From Paraspadella gotoi (taxonomy: Eukaryota > Animalia > Chaetognatha): a DNA stretch of 63,968 nucleotides. Each line of letters begins with the position of its first letter. Position 1 is the first letter of the stretch. Of this stretch, positions 1-63,968 are shown one piece after another. The notes below the pieces were generated by a model that saw only the letters and a list, made by a program, of their open reading frames with translations, ran no database searches and was not told where the DNA came from. A program made the position numbers and the translations under genes. Where the stretch lies: the NCBI GenBank assembly GCA_051294375.1, contig CM119270.1:3157436-3221403 (forward strand). Direction: 5' to 3'.

Positions 1-754
1 GTCGCTTTCTTCCATCAGAGTATCTGAACTCTCGGAAGCGCGACTGAGATTCGAAGGAGGGTTGGAATCGATGGTCGGGAGACTACGAGTGGACGAGAGG
101 CGGGAGGACGAAGTCGAATAACATCCGGGTTCGTATTCGGTGGTGGTCTCCGTGTCGGTTGATAACGAAGTGTCTTGATCCAGTGAAGTCGGCTTGGTGG
201 TGGCGTCGTCGATCGCTGGCTTTTTCGTGTCGGTCTTTAATCGCTGCAAGTTGACAAAAGCATAATTCAAAGTAATTTTAAAATTTTACAGCAGCTTTAA
301 ACGAACCTGCTTCGCAGCGTCGGCCTGTTGCGACAGCTGCACGATCATCTGCGCCAGCTGCATCGGGCTGTCGGTGGAGGCGGAGAGGATGGCTGCGGAG
401 ATGGCGCTGATGTTTGGCGGCGCGTAAGACGCGTTGGCGGGACTCGATTCTTCAAAGGAGATGGAATTGTCGGCCGTTGAGGGCGCTTCGTCGTCCATCT
501 TTGTGGACGCTGGGAGATTGTAGGTCAGGTTGTCCGAATGGCCCGTCGAGGGTCCGACGAGGTGTTCGCTTACAACCCTTGATTCTCCAAGGCCGATGCC
601 ACTTCCGTCATAGTCGTCGTGATCGAGGTCGATTGCAGAGACGCCGTAGGTGGCGTTGCCCTTCGCCGCTAATCCAACGCGGATATCCGACTGAACGCTG
701 CCATCTAAGGTACTCTGTGGGAATGAGGAGAAAAGCCTGAATTTAAGTCAAACC

Positions 755-798
<44 letters not shown>

Positions 799-3571
799 CC
801 GTCTTTCTCGTTTTTTATCTCTCACCGATAGAGTGACTTCATCCTCCTCCTCCACTTGGCTCGTGTATAGCGGGCCAGGGCCGGCCCTGTGCAAGGGCGG
901 AGAAACGATGGGCGCGCCAAAGCCCATGGTCGGTCGGTTGCAAGGGTCGCCCTCCTCGCCGAGGCTACCCAGAGGTTCGGAGCGTTTCCTCGCCCAAGCG
1001 CCGAAAGACATTTCCGAGACGAAGGAGACGTCGTCGGCCTCCACAGGCGTCTTGGCGTTGACGGAGGAAGGACGCCGCTCCGTGGGAAGCATCGACATTC
1101 GCGGGGATCTGAAGGATCTGGTGTTTCGAGGCAAAGAAATGAAAGGATCGATGATGTCATCAACGGAATTAAACTCACAGACCGACCGACAGAGGGATCT
1201 CAACATCAATCGCTCAACATCCAACTTCAAAAAACAATCCTTCGTTTGATTACTAACTATAATTGAAAAATTAAAAATTGATAATTGTCAACGCTGTCTG
1301 TCATCACCTTTATAATTGTTCCGTCAATAATCAAATTTGTCTAATGCTTGGCTTCACTTCTTAATTACCCCCTTCATTTAGTGATTAAATATTAACCAGG
1401 TTATGTCATGTGATGTCATAATTGTCATATATCTTACTTGGGCCTTCCCTCTTCCTCCTTTTCCTTCCCGTTTCCTCCATCTCCGCCGAACAAACTATCG
1501 TCCGCCAATCGATCCGTATTTTTCTCGAAGACTTCGTCGGGACGAAATCTATTCTCTTTCTCGAATTCTCTCTGTTCCTCGTCGATGCGGCGTCGCGCTC
1601 CCTCGGCGTCCATGACCTCGGCTTCGTCGAAGAGCGATTCCGAGAGCTGCTGCGGCGACGCCGTAGCGTCGAAGGGGTTGACGGCGCCGCCGCCGCCGCC
1701 GACGGAAAGGGAAAGTTCGAAGACGCCGCCACCGTCGGGAGTAGGGAAGGAGATGTCGGTGAGTTCGAAACGGGATGGAAGAGATTTCGGAAGGCCCTGC
1801 GAAATTTTAGGATTTGGATATTGATTGGTTGATTGATGATTGGATTCACTGGTTGATTGATGATTAGATTCACTGGTTGATTGATGATTTTATTCCATGA
1901 TGAATTGATGATTCAACTTCGACGATTGATTTTATTGATTGATTGATCACTATCACCTCCACGTCCACATCCAAAACGGAGGCGTTCTGCGTGTCGGTGG
2001 TCGAGTCGAGAAGCGTCAAAGGCTTCAAGTATTTAAAGGAGAGCGAGGATTCCCGGAAGGGATCTTCTTCGCCGCGCGGAACGTCGAAAGTCTTGGTGTC
2101 CGGCGCCGCGACTCGAGACGACGCCGCCGACGAAAACGGCGTCGCGGAATCGTCGGCGCCGCTTTGTGGAAGAAAGAATCTGGCGCTGATGTCTTTCGCG
2201 GCGTCGATAGGGGAAGAGGAGGAAGAGGAGGAGGACGGGGTCTGCTGCTTCGAGGGAAAAAGATGAGCGAACATCTTTTGGCGAAAGTCGCTCAGTTGGA
2301 CTTCGGCGGAGGGTGGCTGAATTGAGAAAATATTAAGGTGACAACAACTTTAACGATTCCTGAATTGACCTCAATCCGGACCTACGACTTCGGGTCAGGT
2401 GATCATCGATTAGATTCGTTTCGACTCGCATTATATTATATTATATTTTATATTATTATTTTTACGAATGCCTTATCTAATTTTAGTATTGTCGTTTTTT
2501 CTTTCTTTGGAAAAAAAATAGTTTTGATCATTACATGTTATAAAAATTAGTGAAACGACTTCCAATTTTTTTTACAAATTCCTTATCTAGTCATTCGCTA
2601 AATTGAATACCGAGTCATTTTCCTAAAAATAAAAAAAAAGAATCGCGCCAGAAGAAATCAGTTTTTAAACGAACCTGATTTTTGATTTTTTCATCGTCGT
2701 CGTCGTCGTCTTCGTCGCTCAAATCGCTGAAATCATCGTCGAGATCGTCCAAATCACCGTCGTCGAGCTGAATGTCGTGTTGACTGGCTTCCATCGCGTC
2801 CTCGCCTGAAGAAAACAATAAAATAACTACAAATAGTGACATACTAATAAACACGAAGCAATAAACCCGTCCGCTCGTACCCATCAGCAACTGGCCATCG
2901 CCCAGAACATCCGCCTGAACGCGAAAGGCAGGATTCCGCTTGCTCGGGTCCTGATTGTTGGGACAAGCGTTTTCCTTGTCGGCCTCGTTGGGAGAGAAGA
3001 GCTTGGCGGGGGCGTTGGCGATCGACTTGAGAGGTGGCGGGGGAAGCGGCGCCTTGAATTGAGATTCCGGGGTGACGGAGGCGCGGACGCTGGCTTCGCT
3101 AAGATCGAGGAGTCCGGAGCGGTAGTCTCATAAATTGAGGAGTGGGGGGGGGGGGGAAATTTAACTTAGATTTTTCACAGAATCGTCTCCTCACGAACGT
3201 CATAGACTCGGAATAAAGCAGGGAAACAATTTTCCAATAAACGAACAACGACGCCGATCCTTTGAATTTCCCTCGTGTCGAGGCTCGACAAGTCAAAAGA
3301 CAACATAAAAAAACCCTCAAAAATCCCCAAGCAATTCACCGTAATTGCTGTTGAGCGAGAGAACGGAGACTTGATCCAGATCGAGTCGTCCGCTGAAGGA
3401 TTTTAGCAGCGAAGACTCGGCGTCGGTGGAAGAACGCCCTTCGGATCCGCCGCATCCGCCGCCACCGCCACAGCCGCCATCGCGAGACGACATCGGGATC
3501 TGCCGCGGCCGCCGCTGCGTGGAGGCGGCGACAGGAAGTGGCGGCGATCGGGCCAAAGAATCGTCGGCCAT
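1..3571 (-). CDS. CEP192: Centrosomal protein CEP192/SPD-2 orthologue, 5' part (multi-exon, continues beyond position 1)
   Basis: Spliced minus-strand frame from ATG at 3571 (MADDSLARSPPLPVAASTQRR, cf. CEP192 LPVAVSTLAR PLK1-docking motif). Also an acidic D/E tract (~2680-2800), SFGAWARKRSEPLGSLG..RPTMG..IVSPP (cf. SLGQFFAQRSEALGCLG..RPSFG..IRSP) and ISAISAAILSASTDSPMQLAQMIVQLS (cf. ISTIASAIAEASVNTDPSQLAAMIKALS). GT-AG introns join the exons in frame. Confidence 0.75.
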
Positions 3572-3773
3572 CTTTACGTCGAAAAAAAGTTTCTCTTTCT
3601 CTTTCTCAAATTCTAAGGCCTATCTGGTGATTCAGGCAACTTGACATTCTATAAAAAAAAGTAAATCGCGGACCAAAAAAAAGGTCGAGTGAAAACGAGT
3701 TATTAGGATTTTTTTGTAAAAAAAAAAAACACAAAAAAAAGTAGTGATTTGAAGAGCATGATCAAAAGTTTGT

Positions 3774-6700
3774 TCAATAAGTATATCCCAGCTTAGCATT
3801 CTCGGCGGGTTTGGCCGTGCTCAACCTGAGCCGGGACATGCCCAAATTTCTCGACGCTCCCAATTCCTTGGAAGAACCCAGTTCCTTGGACAAACCCAAT
3901 TCCTTGGCCACGTCTCTCTCAAACTCGGATCCCCCGGACGACATGTTGTCCACGTCCGAGGGTTCCCACGACGTCGTCGGCGTCTCCACGTTTCTCGACG
4001 GCGCCCGACCGGAAGACGGCGCCGGCGTTCGTTGCTGGCGCGGCGTCGGAGACGACGATGGTGAAGAAGAAAATTGACGAGGAGGAAGGGATTTTTTGAG
4101 AGAAAGATTGAGAGGTGGAAGCGGCGCCACCGCGGGAAGGACGGCGTCATTTTTCGGCGTCGATTTCGATCCGGAACTTTCGTTGGAGGATTGACGCTTC
4201 ATGACGGGGGAACGCGTCGACGGCTGCGGGACGGGAATGGAGAGCGGAGTAGTACGTGGCGCCGGGGAAACTTTGCCCGGCGCCGTCGATTTAGAAGAGA
4301 TGGAATCGGCGCTCATCTCCGAGTCGACGCTTTTGTCGCCGACCTTTTCGGCGTCGTCTAAAACGCTTCCTTTGTTATCGGCGGCGGGGCGGACTTTGTT
4401 ATCGGCCGTACCGCCGTTCTCGCTGTCAGCCGCATCGTCGTGAGACGAAAAATCCATGGAATAAGAGTCGCTGACGTCGTCGTCGCTCTTACGCGTCGAA
4501 GACTTTCGTCTCGTAGCGGCGTCCTTCTCGCCGACGTCAACCTTCTCCGGCGAAATCGACGTCGGTTGAACGGAGGTTCCCGCCGTGAGGCCGGAAATCG
4601 GCAATCTCACTCCCGGCGACTTTTTAACCGTGGGATACGAAGTCCCGTCGGCGGAAGAAGCCGACGACTCTTTGGAATCTTTCTTGCTGTTTTCCCTCGA
4701 CGGAACCTTGAGGCGATCGGGCAGAGCGGGCGTCTCGAGGGCCGAACGTTTGGAAGTGGCCGACGAGACCTTGGAAGATTTGGACCGTTTGGAATCTTCG
4801 GAAATGGTTTTGGATTTAGCGATGGAAGAGGAAGAAGACGACGAAGGGGAAGATTTTGTTGATCCTCGCTCATTTTTCTTTCTTTCCATTTCTTCTTTCT
4901 TCTCTCTCGTTTTTCTTTCTTCGATTTTGGATTTTTCCATCTTCTTTCCATCGTCTTCTCTCGACGATTCTTTATTCTCTCTTCCGTCTCTTCTCTCCTT
5001 CTTTCTCGAATTCTCTTCATCTTTCAAATTTTCTTTCGAATCTCGCGACTTGAAATCCGATGATTCCGTTTTCCCTTTATCGCCGAGTCTGGCCAACACG
5101 TTGTGCTTCTTTTTTCCGGCGGGCGACGCCGATCTCGAGGACGCGGCGTCGACCGGCGTCGATTGACGCAGATTGGGAACGATGCCCGTCCACGAATCCC
5201 GAGTCGGCGACGGGGACGACGCCGTTCGAACGGCGGCGATTGGCGCCGACACCGACGCCGAAGGTTGGGGCGGAGCCTTTTCGACGAACTCGGCCTCGTC
5301 TTCCTCGATCGACGCCCTCATCGAACGACGCCGGAGAAACGACATCGAGACTCGACGCCGATCTGGCGAAGGCGAGGAGGACGACGCCACCGAGACCGAG
5401 CGTCGCGTCGGCGCCGCCCACTCTTCGTCCGAAGTCCAACCGGGTCGGCTGGGAGGCCAAACCGCGGTGTCGCTTGGGGGACGATCTTGAAAACGGTGGG
5501 CGGATAAACGGAGAGAATCCTGAAATAAATCAATCAATCACTCAAGGAATCAATTAAAATCAAGCTATCCATGTCCCGACATCCATTCATTCCAATCAAC
5601 CAATAAATTCAACTTTTTTCAACTAAATAAATGCAATCTCACTTTCGACGAGCCTGTGTAGAGAAACGGAGACTGCTTCTCCGGCAACATCTGCTCGAAG
5701 GGCGGCTCGGGCGTCACCAGCGGCTGCGATGGCATCCGGCGCAGCCGTACGTGCATGACGCCGCGTTTCTCAACGATATCGTCGGCGTCGACGGCGCCCG
5801 GGTTGTGCTTAGCCATTCGCAGCTTGTGCGTATTTGTCGAGCCAGCGGAGCGACTCGGGGCGGCGACTTTACTGCGAAAGGACGGAGTAGAACGAATGTA
5901 GCTCTTCGCTTTGGGAAGAGGCCGACCGCGAGCGCCGTCTCTGGGATCGTCGAGTTTGCTGCATTGACGCTTGAAGGATTTGGCGGCGAAATCCGATGGT
6001 GCCGCATCTTTTTTCGAAGGAGGTTCTAAGCGGCCTGATTCCGGGGTGAGCGCGACGTCCACGGCGTCCCCGGCGCCGCCGATGTCCCCGGCGTCACCGG
6101 CGCCCCTTTCTACCGGCCGCGATTCGCTTCTTTCGCCGCCTTTTCTAGATTCCGTCTGCGTGGCGGCGTCGTTGATTTCCGCGGCGACGGCTCTCGATCT
6201 CGATTTGACTCGATTCTTCATCGGATTTTGCGGACTCGTCTCCGCGTCGATGAACCGCAGCAGCTCCCGCAGAAGGGACTGCAGCACCGGGAAATTCTTG
6301 GGCTTCCGCAGCGATTCTAAGACTAATTCGGCGGGAGGAAGAGAGAGCGCATCGCGTTTCTTCTCCACGACGGCGTCGCCGCCTTCGAGGCTGCGTCGAT
6401 CGATAACGCGCCTCTCGTCCGACACCACCCGGCGAGGAGACGAGTGGAAGGCGTCGTTCTGACTGTTGTAGTAAAGCACAGGAGGGTTGACTAGATGAAG
6501 CGGCTCGTCGAAATCGACTTCGGGTCGAACGGCGGCCATCGTTATCGGAGCGAACGGGTAGGAGACAGTCGGGAGTCGGCGATCCAATTCCGTTTGCACG
6601 CCACGACACGTCGCGCGATTCGTTGAATTTCCATGGGCGAAATCGCGGCGACGATCGGACGCCAATTTGGTCGGTCGTTCCGTCGACGGCGCAGTTTGGA

Positions 6701-7987
6701 CGCCGGCGTCGCGTCGATCTTCGATCTTTTGTTTTTCTTCGATCTTTACTTTTGTTGTTTTTTTAATCGAAGACGAAACTAAGTTTTCTCCTCGTCGATC
6801 TTGATCGGATCTCGAGAGAGGATTCTCTTTCTCCCGACGAGCAGAGGATTCTCTCGAAGACCCGCGCTTCGTCTCGGCCGAGTCAATTCCCTTTTCTCCG
6901 AAGACGTCTCCGTCTTTCTCTCTCTCGTTGTTGTTGTTGACGTGTTCCAGCAACAATCGACCGGCTTTTCCGTAGAAGACGATCTTAGCGTCGAGACGAA
7001 CGACGCCGACGACGCCGCCCATTGGATCCACCACCTGGCAGTCGGCTTCGACGCCGCGCGACGCCGCCAAAGCCTCGTCGCCGGCGCCGTCGATCTCCTT
7101 CTTCAGTTCTCCCACGACGTCGTCGAGTCTGAGGATTCCGGTGCCTAGAAGCGAGCGGCGTCGGGCGTCATCGGGCAACGCCTCCTTGACGACGACGACG
7201 AGCGGCGCCGAGGAGAGGGCGTCGACGAGCGATTCCAAGTGTGATTCAAAGAGGAGGGACTTTCCGCGGGAGAAGATGTAGCGGACGGAGGCGGAAGGAT
7301 CGTCGGGATTGAGGACGTCAAACTGGGGAGAAAGACTTTACTTTTCAATAAAATTAAACATTACTGCAAATCCGAAGCAATTGACGAGAAAATACTTACA
7401 CGTCGGCGAAAGAATGAGAGAGAGAGGGGGAAAGAGAGAGAGAGAAAGAGAGAGAAAGAGAGAGAGAACTGAAAAGAACTGAAATGAAAAGAAAAAGAAC
7501 GCGAAAGACTTATTTTTGGAATGTCTGCGTTTGGTGTACTTCAAAGTCAGTCACGAACCGGCTTCCCACGCAAACAACATAACCAAACCTCGCTAACCTT
7601 TAAGAATTTTACTTCTAAAATATCTCAAGCGACCAGAAATCACACGAACACGTCGGACAGAAAATATCCCCATAACCGCTCTCCATCATTCAATTTAACC
7701 TTAACCAATGTATCCCTGACGGCTTCGTCGACGTTATGCCGGAAGAGGTCGACATCGTGAGCGAAAGCGAGGACCTCGGCGTCGACTCCGCGCCGCAGCA
7801 GCCGCAGGAGGTCATCGTCGACGCAGCAGAGGCTGATGCGAGGGAAATCGAGGACCTTGAGATCGATTTGGGGAACGAAGGTGGCGAGACAGTTGGATGT
7901 TTTGGTGAAGGAGTGGACGAAGAGTTCGAGGGAGAAGAGGGATGAGGAGGAGGAGGAGTTGGGGTTGGTCGGTCCTCCGATGGACAT
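3774..7987 (-). CDS. MAP10: Microtubule-associated protein 10 (KIAA1383)-like, about 3 exons
   Basis: N-terminal LFSLELFV, KVLDFPRI and FSRGKSLLF match MAP10 LFSLELLV/RLLDFPTL/FGRGKSCLF; also NPPVLYYN, FPVLQSLLRELL and C-terminal LGYTY. Exons ~7700-7987, ~5645-7322 and 3774-5519 join in frame. Confidence 0.75.
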
Positions 7988-8177
7988 TGTTAAGTTAAGA
8001 CATACTTAAGTAATCGCCGGTTCATTTGCGAACGGAATACAATGACGTCTCTTTGAAATAAAGCTATCGAGGCACTTCGGTTCTATAACCATCTCTAGAA
8101 AATCGGGGAAACAAACGGATATAAAACTTTGCATCGTTGAAACGAGATAAAAATTATTTATTTATAAATATGTATAC

Positions 8178-8599
8178 TAGGGTGGAGTGATGAAAAGATT
8201 GAGCGATTGAACATTATTTTTTTTTGCAGCCATGGATATATAATTAACAAATTTTAAATGCTTTTAAAAATTATTTTAACATAACAGTTAAAGTTTCTAC
8301 TACAGAGAATAAAAAAGTTATGAATGTTTACCTTCCCCCCCCCCATTTTAAATGCTGAAGATGACAGAATTTTTGATAACATATTTTATATTTTTGATTC
8401 AATTTTTTATGAAAAATCTGAATTTAAAAAAATTATTATTTTATAAGAATATTACTACAAATATATTATATTTTACTATTCTGTTCCCGAAACAATATGA
8501 ACAAAATATTTTTTGTACTAATTAATCACACTATCTTACATCTAAATATCCTTGTTCGATCATTCAAATAATTTTTTTGTTCTGGAGTGCTCCACTCTA
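8178..8599. mobile_element. hAT-like MITE
   Basis: Termini TAGGGTGGAG...CTCCACTCTA (10-bp inverted repeat, 1 mismatch) flanked by the 8-bp direct repeat ATGTATAC (8170-8177 and 8600-8607); AT-rich non-coding interior. Confidence 0.75.
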
Positions 8600-9152
8600 A
8601 TGTATACGTAATATGACTCATATAGTATGTGGCACGTGAACGTAATATGGGGCTTATCACCTTGAACGAGATAACATTGAGAAAAAAAAATATTTTTTTT
8701 TAAACATTGCGCGAGTGTGAGAAAGTCAAGTATAGAAATTTCGTTGTGCTAAATAAAGTATTATTTTTTTCTAAATTTGAAACCAGTTAAACCGGTTAAG
8801 TAACTCAACATTATTAAACTTGAAACAGACGGGGATTTCGCTTTCAAAAAGATCAACGATTCTTATCACAAACGACTTGACCTTTATTCGCTATGAATAA
8901 CCCATAAATAAAATAATAGAAGAGTCAAATTTCAGATTTTTATTTGGCGGTAAACAGACAACGTTGGATTACAAAAACCATTCACCCGACAGATATATAA
9001 TAATCAATACTAATTATTATTGAAACCAGCTTAAATAAACAAAAACGACTTAGTTTGTTTGTTTGTTAAGGGTTGTCGTCGCATTCACATCTCGACAGTT
9101 AGTTACCCTCGCACCCGTTTCTCCCACGCTCCCCCTAAATCTAAATCTAAAT

Positions 9153-10160
9153 CTAAAAACTCTCCTCGCTGTCCCTGAGTCGTTCTCTCGCCAAAAGGCG
9201 GAACCGCTCGACGACTTGTTCGAGCGACTTCTCCCCGTGGACTTTGTTGTCGCGCGTGCGAATGTTGACGGTTCCGTTGTCGCGTTCCTTTTCGCCCACG
9301 ACGAGGATGAAGTTGTACTGAGCCAATTGGTTGTTGCGGATCTTCTTGTTCAAGGTCGTGCCTAAGTTTTTTTTGGAGGAAGGAATGGCAAATGAGTCTC
9401 GGGGAGAGAGGGAAAGAGAAAAAGAGGGAAAGAGAGAAAGAGAGAGAGAGAAATTGAGGAGGAGGAAGAGAGAGAGAGAGAGAGAGAGATTCACCATGAT
9501 CCAAATCCGCGTCGACGACAAATCCCGCTTCCCTCAATTTATCCTTGACACTGAGAGCGTACGAGTCGAAAGGCGGCGCCACGGGTACGATCGCCGCCTG
9601 GGAGGAAAAACAAAATGGCGTCAAAATATTAACTAAAAATATTTTATTCGTTCAAATACGTTAATCCTCCCCCCCCCCCGAGTTTTCACACCAACCAAAA
9701 TAAACTCAAATTCTTATTATTGATAATAAAACGCACTGTCGGGCGAGAGCCAAAACGGCCATTTCCCGCCGGTGTGCTCTGTCAAGATGCCCAACATCCT
9801 CTCGACGGAACCGAGGATGGCGCGATGCACGATGACGGGCCGCTTTCGGACGCCCTCGCCGGACTCCAACGTCTCGCCGCTTAATCAATAAATTAATACT
9901 TAAATAAATAGATATAAATTTTATTATAGATTCATGGAAACCCACGTGTTGTAGGTTAGATTGAATCTTTCGGGAAGTTGAAAGTCCAACTGGATGGTGG
10001 CGCATTGAATGGATCGACGGAGCGCGTCCTTGATGGTGATGTCGATCTTGGGTCCGTAAAAGGCGCCGTCGCCAGGGTTGAGTTCCACTTGCGCCGGGCA
10101 TTTCGTCGAGGCATTCCGATAGCTGAGGGGGGTGGATTGAATGATTGAATGAGAGTGAGT

Positions 10161-10231
<71 letters not shown>

Positions 10232-12924
10232 GAAACCTGCTTTTTCGGCGTTGTCCCACGTTTCCACTTCGCCAAGGAACTTCTCCGGTCGAGTCGAGAG
10301 CTTAAGTTCGAAGGTAAAACCGAAAATTCCGTAAACGAAACTCATGAAGTCGAGGCAACCTCTGATTTCCGCCTGATGAGAAATACATAAGTAAATAAGT
10401 GATAAATAATGTTAAATAAAGAAGTTTTGAGAATTAATCGTTTTTTTTTTTAAGCGATTAACCCCTCTTCCCCCCGCCCTGAAAAAAGACCTTGATGTCC
10501 TCTTGCCGACAGAATATGTGGGCGTCGTCCTGCTGGAACCGGCGCACCCTTGTCAGCCCCGTCAGCGCCCCGCTGATCTCGTTGCGATGGAGAACTCCGA
10601 AATCGGCCAAGCGGAGAGGGAGCTCCCGCCAGGAGCGCGGCCGGTGATCGAACATGAGACAGTGGCCGGGACAGTTCATGGGCTTCATGGCGAAGGTCTG
10701 CTTCTCGATCTCGGTCGCGAACATGTTCTCCGAGTAGTGCTGGAGAAGTTGGAGAGTGTCGTCGATTAAAATTAGTTTTTTTAAGATTCGCAAAGAGTGA
10801 AAATGTATACCATATCATCATCGGTTTGTAATTTTTAAACTCCACCTGCCAATGTCCGGATATTTCCCACAGTTTAGTGTTATAGATATTGGGGGAGATG
10901 ACTTCTTGAAACCCTCTCTTCCAGTATTGCTCTTTGATGAAATCCACAAGACGATTGAAGATTATGGTTCCTTTGGGTTGGAAGAAACAGCTGCCTGGAC
11001 TCAGATCGTGAAAGAAGAACAACTCTTGATCCTGAAAAGGACAAAATATCCTGTTTAAGTGCGACGGCAATATCTAATGAGATTAAAGGACGCCTCTTTT
11101 ACCCTTCCAATTTTCCGGTGGTCTCTCTTTGCAGCTTCCTCCTGAAATTGTTTCCATTCTTTCATGAGTTTCGTGTCCGGAAAGGAGATGGCGTAGATGC
11201 GTTGCAAAGACTCCATGTCCGCTTTGCCTTCCCAGTACGAAGAAGAGTTTTTCGTCACCTTTAAAATATTCGTTAAGGGTGTTTACGAAAAAAAAAAATA
11301 TTTGAGAAAATAACTGACCGACTGACCTGGAACGCCTTGACTTTCCCAGTGTTACGGATGTGTGGGCCGCGGCAGAGATCGATGAGCGGACCGCAGCGGT
11401 AAACCGTGGTCGAATCGGTCTGAACCTTCTCGTTGATGATTCGCTGCTTGAAAGGGTTGTGCTTGAAGAGATCGAGCAAGTCTTTCTTAGAGAGCACGCA
11501 ACGTTCGAAAGGCTGCTTCTCCTTCAAGATTCCCTTCACCGTGTCCTCGATGGCTTTGAAGTCGTTGCTCGAGACTTGTCTGATTTAGGAAAAGTTGGAG
11601 AAGGGGGAGTCATCAACTCTCACTACCATTGATGCAGTGATTCTCAATGGAGACGTTTCTTCACCTTTCGTCCATAAACATGTCGTAATAAAAGCCACCC
11701 TCTACCGGTGGGCCGGCGCAGAGGTGGCCCCCGTATAACCTGAAGAGAAGGAAAAGACGGAAAAGGGATTTAATGGCCGCAAAATCTATTATAAGAACTA
11801 AATTTAATGCATACTTTCGCCGCTTTCTCACCGTTCCATCGCTTGGCCAAGAATGTGGGCGGAGGAATGCCAGAATACGTGGTTCCCGTCTTCCGAGTCG
11901 AACTTAAGAAGTTCCAAGGTGCAAGAGTCTTCCAGCGGTCGGTCCAGGTCCCACAAAGTTGCGCCGTTCAGTTTCGCAACGACGACGTTGTCGGCGAGAC
12001 CCTGACTGAACGGCAATGGTTTCTTGCATTAATACGTTACCTTTTTAAGACAATTTCTCACTCGCGATAAACACAACGCCCTTACCTAATTCCCTGAGCG
12101 ATTTGGTAAGGCGTGGTGCGCCAGGATTCACCCTGGACGACCTTTCCGTCGGGCAGAGTGACGGTGATCGGCGAGGGAGATTTCTTGCTCAACTCTTCCC
12201 TCTGTCGGGACATGAACTTCTCCCACATGTCGACTCGGTAGGGAAGGAATTCGGGCGGCGGATCGAGCAGCTTCACCGTCTCTTCCGTCTCCGCCTTTTT
12301 GGGCTTCTTCGCCGTCTTGTCTGGTTTCGCGGCGGAGGAATGTTTTTGCTGAAAAGAATATGAAACGAAATAATTTTATAGAATATATATATATCTGCTT
12401 AGTTTAAAATTATTTTCATTGCGATTTTTCGTGGCTGAAGAGCAAATCCTTGTAAAGTTACCCCGCTCTCGCTCANNNNNNNNNNAATAATTTTATAGAA
12501 TATATATATCTGCTTAGTTTAAATTTATTTTCATTGCGATTTTTCGTGGCTGAAGAGAAAATCCTTGTAAAGTCACCCCGCTCTCGCTCACTCAACAACA
12601 GATCGAGACAAAAGCAGCCCTAATTGCCTCCACTGCATCCCGCCCCCTTTTCCTTACCTGCAGCCTCGCGAGGCCAAACTTTTCCACGTAGACATTAACA
12701 TCGACGTCTGCCGCCGGAAATTTTTGTCTCTCGGCACCGAAGGATCGGATGTGATCGACCCATCGCCGGACGTTGGGAAAGGCCGTCTCGTCGAGGGCGA
12801 GTTTCTCGAGCGACGACGCCAACAGTCGCTCCACCAGTTGAGCGTCGACGGTCGTCGGCCGGAAGTCGGCCACGTAACTCCGGTCGGCCAAATGTTCGTT
12901 CAAAGCCGACAAATCGGCGGACAT
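9153..12924 (-). CDS. TARS1: Cytosolic threonyl-tRNA synthetase with putative N-terminal eEF1B-type GST-like domain
   Basis: TGS region ([16 protein letters not shown]), [65 protein letters not shown] and anticodon-binding [24 protein letters not shown]. Short GT-AG introns; apparent 1-nt indels at ~9740 and ~10085-10245. Confidence 0.95.
12366..12590. other. Assembly gap (10 N) flanked by near-identical ~105-bp duplicates, probably unmerged haplotype overlap
   Basis: aataattttatagaatatatat...ccccgctctcgctca occurs on both sides of the Ns with a few substitutions. Confidence 0.8.
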
Positions 12925-13736
12925 GGTCAAAGGCGAGATTTTTTTTTTTTTCGAAAAGGTTTTTAAATTATTGTCGGCAAATTAGGTTACTTTTGTTTTC
13001 AATGGGTAGAGATCTCTTTGAAGGAAAAAGCTTAATGGGACGGTCGGGGGGGTTGCAGATTAGGAAACATACACACAAAAAAATTAAAAATAACACCAAT
13101 AAAAAACAGTAAAACAACAGCGTTGATGAGGGTCAGCTTTAAAAACTAAAAAAACAAATGAGTAAAAAATATAGAACTGTTTAGGAACAGTTGTGGGGTT
13201 TAGAGAATTCAAAATAAACTTCACAACTATGTCATATATCCACGTTAACTACCTCTACCTTTGGATGTTGAAGTTAAGTGAAAAAATAAAGAAAAGTTAG
13301 CACAACTAAGTCTTTCAGAGGAGTTTTTGAGGAAGAACGTCATATAAATAACAAATAATATAAATAAAATAATTATTAGGAAACGATTAATCGTGATGAG
13401 TCTAAAACCTCGTCCTCAAATTACTCATAGTAAAGTCTGCTGGGGAAGACAACGCCGATCCAGTGGCCAATCGATTTCGCCGATTTCTATCCGACTTTTA
13501 ATTGACCAACGCTCAACCAAGGCTCACCATTAAAAAGAACAGCATAAGGAATGGTAGGAATCTTCGGACAAATCTATTGACCACTGAATCGGAAAAGTGT
13601 TTTCCATACTGCCTCAGCCCAAGTTCTCTTGAACACACTTTTCAAATTGATGATTCATGATTTTGTTTCTTCTGTTGCTACTCTATCATTAGCTAAGTCT
13701 TGGTTAACTGTTTTATCATCACGGATAAAGAATCCT

Positions 13737-16588
13737 TCAATCTTTCTTAATTCCTTCATTCACTGGTAGAGCAACAGCAGCATCTTGAACAGGGATGGTA
13801 TCAGCTGCCGCTTCCGATTCCGCCGGCATTGCGACCTCCGCCTCTTCTTGTTCATCTTCAGGACCATTTTCAATCAAGGCGGATCGATCCGGGTTGGCGT
13901 TCGCCGCGCCGCCGTTCCCATTACGGTCGCCGTCCTCCTCCGAATCACTGCTTTCGAAAAAGCGAAGGTCTCCTCGTGGTCGTTGATTCGAGACTATCTC
14001 GCCGTTCGTCACCAAGTCTTCGTAATGCTTGGAACTGGCATTGAAGGCCGCCTTGACTGTTCTGTAGTTGAAGGAGCGCGGATAGTCCAACATATCGAGC
14101 TTCCAAAGGGTCTTCAAGTCGCCCGCTATCGCAGCCGTAACGGTCGTGGTCAAAAACATTATCGGAACGATATACAGAAGAGCGGGTTGAGCAGAGCTCA
14201 TCGTCCTAAATTAAAAATAGAAAAAAAAGCTGAAAACGCCATGTCAAGACGACAAAGGCTTTGAATATGCTAGGTTGGACTATCGCTTACCAGAGACTAA
14301 TGATTGTTATTACGAGCGAGAAAGGGTAAGATAAAATCGTCGTCATTATATAGGTTTTGGGCTTGTTGACAACGTGTCCAACTAAGATCATGTAAGATCC
14401 TGTAAAACGCAGCCAATGAAAATAAGGTTTAAAGTTAATTAGTAAATACAGCAAAATTTTGCAGAAACGCCAATGTACCGAAAATGGCGGGGACGACGAC
14501 GTCGCCGAAACCGAGTAGACCGGCCATCTCCCGCTGGCCGCAAATGTTGCCGGTGGAAGGAAAGATGGCGGGGATCTTGAAGACGAAGGGCATGTCGTCG
14601 CCTTCGATTCCCCTCGCCACCGACTCCATCACGCTCTGCCCTTTGGTGATGAAAGGCGTCACGAAGACCATGAACACGTCGTAGACGAGCAGCATCGCGC
14701 ACGCGTACACGCAGGTGCGGAACCGCGTGATTCTCACGTCGTTGCACACGTGATAAACGAGGGAGAAACCGAGAAAGTTGTGCAGCGTCAGGATGACGAT
14801 CTTGTCGTGTCGATAAACGTACCAAGCGAATCCGATCAACAAAAACACGGCGCAGGCGACGAAGTGATGCAAGGGGCAAGAGCATCCGCAGCATTTACGA
14901 ACGCAGTTGTAGGGGCAGTAGGAGGTGAGGCGGACGCGGTGGGCGCACCAGCCCAGGCGATTCAGCAGCGGCCCGAAGAGAGTCAAGAGAGAAAGAGAGG
15001 AAAGGGCGAAGAGGACGAGAAAAATGGGAATGGCGATGGATTTGAAAAAGTAGATGAGAATGAGGAAAGAGGAGAGGATAGCGAAGACGAAGATGACGCC
15101 GAATATCTCGTAACGGGAATAGCGGCGCGGCTCCGCCACTTCCTCCACCTCTTCCTCGTCGGGCGAGTCCGTCCAATCCTCCAAGTTGCGCAAGGCTTGG
15201 CGGCGACGGAGGTAGCGGCGGACGGCGTGATCGAGGCGGTAAGCGTAGCTCTTTTGGTAGGCGGAGTAGGTGGCGAGTCCGCTGACGGTCGAAAATGGAA
15301 ACCAAGTTTCTTTTACAATATTATTTTTCATTTAAATTAAGGCGACTTGTTGAAAAAAATCATTCTTCAAAATATTTAAAGAAAATCCATATTTAATTAG
15401 ATTTCACAAAAAAATTTTTTTTTGCATGAGGCAAAGCAAAAAACAGGCTGACGCAACCAGTAGCAAATATTTGAAGACTTTGAAGATTTATCGAATTGGC
15501 CGCGCAAGACGATATGATTATTGCGAAATGCCAAAACCAACACTCTGACCCACCTGTTATAGGCCGCGGCCCACATGGAAACTGTGGCGATGAGCAACAA
15601 AGTGGCCCAGTTAACGATGTCCTCAAGAACGCCGAACCTGCGAATCCACGAGACCAGCGTGACGTTGGGGCCAACGAAGAGGTTGAGTGCTGACGCGGAG
15701 ATCTCAACGCTGGCGACGTCGATGTCATAGACTGACGAGAGGTTGGAGGGAGGCAGGTCGGTGTAGCCTGAACATAAAAATATACAAAGTAGTGTGGCGA
15801 ATACTAAATTCACCTCCCGTATAGTTTGGTGAAACTCAGCTTGTCCCATTGGCTTGGACAGCTAAGTACATCCAGCTGTCGGGAGATGCCTCACACCCCG
15901 GGCATCACACATGTGTCCCCGTTGCCATAGTAGCTAATTTATTCGTAAAATTTAAAATGAGATTGAATCTAAATCTCATTTGTGCGTAAATAATTTCAGT
16001 TTCACTTTGGCTTTGTTTTTTAACTTCCACCCATGAAAATTATTTAGCAAGAGTCCAACCTCTCCCCCTACCTTGGCAAAGATCTTCCAATTCGGGCAAC
16101 GTCTCCACCTTCGTCGCGTTCTCCTCCACGACCCAAATGAAGCCGACGGCGCCGTTCGACGACACCACCGCCGCTTTGGTCGGATATTCGCAGCATCGCG
16201 GACACAGCGTCGTGTTTCCGTCCGTCCAGCACCGCGCCGTCTGGACGACGAACTTGTTAGTCAAGTTTCCTTCCGGCGCCGGAAATGGTTGGAGAGTCTC
16301 GGCATCGACGCATCCGGCTCTGATGTCGGAGACGATCGCGACGTCGCGGAATTCTTTTTGGCTTGGCAGAGTCGTAGGGAGGTCGAGGGCGAGCCGGAAT
16401 CTGATTGTACGAGACGGCGACTCGCCGGCGGAAGAGTTGAGCCTGAAATCTTGGACGCCGGTGGCGCAGATGTTCACGGCGTCGGTGAGGTCGGCTTTTG
16501 TGGAAGAGGTCAGATAGTTGAAGTAGGTGGTGGCGTCGCAGAGGCCCGACCAAGAGGCGATGATCGCGACGAATATGATGATCGACAT
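13737..16588 (-). CDS. SPPL2: Signal peptide peptidase-like 2 family GxGD aspartyl intramembrane protease
   Basis: Signal peptide (MSIIIFVAIIASWSGLCDA), PA-like luminal domain, catalytic YD (VYDVFMVFVTP), GFGD (LLGFGDVVVP) and QPALLYIVP motifs; five exons join in frame. Confidence 0.9.
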
Positions 16589-16942
16589 CGTCTTCTTGGG
16601 TTTTAAGTTTGAAGAGGCTTTTCCTAACGTCTGCTTATCATTTCAGGTTTAATTTTAATTTTCGTTGACTTAAAATTAAGACAAAAATGAAAATAAGCGG
16701 AAAAAATTTGGTATTAAAAAGCAAATAATTTATTTTATATTTATGAAGATTTTAGTTTTAAATTGCGTACTGAGAGAAACTGCGCAACAAGTTGGCTTCG
16801 AAACGTTAACTGGAAAATCGTCAATACTTCCGACATCGCAAAATAAACCTGGAATTATACTCCGACATAAAAAAAATACAAAATAACTAAATCATAGCTG
16901 GAATGGGTGGTTTTTGATGGGGTTTTAAGTCTGTTTCTGTTT

Positions 16943-17663
16943 CTACCGTTGCGTGACTTTGATGGGGCTGATGGAACCGAAACTGTCGCCTGCGCTGAAG
17001 GAAGTCGCCCCCGCGGCGCCGATCAGATGCGATATTTCCGTCGGTGGCGCGAGCGGGGTCACCGACGCGCCGCGGACGTCCTCCGCGCCGTCTTTGACGG
17101 GCGTTGACGTGTTGCCGGGCCACGGGTCGAGCGAGGTTCGCGATGAGGCGTGGAAAACCTGCGCCGCCGAGTTAAGTGGAGACAATCCTCGCCAAAAATT
17201 GTGCGTGGATGAGTTTCTTGATGCGGCGGCGGCGCCGTTGGGGAATCCGTCGATTTTAGAAGAAAACGACGAGGAAGAGGCCCCAATTAAGGGTTTCCCA
17301 GTCGAAGCGGCGCCAAGGGCGTAGCCGGAAGAGCCGCCCAAAACCGTCGAGACCCCTGCCAACCCGGAACTGACGCCGGCGAGCTGTCGGGACGCCGCGG
17401 CGCCGCCGACGCGGGCCGCCCAGTCATCTTTGAAAGCGTGGATGGTAAGGTCAGCGACGACGGAGCGAAGTCGATCGTGAACGTGAGCCAGGACCATCTG
17501 TTCATTGGCGTCGCGTCGGATGCGCACGTGAAGGGAGCCGGCCAAACGACCGAAGGAGATCGTCCAGAAGTGTTCGTGGCGAAACTCCAAGACCCCGTCC
17601 AGGGTGGAGGCTTCTCGAAGGCATTTGTCCAATTGGCCGATCACGTGCGGGGGAATCGTCTGG

Positions 17664-17724
<61 letters not shown>

Positions 17725-18851
17725 TAAAAAAATTGAGAGATAAATTATAAAACAAAAAGGAACCTGTAGCAATATCTTTCCCGCGTAGGCGGACATGGGA
17801 AACATGGTGCCGAAAAACATGACGGCGAAGAGGATGGCAGTCCAGGCGTCGACGGCATGGGAGTTATCGAGATCCAGCAGGGCGTCGCTGAGAATGACGA
17901 AACCGAACCCCGCCCACCCAATGAGCACGAGCGGATTGAGGCGCGGGAGGAGAAGACGGGATAATCCGGGCATCACGTGACACAGAGACTGGCTCAGGTC
18001 CGCCACCTGTTCCTGCAGCCAGGACGAAGAGGCGGCTTCGATCACGTGATTGAATATGGCGTAAGAAGAGCAGTGCCAGTAAGTGATCACGAGGTGGACG
18101 ACGAAGGCGACCACACCGCCTACCAACATCTCCGCGCTGTGAACGACCACGTGATCGGAGGCGAAGAGGCGCTCCACGGATTCTGGACAAAATACAATTA
18201 ATATTTGATTCCAAAAAAAAAAAAACCCCACAAATTAATGTCTCAAACTTACCCTTGATAGAAAACAAGCATCCGAGCTGAGCCAAGGTAGTTGAAGCGA
18301 AGACGGCCAGAACCTCGAACCGCTCGAACCCGAAAGAGTAGCAGGGGGTCGGCTGCTGTCGTTGCACCCAGAGCGAGATCATGCAGGTGAGGAGGGCGAA
18401 GGAGTCGAAAACGGCGAGGTAAGTGAATGCCGCGAGGGACATGGAGTTGGTGCGGTGGCAAAAGAGGACGAGGAGAAACACCTTTAGGAAATTTAAAGAA
18501 TTTAACAGAAATTTAAAAGAATTTAACAGAAATTTAAAAGAATTTAACAGAAAAGGTCATTTAACCATTTACCGTAGCCATGTTGACGAGGCCAAGAAGA
18601 AGCAAGGACGAGGCCTCTCGCCGTCTGGTGAGTCGCACCAACTCGTCGACGAAGAGCTTGACGCCAGAACGGCGGAAAGTCTTGACTTTCTTGAAGGAGG
18701 CGTGGTCATCCTTTTCCGAAGTGGGTCGGGTGGGGGAGTCTAAGAGCGGGGTGTCGATCAGCACGTCGGTGGAATGATGAGAGTGGTGGGGATGGTGGGT
18801 GTGGGAGTGACAGTGACTGGCCGACCCCACCGAGTGAACGTGACTAGTCAT
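16943..18851 (-). CDS. SLC30A6: Zinc transporter ZnT6 (CDF family)
   Basis: TNSMSLAAFTYLAVFD, YSFGFERFEVLAVFAST.LAQLG, AASSSWLQEQVADLSQSLC, GKILLQTIPPHVIGQLDKCLREASTLDGVLEFRHEHFWT and GSLHVRIRRDANEQMVLAHV are ZnT6-type strings. Confidence 0.93.
18489..18552. repeat. 21-bp tandem repeat (x3) in ZnT6 intron 1
   Basis: aaatttaaaagaatttaacag repeated three times. Confidence 0.85.
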
Positions 18852-19084
18852 TGTTACTGTTACTATTAAAAACAACTGTAAAGAATGTCGGTGGGAAATA
18901 TTGTAGTACGTAAATATACCACAAATAATAAAATTCTCTTAACTTTTTGAAAATAAAGTTCAAACGAATACTAACCAACAACTAGTAAAGATTTATTTGG
19001 AGAATAATAACTAAACTGTTTGAGGTTAAATGGATTGAAAGAAAGTTCTTAAATTTGACGGCATTATCCATCAACGTAATCAAT

Positions 19085-20154
19085 TTAATCAAGAAGTGCA
19101 CTGAGGAGGCTCATGAATATATCGGGAGACTGACGTCCCAAGAGAATCCATCCTCTGGTCTTTTTCACGGCCGAAGCGTTCGCCTTCATGAATGAAGCGC
19201 ATTTCTCGGTCAACAACTGGCAATTGAACAAAACTGATTTGAGGTAACACATGCAGACGTTGTCTATCCCGATCAACGGTTCCATTCTAGAGGCGCAATC
19301 CTCCACCAACGCCGAAAGACCGTACTCGTGAGCTTTGGGGAGCACGTCGGGAGCCAAGACCGCATTCTGGTCCGTCAACAAACACCCACCGTAGAGGAAA
19401 TATAGAATGACCTTGAAAGCTTCGGCGCTAACGTCGCCAATGGGTACGTTGCTCGATTTCGTTTCCATCATGGCCGAGCGAAACATGAGCTCGAAATAAG
19501 GACACCTCGCGGTTAAAATGGCACGATGAGCGGGGATCTTTTCTTCCTCAACGAGAAACCAGACGTCGGCCATGGCGCCAGATTGGAGGAGCCTCAATAA
19601 ATCTAATTCGATGGGAGGGGGAGAGTTCTTCGGCTTTGGCTTTGGAATAACTGGATCTTCAATTTCGATCTCGAATCGATAGGCCGACTCCAGATTAAGA
19701 TCGGGAACTGAAATAGTTGTCTTCCCTTCGTCGCAAGAGCAGTCGATGAAATCTGTAGAATCCTCCATGTCATAAGCCCAACAGGTGGATCTTTTGAATT
19801 TGAAAGGAATAAAAACTTCGCAGGTTCCTTTCAAGTATTGACCTCGGCGAAAATAATGACGAGCGTCGTCATAATTTTGCGGAAAAATATCAATTTTGAC
19901 GTTACCCAGAAAGGTGTGTAATTCCACAGAGTGCGCTTCGATAAAAATTTGGGTAAATATCGAAAGGTTTAAAAAAAGCGACTTCGTTAGAAAGAGAGCG
20001 AGAGAGCGAAAAAGTACGTGAAAAAATGGTAGAAACTTTTACAATTCTCCGCCGAAAGAATCCTAAATCCGTTCGATAATTACCAATTATACTTACTGTA
20101 GTCACGCCAATGACGGTAGCATGGAACGAGATAATCCAAAACATAAACGGTCAT
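19085..20154 (-). CDS. BTB/POZ-domain protein (SPOP/TDPOZ-like), 2 exons
   Basis: ADVWFLVEEEKIPAHRAILTARCPYFELMF..VSAEAFKVILYFLYGG BTB signature plus BACK-like tail. Exon 1 MTVYVLDYLVPCYRHWRDY ends at A|GTAAGT and joins at gaag|CG in frame. Confidence 0.85.
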
Positions 20155-20334
20155 TTTAGTTTCCGTTGTTTTTAATCAATAATCTGAAGGTAAAAAAAAG
20201 CTAAAATAAGTCAGGGGTAAGATAGCTTTTTATATTGGTTGTACCCATTTCATAAGAAAACTAAAATAAATTTTGTAATATTATTTTCGATAAAAGTAAT
20301 CAAATAAATTCTGTAGTTAGTATACGTCCCACAA

Positions 20335-21794
20335 TCACAGGTTATAGGCTCGGGTATCAACGACGTTCAGAAACGTCAAAACGAAAAATTGTAAAATGAA
20401 GAAGAGAAAATTAATCCACATCAGATACAACAAAATTTCTTCGGCGTGGTCGGTCAAACAAGTTAAATCTTTAGAGGCCAACTCCTTGACGTTATCGGTC
20501 AAGTCTTCTTTCCACCAATCTTTGGTGAAGAAGCTTCCGTTTTTCGAGAGATTCTCGTAGACGCAATCCGCCCAAAGGGGAGACGATGAATTGCGGAGGG
20601 ACGTTTCCGCCATCCACGTCGTCTTCTCTTCGAATTGCGCTCGCTTCCACTCGGACATGGGCCAAGGAGGATCCGGCCAAACAAAGGCGGGCACCGACGC
20701 CTCCGCCTTTGCCTCCTCCCCAGCAAACGTCTTCACGCGAATGAACCACATCTGCGCGAGTAGGATCACCGCGCCCGTCATCAAGCAATGCAGCGCCAAA
20801 GAGGGCACGCCCACCAATATTCGGTTGGCGCGAGTCCTATTTCTCTTGCCCAGGTGCAAGGGTAGCGCCGTCAGCGCCATCTGTAAGTAGAGCAAGAGAC
20901 CCAAAACCAAAGCGCCGCCGTGAGTGACGGCTCCGAAAAAGGCGACGGCGGGCAGATGGGCCAGGAGTGCCAAGAGGCACCAAAAGGCGGCGCCGATGGC
21001 CAGCGCCGGGCGAAAGACGTTGGAGCAGTCGAAGAGATGGCGCCGCATGGGCGTGGAGACGACGTCGTCGAGTGCGTAGACGACGGTGAGAACGGCGCCG
21101 ATCGTCGACGTCGAGAGAGTGAAGAACTGGAGGCCGCCAAGGGCGTTCTGCTTGGCGGCGATGTAGAGTTGAAGACCGATTTGAGGGATGGCTTCGAGAG
21201 TCACCTCGATAGCTCTGAAATTAAAATAAATTACTAAACAAATAAAATTAATTTGCTTTTCGAATTTAGAGTTCGAAATACAGATTATGTAAAAAAAAAA
21301 AATGACAAGTAAATAAATCTATCTAATAATATAGTAATAATCTAGTAATATGTATGTAATCATGGACGAACTCCCATAAAGAAAACACTAACAAACCTTT
21401 GCCGACTTCCAATGCTTCCTACGGCTCCGGCGCCTTCCCCCTCGTACACCTCTCCCCCTGGCGCTTGCCACACGTCCCAACGCAGCTGCACCTTGGCCAG
21501 GCGCCTCATGATCCGCTCCAGACTCGAAACCAGCGGCGCCGCCAGGACAGAACACAAGAACAGCGCCACGTAACGAAAGGCGCCGACGAAGAAACGGCGC
21601 GCGAAAATGGCGCCAATGACGGAGTTAACGACGCCAGGGATGAGGAAGAAGGCGAGGGTGGCGGCGCCCCAATTGGGGTGGCCGAGTTTAAGCCAGAGAA
21701 CGCCGAGGGCAAGGTCTGAGTAAACGTCGAGCGAGTAAGTGATGAGGCCGAATAAGTTGGAGACGATCACGCAGACGGTGAACAGCCCCGACAT
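20335..21794 (-). CDS. XK-related (XKR) membrane protein / putative scramblase, 2 exons
   Basis: YSLDVYSDLALGV..W.AATLAFFLIPG N-terminal motif and EVTLEAIPQIGLQLYI (XK ExxPQxxLQ) motif; phase-2 GT-AG intron ~21215-21396. Confidence 0.8.
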
Positions 21795-22031
21795 TTCCCT
21801 TTTTTTAAAGTTTTAATGAGCAAGTTTAAAAGAGGAGCTATGAGCTCCGAGATTCAGTTATCACAGACATTGCTGCACTTAGTAAAGTATATATACATGT
21901 ATATTTATTCGAGTATGTGAATCTCGACATTTTGTGCTTTATGTTGATCTACATGGTAGATACTTTACACTACATTTTCATGTAGTTTCCTGCAAAATTA
22001 ACAATTTTAGTAACGGTCAATGAATTAAATA

Positions 22032-23365
22032 GGGTAGTGCGGGGTAATATCTAGGAAAGTGTCCCAGCGACATGCCGCATTTGGGGTAAAATGGATCACT
22101 TAATATATTATGTATATTTGTTTATAATATTACAGAAATTAATAACTAAAACCCTATTATTAAGTGCATAGAGCCTTTCTTTAATGTATTATGTATAAAA
22201 AATTGTAAATCTTATATTCTTAAGTGGGTAAAATTATTTTTAATACTATGTGCTCAGTTTTGCAAAAATATTGAATGTCAATAGATACAAAATTTGTTTA
22301 TATTTTTTAATGATGGTATTTTTGACAAAGTTTTTTATTTTTTTCCATTCCTGCATTTTGTCCCAAACTCTTTTTTTCAATTAATATTGGTTTTTGCCCC
22401 TTTTTTAATTTCCTTTTTTTTTCTTATTCTTTTTATTTATTTTTATTTAACTTTTTAAATTTAGTTTATTTTTTATTTCCTTTTCCAAACATTTTATTCA
22501 TATTATTTTTATATTAATTTTATCTTAATTTTTTCCTATACTTATTTTTTTACCATTAAATTAAATTAAATTAAATTCTATTCCAAACCTTTTGTAAATA
22601 AATACAATTTTTTTACTGTAATAGTATAATAAGTTTTTCTGCCTAATTATTTAACAAATGTTTCTAACTCTTATTTTTACTTAGTAAATTATCACTAACA
22701 CGTTATAAAAAGCATATGAGGTAACTTACTTACTATACTTACTTTATAGGTGTTCAGTTTTACCCCAATTTAATTGTAGCTATGTAAAAAATAATTGTAT
22801 TATTTTTTCGAAATAATCTATACAATAACTAAAAATTAGTAGTCTAATCTATCAGATATTAATATTACGTAGTCATATTACGTCAAATGAAGAAACAGTA
22901 ATTATTTTTAGGTGTTAGTGACAGAACCGTTCAATATAAGCAGTCCCTGAGCTGCGGATCAGGCTGTAACACCATGTTACAGGCGGGTTAAGCGCCCCGT
23001 CCATCTTAACTGCTAGGCGACCACCGGGTTAGAACCCCGGACCTTTGGGTTGGGAGGCGAATGACTTGCCTTCGGCACCAATGGTCGCTGATGAACGGTT
23101 GGTGGATTTTAGTCCACCATACAAATATGATTGTGACAGGCTTGAAAACGACTACTCAAAGAAGAATTTTGACTAGCAACTTTGAAATTGCTGCTGCAGC
23201 CGCTGAGGCAGCAGCCGAATGCTGTAACTTTAATAACGGAAGGTCAAGTTGGTGAAATATTAAACGCCCCTAAAAAATTATAAAATATCTGTACAAAATT
23301 TTTTTATTTCATTTTATATGTGAGTGTTCCGAATTACCCATGTTCGGAATTAACCCGCACTACCC
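22032..23365. mobile_element. Non-autonomous Tc1/mariner-pogo-like DNA element (TA target duplication) carrying a nested tRNA-derived repeat
   Basis: ta|GGGTAGTGCGGGGTAAT ... ATTAACCCGCACTACCC|ta; internal GGGGTAAAA/TTTTACCCC motifs; AT-rich interior without an ORF. Confidence 0.7.
22888..23123 (-). mobile_element. tRNA-derived SINE-like repeat, copy 1
   Basis: Near-identical reverse-complement copy at 57506-57741; 72-nt tRNA-like module at 23017-23088. Confidence 0.8.
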
Positions 23366-23404
23366 TAACAGTCAACAAATGCCTTATTATTTAAAAAAAA
23401 CAAG

Positions 23405-24520
23405 TCAAGAGTTTGATTTTGTTTTCTTTTTTCCCTCAACCATCTCTTTATTCTTCTTCTTCTTTTTCTTCTTCCCTTCTCCCTTTTTCTTCTTGACCGA
23501 CAAAGGGTTGGGGCCTTTGGCTTTCTTCTTCTTAACCCTCCTCAACGGATCTTCCTTGACGAGCCCTTCCCTCTTCTTCATCGCCTGTACGATCTTCAAT
23601 TCCGGATCCACCACGCCCAACGCCTCCTTGGTGGTCGCCTCCGCCGCCAACGCCACAGACTTGGCCGTCGGCTTCTCCAGCACCATCGTCGTCCCGTGGA
23701 AGAAGACGATAGGAACGCCGGCGATTCGGCGCGCCATCTCCGTCAGTTCGGGATCGACGGTGGAGAGGATGAACTTGCCGGGATTGCCCTGAAATTTGGA
23801 GATGTAAAAAATTTAAAAGGATCGGAATAAGAAACTGGGGGAAGGGGGCCTCGAGAAGGGGAAAATAAATTTATTATGAAAATCAGTTATTCGTTCAATA
23901 AACAACCTCTATTGCCCGTGACTTTGGACTGGCTATGGTTGGTTAAGGTGTCCAACCCGCTTAAAAGATAGTAACATAGGAAAACCCTGTAGACTTTCAA
24001 TCGAGACACACCACACTAGTTTTTGACTGCCCTATCAATGACATATGTTTTTCTCTCGTTTCATTTGGATAAAAGTGAAATTTTGAAATCTTTATAACCT
24101 TTTTCAAAATGCTGAGCAAACAGTGGGGAGCGGAAATAGGCTCGACGTGGCCGCAGGGTTTGACGGTAAACTGCCTCAGTACGCAGAGGTCTCCGTAAAC
24201 TGGCGTTCCAAGCATTTCCAGTTCCGCCACGCAACAGGCGGTGGTGAGGATCTGAAAGGTGTCGTCGGCGTCGTCACCGGCGTTCTTGGCCCCTGGAAGA
24301 TGTCGCGAGTTATTGTCACCGGGTTCCCGAGTTACCGTCTGACCTGTGCCAGCGGCGCCGCCCAAGTACTTTGGCAGTTCGTTGCGGATATTGACCTTGA
24401 CCTTAGAGCGGCGTGGCAAAACGTCCCGTCCACCAAAATCCGATACGGCGACGAGATTCCATAATTGTTTTTGTAAAAGTTTAAAATCTTTTTGGCGTTT
24501 CGAATTCGCTTGACTTTCAT
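23405..24520 (-). CDS. UTP23: rRNA-processing protein UTP23 (PIN domain), 2 exons, one apparent frameshift
   Basis: MKVKRIRNAKKILNFYKNNYG..PYRILVDGTFCHAAL, TTACCVAELEMLG, CGH..SAPHCL, GVPIVF and KAKGPNPLSVKKKK. The frame shifts at ~24400 (CTAAGG where CTAAAG is expected). Confidence 0.9.
23910..24005 (-). repeat. Short (~120 bp) interspersed repeat family, copy in UTP23 intron
   Basis: tgactttggactggctatggttggttaagg is the reverse complement of the ccttaaccaaccatagcc..tccaaagtca core seen at ~29655-29690 and ~41584-41615. Confidence 0.65.
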
Positions 24521-25410
24521 TGTTGGACTAAAAGTAAAATGAAACTCACTAAGTTTTGCATTCGCAACTACGTAACATTCCACAGAATAAAAATGAGATT
24601 AGGGGCAGAGAGGAAAAAAGTTTAAATTTAAGGAAGCAACACGAGACAAGCGAGACAAGCTTCACGATCAATCCGTTTCCTGCGATGAAAGCCATTGGAA
24701 AAAAAAAAATCGAAACTGAGCCCCATACGTGACGACTGACGAGCCTTGTGATGTGGGCCTTCCATGGCCGCGGTAAACTATTCGTCCTAACAGTCAATGG
24801 ACAAAGGATTTGAGAAAACGGAACCAAGGCGATGAGGGTCACGTGATCAAATCGTTCATTGGGTCAACCGTAGACGGGAGTCGAGATTCTCGTGTGAAGA
24901 GGAAAGAGATTGCGTGGGTGACCGTTAAGAGCAGAGGAGCCGGAAATTTAGTAATAAAAAATCTAATTACCATGACCCGAACGGCAAAAGAATGGGGGCT
25001 CAACAAAGAACTTGCCCTGAAACAGTTATCAGTATTAAATAGCTTCAATTGTATAAAGTTTTCGTCTTCTGTCAATACCGGGTTGCATTTTTTTTTTCCG
25101 ATGTCCGAACACTTTACAAGAAATACTCAAACCGACCATTTCTTTCATTTTCTTCAATAGCTATCACCAACTTAAAAAATCTACGAAATATCTTTCCTAA
25201 CTAATGTAAAAGAGAAAGAAAAAGTCCAAGAGGAAAATAAATAAATAACAAAAGAAAAAATATTTCAATTCAATGACAGAAAAATAAAAACACAGCAAGG
25301 CACTCTGGTTGTAAATGTAAAAAGCTCGTTTAAAAAAATGCAACAAAAATAAATCACTGATGGTCATCAAATAGGCATTTCATTCAAGCCATACATGCTT
25401 TAAGAAGGAT

Positions 25411-28400
25411 TCATTTTTCGGGACTGGAGCCCGGTCCACCGCCATCGACGGGTTTGATGACGCCCCACTCCCTGGCCGCTTCCAACGCCCTCTCGGCGAA
25501 CTTGATGACCTGCGCCCGAGAAGGATCCTCGTCCAGTTTGGTGATGGCCATCAATATCTCCATCAAGTCTCCGTAGCAGATCCGTTGCGCCGCCTCCTCG
25601 CAGGACTCCATCATATTCGCGATGAGGAAGACGCCGCGCGCCTGGAGTTCCACGTTGGCCTCCATGCAGAGATTGCGGAAGGTGTCGTACCACTGCTTGA
25701 CCGTCATGATGCGGCGGCAGTTGTTCTCGTGGAGAGTGAGGTGGGCCAGGGCGCCGGCTGCGGCGCGGACGAGTTCGAAGTCTTCCTCTTCGCAGTAGAG
25801 GATGAGGAGCTTCATCCGCTCCGTCACGTCCGTCTCGAATCTCTTGGCGACGTCTTCCGACATCACGAGGTTGTTGATTACCTCTGTCGCGGCGCGGCGG
25901 AGGACCGGGTGCTCCTGATCGAACATGATAGTCTCCACGGAGGCGAAGCCTTTCTCCGCGTAAATTCGTTTGCGGACGGCGTCGCCCATCGACGCTAAAT
26001 TTGTTAGCGCCAGGAGGCCTGTGGTCGAGGGGAGGCCATGTTAGTAAATTAGTAAAAATTACTCAATAATAACAATAATAATAATAATAATTGTTATGTA
26101 ACGTCAGCGAAGCTCCTCTCCGCCTCCCTCCCTCCATTTCTCCCTCTCCAGGAGTTTTTAAAGACAGAACCTCAATCAATCGATAGTTAAATAATTTAAT
26201 TAACTTATTACTTCTTAACTTTAGTACAGTATAAAATAATGATTTGGGCGTTGCCGGGTATTTAGTAATTCGATTCGTTTACCCTCAAAAGTCTCCATTC
26301 CCGTCTTGTCGTATTCCAGCAGCGACAAAATGGGTCTGACTGCGTCGCAGGCTCGCTGTCCACTGAAGGCGATGTTGGGATCCATGCTGATGGCGATCCG
26401 AGCGAGGGACTGTTGGGCTCGCTTCTTGCAGTCGTCGTTGCCGTTGTTGCCGAGGTTGATGAGGGTGCGGACGCCGCCGGCGGCGACCACGTGACCTCGA
26501 TGATCTTTGTCGCGCGTGATGGCCTCGTATACGCGAGAGCAGTTTTCCTTAATTTAAATTTTAAAATCTACAATTTTTATTCATTCAGTGATTTTAACTA
26601 TTTGTTTTTTTTTTTGCCACTCAAATCCCTTACCTGAACCTTTTTGGAGTCGCTCTGCGCCAAGACATTGAGAACCGTTGAAACCTGATACTCCATAAGA
26701 GTACTAATACGCTGTTCCACGTACTTTGCCTTGTCCCCTTCATGCTGCTCGGGGACGTGATGTTTCGCGAAACGCGCCACCTGATATTGTTTAACATTAA
26801 AATTACAATTAGCTATTTAAGTATAAGACAGAATTATGGTGAAATGTATTAAGGATGAATTCCATCAAGAGTCACAAAACGGCGCCACACGCCCACCTTC
26901 TCCAACTCCTCCCGACACATTTCCTTCTCGTCGTCCTTGTTGAAGTAAGTGTTGGTAAGATTGACCAAGACTGTGGTGACGGCGTACTGACCCAATCGCT
27001 TGGTGTGCTTGGCGATGTCGAAGAGCGCCTCGATGATTTCGTCGTCGTCAATGACCTCCTCCTTGATGTCCGCCTTTAAAGTGAGGCACGCGAGACCTTC
27101 GGCGGCCCATCGCCGCTGATCGTAGTCCTTCTCCGGATTCAGGAGAAACTTCCTCGTTACCTTCATGAGCTGCTGGTAACTCTGGTCGGCCATGTAGACT
27201 TGAGAAGCGTCCTGCCCGCCGGTTGAAGCGCACTTGCACAGACCGACCAAGGCGCGCACCTTGATCTCGGGGTGTTGGGACTTGTAGAGCTCCTTGAGCA
27301 CCCCCATGCCGATGTTGATAATCGATCGCGCGGCCGTCTGCTTGGTGGCCGAAGAAGCGATGGCCTCCACGGCAATGAGTTGCTGCAGCTTGTCCTCCGA
27401 CTGCGCCAGAACCATCATGAGTTCGATCATGCCGGGACGACCGAGAATGGCGTTGCCAACGTCGATAGGGCCTTCCAAGAGTGTCGTCAAGGCGACGCAG
27501 GCTCTCGCTTTGTTAACGATCTTCTCGTCCGTCAAAAGATCGTTCATGAACTCTTTCACCTTCTCTTGATACTCCTCTCTTTCCGAGTCGGAGATCATTT
27601 CGTCGTAAATGGCTTGGAGACAGTGGCTCACGTGCATCCGCGTGTTGTCCGTCACCGCCAGCGCGTTCATTTCGGGTCGGTAGCTTCCGGCGCGCAGCAT
27701 CCGCCGCAGGCCCCAGCGGAGAAACTCGTAGGTCCATCCGACGCCGCGGAAACGATCAAAGTTCTTGTGAATGACCTCGACAACGTTGTCGCGGGCGTTG
27801 GCGGCGACTTCCTTATTGTCGAGCAGCAAGCAGAGACTCTCCATCATCTGCTTGACGATTTCCCAGTTCTCCACGGCGACGTAGCGTTCCAAGTTGCGAC
27901 GATTGGCCGTGAGGCGGAAGCACCCGCTCATGTACCTCAAGAGGTTCGTGCAAAGGATCGAAGAGGCGATGGAAATGTCGTCGTCGGAAGACATGAGGGC
28001 GGAGCCGATGAGTTTGAGGCCGATGTCTCGATAGACGAGCAACGTCCTCGTCTGCGTCTCGTCCTTGGCAAGGCTTCCCAACGCTCGGACGGCCGCCAGT
28101 CTCACTTCCCGATCAGAGTCCTCCAGCATGTCCCGCAGTTTGGCCACGCCCCCTTTGGCGCAGAGCGAGTTGGCGGTGGCGTCTTCGCGCGCGAGGACGA
28201 GAATGTTGTTGGCGGCGTCGCGGCGTTTCTGAGCGTCCTCCTCGTCGTCGTCGACGATGGTTAGCATCGTCTCCATCTGCTTGTTCATGTCCCGCTGATC
28301 CTTGGCTTTTTCGTAGACTCGCTCGCGGAGCCGTTCCATCGTCTGCTGGAAAGTCTTGTTCTTGGGATCCATCTGGATAAGTTTGGCCATATTCTGGGCG

Positions 28401-28687
28401 GCGTCTTCGATCTTGTCCAGCGCCTCCTCCGCCTGCACCTGACGGAAGAGGGCCTTTGGGTCGTTGGGGGCGAGAGAGAGGGACTCCACGGCGTCGGACA
28501 AGGCCCCCTCGTAGTCCTCCTGTTTGAGTTTGCAGGCGGAACGGTTCTTCAAGTAGACGGCGCATTCTTTGTCGTTTTTCGCTCGGTCGCTGAACTTGAG
28601 GGCCTTAGTGTAGCAGGAGATGGCCTCGTCGTATTCCTCTGCCTTGAAATGTTCGTTGCCCTTTTCTTTTAATGAGTTGGGATCCAT
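25411..28687 (-). CDS. UNC45: UNC-45 myosin chaperone (TPR + central + UCS domain), 4 exons
   Basis: N-terminal TPRs (LKEKGNEHFK..YDEAISCYTKAL; KALFRQ), RRWAAEGLACLTLKADIKEE, ARFAKHHVPEQH, QSLARIAISMDPNIAFSGQR and LRRAATEVINNL. Confidence 0.95.
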
Positions 28688-28850
28688 TTTTTAAAAATTT
28701 TATTATTGTAACATTAAGGGGAGTTTTTTTTTCTACCCTTGAAGTTGAAATAAATATACGTCTTATAACAAGCCTAGTAAAAGTAAAGAACAATAACGAA
28801 AAAGTTCGGGAATGTTGATAATAAACGAAACAACAACGACGGCGACAATG

Positions 28851-29079
28851 TCATCGGGTTTGGCTCGCGGAATCCGCGCTCATCGCTTCATCCAAAGTTC
28901 GACGAACAAATTTTGTTCTCTGAAACGCGCGATCGACGCAGGTTTGGATCTTCGGCTGCGGAATCGCGGCGCCGCCGGGTTTGTGCAGCAGGAGGACGCG
29001 ATCTGCGGTCGTCACGACAGACATCTGCGGGGGAGAGGAGCGGTATATAGGAGTTGGGTGGGAGGGAAGGAGATGGGGG

Positions 29080-29139
<60 letters not shown>

Positions 29140-30587
29140 GAGAGAGAGTGTTCTAAAAATTCTTAAACGCAAAAGAGAGGGTAAAAAAGGCAGAAATACA
29201 AAATAAAAATGTTTCAAAAAGTGGGAAAGTGAAAAGAAAATTGACAAAAAAAAAAAAAAAAAAAAGAAAGAAAGAAGAAGAGAGAAGACAATTTTTTTTC
29301 TTTTCCACTCACCTGTCCGTCCATCGCGAGCTCTTCCTCTTCTCTGTTGGCGTCGACGAGCAAGATCCCGTCCTCGAAGACGGAGAAGGTCGTCGACGAG
29401 GGAATTCTATTGAGATCCACCGCAAGAGGGACTCGCTCTTCACGACTCACCTGCGAAAAAAAAAGGGGAAAAAATGATGGCTTGAATAAGTATTCACCGA
29501 TATAATAATTACGAGAGTGGTCATTTTATACAATTAAAACATTTTTTTAAATATTTTATTTTTCATTAATAGGGAAGCCAGGTACTTTGGGAGTGAATAA
29601 ACTCAACTGCGAGAGAGTCTTGATTATGTTATTATTTTGTAAGAAGGATGGAGGCCTCAACCCATCATAGTCTGTCCAAAGTCAAGGGCAAGAGTTATAA
29701 AGAAAAAGATATATCCACTAAATTCCCCACAAACCGAGATGGCTTTAGTTTCCGCGTCGAATTTGACCACCGGCAGACTCGTGACGCAGAGGGCGGCGAC
29801 GGCGGCCGCCAGCGTCGCGTCGAAGACGTTTCCGTCAAAATCCAGGCAGACGACGTCGACGAAAAGACAAAAGGCGAGGCGGCCGGGGGCGAGGCAGAGG
29901 GCGCGCGGGTCGACAAAGGCCGAGGCGGTGAGAACGTCGGAGAGAGTCTGGCTCAAGACTTGCGCCAATTCGGAGGGAGGACCGGATTTGAAAGACGGAG
30001 AGCAGCCGGCGTTGAGTTCCAAGTTGGGAACGAGGCGACCCTGGTCGGGGGAGTCGTCTTGGAGGGGGGAAGGGATGGGGAGAGGAAGGGAGAGAGGGGG
30101 AGTGGTGAAGATAAAGAGTAAAATAAGAATAAACTGAGTCAGTTCAGAGAACTGAATGATCGATGACGACAAGTTCGATCGACCTGAAAACGGTGATCCG
30201 ATGAAGGCCTGGCTGCTCACCTATGAATCTCACCTTTGAATATTTCTGTAAATAGTTTTCCTTTTGCGTTTTTTATTTTTTTTTCCTAATTCTTGTATGA
30301 TGACGATTCTTATCATACCTCTTCCATACTTCAATACTATTACATTACAATATAAACTATTTCAACTCACCCGGCTGGGGTTCGAAGAGCTCCACCTTGA
30401 CGCCGCAGATAACGGAGGTGGCGCCGATTTTGACCAACGCCGATCCGTCGGCAGTCGACTCCACGGGTCGCAGCTTCAACGTCGTCGCCCGGAACTCACC
30501 CAGTTCCCGTCCGTCCGGTCGCGCGTCCGCCGAGAGGAATTTCCGGTAAAACTCCATCGGCTGCGCGAGTTTCAGATCAACAGCCAT
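28851..30587 (-). CDS. EXOSC8: Exosome complex component RRP43, 4 exons
   Basis: QPMEFYRKFL..RPDGRELGEFR, ADGSALVKIGATSVICGVK, FKSGPPSELAQVLSQ, DVVCLDFDGNVFDA and LHKPGG; stop TGA at 28851-28853. Confidence 0.93.
29570..29695 (+). repeat. Short interspersed repeat family, copy in EXOSC8 intron
   Basis: agggaagccaggtact ... ttattttgtaaga.ggatg ... tccaaagtca shared with 41507-41620. Confidence 0.7.
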
Positions 30588-32890
30588 CGGGTTTTTTCAA
30601 TAACGGATTTTTATGGGGAGGGCGGAGGATGAAACTATTGTTTGAGCTTTGTCAAATTTTAGTCTGCATTTCTTTTCGCAAGGTTGACAGAGCTAAATGT
30701 TAAAACGAAATAAGTTGAATGAAAAAATTCTTACGGATTAAACAAACGCTGTAAAAATAAAAATAATGATACTCTTGTTGAGAGGATTACGTAAAGCGTA
30801 GGGCCGAGAGAGAAAAACATTCTGTCAACAAATTCGTAATAATATATTTAAAAATTAAAATTTTCTATGTGTATAAATTGTTCGAGCCTAGAAAACGCCG
30901 AAAAGAATGTAGTTCGACTCGAAAGATTAAAAAGAATTCCAATTTCAAATAAAAATAAGCCTGCTATCTTTAAGTACTTTTTTAGAATGCAATTCTTCTC
31001 AATCTATATTCACTAAAGTGGGAAACAGCAGGATAAAAAAAAAATCTAGGAAATTGAAAAAGATTTTTCTTCATGCATAATGAATTTATCATTAAACGAC
31101 GCACACTGAAATCACAAGGAAGTCATTTAGAGAAAAAAGTTAATGGGCTAAAGTAACACGCAAATAGATCATGCGATTACAAAAATGACGACTGTTATTA
31201 ATTACTCGATCGATATTCTTTGGTGGCACTATAAAGTTTAGTGGTGCGAAAAGACTAAGTACTCAGTCTCAGGTGATTTAATGAATGAGAACGACTTCTG
31301 TTCGCCGCTTTTAACAACAAAGATAAATAATTGACTAAATCCGAAAATGTAAATCTATCAAAAGTATTATCTTCTGTCGACTCAAATTGACCTCAGTTAA
31401 TCAACAGCATCTTTTGTTGGATTAAAAAAAATATAGAATGCTTCATCTTCTAACAATTGAAACGCAAAAAATAATTCTTTTTTAAACTTACAAAAAACTT
31501 TCATAGCCACTTCCCAATTAATCTTTTTCAATTTCCTTTTTTCACTAACAATATTATACTACTGTAAATATAGAATTTTGAAGCGCTAAAACGGCAATAA
31601 CAATCATTCAACAAGGGATCTTTATATATACTCTAGGCGCACAACCAACATACACAAATGACGCGCACAAAAAAAGGAGACGACAAAACACGAAAACCAC
31701 GGGGAGAAAAAATTAGCACGAAACTCGACCGTTAATAAAATCTACATATGGATGCCATATAAAAGAAAACCAACAAACACAATTTTTTTTTCTTTAATTC
31801 ACGACTTGACCCAACGAGGAATTTCCATGGTATTTCTCACGATCGGAGACCGCAAATTATTAACAAATTGTGAGGCGGTGACTTATCACAAGCGAGTTGA
31901 ACTCACCCCGATATCCAATGAAGAAATCTCATGGAAATAAAATGAAACGACGGCCCGACGAAAAAAAAAATTCATTTATGGAAAAGAAAAAGAAAAGTCG
32001 CTCTCTCTAAATAATTCAAAAACGATTAGACTTAAATAATAAGCTAACCGGTAACCAGGCATTTTAAAAATATTGGCGATGAAATAAAAAGTAAAACAAG
32101 ATCGCCAAGAAAAAATTCGGTTAAAAAAAAACTAAATATATAATTAAAATCGTAAGAGGCCGATTATGCAAATTAAATAAAATTTAAGCTACTAACTGTC
32201 ATGGAGTGAATAAAATCTCTGCAAGCTACGATGCTATACGATTCTTTCGAATGTCATTTCAGTCAATGATTGAATAAACTCTGGAAGACTATATTTCGTA
32301 ACGAATTTTGTAACCTAAAACTAAATTAAATACAAATTCGGTCCAAAAAAAATATATAACCGTTAAAAGTAACGAATAAATAAATAATTATAATAGTAAA
32401 AAAATTGATATTCGTCGTCTCTCTCACATTAATTCCTTCCCAGCGTCTCCCCACAAAAAAAGAAAATAGGAAACGAGATTCGAAAATCCCAACCGACAGA
32501 GAGAATATCACAGGTCGTCGTCGTCGTCTTCATTGGCCGATTTAACAAAGAGCAGAAGCGGCGTTGCCTTCGGTGGGTCAAGTTGTAGTCAATTAAAGTC
32601 CAGATTATCGATACCTCCGAGGGACTGAAGAAGAAGCCGAGCGGGGGGCCGCTCTGTCCGCCCGATCCCCATTTCCATAAGAGAGGGGGGGTGGTGGTGT
32701 CGAGTGGGGAGTGGGGGAGTGTTGAGCCCAAATCGATCGATGTAAGGATTTGAAAAAGAAGGTAAAAAGGGGGTTTTGGGGGGTCGGTGGGTTTTTGGAG
32801 GACGGAAGATGGACCCGGGCATGCCCAGAATGGCCTGACCTCTAATTCGGCTTCTCTTTCATGGTTTAGATTTCATGCATCCGAAAAATA

Positions 32891-34876
32891 TTAATCTTTC
32901 CGGACAGGATCGCAGGTATCGACGTGATCGACGATCGTGGTCCTGTCGCGATACTTAGACGGCGTCTGGTAGTTGTGAAGCACCGGGCGGATGAGCGTCT
33001 TGATCCTTTCCAGGGGCGTGCCCGGCGTCAGAAGAACCTTGATGACGGCCGTCGCGGGCACACAGACCATTGAGGCGAAGGCCATGGATTGGCCGATGGT
33101 CAAAGCCCAGGTGGGGTACTGGTAATCGTTGTAGGTTAACGGCTGAAACATGACGATGGAGAAGATCAAGATGCCCAGGGTCACCGCCGGAGTTAGGTAG
33201 CTCCAGCAGATGGAGAACCAGGGACTGATGCGGAACCCCAGCATGACTTCGAGATTATCGCTGAAACGCTTGGCGCCGTAGAACCAGGCGACGGTGACCG
33301 CTTCGAAGAAGCAGACCCAAAGGAGTGACATGCCCGAAGCAGCGTAGTAGTCGAACAGCTGGAACACGTACATCCCGCCCTGGGTCACCATGGTGAGGCC
33401 GAGCAGGTAGGACACCGTGACGACGGCCAAAGTGATGTAGGGGCGGCGGTGGCGCAGCTGCCTGGGAAACTTGTCGATGATGGCGGTGAGGAAGGCCTCC
33501 ACGCCGACAATCTGACTCCCGAGACCCAGAGTGATGATCATGACAAAGAACAATACGCTCCACAGTTGCGGCAGAGAGGGCATGAGAGCGATAGCCTTAG
33601 GGTAAGCGATGAAGGCCAACCCGGGACCCTTCTCCGCCACTTCCGATACGGCCACGCCTCTCTCTTTGGCCATGAAGCCAAGGATGGAGAAAATGGCAAC
33701 GCCTCCATATAAGGAAGTGGCGCTGTTGATGGAGGCCACGATGATGCAATCCTTGTAGCAATTGTTGTAGAAGTTGTTGTAGGATCCGAGAGCGATCATG
33801 GCTCCCAACGCGATGGCATAGGAGAAGAAGATCTGAGTGCCGGCATCGACCCAGACCTGAGCTTCGGCCAGCTTGGTCAGGTTGGGCTTCAGGTAAAACT
33901 CTATCCCGTCTCCGGCCCCGGGAAGGGTCACGCCGCGGATGAGAAGGATCGTGATGACGATGTAGGGGAAAGTTGCCGTAAAGTAGACCACTTTCCCAGT
34001 CACCTTTAAGCCTTTAAAAAGGCAGAAAAAAACGAGGATCCAAATGATAAGGAGACAAATGGCGAGCTCCCAGACCAGGTCCCCGACTTGATCGATCCCT
34101 CCTGTGATGCGGAGAACCTTCTTCTCCCAAAACTCCATGACGGGGTCCACGCAATCATCGAGGGTTTGGTTGCCCGCGCCGCCGCGGCTGCAGGCCACCG
34201 TAGCGTTGGCCGCCGTCTGGACGACTCGAGGATAAAAGCATTTGGCCGTGTTCCACGAGTTTTCGCAGTGAGCCCAAGGCAGGAGGCTCACGGAAAAAGA
34301 CATCCAAAGGTAGTAGAGACTCCAAGCCAGTATAATGATGTAGTAGATGTTCAGCAGGAAAGTAATGACCGTGGTGGCGTAGCCGATTCCTTCCATGATG
34401 GGGCAGACGTTCCACGCCCCTATGGGTCCCGTCTGCATAAATTGGCCGAGTGATATCTCCAAGAAAAAAATGGGCAATCCCCCGGCAACCAGGCAGATGA
34501 AGTAAGGGATTAAAAAGGCTCCCCCGCCGTTCTTGTAGCAGAGATAAGGAAACCTCCAAATGTTGCCGAGGCCAACGGCGAATCCGATGCAGGACATGAG
34601 GAAATCCAACTTGCCCGTCCAGGATTCTCGAGCTTGAACCTTGTCCAGGCTGGACGTTTCCGAGGAGGAAGCCGAGGAAGCGTTGGTGTCGCTCTGGCTT
34701 CCTCGCAGCGGCTCGCTGCTGCCCTCCGACCTGCTCAGCTCCCCGTCGGGCTGCTTTGAAACTCCGAGTAGCTTCATGTCCACCGTGAATCCGGGATCAT
34801 CCGCGTCGATGCTCAACGCCGACTCTCCCGGCGCCGATGGGCGGGTCTCGGCCCGAAGGTATTCAGTGGACTTCAT
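32891..34876 (-). CDS. SLC6 Na+/Cl- dependent transporter, GABA/taurine/creatine subfamily; coding region intronless
   Basis: Single 661-aa ORF with RESWTGKLDFLMSCIGFAVGLGNIWRFPYLCYKNGGGAF, GKVVYFTATFPY, WVDAGTQIFFSY, GPGLAFIAYP and GMYVFQLFDYYAASG. Confidence 0.95.
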   Translation of the reverse strand: MKSTEYLRAETRPSAPGESALSIDADDPGFTVDMKLLGVSKQPDGELSRSEGSSEPLRGSQSDTNASSASSSETSSLDKVQARESWTGKLDFLMSCIGFAVGLGNIWRFPYLCYKNGGGAFLIPYFICLVAGGLPIFFLEISLGQFMQTGPIGAWNVCPIMEGIGYATTVITFLLNIYYIIILAWSLYYLWMSFSVSLLPWAHCENSWNTAKCFYPRVVQTAANATVACSRGGAGNQTLDDCVDPVMEFWEKKVLRITGGIDQVGDLVWELAICLLIIWILVFFCLFKGLKVTGKVVYFTATFPYIVITILLIRGVTLPGAGDGIEFYLKPNLTKLAEAQVWVDAGTQIFFSYAIALGAMIALGSYNNFYNNCYKDCIIVASINSATSLYGGVAIFSILGFMAKERGVAVSEVAEKGPGLAFIAYPKAIALMPSLPQLWSVLFFVMIITLGLGSQIVGVEAFLTAIIDKFPRQLRHRRPYITLAVVTVSYLLGLTMVTQGGMYVFQLFDYYAASGMSLLWVCFFEAVTVAWFYGAKRFSDNLEVMLGFRISPWFSICWSYLTPAVTLGILIFSIVMFQPLTYNDYQYPTWALTIGQSMAFASMVCVPATAVIKVLLTPGTPLERIKTLIRPVLHNYQTPSKYRDRTTIVDHVDTCDPVRKD

Positions 34877-35804
34877 TGGATCGGAAGTATGGGGCGATCG
34901 AATCGAATCATCGATCGGCGGGTGGGTTGGGGTTTGAAGGGAGGTTTGAGCTCCCGAAGTATCAAGTTATCACAGATTTGAAGAAGGATGCCATGAGAGG
35001 GCACTGAGTATCGTCGAAATTTAGAATAATCTTTGGTCAGAGTAGTTTATTGTTTTCTTTTTTCCAAAATAAAAAAATATTGGTTTCTGTTCGAATAAAA
35101 AGAAAAAAACAACGATTATCATTATACATGGGAGAGATATTTAAGCTACGTATAATAATAACAAATTTTTTAAAAAAAAAGTAAAAAAGTAAATCACCTC
35201 TTTTTTGTGATACTATATAATCTTGAATGGTATATCTTGAAAGAAAATCCTTAAAAACAAAAAAGCGCAACAAAATTTCTCAGCGAGAAAATGAATATCA
35301 ATTTTTCCGGCCGAATATTTCGAAATGTAAAAATGCCGGGAAAAATATTTTTTAATCCAAAGTAAAATTTAAAAAAAAAAGTAAAAAATAATAAAATGGC
35401 GATGATTTGAGAGAAGGACGTTCAGCGAAAATCAGAGGAGCTTCAGAATTCAGTGCGCCCGGCGAGAGCGAGAGATCGAAAAATGGAGAGAGAGAGAGAG
35501 AGGGAGAGAGAGAGAGAGAGAGAGAAAAGAGGAAAATCGAAAAGTAGTTGAAAGGCCCAACGCGTCGACGTGCAATGAAGAAGGGTTAAACGCAAATCAA
35601 GGTGAGAGGTAACATTACGTACAAACGTTATGACTTTACTTTTTATTCTTTAAATTCTCATTCGCAAACCATCTTTCGCCCCCACCCCCAAGAAAAAAAA
35701 AAAGAAAACACGGCTGCATAGTCAATCACTGATTTTCTCATTAGCAAAATAAATTATTGTAAAATCAATAATATTTTGGGCGTCAAGTTCACTCTTAGAC
35801 TAAG

Positions 35805-35838
<34 letters not shown>

Positions 35839-36335
35839 GGACCAACTCGACGATCATAAATGAGGAAAAAACGTTGTTTACAAAAAAACCAAAAAACGCA
35901 TTGACTTTGAGCCATATTTTTTTTTCAATTTGGAAAACTGACGCGAACGATCAACCTCATACAGTTTGAGGCAATCCGAAATAACAAGACTCGCAAAAAT
36001 AGTATTTTTAAACAATACACATTTAATCAGTTATTGGGTTAAACAAAAAAAAAAAAGAATGTTAATTCACCAATCGCAACCATCCTTACAGGGAATTAAA
36101 CTTACTTTAAACTGGTTAATCCGAAGAGAAAGTGAAGGAAGACCGAAACCGAAATTGATTCCTCAACTCGGATCCCGTTTCAAAAAAATATAATAAAAAA
36201 AGCTCTGGGATCGAGATTCGAGAAAAGTCTAGAAAGTTCTATTTCTGTCTCGAACCATAATTCGATTCGGGTTTGAACTCCCTCCGCTCCCGCTCCGCCC
36301 AAACTCTTCTTCTTCTTCTTCTCCCTCTCTCTCTC

Positions 36336-36393
<58 letters not shown>

Positions 36394-36536
36394 AAGCGTG
36401 ATACGAAGAGAGAGTTCGGGCAACATTCGCCGGTTATCGATTCATAATAAATGGAAGAGGCCGGAGAGGGGGGGGAAAGAACAAGAAAAATAAAAAGTCA
36501 GATAAATATAAACCGTAAGAAAACTCGAGAATAAAA

Positions 36537-38961
36537 AGCTACGTAGTAGACACATTTAAATCCGATTCTTTTTAAGATAGAAATCTCAGGAAAACGGCAT
36601 TCTTTTCCTTTTTTCCGTTCTATCTGAATATATGACTTTTTGTTAGACTTTTTAAAATTCTTGGCCCTCCCCAGGAGCGCCAAAGTGCCACGAGCATCAA
36701 AATTCACATATATTCGTAGATTTCTTGAACAAGTTCTATTTAAATTTAATTTTCTAATATAATTAGTTCATTCCTGACTAGAATATTGCATTGCAAGTTA
36801 GTTAATATATTAAAAAAATAGTTTTAGGTGCTTATTATGTTTGAAAACTATTTTTACAAACCGGAAGTTACCAAAAACAGCAAAAAATTAGTTCTAAAGA
36901 TACAAACTAATTTTATCAATTTGCTAGATATGTTATATGTTCTTTTTTATTATTTATTTAAAAGTATAATTTAAATATTTTATTTAATTATTAGATAGTT
37001 TAATTATGCAGACGCACAAGCCTTTTTACCTTAACTTTGACGTTTAAAATGGCTGATGAACTTTCATTGTATTTTATGTCAGATACCCAAATCAATAATA
37101 CCAATATATATTGTTATAATAGAGAAATATAGTGTAAAGACATTACAAAAAAAAATTAAATGTAATTGTTGTTGTAAAAGACTTCATCTTTATTTCAAAC
37201 TCAATTTAAAAACCACAAAAAAAAAAAAATATGCAAGACAAACAACGAAAAAAAAGAGTGAATAAACAAAAAGTCAATCTCTTGAACCCTTGAACCTTCT
37301 CTAAATTGTGGTGGTGGATGATCCCGATCACCACGGTCGCACAATGACTCCCCCGTCTCTACTCGCCGAGGCAGAGGGAGACCTCTGGAAAAGCAATAAG
37401 CAACCAATGCCCTCTAATCACCTGTAGCAACCAAATTTTAAAATCAGCACGGACAGGCCCTGGCCTACCTTATCTGAAAAGAGGGCAACTGGCAGGTATT
37501 TAAAGTCAAATTGAGTCGCACTAGATCTGTTCCTCATCGAAACATTACCTGACCCAGTGACCCACATATAACAGTTTAGTCGGTAAAGAAACTGAGGTTG
37601 ACTTGACCCTCTCATGACCCAATCTTATCGGTACTACCTTTTATTTGTCCACGTAGGGGTGGCTATCTTTATGTTGAGCTCTCTTTATTAATTTTGTCTT
37701 ATTATTTCCCTTCTATCTCTTATCTATTCTTATCTATCCTTTTATTTTTTAATACAAAATTTTTTTGGTATTAAATGAAATTGATTTAGTTAATGTTAGT
37801 TACTATTACAGTTTTTATAATTTTTTCAAGTTAATATTTTCTACATTTATATTTAATAAATAGTTCTATTTTAAACAATTAACTGAACCTAAACATTCTT
37901 TTTCCTTCATTTCCTATTCACTATCTCTCAATCTCAGTATTCCTGATAGTAATATACATCTTGAGATAAAAAAGCTGCCTGTTCCAGAAATCAGGAATCC
38001 AGTATATCAAAAGTGACATATATAGATAGAGCAATAAAAAATGAATCAGAATGGTGGTCACCTATGATTTGTAGCTTTAAAGCTAGTTAAGAAAAATGTG
38101 TTTATTGTCCGTGCTGATTTTAAATGAGGACTTGAGCTTTCCCCTTTATTCGTCTGAAGCTGTCATTTGGCTTGACAACTTCTCTGAGGAGAGTCATAGT
38201 TGCGACAGGTGATTAGAGGGCATTGGTTGCTTATTGCCTTTCCAGAGGTCTCCCTCTGTCTCAGCGAGCGGAGACGGGGGAGTCATTGTGCGGCCGTGGT
38301 GGTTGGGATCATCCACCACCATGATTTAGGGAAGGTTCAAAGGTTCAAGAGATTGACTTTTTTTTTATTCAATTTTTTATTTTTTTTAATGTCTTTACAC
38401 CATATTTCTCTATTATAACAATATATATTGGTATTATTGATTTAGGTATCTGACATAAAATACAATGAAAGTTCATCAGTCATTTTAAACATCAAAGTTA
38501 AAGTAAAAAAGCTTGCGCGTCTGCATAATTAAACTTTTGAAATAAATGATAAAAAGAACATGTAACATATCTAACGAATTTATAAAAGTAGTTCGTAGCT
38601 TTAGAACTAATTTTTTGCTGTTTTTGATAACTTCCGGTTTGTAAAAATAGTTTTTCAACATAATAAGCACCTAAAACTATTTTTTAAATATATTAACTAA
38701 CTTGCAATGCAATATTCTAGTCAGGAATGAACTAATTATATTAGAAAATTAAATTTAAATAGAACTTGTTCAAGAAATCTACGAATATATGTGAATTTGA
38801 TGCTCGTGGCACTTTGGCGCTCCTGGGGAGGGCCAAGAATTTTAAAAAAGTCTAACAAAAGTCATATATTCAGATAGAACGGAAAAAAAGGAAAAGAATG
38901 CCGTTTTCCTGAGATTTCTATCTTAAAAAGAATCGGATTTAAATGTGTCTACTACGTAGCT
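36537..38961. mobile_element. Foldback-type non-autonomous DNA element with ~0.8-0.9 kb inverted arms
   Basis: 36537-~37430 is the reverse complement of ~38200-38961 (termini agctacgtagtagacac / gtgtctactacgtagct); non-coding spacer; possible TA or AGCT target duplication. Confidence 0.85.
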
Positions 38962-39438
38962 GAGTCAGACTACCAAGTTTGCCGTCTCGGCCGAGAGACG
39001 GGTAACGTTATAACATCTGTCATCTCTTCATTCGTAAAACGGCTTGTGGTGAAAAAATAAACTAAAGCGTGATTAAATGTAAAAAATTATACAAACTTGA
39101 TTCCAAAAAGAGGTGATTTAGTTATTGCATTACGGCAACACCCTTCATGAAAAATTTATAAAAAGTCAAAATAAACAAAAATGTGAGTTCAAATTTCTCT
39201 CGAAAATCGAAACATTTCCAAGCTGCCAAGTCCAGAGGGAATTCTTTAGCGAACATGAAAGCAAAATTGTTTCTTATATATAATTATGATTTTAGAAGAA
39301 CTTTGGAGTTTTAAAAAAAGTTTTCGGGATCTTTTGTAAAAGAAGAAACGTGACATGAATTACATTTACAACTACATATAATACGTAAATAAAAAGCATT
39401 CGTAAGTTAAATGTAAAATGGAAAAAAATATTTAAAAT

Positions 39439-42400
39439 TCACAAGAGAGAAGAAGAAGAAGAAAGCGCGGCGAAGACGGACGACGAAGCTGACGAACCAC
39501 TGGAGAGATTGTAGGACTGCCCTTGCAAGACCGGACTAGCTTGCCCGTGGGAATCCGGTCCGCCGCCGCCACCGCCGCCACCCAGATGATGTCCGTTGGA
39601 AGCGCTGTTGAGCAACGGGTGGGCAAGAAACGGCGATGGGACCGCCCTAGCACCGCCCGGCGGAACGTTGAGTCCCGGCGCCAAGTGGTGAGCCAGATGC
39701 GACGCCGCGGCGGCGGCCATGTTGAGAGCGACGCCGGGATTGACGGCGCCGGGCGATGGGGATGCTGAGCCGGCGGAATGTAGCGGGTGATTGACCCCGA
39801 CCAAGTTGGAGACGTTGTCCGAGTGGAAGTTGGAAGGAGAGAGAAGATGAGAGGGGTGGTGATGGTGGCTCGTCGAGTGATGGTGGTGAGAGTGATGATG
39901 AGGATGATGATGATGGTGATGATGATGCGCCTGATGGTGATTGTGGGCGTGGTGAGGTCCCGAGAGTGTCGAGAGGTGAAGATAACCGTTGGCGATGTTC
40001 GAAGACGACGACGATGGCGGAACGGAAGTGGACGACGCGGGTCTCGACGACGACGTAGAAGCGATTGGATGCGACGACGGCGACGCCGACGACGACGACG
40101 GGGGCGGCGCCGTCGAAGGCGAAATAGAAGACGGCGACAGATCGGGAAAGAGCTCTTTCTCCGCGGCGCGGAATAGCACGTCGTCCAGAATCTTGGGTTT
40201 GGTCGCCGAAGAATCGCCTTCCCGACGTCGACACTCGGCCATGGCGTTGGCGGCGCTGGCGGCCACGGCGGCTGCGGCGGCGGCGTCGCCGACCGCCGTG
40301 GAGCTCTTCTCCGGGGAGGCGTAGACGCCGTGGACGCGACGTTCGTGGCGCTGAAGTTGATACTTGAGCGAAAAGGTTTTTTGACAGAGGCAGCACTGAA
40401 AGTTTCTGGCTCGAGCGTGAACCGCCACTTGATGATTGCGCATGTGATGTTTTTGGCTGAAGGCCTTTCCGCATTCCTGAACATGAAAATTGGGAAGGAT
40501 GTGAATTGTGGATGATGGGTTAAACCATTTGCTTCGTCATTATCATTTTTCTATTTATTTATTAGTCATCGTTTACTTTTTTTTTTCATTTAGTCATATT
40601 TATTATTTATTCACGCACTTTCTCCCATGGGCAACTACACGATTCTTGACCCGTGATCCACGACTCACCCCGCAGTGATATTCCTTCTTTAACTCGTGAA
40701 CGGTCCTTTCGTGTCGTGTCATGTGATGCTTTTCCGTGAAACCCTTGCCGCAAATGTTGCACGTGTGCAGCATCTTGGAGACGCTGGCCAACCTGCGTCC
40801 GTCGAGGTCGTCGAGTCCCTCGACGCCGCCCGTCGGTGATTTGATCAAAGCGAGTCCGTTGGATCCGACACTGACGCCGTCGATGGAGACGACCTTGACC
40901 TCATCGGCGCCTTCGCTCGATCCGGCCTCGTTCCGGATGTCACCGGCCCCCGGATGAAATTGATCCCTGTGCCGTTTGAGGTGATGCTTGTGAACGAAGG
41001 CTTTAGGGCATCGATCGCAGGCGAAGGGTTTCTGTTTGGGTTGAAGCAGAGAGATTTGATGATTGGCCGTCGCGATCTCGTCGGGGCGAAACTCCTGGTT
41101 CGATCGGACAGCGGAGCCCGACGCCGCTCCGCCCGGCGGCATGATGGCCTTCATCTCCACTGGGGGGCCCGCTCCAGTCCCGGGAGGGAAACCGTTGAGT
41201 TGAGAAGTGAGACCGCCGAGTCCGTTGGCGTGATAAGTGACGGCCTGGAGGCCTCGCTTGATGTGGCTGCGCACGTGCTTCTTCCAGTGATCCCCACGAC
41301 TGAAAGTCTTCTCGCAGAATCGGCACGCGTAGGGTCGCTCGCCGGTGTGAACGCGCGTGTGGATCTTGAGCTGGAAGCCGAACACGAAGCCTTTGCCGCA
41401 CTGGAAGATGGAGGGATGGGAAACACTCAAGTTTTTGCGGCAAAAATATTAATTTTATGTACGTACAATTGAAACAGGCTTTGAAATATTAAACCACTTC
41501 ATTGATAGGGAAGCCAGGTACTGGATTGAAAGATTGCAGGGTCCTGCTACATGTATTTGATTATTTTGTAAGAGGGATGAATTCCTTAACCAACCATAGC
41601 CTATCCAAAGTCAGGGAGAAATTATGACGATTCTATCCTTTTATAATTTAATAATTTTTTTTTTAAGCCAGGTTTCTTACTTCATCGCATATGTGAACTT
41701 TTTCTCTCGCTCCAGACGTCGGTTGCTCTTTGTGTCGATTCTCATGTCTTTTCCAAGCATCCCACCGATAAAACGTTTTTTCACACTGACGAAAAAAGAA
41801 AAAAATTAAAAGAAATGTCGTAGGCAATATTAAATGACGAGACGGATTTAACCTGACTACACGAATACGGCCGGTATCCCGTGTGAAGCCGATTGTGAAT
41901 GCGGAGTTTGTCGCCGCGAGTGAAGCCTTTGCCACAAGTCCTGATTTGGGTAAACGAAACCATGGTTTTCATTTTTTCAAACACAGATTATTTGAAAAAG
42001 CACCATAATGCGTTTAATGAAGCTCCAATAGCCAAACACGTTTTCTTTTCGATAAATTGCTAACCCGCAAAAGAATTTCTTTTCTCGTTGTGTCAAAGCG
42101 ACGTAAGGGACGACGGCTTTGGAAGGAGATTCGCCGACTGAATCCGCGACAGAGTTGGCGGGTTCCGAGGGGCAGGCGGGTTCGGCGGGGCGGGAGGAAT
42201 CTTCCGAAGAGAAACTGGGGTTCGTTGGAGTTGTCTGCAAATTTACGAGTTTTTTAAGGTTAATTCGCGTCTTTTTTTCTCAGACTATTTCTATCTTCGC
42301 ATATTTCTTTACAATAATTATCTATCACAACTGTTAACCCCGATGAAGGCTTGAAGAATACAAGCCGAAACATGTCCGTTGTTCTATAAAATTCAAATCT

Positions 42401-42729
42401 TTTTCGCTAAATAATTATCTAATAAAAACGTTACAACATTCTAATTTCGCATTGTAGTCGGGCAATGCCCGACTACAGCATCTACATTTCTCTTCTCCCA
42501 AGACAAAGAATCACAAGAGCAATTGACAACCCAGGATCCCCAATCCTCAACCCACCAAGGGTTTCTCGTCGATCTCTTGAGAGGGAAAGAATACTTGGGC
42601 GGTGCCGTGCTCGTTCTTCAAGTGCTTCGTCAAGTCGGCGATGAGCGGGAAACGCTTTCGACACGTGAAGCAGGTGAACTCTTTGATTTCGTCGTTCTGA
42701 ACGAGCATCGTCGTCGTGATCTCCATCAT
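39439..42729 (-). CDS. C2H2 zinc-finger transcription factor (9 fingers, poly-His/Ala/Ser C-terminus), 6 exons
   Basis: Fingers such as [24 protein letters not shown] and [26 protein letters not shown] are assembled across GT-AG introns; the start codon is uncertain. Confidence 0.88.
41507..41620 (+). repeat. Short interspersed repeat family, copy in zinc-finger gene intron
   Basis: Shared blocks with 29570-29695, 23910-24005 (rc) and 63360-63460 (rc). Confidence 0.7.
42336..42380 (+). ncRNA. Minimal type I hammerhead ribozyme motif (Penelope-like), U4C variant
   Basis: CCGATGA-A-GGCTTG-aagaata-CAAGCC-GAAA-CATG-TC; the insert is flanked by the 12-bp direct repeat aataattatcta (42313-42324, 42410-42421). 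Confidence 0.6.
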
Positions 42730-43218
42730 CTCACCGATTTGAGTGAAACGATGGAGATAAGAGTTATGATGCTTTTTTTTTTTTGCTTCCACGGCTTTGG
42801 CCAAGCGCCGTTTAGAAGCGGTCCCTTTTTTTGGAGGCAACAGACCAAAATTTTCCCGAAAATGAGGCCAGAATTTTGAAGGAAACAAGTCGCTACATCT
42901 GAAGCAATATATTATAACGAAAACGGAATAATAAATGGCAGGAATTTGGCGGGAGGTACAATGTTCATTATGTCGTAAATTATACATATATTTTATAATT
43001 AAATATGTAATAAATCATGTAGAAATCGTTTCTCCCCCCCCACCAAATAATGTTCGACAATAATGCGAAAAGTGAAAATAGAATTTGGCTGCGAATAAAA
43101 TTTAAAAAAAAAATTCGTTCACCAATATTTAACATTCGAAACAGCACAATGACTAAATCTCTACACGTGACATAGAGAAACTCGGTAACAAAAAAAAAAA
43201 AAAAAAAAAAAAAAGGAA

Positions 43219-43447
43219 TCAAGCGGCGTGCTTGCCCTTAACGGTGCTCTTGTCTCCCCTGCAATTGGGGCAGAACCATTTGCCTTTGGGCTTGGTGGAG
43301 AGATTGACGCAAGAAAAGTGAAACCATTCGATCTCGCAATTGTCGTTGTCGCATCCGATCATCTCGCCGAAGGAGACTTGGTCGCAGAGGCAATAGGTGG
43401 GTTCGTCGGGATCGATCGCCGCGCCGATGAACTGCGGCACTTTTTCC

Positions 43448-43479
<32 letters not shown>

Positions 43480-44696
43480 GCCGCCTTTGCTCCGCCTCTT
43501 GTTCTTCTTCATCTTCTTTCTCGGGGGTTTGGAGGGTTCGTTGTCGCCGCGTCCGTCGTCGTCGTCGTAGTCGTCGTCGTTGTTTCTCGTTTCCTTCGAC
43601 GACGTCTTCCTAAGGACGGAAGGATCGTCGTCGTCTTTGCGATTGCGACGCGAGGAGCCGCGTTTGGCGCTGCCGCCGCCCGAGTCCTTCGATCTCTCAC
43701 TTTCTCTATCGAAGTCTTTTCCTCCGCGGTCCGTCTTACCGCCGCTCTTCTCCCCGCCCCCGCCGCTTTTCTCTCCTCCCGTTCCTCCCTTCTCCTCCTT
43801 CGTCCTTCCCTCCTTCTCCTCCCTGCCGCCGACGGAGGTGGATGAGGAAGAGGCAGCCGCAGCCGCTCCAGTCGCGGCAGATCCCTCGCGCTTTCCTCCC
43901 TCCGTCTTTTTGTCGCGATCGCTTTTGGTCACATCCTGTTCCGAGTTTTGTTTTCGAGGCTTCAACGAGGAAGAGGACGAGGAGGCGGCGGGCCCGTCGG
44001 ATCTTTCCTTGGAGTTCTCCTTCGAAGCGCCGCCCGACGACGCCGAGTCTTTCAGCTTCGGAGTTTCGCTGCCGCGTCCGCCGCCGCCGCCGCCGCCGCC
44101 GCCGCGACCGGCGCTGACGAGGTTTTCGAACTCGAGGTCGAGCAGACGGCTGCGATTGTCGATGTGCTCCATGATGGTGGCCACCAGCTGATGGGGGGAA
44201 AGAATAATAATAATTAATTAATGAAATGACAATGCAGGAAGAGGAAGGTGGAATGGAAAGGGGGGGAAGAAAAAAGGAAGGAAAGCGATAAGACATTGAG
44301 TTTATATCTTACAACAGAAGAAATATAACCTGCAACTTTTCATCACCAATCTCTTGTCCTTTGATCAAGGATCTCTGCATGGAATTGATGGCCTTGCGCT
44401 TGGCGGCCACGTCGGAATCTTCCTCTTCGTATCGGAGCTTTGCCGACTCCACATCTCGTAGAATTTCCTAAACGATATGTCCACAAACCAATAAACTACG
44501 TACATACTAAGTTTAATTAGAATCAATTTTGAAGACATCCCTTTCACTTTCAGCTTGCCTGGTATTGAGCGTCCAGCTCGCGAATCTGCGAGATACTGCG
44601 CTGCAGGTCGTCGGGAAGTTCCTCCAAGCAATCGATGTATCTCTCTAAATATTTGGCCGAAACGACGGCTTCCAACGCCCCGTGGTTGAACATCAT
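43219..44696 (-). CDS. ING1: Inhibitor of growth protein (ING1/2-type), 3 exons
   Basis: [43 protein letters not shown] and PHD finger [52 protein letters not shown]. Confidence 0.92.
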
Positions 44697-45123
44697 CCGG
44701 CTCGAGGGTCGAACCGTTTCATTTACAATAGCCCCCCTTTTTGATCAATGCTAGATTATATCAAAAAAAATGATTCGAATATAATAATTAATAATTAAAA
44801 AATAATCAAATATACCATCGCAGGTACGAAACTGAAAAAAAAAAAAAACAAACCAAAAGCTCGAAAAATATGCTACAATTTAAATCCTCAACCAGATTCT
44901 CTAAACTAATTACATACAATAATTAACATTAATTCCCAAATTGGAAGGAAAAAAAATTGAAACTTTGATGCGAATAGTAAGAAATTAAGACGAACGCCTA
45001 TCTTACAACGTCAAGGGTCGGGGGAACTTCCGGTCTTTCGAGCTAGCGTCTGCTATAAATTCATTATTAGTGGTAGGAGGAAGGAATTTCATTCTATTAC
45101 CAATCCTATTACCAATTCTATTA

Positions 45124-48100
45124 TCAATCCTCGTCTCCATTTTGATCGAGCAAATCCCATTTGGAAGCAGGGATCGAGTTCGTCATCAGCATCGGAATTG
45201 TCTCTCGTTTTTTATCCTCGTCCATCCGAGGTCGACCACGATGATGAAGCTCCTCTCTCCTCTCCTCCCTTCCTTCTCTTCCATCTCTCCTCTCCTCCCG
45301 ACTTTCCCTTCCCTCCCTCCTCTCTTCTCTCCTCTCTTCCCGCCGATCCTCCCTTCCTTCTCTCTTTTCTTCTTTGCTTTCCTTCCTTCCCTCCCGCTTG
45401 TCCTCCTTCCTCTCTTTTCTTTCCTCCCTTTTCTCCTCGTTCTTCCTCTCTTCCCTCCTCCGCTGCCTCCTTTCTTCCCTCTCGGTCTCCGATTCTTTCT
45501 CTCCGGTCCGCCCTTCCTCCCTTCGACTCCCGCCCCCCTTCTCCCTCTTCCTCTCGCCCTTCTCCTCCTTTCTCTCTCTCTTGGACTCCCTGTCCTTCTT
45601 CTTGGGCAAAAGACAGTCGTAGCGAATGGCGCCGGTGATGGCGCCGCGATAGCTGATGAAGAGCGCCAGCCTGGGTCCTCGCTCGGCCGTGTGTCGGAGC
45701 TTGAGATAATCCGAGCAGACCATGTCGACGACGACCTTGCGGATAATGAACTGCTCCACGTTGGATCGAAGGGACTCGTCGATCTTTTCCTTCTTGATGC
45801 TGACGTCGTCGAGGAACATCTCCCGTTTGTGGGATCCATCGTGGGTGGGGGCGTCGGGGACCTCGACCTCGAAGCGAAGGACCAGACCCACTTGAGACAC
45901 GTGGCGTCGAAAGATGGTCTCCACCGCCTCGCCCGTCACACGGGAGTCGAGCATCTCCAGCGCCTGCCACTCTTTCCGCTCGCCGACGATGAAGGCGAAG
46001 TCAGTCTTAAGGCGGTTCATGAGTCGAGCCACGCGGCGCTCGAACCCCACGGGATCCTCGAGAGCGTCGGCGAGGGCGTCGTCGCCCTCTTGGTAGCGAA
46101 GGTTGACGACGTTGACACGGACATTTTCCGGATGAATCGGGAATTCGCTTTCGAGAGACGATTTCTGAGAAATGGACGAGAATAATTCATCTTTTTATAA
46201 GCGTGCTGAATAGACCTTGCCATATATGAAAAGTTTTGAAATCAAAAAACGAGTATTGTGTAAAAGGTGCCCATACATCATATGAATTTTTTGAACATTT
46301 TTTTCCAAAAAAAAATTTACAGTAAATGCTGCCAACTTTGAAAAAAATGAAAAAAAATGGTAAAAAATGGACTTTTTGCTAAATATCTATAAAAGCTTTA
46401 TTGCTAGAGGGACGAAACCCAAACTATCTTGTAGAGCAGAAAAAATTGACTATGTTACATACCTCGCTTTATAAATTAAGTTGGTTTTTTACTAAGGAAA
46501 TTTTTTTTAAAAACCTATTGTTTTGGGCAATTTTTTGAATTAAAATTAAAAATGATATTTTTAACAATGTTTGTTAAATATTTTTGTAAAAAAAATTACG
46601 GCGAATTGAATAAAGAAATAATTGCCTTTGTTTTGCTGAAAGAATTTTTTAAAAAGATTATTGTAAAAAAGTTATAATTTTTTTTAAATTTAAAAAAAAT
46701 CACTTTTCTTAATAATTATTTTTATATTAATAGGTTTGAACTAGGCCGAAGGGAAAAAGGAATGCACTTTTCTCAGAGTAAATAAAAAAAATATTAAATT
46801 CTGATTTGACAATGGGTAACTTAATATTTTGTCCACCAGGTCATTAAAGTTTTTTTAAATTTTTATCATTTTATAATGGGATTATGACTTTTAAATAAGG
46901 TAGTTTTTAAATTTTTTTTCTATATTAAAGAAAAAAGAAAAATTGACAAAAGCGATTAAATGATTAAAAATTGATAAAATGAGACAAAAAAAGTAATAAT
47001 TAATGAAAGTTAAGCAACTGAAAGAAGAGTTGCTTGCTGCTTACCATCGAGAAAAAAAGTCATCATCTAGAGTGCCAAGGAAGAAAACTAGTTATTCTAT
47101 TTTTTTCATAAATTACCTTTGTCAAGCTAGTTCTCCAGAACTGAGTTGAATTATAATTTGTGTAAATATATTGCTTAATCAAAGGTTGTAAAAGACTTGG
47201 AAAAATATATTAAGCTTGCTTGATTAATTTAAGAATAGATCCGACTTGTTGATAAATTCATCAACTATAAAAGATATGAAATGAATAAAAATCAAAGATG
47301 AATTAAAAATTATATTTCAAAACTAAATCGACTATTTACAATAGACTTAATTATTAACTATAAATCATGAATAGATAACAAAAAGATAGAATAACTAGTT
47401 TTCTTTCTTTGGCACTCTAGATGATGACTTTTTTTTTCTCGATCGGTAAGCCGCAAGCAACTCTTTCTCTCAGTTGCTGAACTTTCATTAATTTTACTCT
47501 TTTTGTCTCATTTTATCAATTTTTAATCATTTAATCGCTTTTGTCAATTTTTCTTTTTCTTTTATATAGAAAAAAAATTAAAAAAACTACCTCATTTAAA
47601 AGTCATAATCCATTATAAAATGATAAAAATTTAAAAAAACTTTAATGACCTGGTGGACAAAATATTAAAGTTACCCATTGTCGAATCAGAATTTAATATT
47701 TTTTTATTTACTCTGAGAAAAGTGCATTCCCTTTTTCCCTTTCGCCTAGTTCAAACCTATTAAATAAAAATAATTATTAAGAAGTGATTTTTTTTTAATT
47801 TAAAAAAAATTATAACTTTTTAACCGATAATCCTTTTTTAAAAATTCTTTCAGCAAAACAAAGGCAATTATTTCTTTATTCAATTCGCCATAATTTTTTT
47901 TACAAAATATTTCACAACTTTGTTAAAAATATTCATTTTAAAAGTTTTTATCAAAAATTGCCCAAAACAATAGGTTTTAAAAAAATTTTTCTTAGTAAAA
48001 ACTAACTTAATTTATAATGCGAGGTATGTAACATAGTCAATTTTTTCTGCTCTACAAGATAGTTTGGGTTTCGTCCCTCTAGCAATAATGCTTTTAAAGA

Positions 48101-51024
48101 TATTTAGCAAAAAGTCCATTTTTTACCATTTTTTTCCATTTTTATCAAAGTTGGCAGCATTTACTGTAAATTTTTTTTTGAAAAAAAATGTTCAAAAAAT
48201 TCATATGATGTACGGGCACCTTTTACACAATACTCGTTTTTTGATTTTTCAAAACTTTTCATATATGGCAAGGTCTAGTGCTGAATTTTAAAAGATTTAA
48301 TGGCAAACTGAAAATAACAGTACAAAAGTAACATGATACAAACCTGGACTAAATCTTTGTAATAATAATAAAGGGTCTCCACCAAAGGTCCGGGTTCGGA
48401 AACGAGCAAAACTTGATTATCATCTTGACGAATGACCTTGAGATATTCGTTCCGGGTCAAACGGTCGATGATTTCCTACAAAAATGGATACAAGATGAAA
48501 ATAAGATGATATTACATCGACCAGAATTAAGTAATACAATCGAGTAAAATGTAGTTTCAAAATAACTTTTTACACGGCTTCGTCTTGCCTGAAAGAAAAT
48601 AGGCCTATTGAAATTGGTCATCGACTGTTCGCAGATCTTGGAGTGAATGACGACAGACGAACGACCCACGTAACAGTAGAACTTCTGCTCCTCGATGCTG
48701 TAACGCGCGCGCCACCGAGCGTTGCATTTTCTGAAGACGGAAAGGAGGGAAGATATGTCTTACTGATTAATGATATATTAATAACGATGAACATTGAACA
48801 TTTTTAACAGTTTTCAATTAAGCCGCTCACGTGAAAACATCGGAGAGGAACATTTCGCTGTCCCTCACGGCGAACTTGTGGACGTTCTCTTTGGTCATCT
48901 TCATGATCTCCGCGAGAAGACGTTCCTCCGGTTTGGCGTTGGCGGGGTCCACCTCCAGGCCGAGTTTCTCCGGCGCCGGGTCTTCCGAGCGACTCCGCCG
49001 CCTCTTCGACGGACTCTTGTGTCGCGAACGGCGCCGGCGGTGATGATGAGAGTCGGAGGACGACGCCGAGGGATCCTCGGCGCCCGGCGGCGGATCCGCC
49101 GCGGCGGAGGCGGCGGGCTGCGGCGTTGGAGCCCCGTAAGGAAGAACACCGGGGACGGACATCGAAGGAGGAGGAACGTTGGTCGGCGGAGGGTAGGGGA
49201 AACCCGGAGGTGGGTTAGGGTATCCATGATTAGGAGCGTAAGGGTTGGGAAAGCCGGGATAGCCGGGAAAACCGGCCGGATATCCGGGATAATTGGCATA
49301 GTAGGGTTGTCCCGGATAGTACTGGCCCGGAAAACCCGGCGGCGCGGCGAAGGGAGAAGGAAGTGCAGGGTTTAGTCCCGTTCCCCCTGCGGCGGCAGCA
49401 GCGGCTGCTGCGGCTGCTGCGGCCATGCCCGCGGTCGTCGGAGTCCACGCCGCCGGCGTTGGAGTGTAAGTGTAACCTGTGGTTGGGGGGGCGGTCGACG
49501 CCGCTTGAGTCACAGGAGCTGTCGCCATTGCTGCTGCTGCTGCTGCCGCCGCCGCCGCCGATGCCGACGACGACGACACCTCTTGTTCCGGCTGCTGTTG
49601 GGATCGACGAGCTTCGTCCTCTTCCTCTTCAGTCTTGGACGGCGTAGACGGATTCTGCGAAGAGACGTCCGCCGACTGCAAGGGTTTGGCCGACGGCTCC
49701 GCCGCCTTCATCTTGATGCAAAAGTGGAGGATGTGGCCCCTCTCCTTGCAGTAGTCGCAAACGGGCATGTCCTTGTTCGGGACGCGTCGCTCTTTGCACA
49801 AGAGGTCGTAACGAAAGCTGCCATCGACGGCGGCTTCGTAGGTCTCGAACAGCGACGCCTTGTGACCGCCGCTCCGACGCTCCCTCACGTGAAGATAGTC
49901 GCAAGAACGGACGGTCTCCACCAACTCGCGGAATCCCTCCATCTCGGCTTCTTGAGGGAGCTTGCCTTCACCGACGACCATTTGGATGTCGTCGAGGAAA
50001 AGGCGGAACACGTAGACACCGGCTTCGTTGTCGTAGTCCATGTCGAGTTTATACTGAAGGAGAAAAAGACAGTGAAATTGGGAAAGACAGGACTAAGTAC
50101 AAAGGAAAAAAGGAGGGAAAATGATTGTACTGAATGAATGATTTGAAAAAAAGAATGAATCAATCAATGAAATGAGAGAAAGATGTGTTTGTAAAAGAAA
50201 AAAGAGAGAGAGAGAGAGAGCGTACTCAGCCAACCTTAAAAGAAAAAAGAGAGAGAGAGAGAGAGAGTACTCAGCCAACCTTAAAAGAAAAAAGAGAGAG
50301 AGAGAGAGAGAGAGCGTACTCAGCCAACCTTAACTGCTTCGGCGCCGACGGCCATCATAGTAATGCTCTTGTATTCCGTTGTTTTGATGGGAGAGATCTT
50401 GATGCTCAACATGACCTCGGCGACCAATCTCGTTCGGTTACAAGCAATGGTGGAGGGAGAGAGATGCTTCACAGCCGGGGCGCACAAGACCTCGAACGAC
50501 TGCAGCGGAGGGACGATAAGCACCTCCTCGTCCTCGGCTTCCGCGCCTTTTCGGCGCTGGTGCTGCGCGGACGGCGCCGCTGTCTCGTCCTCTGAGTCAT
50601 GTCGCGCTCGCTTTCGGAAATCTCGAAAATCGTCGTCGTACAAATCGGGCGAACGGGAGGCGGCGCGGCCGAGACGCTCCTCTGTTTCGTGTCCCCTTTC
50701 TGAGTCGAGGTAGCGGCGGCGATCGTCCTCCAAGGTGTGACGAAGATCGATTCGATCGTCGTAAGAGACTCGGTCGTCGCCTATGCGTTCCTCTCGGCGG
50801 TCGTAACGTTCGTCATCGTCATAAAAGTCGTCTCGCCGAGACCGCGAGTGAGACGCCGAGGAGCGTCGCTTCGCCTCGTAGGCTGCGGCGTCGTCTTCCT
50901 CGTAACGATCCCGACGATGGGAGCTTCCGCCGCCGCCGCCATCGTCGTCTCCGAGTCCAAAAATATCGTCCTCAAAATCTTCAAAGGTCTCTTCCTCAGA
51001 GGGATGGAATCGAATGTGGGCCAT
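45124..51024 (-). CDS. Uncharacterised putative RNA-binding protein: RD/RS-rich N-terminus, three divergent ~110-130 aa repeats, CCHC zinc knuckle, Pro/Tyr/Gly region, RE-rich tail
   Basis: Five exons join in frame (one junction GC-AG); CDYCKERGHILHFC knuckle; internal repeats ending in SCDYLHV / RNEYLKV / CSDYLKL. Confidence 0.7.
46211..48277. mobile_element. hAT-like foldback element (~890-bp inverted arms) inside an intron
   Basis: Termini TAGACCTTGCCATATATG...CATATATGGCAAGGTCTA with perfect 8-bp target duplication GTGCTGAA (46203-46210, 48278-48285); arms ~46211-47100 and ~47385-48277. Confidence 0.92.
50193..50332 (-). repeat. Three tandem copies of a splice-donor + (CT)n unit in intron 1 of the 45124-51024 gene
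   Basis: The minus strand reads AAG|GTTGGCTGAGTA(cg)(CT)nTTTTTTCTTTT three times. Confidence 0.85.
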
Positions 51025-51234
51025 CGTCAACGATCGTGACAAAAGAAGAGACGAAATCGAATGTTTACTTTACGTTTAAACTTTGATCTATCGGGTGATT
51101 GACAAACGATAAAAAAATAAAAAAATAATACCTAAAATAATGCTAAAATGGGAACAACTAAAAATTTCAAAAGTTTCCTGGCAACAAATACCAATTGTAA
51201 ATTAAATGATTGAAACCGATTAGTATCAAAATAA

Positions 51235-52443
51235 TTAGCCAACCCCATGAAGGTTACCAGACACCGAGGGTTTTTCTTTCTTATCCAAAGCTGCTAAGAA
51301 TTCCAAGTTATCTCTAAAAGCTTCGGTCAACTGCGGAAATTCTGCGTTGAGCGCTTCGATTTGCTCTTCCTCGCTCGAGGCTTTCTGGATCTCGGGGGCC
51401 CCGCTGATGACGATTTTGACGTGGCCGTGCTCGTCCTGGTCCCGCTGCACGTGACAACGCACGCGCTTTCTCCGCTTAAAAACAAAGTAATGACCGTTTC
51501 GTTGACTGAAGCCGCCGATAAAGCAGGCCCGACGCGCCAGATCGGCAAAAGCCACATTCAACGCATCTTTCGTTCGCTCCTCATCGGTCAAAGGAGAAAG
51601 AGACGCGAAACGGTGAAGGGGGAACCAATGACCGTTTGCCACTGCACTCAAGGTAGGTATGCCTGTCGTCATCACGGGTTCGTTAGACAAGAAATTGACG
51701 AGCCATGGGGTCTTGTTAACGTCGTTCTGCAAAGCTCGAACGTCTCGGAGAATCAATGGAGACAGCTGTTCCCTGAAAATTATAAATATTGAAATTTAAT
51801 TTTATCAGAGAAAGAGCATTTAAATCAATACGGGTAACAGAAGGAAATACAGAAGAAAGAAAAAAAAGAGAACGCACTCTGCGGATCCATTGAGCCTTTC
51901 CAAGAACCCAGTTATGCTGTTGTTGCTGACGAACTGATAGCGCGCGTGGACGTCTTCAACGAGGTCGGAGGCGGCTGCGGTGGAGGCGGTGTTGATCTCG
52001 ATGAGGCGCATGATGGGGACGATGGACCCGACGTCGAAGTAAAAGAGGTCGTTGGGTCGACGAATTCCGCGGACAAGAATCGCCACGTGAATCCCGTCGT
52101 TCATTTGAGGCCCCGAAAGCGGGAAAGCCTTGATCAAGTGGGACTGGAAGCCCAAGGAGCGAAGAAACTCGTTCATGTATCCGTTATTGAACCCGCAGGA
52201 TCCGCCGGTCGAGTCATTCATCCCGGCCTCCAACTCGTCCATGGAGTAGTCGAGGAAAGGATTTCCCCTCTTCAGCCTCCGCGCCAAGTGAACCGTGTTG
52301 AAGGGGATGTTGAGGCGAAAAGCTCTGACGAGGTGATCGAGGAATTTGACGGGATCATTGCGGAGGAGATGTTCGGGCTCGACGAATTTGAGCTTGTCGA
52401 TGAGGAAGCGGCTCTGGGCCAGAGTCATCGACTTTAGCGCCAT
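51235..52443 (-). CDS. Arylamine N-acetyltransferase family protein, 2 exons
   Basis: IPFNTV, GGSCGFNN..LRSLGF (Cys), IHVAILV (His) and YFDVG (Asp) catalytic triad; GT-AG intron ~51773-51877. Confidence 0.82.
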
Positions 52444-52676
52444 TGTCAGTCAGATTCAGCGATTCAGCCGCCGATTAGTTCATTGTAAATTTATAATAAA
52501 TTCCTAGAAAAAAATAATATAAAATTAATATGTAATACAAAAGGCGTTTAAGTACTCGAAAAACTTTGGAAAGACGTTAGCTAATAAATCACAGTCTTTT
52601 GTAAATAATTGATAATGAAATTAGGGAGCATTTCAACTGTCATGCATAAAGAAATTGTGGTGAAGTTTTCGTTAAG

Positions 52677-54401
52677 TTACCAAGACTGAGCGGGCAGCAT
52701 TGGGTCGGTGATGAGAACAAGCTCGTCCTTACCACTTTCCATGAAGGCCCAAAAATAAGCCTTACTCTTACAGATGCCCTCTTTCTCGAGAATGGATCTC
52801 ACGTCCTCGGCATCCAAGGCTTGAGGATCCAAAAAACATTCCAAGCTGCGACTTTTGTTGTAGACGTAAAACTTTTCCGTCGGTGAAATTTTCGGCTCCG
52901 AAAGAAGGAGGCAACCGTTTTCGTCGCGCTTCTCCGTTTCATCCAGAGTGACCTTCGCTTGAATCTTGAGCACGAGGTTTCCTTCGGAGGCCGTCTCGGC
53001 GCAATGGGCGTCGTAAAGCCGCTTCATCATAATTTGGACCTCTTCTTTCTCTTCCTTCTTTCCTCCTCTGTCTCTACGACCCTTTTCTTTCGGAAAGCAA
53101 TGTTGCTTCATGAGCTTGGCCCGCAGATCGGGAATACAGAGGGTATAATTTTTATCTTGCACAATTTTAAGCCTCTTATGACTCTGGCGATAATATTTGC
53201 AGGTCTTCTTGTGATTCTTCCAATCTGCCTTTTGGCACTCTGCCCCGCAGTAATGCGAGACGCGACATCCGGAGCACCTGTTGAGTCCTTTGGTGACGCG
53301 ACACTTGGCGCAGGCGGCGCGCGGCTTCTCCGCGCAGAGGTGCTTGTGAAATACGGCTATAATCTCACGGAAGTTTTCGGCCAGGGAATAAGGGGTGCAC
53401 CCGTCGTTGTCCTTTACATTGGGATCTGCCCCGTGGGACAGCAAGACGTCTACCATCTCGACAGACTGGAACATGACGGCGTCGTGGAGAGCGACGGTAC
53501 CGTAAACGGATCTTAAGTCGGGGTCAGCGCCCTTCTTGAGAAGATAATCCGCCAGTTCCGGCTGAGGGGAGTGAGCGCCCGCGTACATGAGCGCAGTGTA
53601 GCCGGATTTGTCGCGGGCGTCGAGTCTGACTCCGTTGTCAAAGAGGAAATCGATAACACCTTTGTAGCGCTCGATCGTCTCCTCGGTCGTGCAGGTGGTG
53701 GTGACAGGCTTCAAACGTTGGATCCCGTGAATAGTCCAATGGACGATGGGGTTTTTGATTCGCCCGAATCTGTGGCTTTTCATATCGGGTTGCCAAATCT
53801 TTTTCAGTCCCTCCAGATCTCCAATCATCACCAGTTGAGCGAAATCAGGGAGAGAGAAAATATGGAGTTCGAGCCCGGCACGGTTCTGCTGATCCCTGGT
53901 GGTTCTGTCGCTGCCATCTAATCCCCTGACTGAGGGCCACACCTTATCCTCGCTACGAATCTCCCTCAATTTGGAAGGGAGAACTTCGTGATTGGGAATC
54001 ATCTTCAGGCCCAAAAGGACCGCCACCTCCGCTCTTCCGTACTGACCCAAACTATGTTCGGCCGAAAACAAACGCAAATATGCATCAGCGCAGATAGGAT
54101 TTAAAAGAATAGCGCGTCTCGCGTCATCGCGAGCCAGAACATAACAACCCTTTTCGCGGTGAACTGCAGAGCGACGGACGAGCGCGAGAATCAACGCGGC
54201 CGACGGCTCCGTCGCCGTCTCCACGACTTCCGTCAGGATCTTTAGCGCTCTGTCCAAATCGCAATTCTCGGCCGCGAGAGATGCCTCGCGGATCCTACGG
54301 TCGCTGGATGCGTCGACTTGAAGAGACGACGGGTAAGTGTACTTCTTTTGAATCGTCCTCACCCGGTCGAAGGTAAAGGATTCCACATCCGGGAATTCCA
54401 T
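52677..54401 (-). CDS. TPR + ankyrin repeat + MYND zinc-finger protein, single exon
   Basis: TPR-like (RRSAVHREKGCYVLARDDARRAILLNP), ankyrins (DKSGYTALMYA, GTVALHDAV, GADPNVKDNDGCTP) and MYND CAKC..CSGCRVSHYCGAECQKADWKNHKKTC. Confidence 0.88.
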   Translation of the reverse strand: MEFPDVESFTFDRVRTIQKKYTYPSSLQVDASSDRRIREASLAAENCDLDRALKILTEVVETATEPSAALILALVRRSAVHREKGCYVLARDDARRAILLNPICADAYLRLFSAEHSLGQYGRAEVAVLLGLKMIPNHEVLPSKLREIRSEDKVWPSVRGLDGSDRTTRDQQNRAGLELHIFSLPDFAQLVMIGDLEGLKKIWQPDMKSHRFGRIKNPIVHWTIHGIQRLKPVTTTCTTEETIERYKGVIDFLFDNGVRLDARDKSGYTALMYAGAHSPQPELADYLLKKGADPDLRSVYGTVALHDAVMFQSVEMVDVLLSHGADPNVKDNDGCTPYSLAENFREIIAVFHKHLCAEKPRAACAKCRVTKGLNRCSGCRVSHYCGAECQKADWKNHKKTCKYYRQSHKRLKIVQDKNYTLCIPDLRAKLMKQHCFPKEKGRRDRGGKKEEKEEVQIMMKRLYDAHCAETASEGNLVLKIQAKVTLDETEKRDENGCLLLSEPKISPTEKFYVYNKSRSLECFLDPQALDAEDVRSILEKEGICKSKAYFWAFMESGKDELVLITDPMLPAQSW

Positions 54402-55185
54402 GTTAAGTATACGAGGACTGGAGAATAAGGGAACGCCGCGCCTGGAAAACCGAGGAATAAGAAAACCGAAGTGAATTGTAAGAATATAAAGTAGAGAGAA
54501 ATAAAGTAATAAATTTACAAAAACGGCCATCAAAAAGCGAATTAAAAACATTAAAAAACCATGAAAAAACATGAAAAAACATTTGAAAAAGTTCCAAGAT
54601 ATTAATCATTGACAGCAGTGGAGGTCGCCATGACAGAAGCGGAACAAAAAAAATTCAAAAGAAACAAAAGACAAACTGAATAAATGTCATAATATAAAAA
54701 CAATGATAAAAGACTGAATCATTAAATCATTAAATATCAATTTTAAATTGAATTATTATTGTTTTAAAATGATTCTTCATTTTAAATAAATACGACTGGT
54801 AGATGGTTTTGCGTGTTGCGTGATATATTTACAACTATATTTATGTTTTATGAAAAAATAATGTCAGCACTCAGCAGGTCCTAATCTAATGATTAAACTT
54901 AGCCATGCATGGATACTTCAATTACTAAATTTGAACTAGACGCAGAATGTGATTCGAGGTTGTCAATTTTTCAATACACGATGTAGATAATAGATATAAT
55001 ATTTTATAAGGACAATAATCTGTTCATCATAACGTGAAGGAATCTTTTTTCCAACTCTATGATCCATCTCATATTCTAGCATTATTTTTTTTTAAGTTGT
55101 TTTCTGGCGACTGAGTTCTTCTTCCTAGAGAGAATCTCCGCTTCTTATTTTTTTTTCTTCCTCGTCTTCCTTCCTCTCCTCTTCC

Positions 55186-55309
55186 CTAGTTCCCTCCTCC
55201 TCCTCCTCCTCCGCCCATAGAGCTCATGGACGAAAGCCGTCGCGTTGCACTTTTGCAACAAGAGAAGCAACAGCGAATCCGTGTGCTCGTTCGTCGCAGT
55301 CGTCGCCTG

Positions 55310-55310
<1 letters not shown>
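55186..55310 (-). other. Probable terminal exon of a further minus-strand gene
   Basis: Poly-T + AG acceptor followed by the GC-rich frame RRRLRRTSTRIRCCFSCCKSATRRLSSMSSMGGGGGGGN-stop. Confidence 0.35.
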
Positions 55311-55344
<34 letters not shown>

Positions 55345-56037
55345 GGTTTCTTTACCAGATTTTTTTTTTATAATCGTTTCCTTTCCGCTTTTTTTTTTCA
55401 CGAGGCTTTTTTTTTCTCACCGAGGATGTTTTCCAGGTTTCAATCAGTGACTCGACACACATTTGCATAAATTCACGGTCGTCGCAGACTTTTTTTTTCG
55501 AATTTTCTTTTTCCTTCGACGGACGTCGTGACGCGGAGTACGAATATTTTGCTTCGAAAATGCCAAGACACGGTCGATTCTCGGAAAAGAGCGATGGGTT
55601 TTATTTTCTTCTGGCACTCTGCTCTAAAAACTGACTTTTTGGATTAAACCTTATTAATTTTTTTCATCTATTTCCAGTTGAAGCGTATTTTTCGATCGCC
55701 TTGAATAATCTTACGGTTGTAAAATGTACATATTAGTTTCGGCTGAATGACGGAAAACAATTATTAGCATTAAATATTGTGTGAAATCCTTTCTTTCGTT
55801 GTTTTGGATTGAGAAAAAGTTTTAATTAGAGTCAACAACGATTTATTGTGAGAGAGTGTACATGTTTAGACTTTAAATTCAGAATAGATTTAAATAAAAA
55901 AAATTCAAAAATAAATTAAACTGATTTTCGACTTTCTACTTCCTCGAACGCAGTTTAACTATCAAAACAATATTTCAATCAATAATTTTTGGATGTCACT
56001 CTCTGTCTCTCTCTCTCTCTCTCTCTTTCTCGTCTCT

Positions 56038-56114
<77 letters not shown>

Positions 56115-56243
56115 GTTTTCTTCTGACACCAGCGGAAAAAAAACCGAGGTGCGATTAGATTTAAATCCTCGACTTTCTTCTTTTTTCCTTCCAATCGGTT
56201 TGTCACTGATTGATCACGCAATCACCCAGTCACAAAGACTTCC

Positions 56244-56281
<38 letters not shown>

Positions 56282-56792
56282 TCTCTCTCTCTCCATACTC
56301 TTTCATGTAATTCCACTACGAGGTGAAACTCGTTCCGAAGCCGAAGCCGAAGCCTCTTCAAAAATTCACGACTTTGGCAGAGCATCGCGTTTTGGGGCGA
56401 AGAGAGGGCAGGGGCGCCTTAAGCTTAATAGTTATTGAGATTGTTATAAAATTCTAAGTAGTTTGGTTGAAGCAGGTGAGGGATGCAGTAAACTTACGGA
56501 TTATATAATTATTGATGAAAAGTTTTCTCATATTTTTCTGTTCCATAGCAAAATCTACCAAGAAAAAAAAAAGCTTCAATTTCCTAATACTTGTATTTGG
56601 AAATGAATGTCGGAATTAAGGAGTATACTAAACTATTTGAAACCTGAGCATTAAACTACATTTAGTTTATAAGCTTTTCATTATGATGATGGCGTCTGAA
56701 TAAATACTACGTCGTCACTATGAGAATTTTAGATAAGTGATGTTTCCGTCGATAATGGAGGCCATTAAGAAATACGGAAAGAGAGTAGATGC

Positions 56793-56842
<50 letters not shown>

Positions 56843-56969
56843 CGACAGAGAGAGAGAGAGAGAGCGAGCACAAAGCTCCCAAAAAGGTGGAGGAAATTGC
56901 TCATTAGGGGTTATATGGCAGGTTTAAGGTTACAAAGTATTAGAGAAAGAAAAGAATTTTGACATGTTG

Positions 56970-57001
56970 GACATGTTTCGGCTTGTTTACTTCAAGCCTT
57001 C
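56970..57001 (-). ncRNA. 5'-truncated Penelope-type hammerhead motif
   Basis: Minus strand GA-A-GGCTTG-aagtaaa-CAAGCC-GAAA-CATG-TC, same family as 42336-42380; the CUGA core is lost. Confidence 0.5.
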
Positions 57002-57156
57002 TCTAATACCAATAAACAACGAAAAAGAAAGGATTATCGCATCAGGTTACAAAGTATAATTGTAGTATTTCCTTTCTTTTCGTTGCGTTGGAAGACGTTT
57101 ACAAAGTAGCGGAGTTTTTATTGGCATAAGCTATAACAACGATATTTTTTAAATTT

Positions 57157-57194
57157 CGTACATGTTTCGGTTCTGATTCGAACCTTCATCAGCG
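57157..57194 (-). ncRNA. Minimal type I hammerhead ribozyme motif (Penelope-like)
   Basis: Minus strand cg-CTGATGA-A-GGTTC-gaatca-GAACC-GAAA-CATG-TA-cg: intact core, 5-bp helix II, palindromic CATG helix III loop, GUA cleavage triplet. Confidence 0.7.
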
Positions 57195-57505
57195 CAGGTA
57201 AAACCTGGTTATGCCAATAAAAACTCTGCTACTTTGTAAACATAAATAAATGTATGTTGGCATTTCAATTTGAAATTTTTAAGGTGTTCATGAATTAATC
57301 AGAGAGAGACGATAGGCTCAAGAAGAACAGAATCCAAAATCTAATAAGTTCATTGTTGGAATTAAAGAAAATCTTTGTTTTTTTTTTTTGGCTCGAAATC
57401 AGAGAAGAAAAAATAGAAAGTGAGAGAAAGTGGAAGAGGTCAATAGATCACGTTTCGGTCACTAAGTCTCTCTGTCTTTTAGAATTGGACGCATTTGTCC
57501 ATGGA

Positions 57506-57741
57506 TGTATGGTGGACTAAAATCCACCAACCATTCATCAGCGGCCATTGGTGCCGGAGGCAAGTCATTCGCCTCCCAACCCAAAGATCCGGGGTTCTAG
57601 CCCGGTGGCCGCCTAGCAGTTAAGAGGGACGGGGCGCTTAACCCGCCTGTAACATGGTGTTACAGCCTGATCCGAAGCTCAGGGACTGCTTATATTGAAC
57701 GGTTCTGTCATTTACACATAACAATTATCACTGTCTCTTCA
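57506..57741 (+). mobile_element. tRNA-derived SINE-like repeat, copy 2
   Basis: GCGGCCA(57541)...TGGCCGC(57612) acceptor stem, CTCCCAA (Gly-CCC-like) loop and GGTTCTAGCCC B-box-like motif; inverted copy at 22888-23123. Confidence 0.8.
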
Positions 57742-58257
57742 GTTGTCTGTTTCTCGTGAGTTTTTGGCGGCTGTAAAACTCAAACAATTTAAAACAATTT
57801 AACTATGATTGTTCAAAACCTTCAGTATAAATTACGCAAAGTAAAAATTAAACTGTATTTCATTAAAATATCCCTGAAACTCACAAAATATGTTACGTAT
57901 CTCCCTGAGTTTAATTAATAAACTGGGCACCGAAACGTTCCTTGTTCATTCAATTTGTTTAATCTACTTTGGCTCTGGCTTTCGCTCGTCTTGATCGCCG
58001 CTTCATCAAAGTCGAAAGATGGCTCCACCTTCTCTTTCCTCCGACGTCTAAATTAACGCGGAAGCCAAATGAGATTCTGGAGGAAAAAAAATGGAATCAA
58101 AACAACACGAGATGCAGCCACAGCATCCACAGCATCAGCGGCGTCTAAAGCATCAGCGGCATCTACAGCATCCGAAGAAGCTAACTCGACGCTCCTTCCC
58201 CCTGAGTTTAAGCGCAAGGGAGATTGCTCAATCCATTTGGCATCTCTTTCCACGCAA

Positions 58258-58303
<46 letters not shown>

Positions 58304-60559
58304 GAGTCTCTGCGTCTCTGCGTTGATAAATGCAAAATATATGAGGAATGGCTTCCCTCCGTGTCACCAGATGAAACCACAATATTTTTTCTTTCCAGAT
58401 TTTTTTCAAGAGTATTCATTTTTTAATAAATATAATTTTCTGAAGAGAAATTTCAAAGTTCGCTTTTAATTTAAATGAAATATTTTCCCGGGGATCTTTT
58501 TTTTAAAAACGCTTTTTTTTATTTAAAGAGGTACCTAATTATATTTTTTTTAGTATATATTCACTAATTTTTATTCAATCTGATTCCACCTAAAAATAAC
58601 TTTGACGTTGCAGTCGCGATTAATTAATTAAAAATAAAAACTACTAATATTTATTAAAATGATTAGTGATTACGTTTTAAAGCTACTGCTTTTCAATTAA
58701 ATTTTAAAAGGATTACACCAAAAACAATAGGCCAGCGATTAATTGTTAAACGCTCACATTACAAACCGGAAAAAGCTTCGAGATTAATCTAAGATTAGAT
58801 TCTCGAGCAGTGAGTTCGTGTGAATGTGATTTCTTTTTTCAAAGACGACGATGAAAGAGTTCTGTAAATGGAAACCTCTGCTGCTCTGCCAAAAAAAAAA
58901 AAAGGAAAAAAAAATCTTTGGGATGAAAAAAAGTTTTCTTCCCACTTTGATCATGGTTAAAAAACAATCTTAACAATGTTTTTTTTCCTCGCGAGTGTGA
59001 GTGGGTGTTGTAGATCGGATAACTGTTCTCATTTCTGTTTTCTCCGCGAAATATCAACTTAGCTTCAATTAAGAATTATGATTAAATTATTGCCAAAGAC
59101 TGATAAAATCTAAATACTACTTGCGAGGGACTCGTCAACCAACATGGCGGACAAAAAATCCGATCAACTTAAACTTTAAGGTAAAGGAAAATCTTTATCT
59201 TTTCTCGTTCATGATCGTTTGAAATCGCAGGCTATATTATCCTTTTATTAGACAGTTTGAAAATTCTTTCTTTTTCGTTGTGTTTAGGAATAAATGAGAT
59301 TAAAGACGTCTTTTTACATCAACGTTTTTTTTTGTTTTTTTTTAACAGACAAGTTTCTGCTGTAAAAAGACTTCGTTTTTAATCTCATTTATCATTTTAA
59401 TTTGATTTTATTTAATATTCTCGTATGGACTTCGTTGGTTTATTATTACATAATATTATTTAAAGTAAAAAAAAATCCATTCAGTTTTTAAACATTATGA
59501 TTAAAATTAAAATCTGTTTCGACGGAACAATTTTTAATTTTTTAGTTGTTACGGAAATCGGACTAATTCTCCAAAAAACCGAGATATTTCGCGGGCCATA
59601 TCCTTGCAGTTTAAACTGTNNNNNNNNNNNNNNNNNNNNNNNNNNNNNNNNNNNNNNNNNNNNNNNNNNNNNNNNNNNNNNNNNNNNNNNNNNNNNNNNN
59701 NNNNNNNNNNNNNNNNNNNNNNNNNNNNNNNNNNNNNNNNNNNNNNNNNNNNNNNNNNNNNNNNNNNNNNNNNNNNNNNNNNNNNNNNNNNNNNNNNNNN
59801 NNNNNNNNNNNNNNNNNNNNNNNNNNNNNNNNNNNNNNNNNNNNNNNNNNNNNNNNNNNNNNNNNNNNNNNNNNNNNNNNNNNNNNNNNNNNNNNNNNNN
59901 NNNNNNNNNNNNNNNNNNNNNNNNNNNNNNNNNNNNNNNNNNNNNNNNNNNNNNNNNNNNNNNNNNNNNNNNNNNNNNNNNNNNNNNNNNNNNNNNNNNN
60001 NNNNNNNNNNNNNNNNNNNNNNNNNNNNNNNNNNNNNNNNNNNNNNNNNNNNNNNNNNNNNNNNNNNNNNNNNNNNNNNNNNNNNNNNNNNNNNNNNNNN
60101 NNNNNNNNNNNNNNNNNNNNNNNNNNNNNNNNNNNNNNNNNNNNNNNNNNNNNNNNNNNNNNNNNNNNNNNNNNNNNNNNNNNNNNNNNNNNNNNNNNNN
60201 NNNNNNNNNNNNNNNNNNNNNNNNNNNNNNNNNNNNNNNNNNNNNNNNNNNNNNNNNNNNNNNNNNNNNNNNNNNNNNNNNNNNNNNNNNNNNNNNNNNN
60301 NNNNNNNNNNNNNNNNNNNNNNNNNNNNNNNNNNNNNNNNNNNNNNNNNNNNNNNNNNNNNNNNNNNNNNNNNNNNNNNNNNNNNNNNNTAAACCTTTCG
60401 CGCAGTTTCGGGAAAGAGAACTATAAGTTCACCGCAACTACGCCCTGCGGCGGTCTTCGCCGGGGATTTTATTCCCGGCATATCCCCCGCCCAATTCTTG
60501 ACGGGACAAGACAATGGGCCACTTATCTATCTCTCTCTGTCTCTCTCTCTATCTCTCTG

Positions 60560-60591
<32 letters not shown>

Positions 60592-61033
60592 TCTGTCTCT
60601 ATTTTCTCTCTCTTCTCTCTCTCTATTTCTCTCGTCTCTCTCTGCTCTCTCTCTCTCTCTCATCTCTCTCTTCTCTCTTCTATTTCTTCTTTCTTCTCTT
60701 TCTTGCTCCTGTTCTCTTTCTCTTTCATAAAATTTTTTTCTTTCCTTTTTTTCTTTCTCTATTTTCTCTTTTTCACTCTCTTCTTTTTACTCTCTTCTCT
60801 TTTTTCTTTTCTCTTTTCTTCTCTTTCTTTTCTTTTTCTTCTCTCTTCTTTTCTTCTCTTTCTCTTGCTTTCTCTCTCTCTTTCATCTTTTCTCTCTTTC
60901 TTCTTTTGTTCAAACTGCGCCTTTTTGGACGGCGTAATACTTGAAAAAACCGGGGGTAAGGGTCACTCGTTCTGCGTTTTTTTTTCTAGAGAAGATTTAA
61001 AATACTGAGCGTAAAATAGAATTTAATCCTTAC

Positions 61034-61141
61034 CATTGGAGAATTGAGAAAAGCGGCAGCGGGGAAAGCGCGATCAGCTGCAGCGAACGTCGCAGCACAG
61101 TAGAACGGGGAGGCGGCAGCAGCCTTTTCAATAAACGCCGT
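61034..61141 (-). other. Probable internal minus-strand exon
   Basis: ctttag|ACGGCG...CCAATG|gtaagg, 108 nt, open frame TAFIEKAAAASPFYCAATFAAADRAFPAAAFLNSPM. Confidence 0.45.
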
Positions 61142-62006
61142 CTAAAGCGTGTTTTCATTTTATGGAGAGTAAAGAAAGAATTTGGAAGGAGGTGAGTGTG
61201 TGCGTGTGAGAGAGAGAGAGAGAGAGAGAGAGANNNNNNNNNNNNNNNNNNNNNNNNNNNNNNNNNNNNNNNNNNNNNNNNNNNNNNNNNNNNNNNNNNN
61301 NNNNNNNNNNNNNNNNNNNNNNNNNNNNNNNNNNNNNNNNNNNNNNNNNNNNNNNNNNNNNNNNNNNNNNNNNNNNNNNNNNNNNNNNNNNNNNNNNNNN
61401 NNNNNNNNNNNNNNNNNNNNNNNNNNNNNNNNNNNNNNNNNNNNNNNNNNNNNNNNNNNNNNNNNNNNNNNNNNNNNNNNNNNNNNNNNNNNNNNNNNNN
61501 NNNNNNNNNNNNNNNGAGCATAAAAAGAAAAAGATTCAAAGTAACTTCTTTTCTTTCGCTCTTTTACGACAAAATCGACAACGACGACGACAACGACGAT
61601 GACGACGACGACGACGTGAGAACGACGGTAAAGGCGACGATAGCGACGCCTATAAAAAGACGAACACGAAGAAGACGAAGAGATCGAGACAAAAATGGCG
61701 GAATTATTGACTTTTGTCGAAGATGTACGATTTGATTAAATGACAACAACTTTTAACTGTTAAACATTTAATTGGTCTTCGTTTCAAATTAAATTAGTCT
61801 ATGATGAGAAAGAAAAAAAGCACGTGTTCAATCGACGACTGAAGAGAGATGGAAAACGTGATATGACATGACATGACATGAAAGAGAAAGAGCTGATGAC
61901 GATGATGACGACGACGACAACGTCGAACGAAACGACGACAAAATTGATCAAGAGGCGAAAATGGCGAAAATTCGACGACGACGACGACGACGACCAAGAA
62001 GAAGAA

Positions 62007-62041
<35 letters not shown>

Positions 62042-62565
62042 AGAAGACGACATCTAACATTCAAGCGGCTGCTTATATCGAAAAACCTTTCAAAAAAACG
62101 AATATCAGCGTCGAAAATCGTTTTCATAAATAGAGAAAAAAAAATATTTATGACTTGTTTATTTTCTCGTCCGCTCGATTGGAAACGAATTGAAACCGCG
62201 AAAACCCGAACGCATTTTATTTTTTTTCACCAATAAAACGTCTCCCTCTTTTTTTTTAATTATTATTTAACCGATAAAATACGTTTCCCTTCTATTTATT
62301 TTTTTTAATGTCGCGGTTTCTCGCCCTTCGGCCGAATGGCGCTCTGTTTCTGCTACTGAAACTGAAACATAAAATAGAGTCTTCTTCCCTTTTTTTTTGC
62401 ACCAAGGCCTTTGGCTTTGAGGCGAAAGTTCGAGATCTACCCGCTCGTCAATCTGCTTGCTTCTCTGGCTTGCTTGCTTGGGTTTTTTTGTGGGGGGGGT
62501 TTCTTTCTGTTCTTCTTTCTTTACTTCTTTTTTTCTTTCTTTTTTTTTCTTTCACTATATTTCTT

Positions 62566-62660
62566 TATTTATTCACTATTTATTTATTCACTTTATTTAT
62601 TCACTTTATTTATTCACTTTATTTATTCACTTTATTTATTCACTTTATTTATTCACTATA
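62566..62660. repeat. 13-bp minisatellite (tatttattcactt)n
   Basis: About 7 tandem copies. Confidence 0.85.
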
Positions 62661-62741
62661 TTTCTTTATTTATTTCTTGATTTTCATTTCTTGATTTCTT
62701 TGTTTCTTTATTCCTTTGTTCTTTGTTCATTTCCTTCCCCT

Positions 62742-62778
<37 letters not shown>

Positions 62779-63359
62779 NNNNNNNNNNNNNNNNNNNNNN
62801 NNNNNNNNNNNNNNNNNNNNNNNNNNNNNNNNNNNNNNNNNNNNNNNNNNNNNNNNNNNNNNNNNNNNNNNNNNNNNNNNNNNNNNNNNNNNNNNNNNNN
62901 NNNNNNNNNNNNNNNNNNNNNNNNNNNNNNNNNNNNNNNNNNNNNNNNNNNNNNNNNNNNNNNNNNNNNNNNNNNNNNNNNNNNNNNNNNNNNNNNNNNN
63001 NNNNNNNNNNNNNNNNNNNNNNNNNNNNNNNNNNNNNNNNTCTCTCTCTCTCTCTTTCTCTCCTCCTCAATCACTCTTTCTACCTTATCCATATTACTTT
63101 TTGAATTGATTTAATATTAATTTATTGAATAAATAGCAACCATTTTGTTCTGGCTTAAAGATTCAATCGCTCTCAACATCAAATAATAACATTTAAATAT
63201 AAAATTAATTAGCATATTTTTATCAATGTTTATTTCGTTTTATTAATGCACTTATTTTCTACAAATTTAAATTTAAATAATTTATATCTATTTAAAATTT
63301 TTTTTATGAAATTGGTACAACCAATATAAAAATTATCCATTCATTTAATAAATAAGCTA

Positions 63360-63460
63360 TCTTGTCCCTGACTTTGGACAGGCTTTGGTGGTTTAAGGCC
63401 TCCATCACACTTACAAGATAATAACATAGCAGGTTTCTGCAAGCTTTCAATCTAGACTCT
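63360..63460 (-). repeat. Short interspersed repeat family, fourth copy
   Basis: ccctgactttggacaggct..ttaaggcctccatc..cttacaagataataacat is the reverse complement of the 29570/41507 family. Confidence 0.65.
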
Positions 63461-63968
63461 CTCACAGTCTTATTTATTCTCTCCCAGAAAAATAGCAAAA
63501 AATTAAAAAAAGTGAGAAATGATAACTCAATTTAAATTGAATGTTTTGCAAAAAAAATTGATAAAAAATTGAATTCGAAATTTTTAAATTAAATTTTTAA
63601 ATTAAATTCGATGCAAAATGGAATGATAGGATTCGAATCCCGATCAAGGTAAAATTTTACAATAAACTGCTATGTCCCAAAAGTGGTCGTACAGCAATGG
63701 CTTACCGAAAGGGAAGTAGCCATATGAGTACTCGATAACAAGACAAATTATCATTTGTACTCGAGTTACAGAGCTTGCCGTCTCAGAAATTCTAGACGGA
63801 TGCTACTGTATCATAAATGGTAACAACTTATCTTTGACATTGTTACCTCAGAAATAAGATTTAACGACACAGTTGCGCACAATTTGCAAAATTTAACCGA
63901 CAGTACGATTGGGACACACTGTATGTACTCTCCCTCTCCCTTTCTCTCTTTCTCTCTTTCTCTCTTTC

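What the first reader, a model, noticed from the sequence alone, without database searches (positions are those of the whole stretch)
1..54401. Sixteen unrelated genes in one unbroken minus-strand array with operon-like spacing: candidate giant polycistronic/trans-spliced cluster in an animal
Seen: every recognisable gene is on the minus strand (chance about 0.5^15, roughly 3e-5 if orientations were independent), and orphan exons at 55.2 and 61.1 kb are also minus. Stop-to-next-ATG gaps are about 163 (EXOSC8>UNC45), 180 (XKR>BTB), 202 (MAP10>CEP192), 210 (NAT>repeat gene), 233 (ANK-MYND>NAT and BTB>ZnT6), 354, 427 and 490 nt. That is little room for 3'UTR plus promoter plus 5'UTR. The genes are not paralogues, so tandem duplication does not explain it. 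Known: SL trans-splicing operons in nematodes, tunicates and flatworms usually hold a few genes, whereas long directional clusters are typical of kinetoplastids. Inference: one or a few very long polycistronic units resolved by trans-splicing, or genome-wide directional gene clusters.
Basis: partly seen in the sequence, partly recalled or inferred. Interest (0 to 1): 0.85.

Follow-up and report, generated by a model that had tools for sequence, protein, structure and literature searches.

The report
Sixteen-gene arrow-worm operon run
Sixteen unrelated genes lie head to tail on one DNA strand in what is likely an arrow-worm genome, and spliced RNA assemblies run across two of the gene junctions, so most of these genes are likely made as a few shared transcripts cut apart by leader trans-splicing, a mechanism already known in arrow worms.

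Summary
The array is real: 16 genes, all on the minus strand; none of 150 plus-strand ORFs has a Pfam hit. The animal is very likely a chaetognath: a spliced UNC45 transcript from a relative (L001, 85% amino-acid identity; named animals 41% or less) begins with the last 17 nt of the published chaetognath spliced leader. In a matching RNA assembly one spliced contig runs XKR>BTB>ZnT, and ZnT's poly(A) site sits on SPPL's likely splice acceptor, as in the published Spadella operon. Best reading: two to five leader-resolved operons in tandem, with a probable break before SLC6, not one 54-kb unit. Chaetognath operons are known (18% of genes, up to nine genes). Open novelty: a ten-gene or longer unit (EXOSC8 onward), or genome-wide one-strand clusters; a published Spadella BAC table also lists 14 of 14 named cellular genes on one strand. 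The scan earlier noted a nine-gene run on another piece of this genome.

The parts
52677..54401 (-). Gene 1: ankyrin + MYND-finger protein (first gene of the run)
   Evidence: Pfam Ank, zf-MYND; ATG/stop checked
51235..52443 (-). Gene 2: arylamine N-acetyltransferase-like
   Evidence: Pfam Acetyltransf_2 E 0.0026, below cut-off; Atlas 0.94
45124..51024 (-). Gene 3: protein with a repeated unnamed domain and a zinc knuckle-like motif; large intron holds a foldback element
   Evidence: 19 unnamed homologues; P0261 spans exons 1 and 2, internal exons score as coding; joining across 48,830-48,731 is inferred from a GTGAG donor
43219..44696 (-). Gene 4: ING family
   Evidence: Pfam PHD, ING
39439..42729 (-). 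Gene 5: C2H2 zinc-finger protein
   Evidence: Pfam zf-C2H2
36537..38961 (.). Foldback (long inverted-repeat) element in the ZnF>SLC6 gap; the gap is still 2,137 nt without it
36100..36480 (-). Candidate non-coding first exon of SLC6 ending at a GTAAGT donor (36,105), next to a GA repeat: possible separate promoter (inferred, no RNA)
   Evidence: sequence; only strong donor in this gap
32891..34876 (-). Gene 6: SLC6 GABA/taurine/creatine-type transporter, coding region without introns
   Evidence: Pfam SNF E 8e-223
28851..30587 (-). Gene 7: EXOSC8-like exosome subunit
   Evidence: Pfam RNase_PH
25411..28687 (-). Gene 8: UNC45; its orthologue transcript L001 carries the chaetognath spliced leader
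23405..24520 (-). Gene 9: UTP23
   Evidence: Pfam Fcf1, UTP23_sensor
22032..23365 (.). 1,334-nt insertion with terminal inverted repeats and TA flanks in the UTP23>XKR gap; the gap would be 274 nt without it
20335..21794 (-). Gene 10: XK-related protein
   Evidence: Pfam XK-related; intron joint in RNA
20155..20334 (-). XKR>BTB junction (180 nt), bridged by one spliced RNA contig
   Evidence: record 4 (20,097-21,214 unbroken)
19085..20154 (-). Gene 11: BTB-domain protein
   Evidence: Pfam BTB; intron joint
18852..19084 (-). BTB>ZnT junction (233 nt), bridged by the same contig
   Evidence: record 4 (18,571-19,935 unbroken)
16943..18851 (-). Gene 12: cation-efflux (ZnT) transporter
   Evidence: Pfam Cation_efflux; intron joints and poly(A)
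16669..16673 (-). ZnT poly(A) site (16,670) coinciding with the TTAAG at which the SPPL contig begins; likely trans-splice acceptor of SPPL
   Evidence: poly(A) loose end shown; SPPL contig end 16,673 inferred two ways
13737..16588 (-). Gene 13: signal peptide peptidase-like protease
   Evidence: Pfam Peptidase_A22B; 4 intron joints
13031..13035 (-). TTAAG at the 5' end of the TARS contig (4 unlaid letters before it, 1 other letter in the piece): likely trans-splice acceptor
   Evidence: record 1; fit to leader tail inferred
9153..12924 (-). Gene 14: threonyl-tRNA synthetase with an N-terminal GST-like domain
   Evidence: Pfam tRNA-synt_2b, tRNA_SAD, HGTP_anticodon, TGS, GST_C
3774..7987 (-). 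Gene 15: MAP10-like
   Evidence: Pfam MAP10_N
1..3571 (-). Gene 16: multi-exon gene running off the window ('CEP192' label unconfirmed)
   Evidence: codon model, 8 of 8 exons; no family or homologue found

Best explanation
The window likely comes from a chaetognath, and its sixteen same-strand genes likely form two to five tandem operons, each probably transcribed from one promoter and cut into single mRNAs by polyadenylation of the upstream gene and spliced-leader trans-splicing onto the downstream gene. Probable blocks: ANK-MYND to ZnF (5 genes, gaps 210-489 nt); SLC6, probably with its own promoter; EXOSC8-UNC45(-UTP23); XKR-BTB-ZnT-SPPL(-TARS); MAP10-gene 16. Shown: gene content and strand, gap lengths, spliced RNA contigs across two junctions, a poly(A) end on the next gene's AG, and a chaetognath leader on a relative's UNC45 mRNA. 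Inferred: the leader on this species' own mRNAs, the polycistronic precursors, and where the promoters lie.
For: (1) Taxon: L001, a spliced UNC45 transcript 85% identical to the window's protein, starts with the last 17 nt of chaetognath SL2.0 from Table 3 of PMC2481426; those letters are absent from the window. Named animals are 41% identical or less; window, P0001, P0002 and L001 form one clade (support 1.0) on a long stem among 26 named animals. UNC45 is the downstream gene of a 163-nt junction here. (2) RNA: run X1 gives 9 minus-strand GT-AG joints, and depth in four intron-containing bins equals the value for empty introns, so it is spliced RNA with no assembled DNA; its record 4 runs unbroken through the XKR>BTB and BTB>ZnT gaps. 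(3) ZnT's poly(A) end (16,670) lies on the AG at 16,670-16,669 where the SPPL contig begins, like the 3-nt RPS14-PCNA junction of Spadella and Ciona's spacer-less operons. (4) The TARS and SPPL contigs carry 9 and 5 letters ahead of a TTAAG acceptor; published leader forms share exactly 9 (SL2/3/4) and 5 (SL1) 3' letters, where an assembly graph would branch (inferred, the letters were not shown). (5) Mostly housekeeping genes, with the one neurotransmitter-type transporter set off by the two largest gaps, as reported for Paraspadella operons.
Against: No leader sequence was displayed on any X1 contig (6 X1 loose ends shown; 64 rows of that table were cut). A contig across two genes shows no single transcript: overlapping UTRs can be merged in assembly (tool's caution). 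RNA was laid on 10 of 54 kb and touches only 5 of 15 junctions; the first block (genes 1-5) has no RNA support. Six of 15 gaps exceed 800 nt. An acceptor-motif scan did not tell sense from antisense or shuffles (13 vs 10 of 16; shuffle mean 12.7). The leader evidence is from a relative, in one contig.
Confidence: 0.7

Rival explanations
1. The run is part of a genome-wide pattern: chaetognath genes lie in long one-strand clusters of tens to over 100 kb, whatever the number of promoters inside (compatible with the best explanation, and wider).
For: 16 of 16 here; Table S5 of PMC2481426 lists 14 of 14 rows named as cellular genes on one strand over about 120 kb of a Spadella BAC, the 4 minus rows being in transposon-labelled groups; one large gap here shrinks to 274 nt without its insertion.
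Against: Both regions were picked for this pattern; the BAC table lists only predictions with a SwissProt match; about 2 runs of 16 per genome are expected from the published operon rate alone; Paraspadella has only 18% of genes in operons.
Confidence: 0.2
2. A compact region of separately promoted genes, many trans-spliced as single genes; the bridging contig reflects overlapping 3' and 5' ends.
For: About half of Paraspadella genes are trans-spliced but only 18% are operonic; 9 of 15 gaps exceed 250 nt; contigs cannot prove co-transcription.
Against: A poly(A) site on the next gene's acceptor leaves no room for a promoter between the mature ends (argument of PMC2481426 and PMC1488885); gaps of 163-233 nt must hold both UTRs.
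Confidence: 0.13
3. All sixteen genes form one polycistronic unit of 54 kb or more from a single promoter upstream of 54.4 kb.
For: No strand switch and no plus-strand gene in the window; mobile insertions account for parts of two large gaps.
Against: ZnF>SLC6 stays 2.1 kb without its insertion and holds a strong donor suggesting a separate first exon; SLC6>EXOSC8 is 2.3 kb; the longest published chaetognath operon has nine genes.
Confidence: 0.07

Closest known systems
Chaetognath SL-resolved operons: Spadella cephaloptera RPS14-PCNA (PMC2481426) and Paraspadella gotoi operons (PMC12460157)
   Same: Same leader family on a close relative's UNC45 mRNA; co-oriented unrelated housekeeping genes; poly(A) site within a few bases of the next acceptor; CpG not depleted in gene bodies, in line with the reported loss of gene-body methylation.
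   Different: The same-strand run (16 genes, open at the window edge) is longer than the longest reported operon (nine genes, rule of under 250 bp). Whether these genes are linked in Paraspadella is unknown: its operon table (xlsx) could not be read.
Ciona intestinalis operons without intercistronic DNA (PMC1488885; up to seven genes in PMC7986045) and the minor SL1-type operons of C. elegans
   Same: Upstream poly(A) end and downstream acceptor coincide, as at ZnT>SPPL.
   Different: Other phylum and other leader; other junctions here appear to keep spacers.
Oikopleura dioica operons (nine-gene operon; 500-bp rule, PMC11067885)
   Same: Head-to-tail housekeeping genes resolved by one leader type.
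   Different: Unrelated leader; by the 500-bp rule this run splits into blocks of 5, 1, 2, 1, 4, 1 and 2 genes.
Kinetoplastid directional gene clusters (from established knowledge; search listing only)
   Same: Long run of unrelated genes on one strand with leader trans-splicing.
   Different: Those hold tens to hundreds of almost intron-free genes genome-wide; here genes are intron-rich, and only one window could be seen.

Membership tests
Chaetognath SL-resolved operon | Organism is a chaetognath | tested here: met
   85%-identical UNC45 orthologue mRNA bears 17 nt of chaetognath SL2.0; own clade apart from all named animals. No named chaetognath protein was in the databases, so the call rests on the leader; species not determined.
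Chaetognath SL-resolved operon | Co-oriented genes under 250 bp apart (Paraspadella rule) | tested here: met
   6 of 15 stop-to-ATG gaps are under 250 nt; ZnT>SPPL is about 0 nt between RNA ends. Not met for the run as a whole.
Chaetognath SL-resolved operon | Downstream genes receive the spliced leader | tested here: inconclusive
   Seen on a relative's UNC45; in this species only inferred from contig-end arithmetic at TARS and SPPL.
Chaetognath SL-resolved operon | Upstream poly(A) site next to downstream acceptor | tested here: met
   Poly(A) loose end at 16,670 on the AG at 16,670-16,669; one contig, one junction.
Chaetognath SL-resolved operon | Polycistronic precursor from one promoter | tested here: inconclusive
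   One spliced contig bridges two gaps, but contigs cannot show single molecules; promoters cannot be mapped with these tools.
Kinetoplastid-type directional gene cluster | Genome-wide one-strand clusters of tens to hundreds of genes | not testable with these tools
   No genome held.
Kinetoplastid-type directional gene cluster | Nearly intron-free genes | tested here: not met
   9 introns shown by RNA in 10 kb; TARS has 13 exons by sequence.
Nematode SL2-type operon | Operon-specific second leader class | not testable with these tools
   No raw reads; both chaetognath papers report no position-specific leader.
Tandem paralogue array | Neighbouring genes are homologous | tested here: not met
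   Distinct Pfam families; self-BLASTN finds only non-coding repeats.

The most novel reading that the evidence does not exclude
Chaetognath genomes are organised into long one-strand gene clusters well beyond the published nine-gene operons: here EXOSC8 to gene 16 would be one leader-resolved unit of ten or more genes and over 30 kb (its UTP23>XKR gap widened only by a recent insertion), inside a 16-gene run like the overlooked 14-gene run on the 2008 Spadella BAC, making arrow worms the closest animal parallel to trypanosome directional clusters.
Probability: 0.22. Interest if true: 0.65.

Novelty: new member of a known kind. Interest (0 to 1): 0.35.

Why it matters
As it stands it adds an unusually long operon-rich run, with one spacer-less junction, from another chaetognath genome to a system already described in two species. 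It matters more if the run length is typical: published operon counts rest on a 250-bp rule and the Paraspadella main text never mentions strand or orientation, so longer co-transcribed or strand-uniform domains could have been missed, and this is testable from existing genomes.

Tried and rejected
No whole genome is held, so no genome-wide run-length test. No RNA holder was listed on record; X1 was then judged RNA from its splice joints. RNA could be laid on one 10-kb stretch only, which leaves 10 of 15 junctions without RNA. In that stretch 13,036-13,245 (between the SPPL and TARS contigs) has no cover: no evidence either way. By length arithmetic the TARS contig would end near 8,577, about 570 nt before the TTAAG ahead of MAP10, and record 4 would run 487 letters past the laid stretch: neither could be placed. 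X2 and X3 gave only short diverged pieces (6 and 3 records) and were not used. Acceptor-motif scan: uninformative. TTAAG lies within 110 nt of the ATG in only 4 of 15 gaps, so it is no general signal. Rfam found no leader RNA, snoRNA or tRNA family; one weak Twister-P5 match (E 0.35, below gathering score). The metagenome scan gave 1 locus from 36 pattern matches, so no second leader-bearing gene. Gene 16 could not be named. The first tree run timed out; a FastTree run on 30 rows replaced it, leaving out the other UNC45 hits. Orphan exons at 55.2 and 61.1 kb, hidden plus-strand genes (35 of 379 GC-rich windows favoured plus: 33 inside or at the edge of minus-strand exons, 2 in a microsatellite near 61.9 kb) and tandem duplication were rejected. 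Searches for a paper on longer chaetognath operons or one-strand clusters in animals found none; most subscription papers are not in the library.

Full report
Observation. The window holds 16 protein-coding genes between 54,401 and its first base, all on the minus strand. None of the 150 longest plus-strand ORFs hits Pfam, and a leave-one-gene-out codon model prefers the minus frame for 17 of 17 exons. The 15 stop-to-ATG gaps are 233, 210, 427, 489, 4,562, 2,303, 163, 890, 1,610, 180, 233, 354, 812, 1,165 and 202 nt. The two 'orphan exons' upstream are unsupported. The quoted chance of 3e-5 becomes 0.3 runs per 21,000-gene genome, or about 1.9 with the published chaetognath operon rate, so the run alone is not extraordinary for a genome scan; the tight junctions carry the signal.

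What animal. UNC45 exon 1 has two unnamed relatives at 85% identity and all named animals at 41% or less; members of these clusters come from Logan, JGI and ENA and carry no names. A scan of metagenome contigs returned one spliced transcript, L001, 85% identical to the window's protein and 77-79% in DNA. Its first 17 letters equal the last 17 of chaetognath leader SL2.0 in Table 3 of PMC2481426, and are absent from the window. Window, P0001, P0002 and L001 form one long-stemmed clade among 26 named animals. I infer a chaetognath; no named chaetognath protein was available, and the species is not determined. [quoted passage not shown]

RNA. One run, X1, holds the sequence (its kind is not on record). 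Laid on 12,001-21,950 it shows 9 joints with minus-strand GT-AG ends (13 joints listed; the other 4 are from diverged runs), and depth in intron-containing bins equals the value for empty introns: spliced RNA. Record 4 runs without a break over 20,097-21,214 and 18,571-19,935, that is across the XKR>BTB and BTB>ZnT gaps. Record 3 ends ZnT with a poly(A) tail at 16,670. The SPPL contig begins at 16,673 by two independent calculations, on a TTAAG whose AG is 16,670-16,669, so the upstream poly(A) site and the likely downstream acceptor coincide. The TARS contig begins on another TTAAG (13,035) after four unlaid letters and with one other letter in the piece. Nine and five letters ahead of the AG equal the 3' ends shared among the published leader forms, which is where an assembly graph would branch; this is inference, since the letters were not displayed and no leader appears among the 6 X1 loose ends shown (64 rows cut). 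The SPPL contig reaches 13,246, 210 nt from the TARS contig. Contigs cannot prove single molecules or true ends.

How it likely works. Polymerase started at an upstream promoter would read through several genes; each upstream mRNA is cleaved and polyadenylated and each downstream one gets its capped 5' end from the leader RNA. At ZnT>SPPL the two events use the same few bases, as in Spadella RPS14-PCNA (3 nt) and Ciona, where the authors suggest a given precursor may yield only one of the two mRNAs. The run is unlikely to be one unit: ZnF>SLC6 remains 2.1 kb after removing a foldback element and holds a strong donor at 36,105 next to a GA repeat, suggesting a separate first exon, and SLC6>EXOSC8 is 2.3 kb. 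A neurotransmitter-type transporter outside the operons fits the functional bias reported for Paraspadella. By contrast UTP23>XKR would be 274 nt without a 1,334-nt insertion, so EXOSC8 through gene 16 could be one unit of ten or more genes; UNC45>UTP23, SPPL>TARS and TARS>MAP10 are unresolved. A motif scan for acceptors was uninformative.

Comparison with what is known. PMC2481426 (passages, section 12 and supplementary file 2 read) established leaders and an operon in chaetognaths and noted further closely clustered co-oriented genes on its BAC; in its Table S5, of 24 rows 19 are plus, 4 minus (all in transposon-labelled groups) and 1 unmarked, and the 14 rows named as cellular genes are all plus (I left out a tyrosine recombinase and the transposon groups; the table lists only predictions with a SwissProt match and the BAC was chosen for such clusters). 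PMC12460157 (passages and section 10) gives about half of genes trans-spliced, 18% in operons, the longest with nine genes; its operon table could not be read and may contain orthologues of this cluster. PMC7986045, PMC11067885 and PMC1488885 were read as passages. Kinetoplastid clusters are from established knowledge. Seven literature searches found no report of longer chaetognath operons or one-strand clusters in animals. An earlier scan note on another piece of this genome reached the same phylum and a nine-gene run; I saw it after my own test and do not count it as support.

Verdict. A real, long, operon-rich run in a chaetognath: a new member of a known system (interest 0.35).

Noticed in passing
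window 12,595-12,924 (minus): Threonyl-tRNA synthetase begins with a GST-like domain (Pfam GST_C, Arc1p_N_like), joined to the synthetase exons in the RNA contig (joint 12,348-12,658).
   Followed up: partly
window 46,211-48,277 and 36,537-38,961: Two unrelated foldback elements of 2.1 and 2.4 kb (arms 93% and 90% alike), one in an intron, one between genes.
   Followed up: partly
window 22,884-23,123 and 57,506-57,745: A 240-nt repeat, 93% alike, in opposite orientations; one copy lies inside the 22.0-23.4 kb insertion.
   Followed up: no
window 23,875-24,007; 29,529-29,694; 41,464-41,620; 63,299-63,457; 20,227-20,260: Dispersed 70-165-nt repeat family in introns and gaps; one copy has a weak Twister-P5 ribozyme match (63,367-63,409, E 0.35, below threshold), possibly chance.
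   Followed up: no
window 45,124-51,024 (minus): Gene 3 carries a domain that recurs twice in the protein and in 19 unnamed proteins, with no Pfam family in it or in four of its homologues.
   Followed up: partly
window 10,237 and 9,737 (minus), 12,369-12,590: Two TARS exon ends look out of frame by one base beside simple repeats, and a 107-nt duplication flanks the N gap: likely assembly errors, not checked against reads.
   Followed up: no
window 50,192-50,333: A 45-nt unit containing the splice donor of gene 3 exon 1 is repeated three times in tandem.
   Followed up: no
window 32,891-34,876 (minus): The SLC6 coding region (661 codons) has no intron, unlike its intron-rich neighbours.
   Followed up: no
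L001:2858-3275: The relative's UNC45 mRNA has a 3' UTR of at least 418 nt, which would take up about half of the 890-nt UNC45>UTP23 gap if similar here.
   Followed up: no

What the first reader, a model, noticed from the sequence alone, without database searches (positions are those of the whole stretch)
12085..12924. Threonyl-tRNA synthetase apparently fused to an eEF1B-type GST-like N-terminal domain
Seen: exon 12658-12924 ([44 protein letters not shown]) resembles the GST-C-like N-terminus of eEF1B-alpha/beta. It ends CAG|GTAAGG and splices in phase 0 to tttcag|CAAAAA ([34 protein letters not shown]), in frame with the ThrRS TGS domain. No separate ATG precedes the conserved ThrRS start and no eEF1B GEF domain follows. 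Known: GST-like appendages typify EPRS, MARS, VARS, CARS and AIMP2/3, not TARS1. Inference: ThrRS may be recruited to the eEF1 or multisynthetase complex in this lineage. Caveat: a 10-N gap lies in the joining intron.
Basis: partly seen in the sequence, partly recalled or inferred. Interest (0 to 1): 0.7.

Follow-up and report, generated by a model that had tools for sequence, protein, structure and literature searches.

The report
ThrRS carrying an eEF1B-type docking domain
The gene for the enzyme that loads threonine onto tRNA is spliced to a first exon encoding a small domain resembling the docking end of translation elongation factor 1B-alpha, a layout also present in insect, crustacean and sea-squirt gene models, which likely lets the enzyme dock on the elongation machinery.

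Summary
The fusion is real. A 3,082-nt spliced contig from public run X1 joins exon 12658-12924 to the ThrRS exon at 12348. The 10-N gap lies between two near-identical copies of one ~105-bp stretch, so it is most likely an assembly artefact. The 89-aa exon passes Pfam GST_C and Arc1p_N_like. Its model (pLDDT 93.5) best matches the human eEF1B-alpha N-terminal domain, 5DQS_D (Z 9.3, next 6.3).

It is not peculiar to this lineage. The same domain heads ThrRS records of 18 named species (insects, decapods, a copepod, an ostracod, Ciona) and of unnamed close relatives; in decapod RefSeq models it is one of several alternative N-termini. Ten literature searches listed no paper reporting it. This scan noted the same layout earlier in another genome (e1-7833105).

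Likely mechanism, untested: the domain lacks the helices for classical GST dimers but keeps the helix-7 arginine (R54, 25 of 25 relatives). It would dock cytosolic ThrRS on eEF1B-gamma, as reported for a human CysRS splice form. Verdict: new variant of a known kind; interest 0.5.

The parts
12925..13035 (-). 5' untranslated part of exon 1 (approximate; end of the transcript contig)
   Evidence: X1 contig piece 12658-13035, record positions 5-382
12658..12924 (-). Coding part of exon 1, 89 aa: eEF1B-alpha-type, thioredoxin-less GST-C-like helical domain (residues 1-82 align to 5DQS_D)
   Evidence: Pfam GST_C and Arc1p_N_like above cut-off; best PDB sequence hit 5dqs_D, E 6.7e-5; model pLDDT 93.5; VIA-align Z 9.3, rmsd 2.7, 75 aligned
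12844..12855 (-). N-capping box T24-x-x-D27 of the GST-C fold
   Evidence: S/T and D in 25 of 25 ThrRS-fused, 10 of 10 eEF1B-type and 10 of 10 other rows; motif defined in PMC9136112 (passages)
12763..12765 (-). Codon for R54, aligned to human eEF1B-alpha R54 in the eEF1B-gamma contact helix C50-I59; inferred helix-7 'interface 2' arginine
   Evidence: Alignment to 5dqs_D; invariant in 25 of 25, 10 of 10 and 10 of 10 rows; contact helix from PMC9458455 Discussion
12349..12657 (-). Intron 1, phase 0, GT-AG; holds a false 10-N gap (12476-12485) between two copies of one ~105-bp stretch
   Evidence: alignment of the flanks; joint 12348-12658 in X1
12086..12348 (-). Exon 2: lysine-rich linker, conserved pre-TGS helix and start of TGS domain
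   Evidence: covered by X1 contig; 18 ThrRS hits
10491..12005 (-). Exons 3-8 (11832-12005, 11665-11739, 11327-11579, 11103-11258, 10846-11031, 10491-10739): rest of TGS, editing domain, start of catalytic core; motifs [40 protein letters not shown] intact
   Evidence: GT-AG borders and open frame; joints in X1
9153..10372 (-). Exons 9-13 (about 10237-10372, 9946-10122, 9741-9879, 9495-9600, 9153-9361): rest of catalytic core and anticodon-binding domain, stop at 9153-9155. The window has single-base homopolymer discrepancies near 10241-10245, 10090, 10084 and 9741 that the transcript contig does not share
   Evidence: Translation; indels, joints and loose end in X1; coding length from contig positions 2,394 nt = 797 aa plus stop

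Best explanation
[quoted passage not shown] Shown: the exon is spliced in frame to ThrRS; the domain's closest solved relative is the eEF1B-alpha N-terminus; the layout is shared by many invertebrates. Inferred: the domain has no thioredoxin half, so it cannot bind glutathione or form a classical GST dimer; its only GST-type surface is 'interface 2' around R54, the surface by which eEF1B-alpha binds eEF1B-gamma; a flexible lysine-rich linker would leave the synthetase dimer tethered rather than fixed. ThrRS would then use, and compete for, the eEF1B-alpha site on eEF1B-gamma. In decapods the exon is one of several alternative N-termini, so docking would be switchable there; here it is the only start seen.
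For: Spliced contig across the junction. Sequence and fold both rank 5DQS_D first: E 6.7e-5 against 0.022 for AIMP3; Z 9.3 over residues 1-82 against 6.3 or less over 1-69 for GluRS, AIMP3, AIMP2, EPRS and Arc1p domains; Foldseek also ranks it first, at E 0.092. Human eEF1B-alpha contacts eEF1B-gamma by loop D21-V29 and helix C50-I59 (PMC9458455); the aligned window segments keep D14, S16, Y17 and R54, W55, H58, I59, and S16 24/25, Y/F17 25/25, R54 25/25, W55 25/25, H58 21/25 in ThrRS-fused relatives. EF1-beta GST-like domains are reduced to three helices and are modelled to pair with EF1-gamma through the helix-7 arginine (PMC10813123 passages). A human CysRS splice form with a GST-like insert is reported to bind eEF1-gamma (secondary statements in PMC10813123 and PMC2582632). 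The domain persists on ThrRS across insects, crustaceans and a tunicate.
Against: No interaction was measured or modelled with eEF1B-gamma; no such sequence was on hand. The conserved residues are also the structural core of the fold and are equally conserved in the 10 other fused or fragment rows, so they do not single out a partner. The glycine of the contact loop (human G27; G in 10 of 10 eEF1B-type and 21 of 25 ThrRS rows) is D20 here and D/E in the three nearest relatives. The domain is only 37% identical to that of P0095 while the core is 86% identical, which is loose for a fixed interface. GST-like pairings are reported to be highly partner-specific (PMC9136112), and a review warns that sequence does not predict complex membership well (PMC4394549). 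Z 9.3 is below the ~13 that the tool advises for helical bundles.
Confidence: 0.5

Rival explanations
1. The domain uses the same arginine surface to join the multisynthetase complex (or a lineage-specific one) through another GST-like partner such as AIMP3 or GluProRS, paralleling how vertebrate TARS3 is recruited by a different N-terminal extension.
For: Interface 2 links Arc1p-GluRS and AIMP3-EPRS (PMC1557820, PMC9136112). Those domains are the next-best folds, Z 6.0-6.3. TARS3 joins the mammalian complex by a leucine-zipper extension (PMC6794377 passages). The same module occurs on other synthetase fragments (PheRS-alpha, LeuRS, AlaRS-type), which could form a network.
Against: The domain is clearly closer to eEF1B-alpha than to any multisynthetase domain. 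The arthropod complexes reviewed in PMC4394549 hold the nine usual enzymes and the main text has no occurrence of 'ThrRS'. In the human complex interface 2 of AIMP3 and EPRS is already occupied by each other.
Confidence: 0.2
2. The domain has no stable partner; it serves as a folded cap that marks or stabilises the cytosolic form (for instance by replacing a mitochondrial presequence exon), or has transient regulatory partners outside translation.
For: In decapod RefSeq models the domain alternates with a presequence-like start and a short start. The sister subclade of the window protein has presequence-like starts and no domain in 12 of 12 records. Many animal ThrRS records lack it (109 of 136 under 28 bits). 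The contact-loop glycine is lost in this clade.
Against: A short cytosolic start works without any cap in C. elegans (PMC10196762) and is modelled in the same decapods, so a cap is not needed. [quoted passage not shown]
Confidence: 0.2
3. The two copies of the domain on the ThrRS homodimer, or on neighbouring dimers, pair with each other through the arginine stack and so tune oligomeric state.
For: Class IIa ThrRS is a homodimer (established knowledge), so two copies are always near; P. vivax tRip forms an interface-2 homodimer in crystals (PMC9136112).
Against: The closest solved relative, the eEF1B-alpha N-terminus, is crystallised as a heterocomplex with eEF1B-gamma; Arc1p, which has the same arginine, is a monomer.
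Confidence: 0.07
4. Artefact: exon 1 belongs to a separate eEF1B gene broken by the assembly gap, or the join is a chimera.
For: A 10-N gap lies in the intron and the assembly has homopolymer errors nearby. Only one run holds the junction.
Against: The gap flanks are duplicates; a contig of depth 313 spans the junction; an independent 814-aa protein P0095, 86% identical in the core, has the same architecture, and its exon-1 read-through P0033 diverges at the same kind of boundary; 18 named species share the layout.
Confidence: 0.02

Closest known systems
[quoted passage not shown]
   Same: Best sequence and best fold match; thioredoxin-less helical GST-C-like unit; shared S-Y, N-capping box, R-W-x-x-H-I and the C-terminal extension to residue 82.
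   Different: Here it is followed by a lysine-rich linker and ThrRS, not by the acidic region and GEF domain; 27% identity; the contact-loop Gly is Asp; 7-9 extra residues between helices 2 and 3.
Human CysRS (CARS1) splice form with an inserted elongation-factor-associating GST-like domain (Kim et al. 2000, PMID 10908348; paper not held, seen only as a title in reference lists and through statements in PMC10813123 and PMC2582632)
   Same: A synthetase gains a GST-C-like exon near its N-terminus, optionally by splicing, with reported binding to eEF1B-gamma.
   Different: Different enzyme and class (class I CysRS against class II ThrRS); cassette second exon against first exon; vertebrate against invertebrate. 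I did not compare the CysRS insert sequence here.
Vertebrate ValRS (VARS1) in the eEF1H complex
   Same: N-terminal GST-like appendage that ties a synthetase to eEF1B, with proposed hand-to-hand transfer to eEF1A (PMC9458455, PMC4394549).
   Different: ValRS has a full ~213-aa eEF1B-gamma-type GST domain that binds eEF1B-beta; this domain is the 80-aa eEF1B-alpha type and would bind eEF1B-gamma.
Vertebrate TARS3/TARSL2 and TARS1 N-terminal extensions
   Same: ThrRS core with an added N-terminal interaction segment; TARS3 is thereby targeted to a translation complex (PMC6794377).
   Different: The TARS3 extension is ArgRS-like with leucine zippers; TARS1 has an 82-aa extension; neither is described as GST-like in the passages read, and no fish ThrRS record scanned carried the domain.

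Membership tests
Eukaryotic cytosolic-type ThrRS (TARS1-like) | TGS + editing (tRNA_SAD) + class II core + anticodon-binding domain in one reading frame | tested here: met
   Window exons translate through these regions; the 86%-identical P0095 has all four Pfam domains; transcript contig length gives 797 codons plus stop. The joined window protein itself was not scanned with Pfam.
Eukaryotic cytosolic-type ThrRS (TARS1-like) | Editing and zinc/catalytic motifs intact | tested here: met
   [40 protein letters not shown] found; HRAILGS seen in the translation. Motif roles are recalled.
Eukaryotic cytosolic-type ThrRS (TARS1-like) | Aminoacylates tRNA-Thr | not testable with these tools
   Needs an assay.
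eEF1B-alpha-type GST-C-like domain | Thioredoxin-less helical bundle matching eEF1B-alpha 1-90 better than other GST-like domains | tested here: met
   5dqs_D first by phmmer, Foldseek (E 0.092) and VIA-align (Z 9.3 vs 6.3); all-helical model, pLDDT 93.5.
eEF1B-alpha-type GST-C-like domain | N-capping box S/T-x-x-D and helix-7 arginine | tested here: met
   T24-x-x-D27 and R54; invariant class in 25 of 25 ThrRS-fused rows.
eEF1B-alpha-type GST-C-like domain | Conserved eEF1B-gamma contact loop (human D21-V29) | tested here: inconclusive
   3 of 9 identical, 3 conservative, Gly replaced by Asp.
eEF1B-alpha-type GST-C-like domain | Binds eEF1B-gamma | not tested
eEF1B-alpha / eEF1B-beta subunit (whole protein) | Central acidic region and EF1_GNE exchange domain after the N-terminal domain | tested here: not met
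   The transcript continues into ThrRS; no EF1_GNE or EF-1_beta_acid hit in exons 1-2.
Catalytic glutathione S-transferase | N-terminal thioredoxin domain with glutathione site plus full C-terminal domain | tested here: not met
   The exon matches only profile positions 35-90 of GST_C; the model has no strands; it starts at the first Met.
Multisynthetase-complex GST-like appendage (EPRS, MARS, AIMP2, AIMP3, Arc1p) | Helices 2 and 3 for interface 1 in addition to helix 7 for interface 2 | tested here: not met
   The model aligns only to the C-terminal part of those domains (e.g. AIMP3 89-157, EPRS 93-163, Arc1p 40-113). Interface 2 alone remains possible.

The most novel reading that the evidence does not exclude
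Probability: 0.22. Interest if true: 0.75.

Novelty: new variant of a known kind. Interest (0 to 1): 0.5.

Why it matters
The lists of GST-like synthetase appendages in the papers read here name EPRS, MetRS, ValRS, CysRS and the AIMPs, not ThrRS, and give ValRS (plus a CysRS splice form) as the synthetases tied to eEF1B. An eEF1B-alpha-type domain on ThrRS across insects, crustaceans, a tunicate and an unnamed animal clade changes that map for invertebrates. It gives a small, easily expressed module with a one-residue test (R54A) for whether synthetases can occupy the eEF1B-alpha site on eEF1B-gamma, which bears on the open question of how charged tRNA is channelled to eEF1A. It is an extension of a known design, already sitting unremarked in public gene models, not a new kind of system.

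Tried and rejected
No whole genome is held for this window, so a separate eEF1B-alpha gene, eEF1B-gamma and a second ThrRS paralogue could not be looked for. Word-indexed search of exon 1 against longer proteins: 0 of 202 candidates passed; later searches show this was lack of sensitivity. Metagenome scan with the first 317 aa of P0001: 4 loci of 475 stretches; L001 and L002 are ordinary ThrRS starts, L004 is unrelated, L003 was not examined. ESM Atlas: best score 0.89, leads only. Runs X2 and X3 (other organisms, same study) laid nothing; no listed holder is on record as RNA. X1 shows no cover in intron 1, which cannot exclude a rare alternative first exon. Two-copy complex prediction of the domain: verdict 'no answer', score 0.00, alignment not used. 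Domain tree of 46 rows, 86 columns: unresolved; the ThrRS label needs 4 changes but starred branches force only 1, so single against repeated origin is open. P0019, top phmmer hit, is a repeat protein and was dropped before building the profile. Foldseek found no match at E <= 0.001. A short ORF in intron 1 (12638-12591, 16 codons) looked like a presequence start but ends in a stop without an in-phase donor; rejected as a first exon on present data. The organism could not be named: no named ThrRS falls in its clade. Kim et al. 2000 was not held. An earlier count said '26 of 136 at >48 bits'; the correct count is 25 of 136 at 48 bits or more plus 2 at 28-30 bits.

Full report
Observation. On the minus strand an ATG at 12924 opens 89 codons that end at CAG|GTAAGG (12658); the next AG acceptor used is at 12348, and the phase-0 join reads into a lysine-rich linker, the conserved pre-TGS helix and the TGS domain. 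The 10 N at 12476-12485 sit between two copies of the same ~105-bp stretch that differ by 3 substitutions and a 2-nt indel, the pattern of two haplotypes placed in tandem, so no hidden exon is expected. A search of public runs with 10500-13700 gave one holder, X1, with 0.60 of the words. Laid on the window, one X1 contig of 3,082 nt and depth 313 begins near 13035, skips 12349-12657 and six further GT-AG introns. The upstream signal-peptide-peptidase-like gene is on a separate contig ending at 13246. X1 is one run, flagged as RNA by guess, and may share its source with the assembly; contigs show presence only.

The gene is intact as far as can be seen. The window's translation shifts frame near 10241-10245, 10090, 10084 and 9741, but the same contig has one added base at 10084 and at 10090, three added letters at the 9600/9741 joint, and a loose end with four A where the window has five. 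Contig positions give a coding length of 2,394 nt, i.e. 797 aa and a stop; I did not see the contig's full sequence, so an open frame is inferred from these lengths. Editing and catalytic motifs are present (their roles are recalled). The first Met after M1 is M130, inside the conserved helix, so exon 1 is the only start seen.

Domain identity. Exon 1 passes Pfam Arc1p_N_like and GST_C. Its best solved relative by sequence is human eEF1B-alpha 1-90 (5dqs_D, E 6.7e-5; AIMP3 0.022). A model from a 54-row alignment has pLDDT 93.5 and only helices. Against 48,161 chains, 5dqs_D is the single match at Z >= 8 (9.3; rmsd 2.7; 75 aligned; residues 1-82), ahead of yeast GluRS, AIMP3, AIMP2 and EPRS domains at 6.0-6.3; Foldseek ranks it first too but at E 0.092. 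Z 9.3 is under the level the tool advises for helical bundles, so the assignment rests on sequence and fold agreeing.

Range. HMMER over 1.84 billion representatives gave 75 hits, mostly short fragments. One, P0033, clusters with P0095, an 814-aa protein with this domain followed by a complete ThrRS: 86% identical to the window protein in the core, 37% in the domain. P0001 and P0094 begin inside the last part of the domain and are probably 5'-truncated relatives. A search with P0095 1-245 found 1,152 proteins, of which the best 120 were listed. I built a profile from 74 of the 75 hits (P0019 dropped as a repeat; window excluded, but some seeds are themselves ThrRS first exons, so it is not fully independent) and scanned 136 ThrRS records: 25 score 48 bits or more at the N-terminus and 2 score 28-30. 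In 80 further cluster members, 38 carry it. These sets were ranked with a domain-bearing query, so they are not frequencies. Named carriers are Cloeon dipterum, Neocloeon triangulifer, Ephemera danica, Diploptera punctata, Schistocerca cancellata, Bacillus rossius, Homalodisca vitripennis, Nezara viridula, Penaeus indicus, P. japonicus, P. chinensis, Cherax quadricarinatus, Portunus trituberculatus, Scylla paramamosain, Eriocheir sinensis, Tigriopus californicus, Notodromas monacha and Ciona intestinalis. In decapods the same gene is modelled with three kinds of start: domain-bearing (796-874 aa), presequence-like by eye (about 709-722 aa; no predictor run) and short (about 691-698 aa). Records of fish, molluscs, echinoderms, chelicerates, Priapulus, Paramacrobiotus, Folsomia, a beetle and a wasp in the set lacked it; single records do not show absence in a species.

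Placement. In a quick tree of 68 ThrRS cores the window protein lies in a 9-row clade (SH-aLRT 100) with no named member, split into a domain-bearing group (window, P0095, P0001, P0094; 97) and a group with presequence-like starts (5 rows; 99); 12 of 12 records of that second group lack the domain. Whether these are lineages or paralogues is not known. The organism is an animal by these homologies but could not be named. A tree of the domain alone is unresolved, so one old origin with losses and repeated gains both remain open.

Other synthetases. Among the 75 hits Pfam shows the module before PheRS-alpha DNA-binding domains (P0065, Plectus sambesii), inside a LeuRS between the anticodon and RagD-binding domains (P0088), after a DHHA1 domain (P0075, AlaRS-type, followed by an acidic stretch) and after a WHEP domain (P0062). 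P0036/P0069 and P0082/P0087 adjoin what I recall as TyrRS and SerRS ends; that was not tested. These are single fragments and were not checked against RNA.

Mechanism. In 5DQS eEF1B-alpha contacts eEF1B-gamma through loop D21-V29 and helix C50-I59 (PMC9458455, Discussion). EF1-beta-type domains lack the thioredoxin half and the helices of interface 1 and are modelled to bind EF1-gamma through interface 2, a stack of helix-7 arginines (PMC10813123 and PMC9136112 passages; mutational proof for Arc1p-GluRS in PMC1557820). The window keeps D14, S16, Y17, the N-capping box T24-x-x-D27 and R54, W55, H58, I59; R54, W55 and D27 are invariant in 25 of 25 ThrRS-fused, 10 of 10 eEF1B-type and 10 of 10 other rows. 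That R54 is the interface-2 arginine is my inference from its alignment with the only Arg of the human contact helix. I therefore favour docking on eEF1B-gamma (0.5), with hand-over of Thr-tRNA to eEF1A by analogy with ValRS and the CysRS splice form. Against: nothing was bound or modelled with eEF1B-gamma; the conserved residues double as fold core; the loop Gly is Asp or Glu in this clade; the domain drifts fast; and GST-like pairings are specific. Rivals: a multisynthetase partner (0.2), a partner-less cap for the cytosolic form (0.2), self-pairing (0.07), artefact (0.02).

Literature. Ten full-text searches of the held library listed no paper whose title or abstract reports a GST-like or eEF1B-like domain on ThrRS; 'ThrRS' with 'EF1B' gave one unrelated paper. 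I read passages of PMC6794377, PMC10452860, PMC4394549, PMC9136112, PMC10813123, PMC10196762, PMC1557820 and PMC2582632, and passages plus the Discussion of PMC9458455; the rest only as search listings. Kim et al. 2000 was not held. No supplements were read; domain tables in supplements, subscription journals and automatic database annotation (two records already carry Pfam PF21972) may mention the architecture.

Earlier notes of this scan report the same ThrRS layout in an arthropod-like genome (e1-7833105) and related modules on GlyRS and AlaRS; they are unchecked AI notes, seen after my reading was formed, and are not counted as support.

Verdict. Observation confirmed; interpretation partly supported. 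A real, expressed, widely shared invertebrate ThrRS architecture that I did not find described, built on a known design (synthetase plus GST-like docking domain). New variant of a known kind; interest 0.5.

Noticed in passing
window 12476-12485 with 12590-12486 and 12475-12369: False scaffold gap: the two flanks are two alleles of the same intron stretch, inflating intron 1 from about 190-200 to 309 nt.
   Followed up: yes
window 10241-10245, 10090, 10084, about 9741: Four single-run (homopolymer) discrepancies make the ThrRS look frameshifted; the transcript contig does not share them. Other apparent frameshifts in this assembly deserve the same doubt.
   Followed up: yes
window 12588-12638 (-): 16-codon ORF in intron 1, Leu/Arg/Ser-rich like a mitochondrial presequence start, ending in a stop without an in-phase donor; no RNA cover in X1. 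How this organism makes mitochondrial ThrRS is unexplained.
   Followed up: partly
proteins P0116-P0118, P0232-P0240: Sister group of the window protein with presequence-like starts and an internal Met, no GST-like domain; five of these full-length ORFs lie on contigs of 8-11 kb, which suggests an intronless (retroposed) copy or polycistronic transcripts. Could be a paralogue that took the mitochondrial role.
   Followed up: partly
proteins P0065, P0088, P0075, P0062 (also P0036, P0069, P0082, P0087): The same eEF1B-alpha-type module is attached to PheRS-alpha (Plectus sambesii), LeuRS, an AlaRS-type DHHA1 end and a WHEP domain by Pfam; TyrRS- and SerRS-like neighbours by recall only.
   Followed up: partly
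window 13246-16650 (-): Upstream signal peptide peptidase family gene (Peptidase_A22B); its transcript ends only about 210 nt before the ThrRS transcript begins.
   Followed up: no
window 19085-21812 (-) and 23405-24598 (-), 5619-7337 (-): Neighbouring ORFs with BTB/BACK, XK-related, Fcf1/UTP23 and MAP10_N Pfam hits; ordinary housekeeping neighbourhood of a compact animal genome.
   Followed up: no
window 59620-60389, 61234-61515, 62779-63040: Three longer N gaps in an AT-rich end of the window.
   Followed up: no
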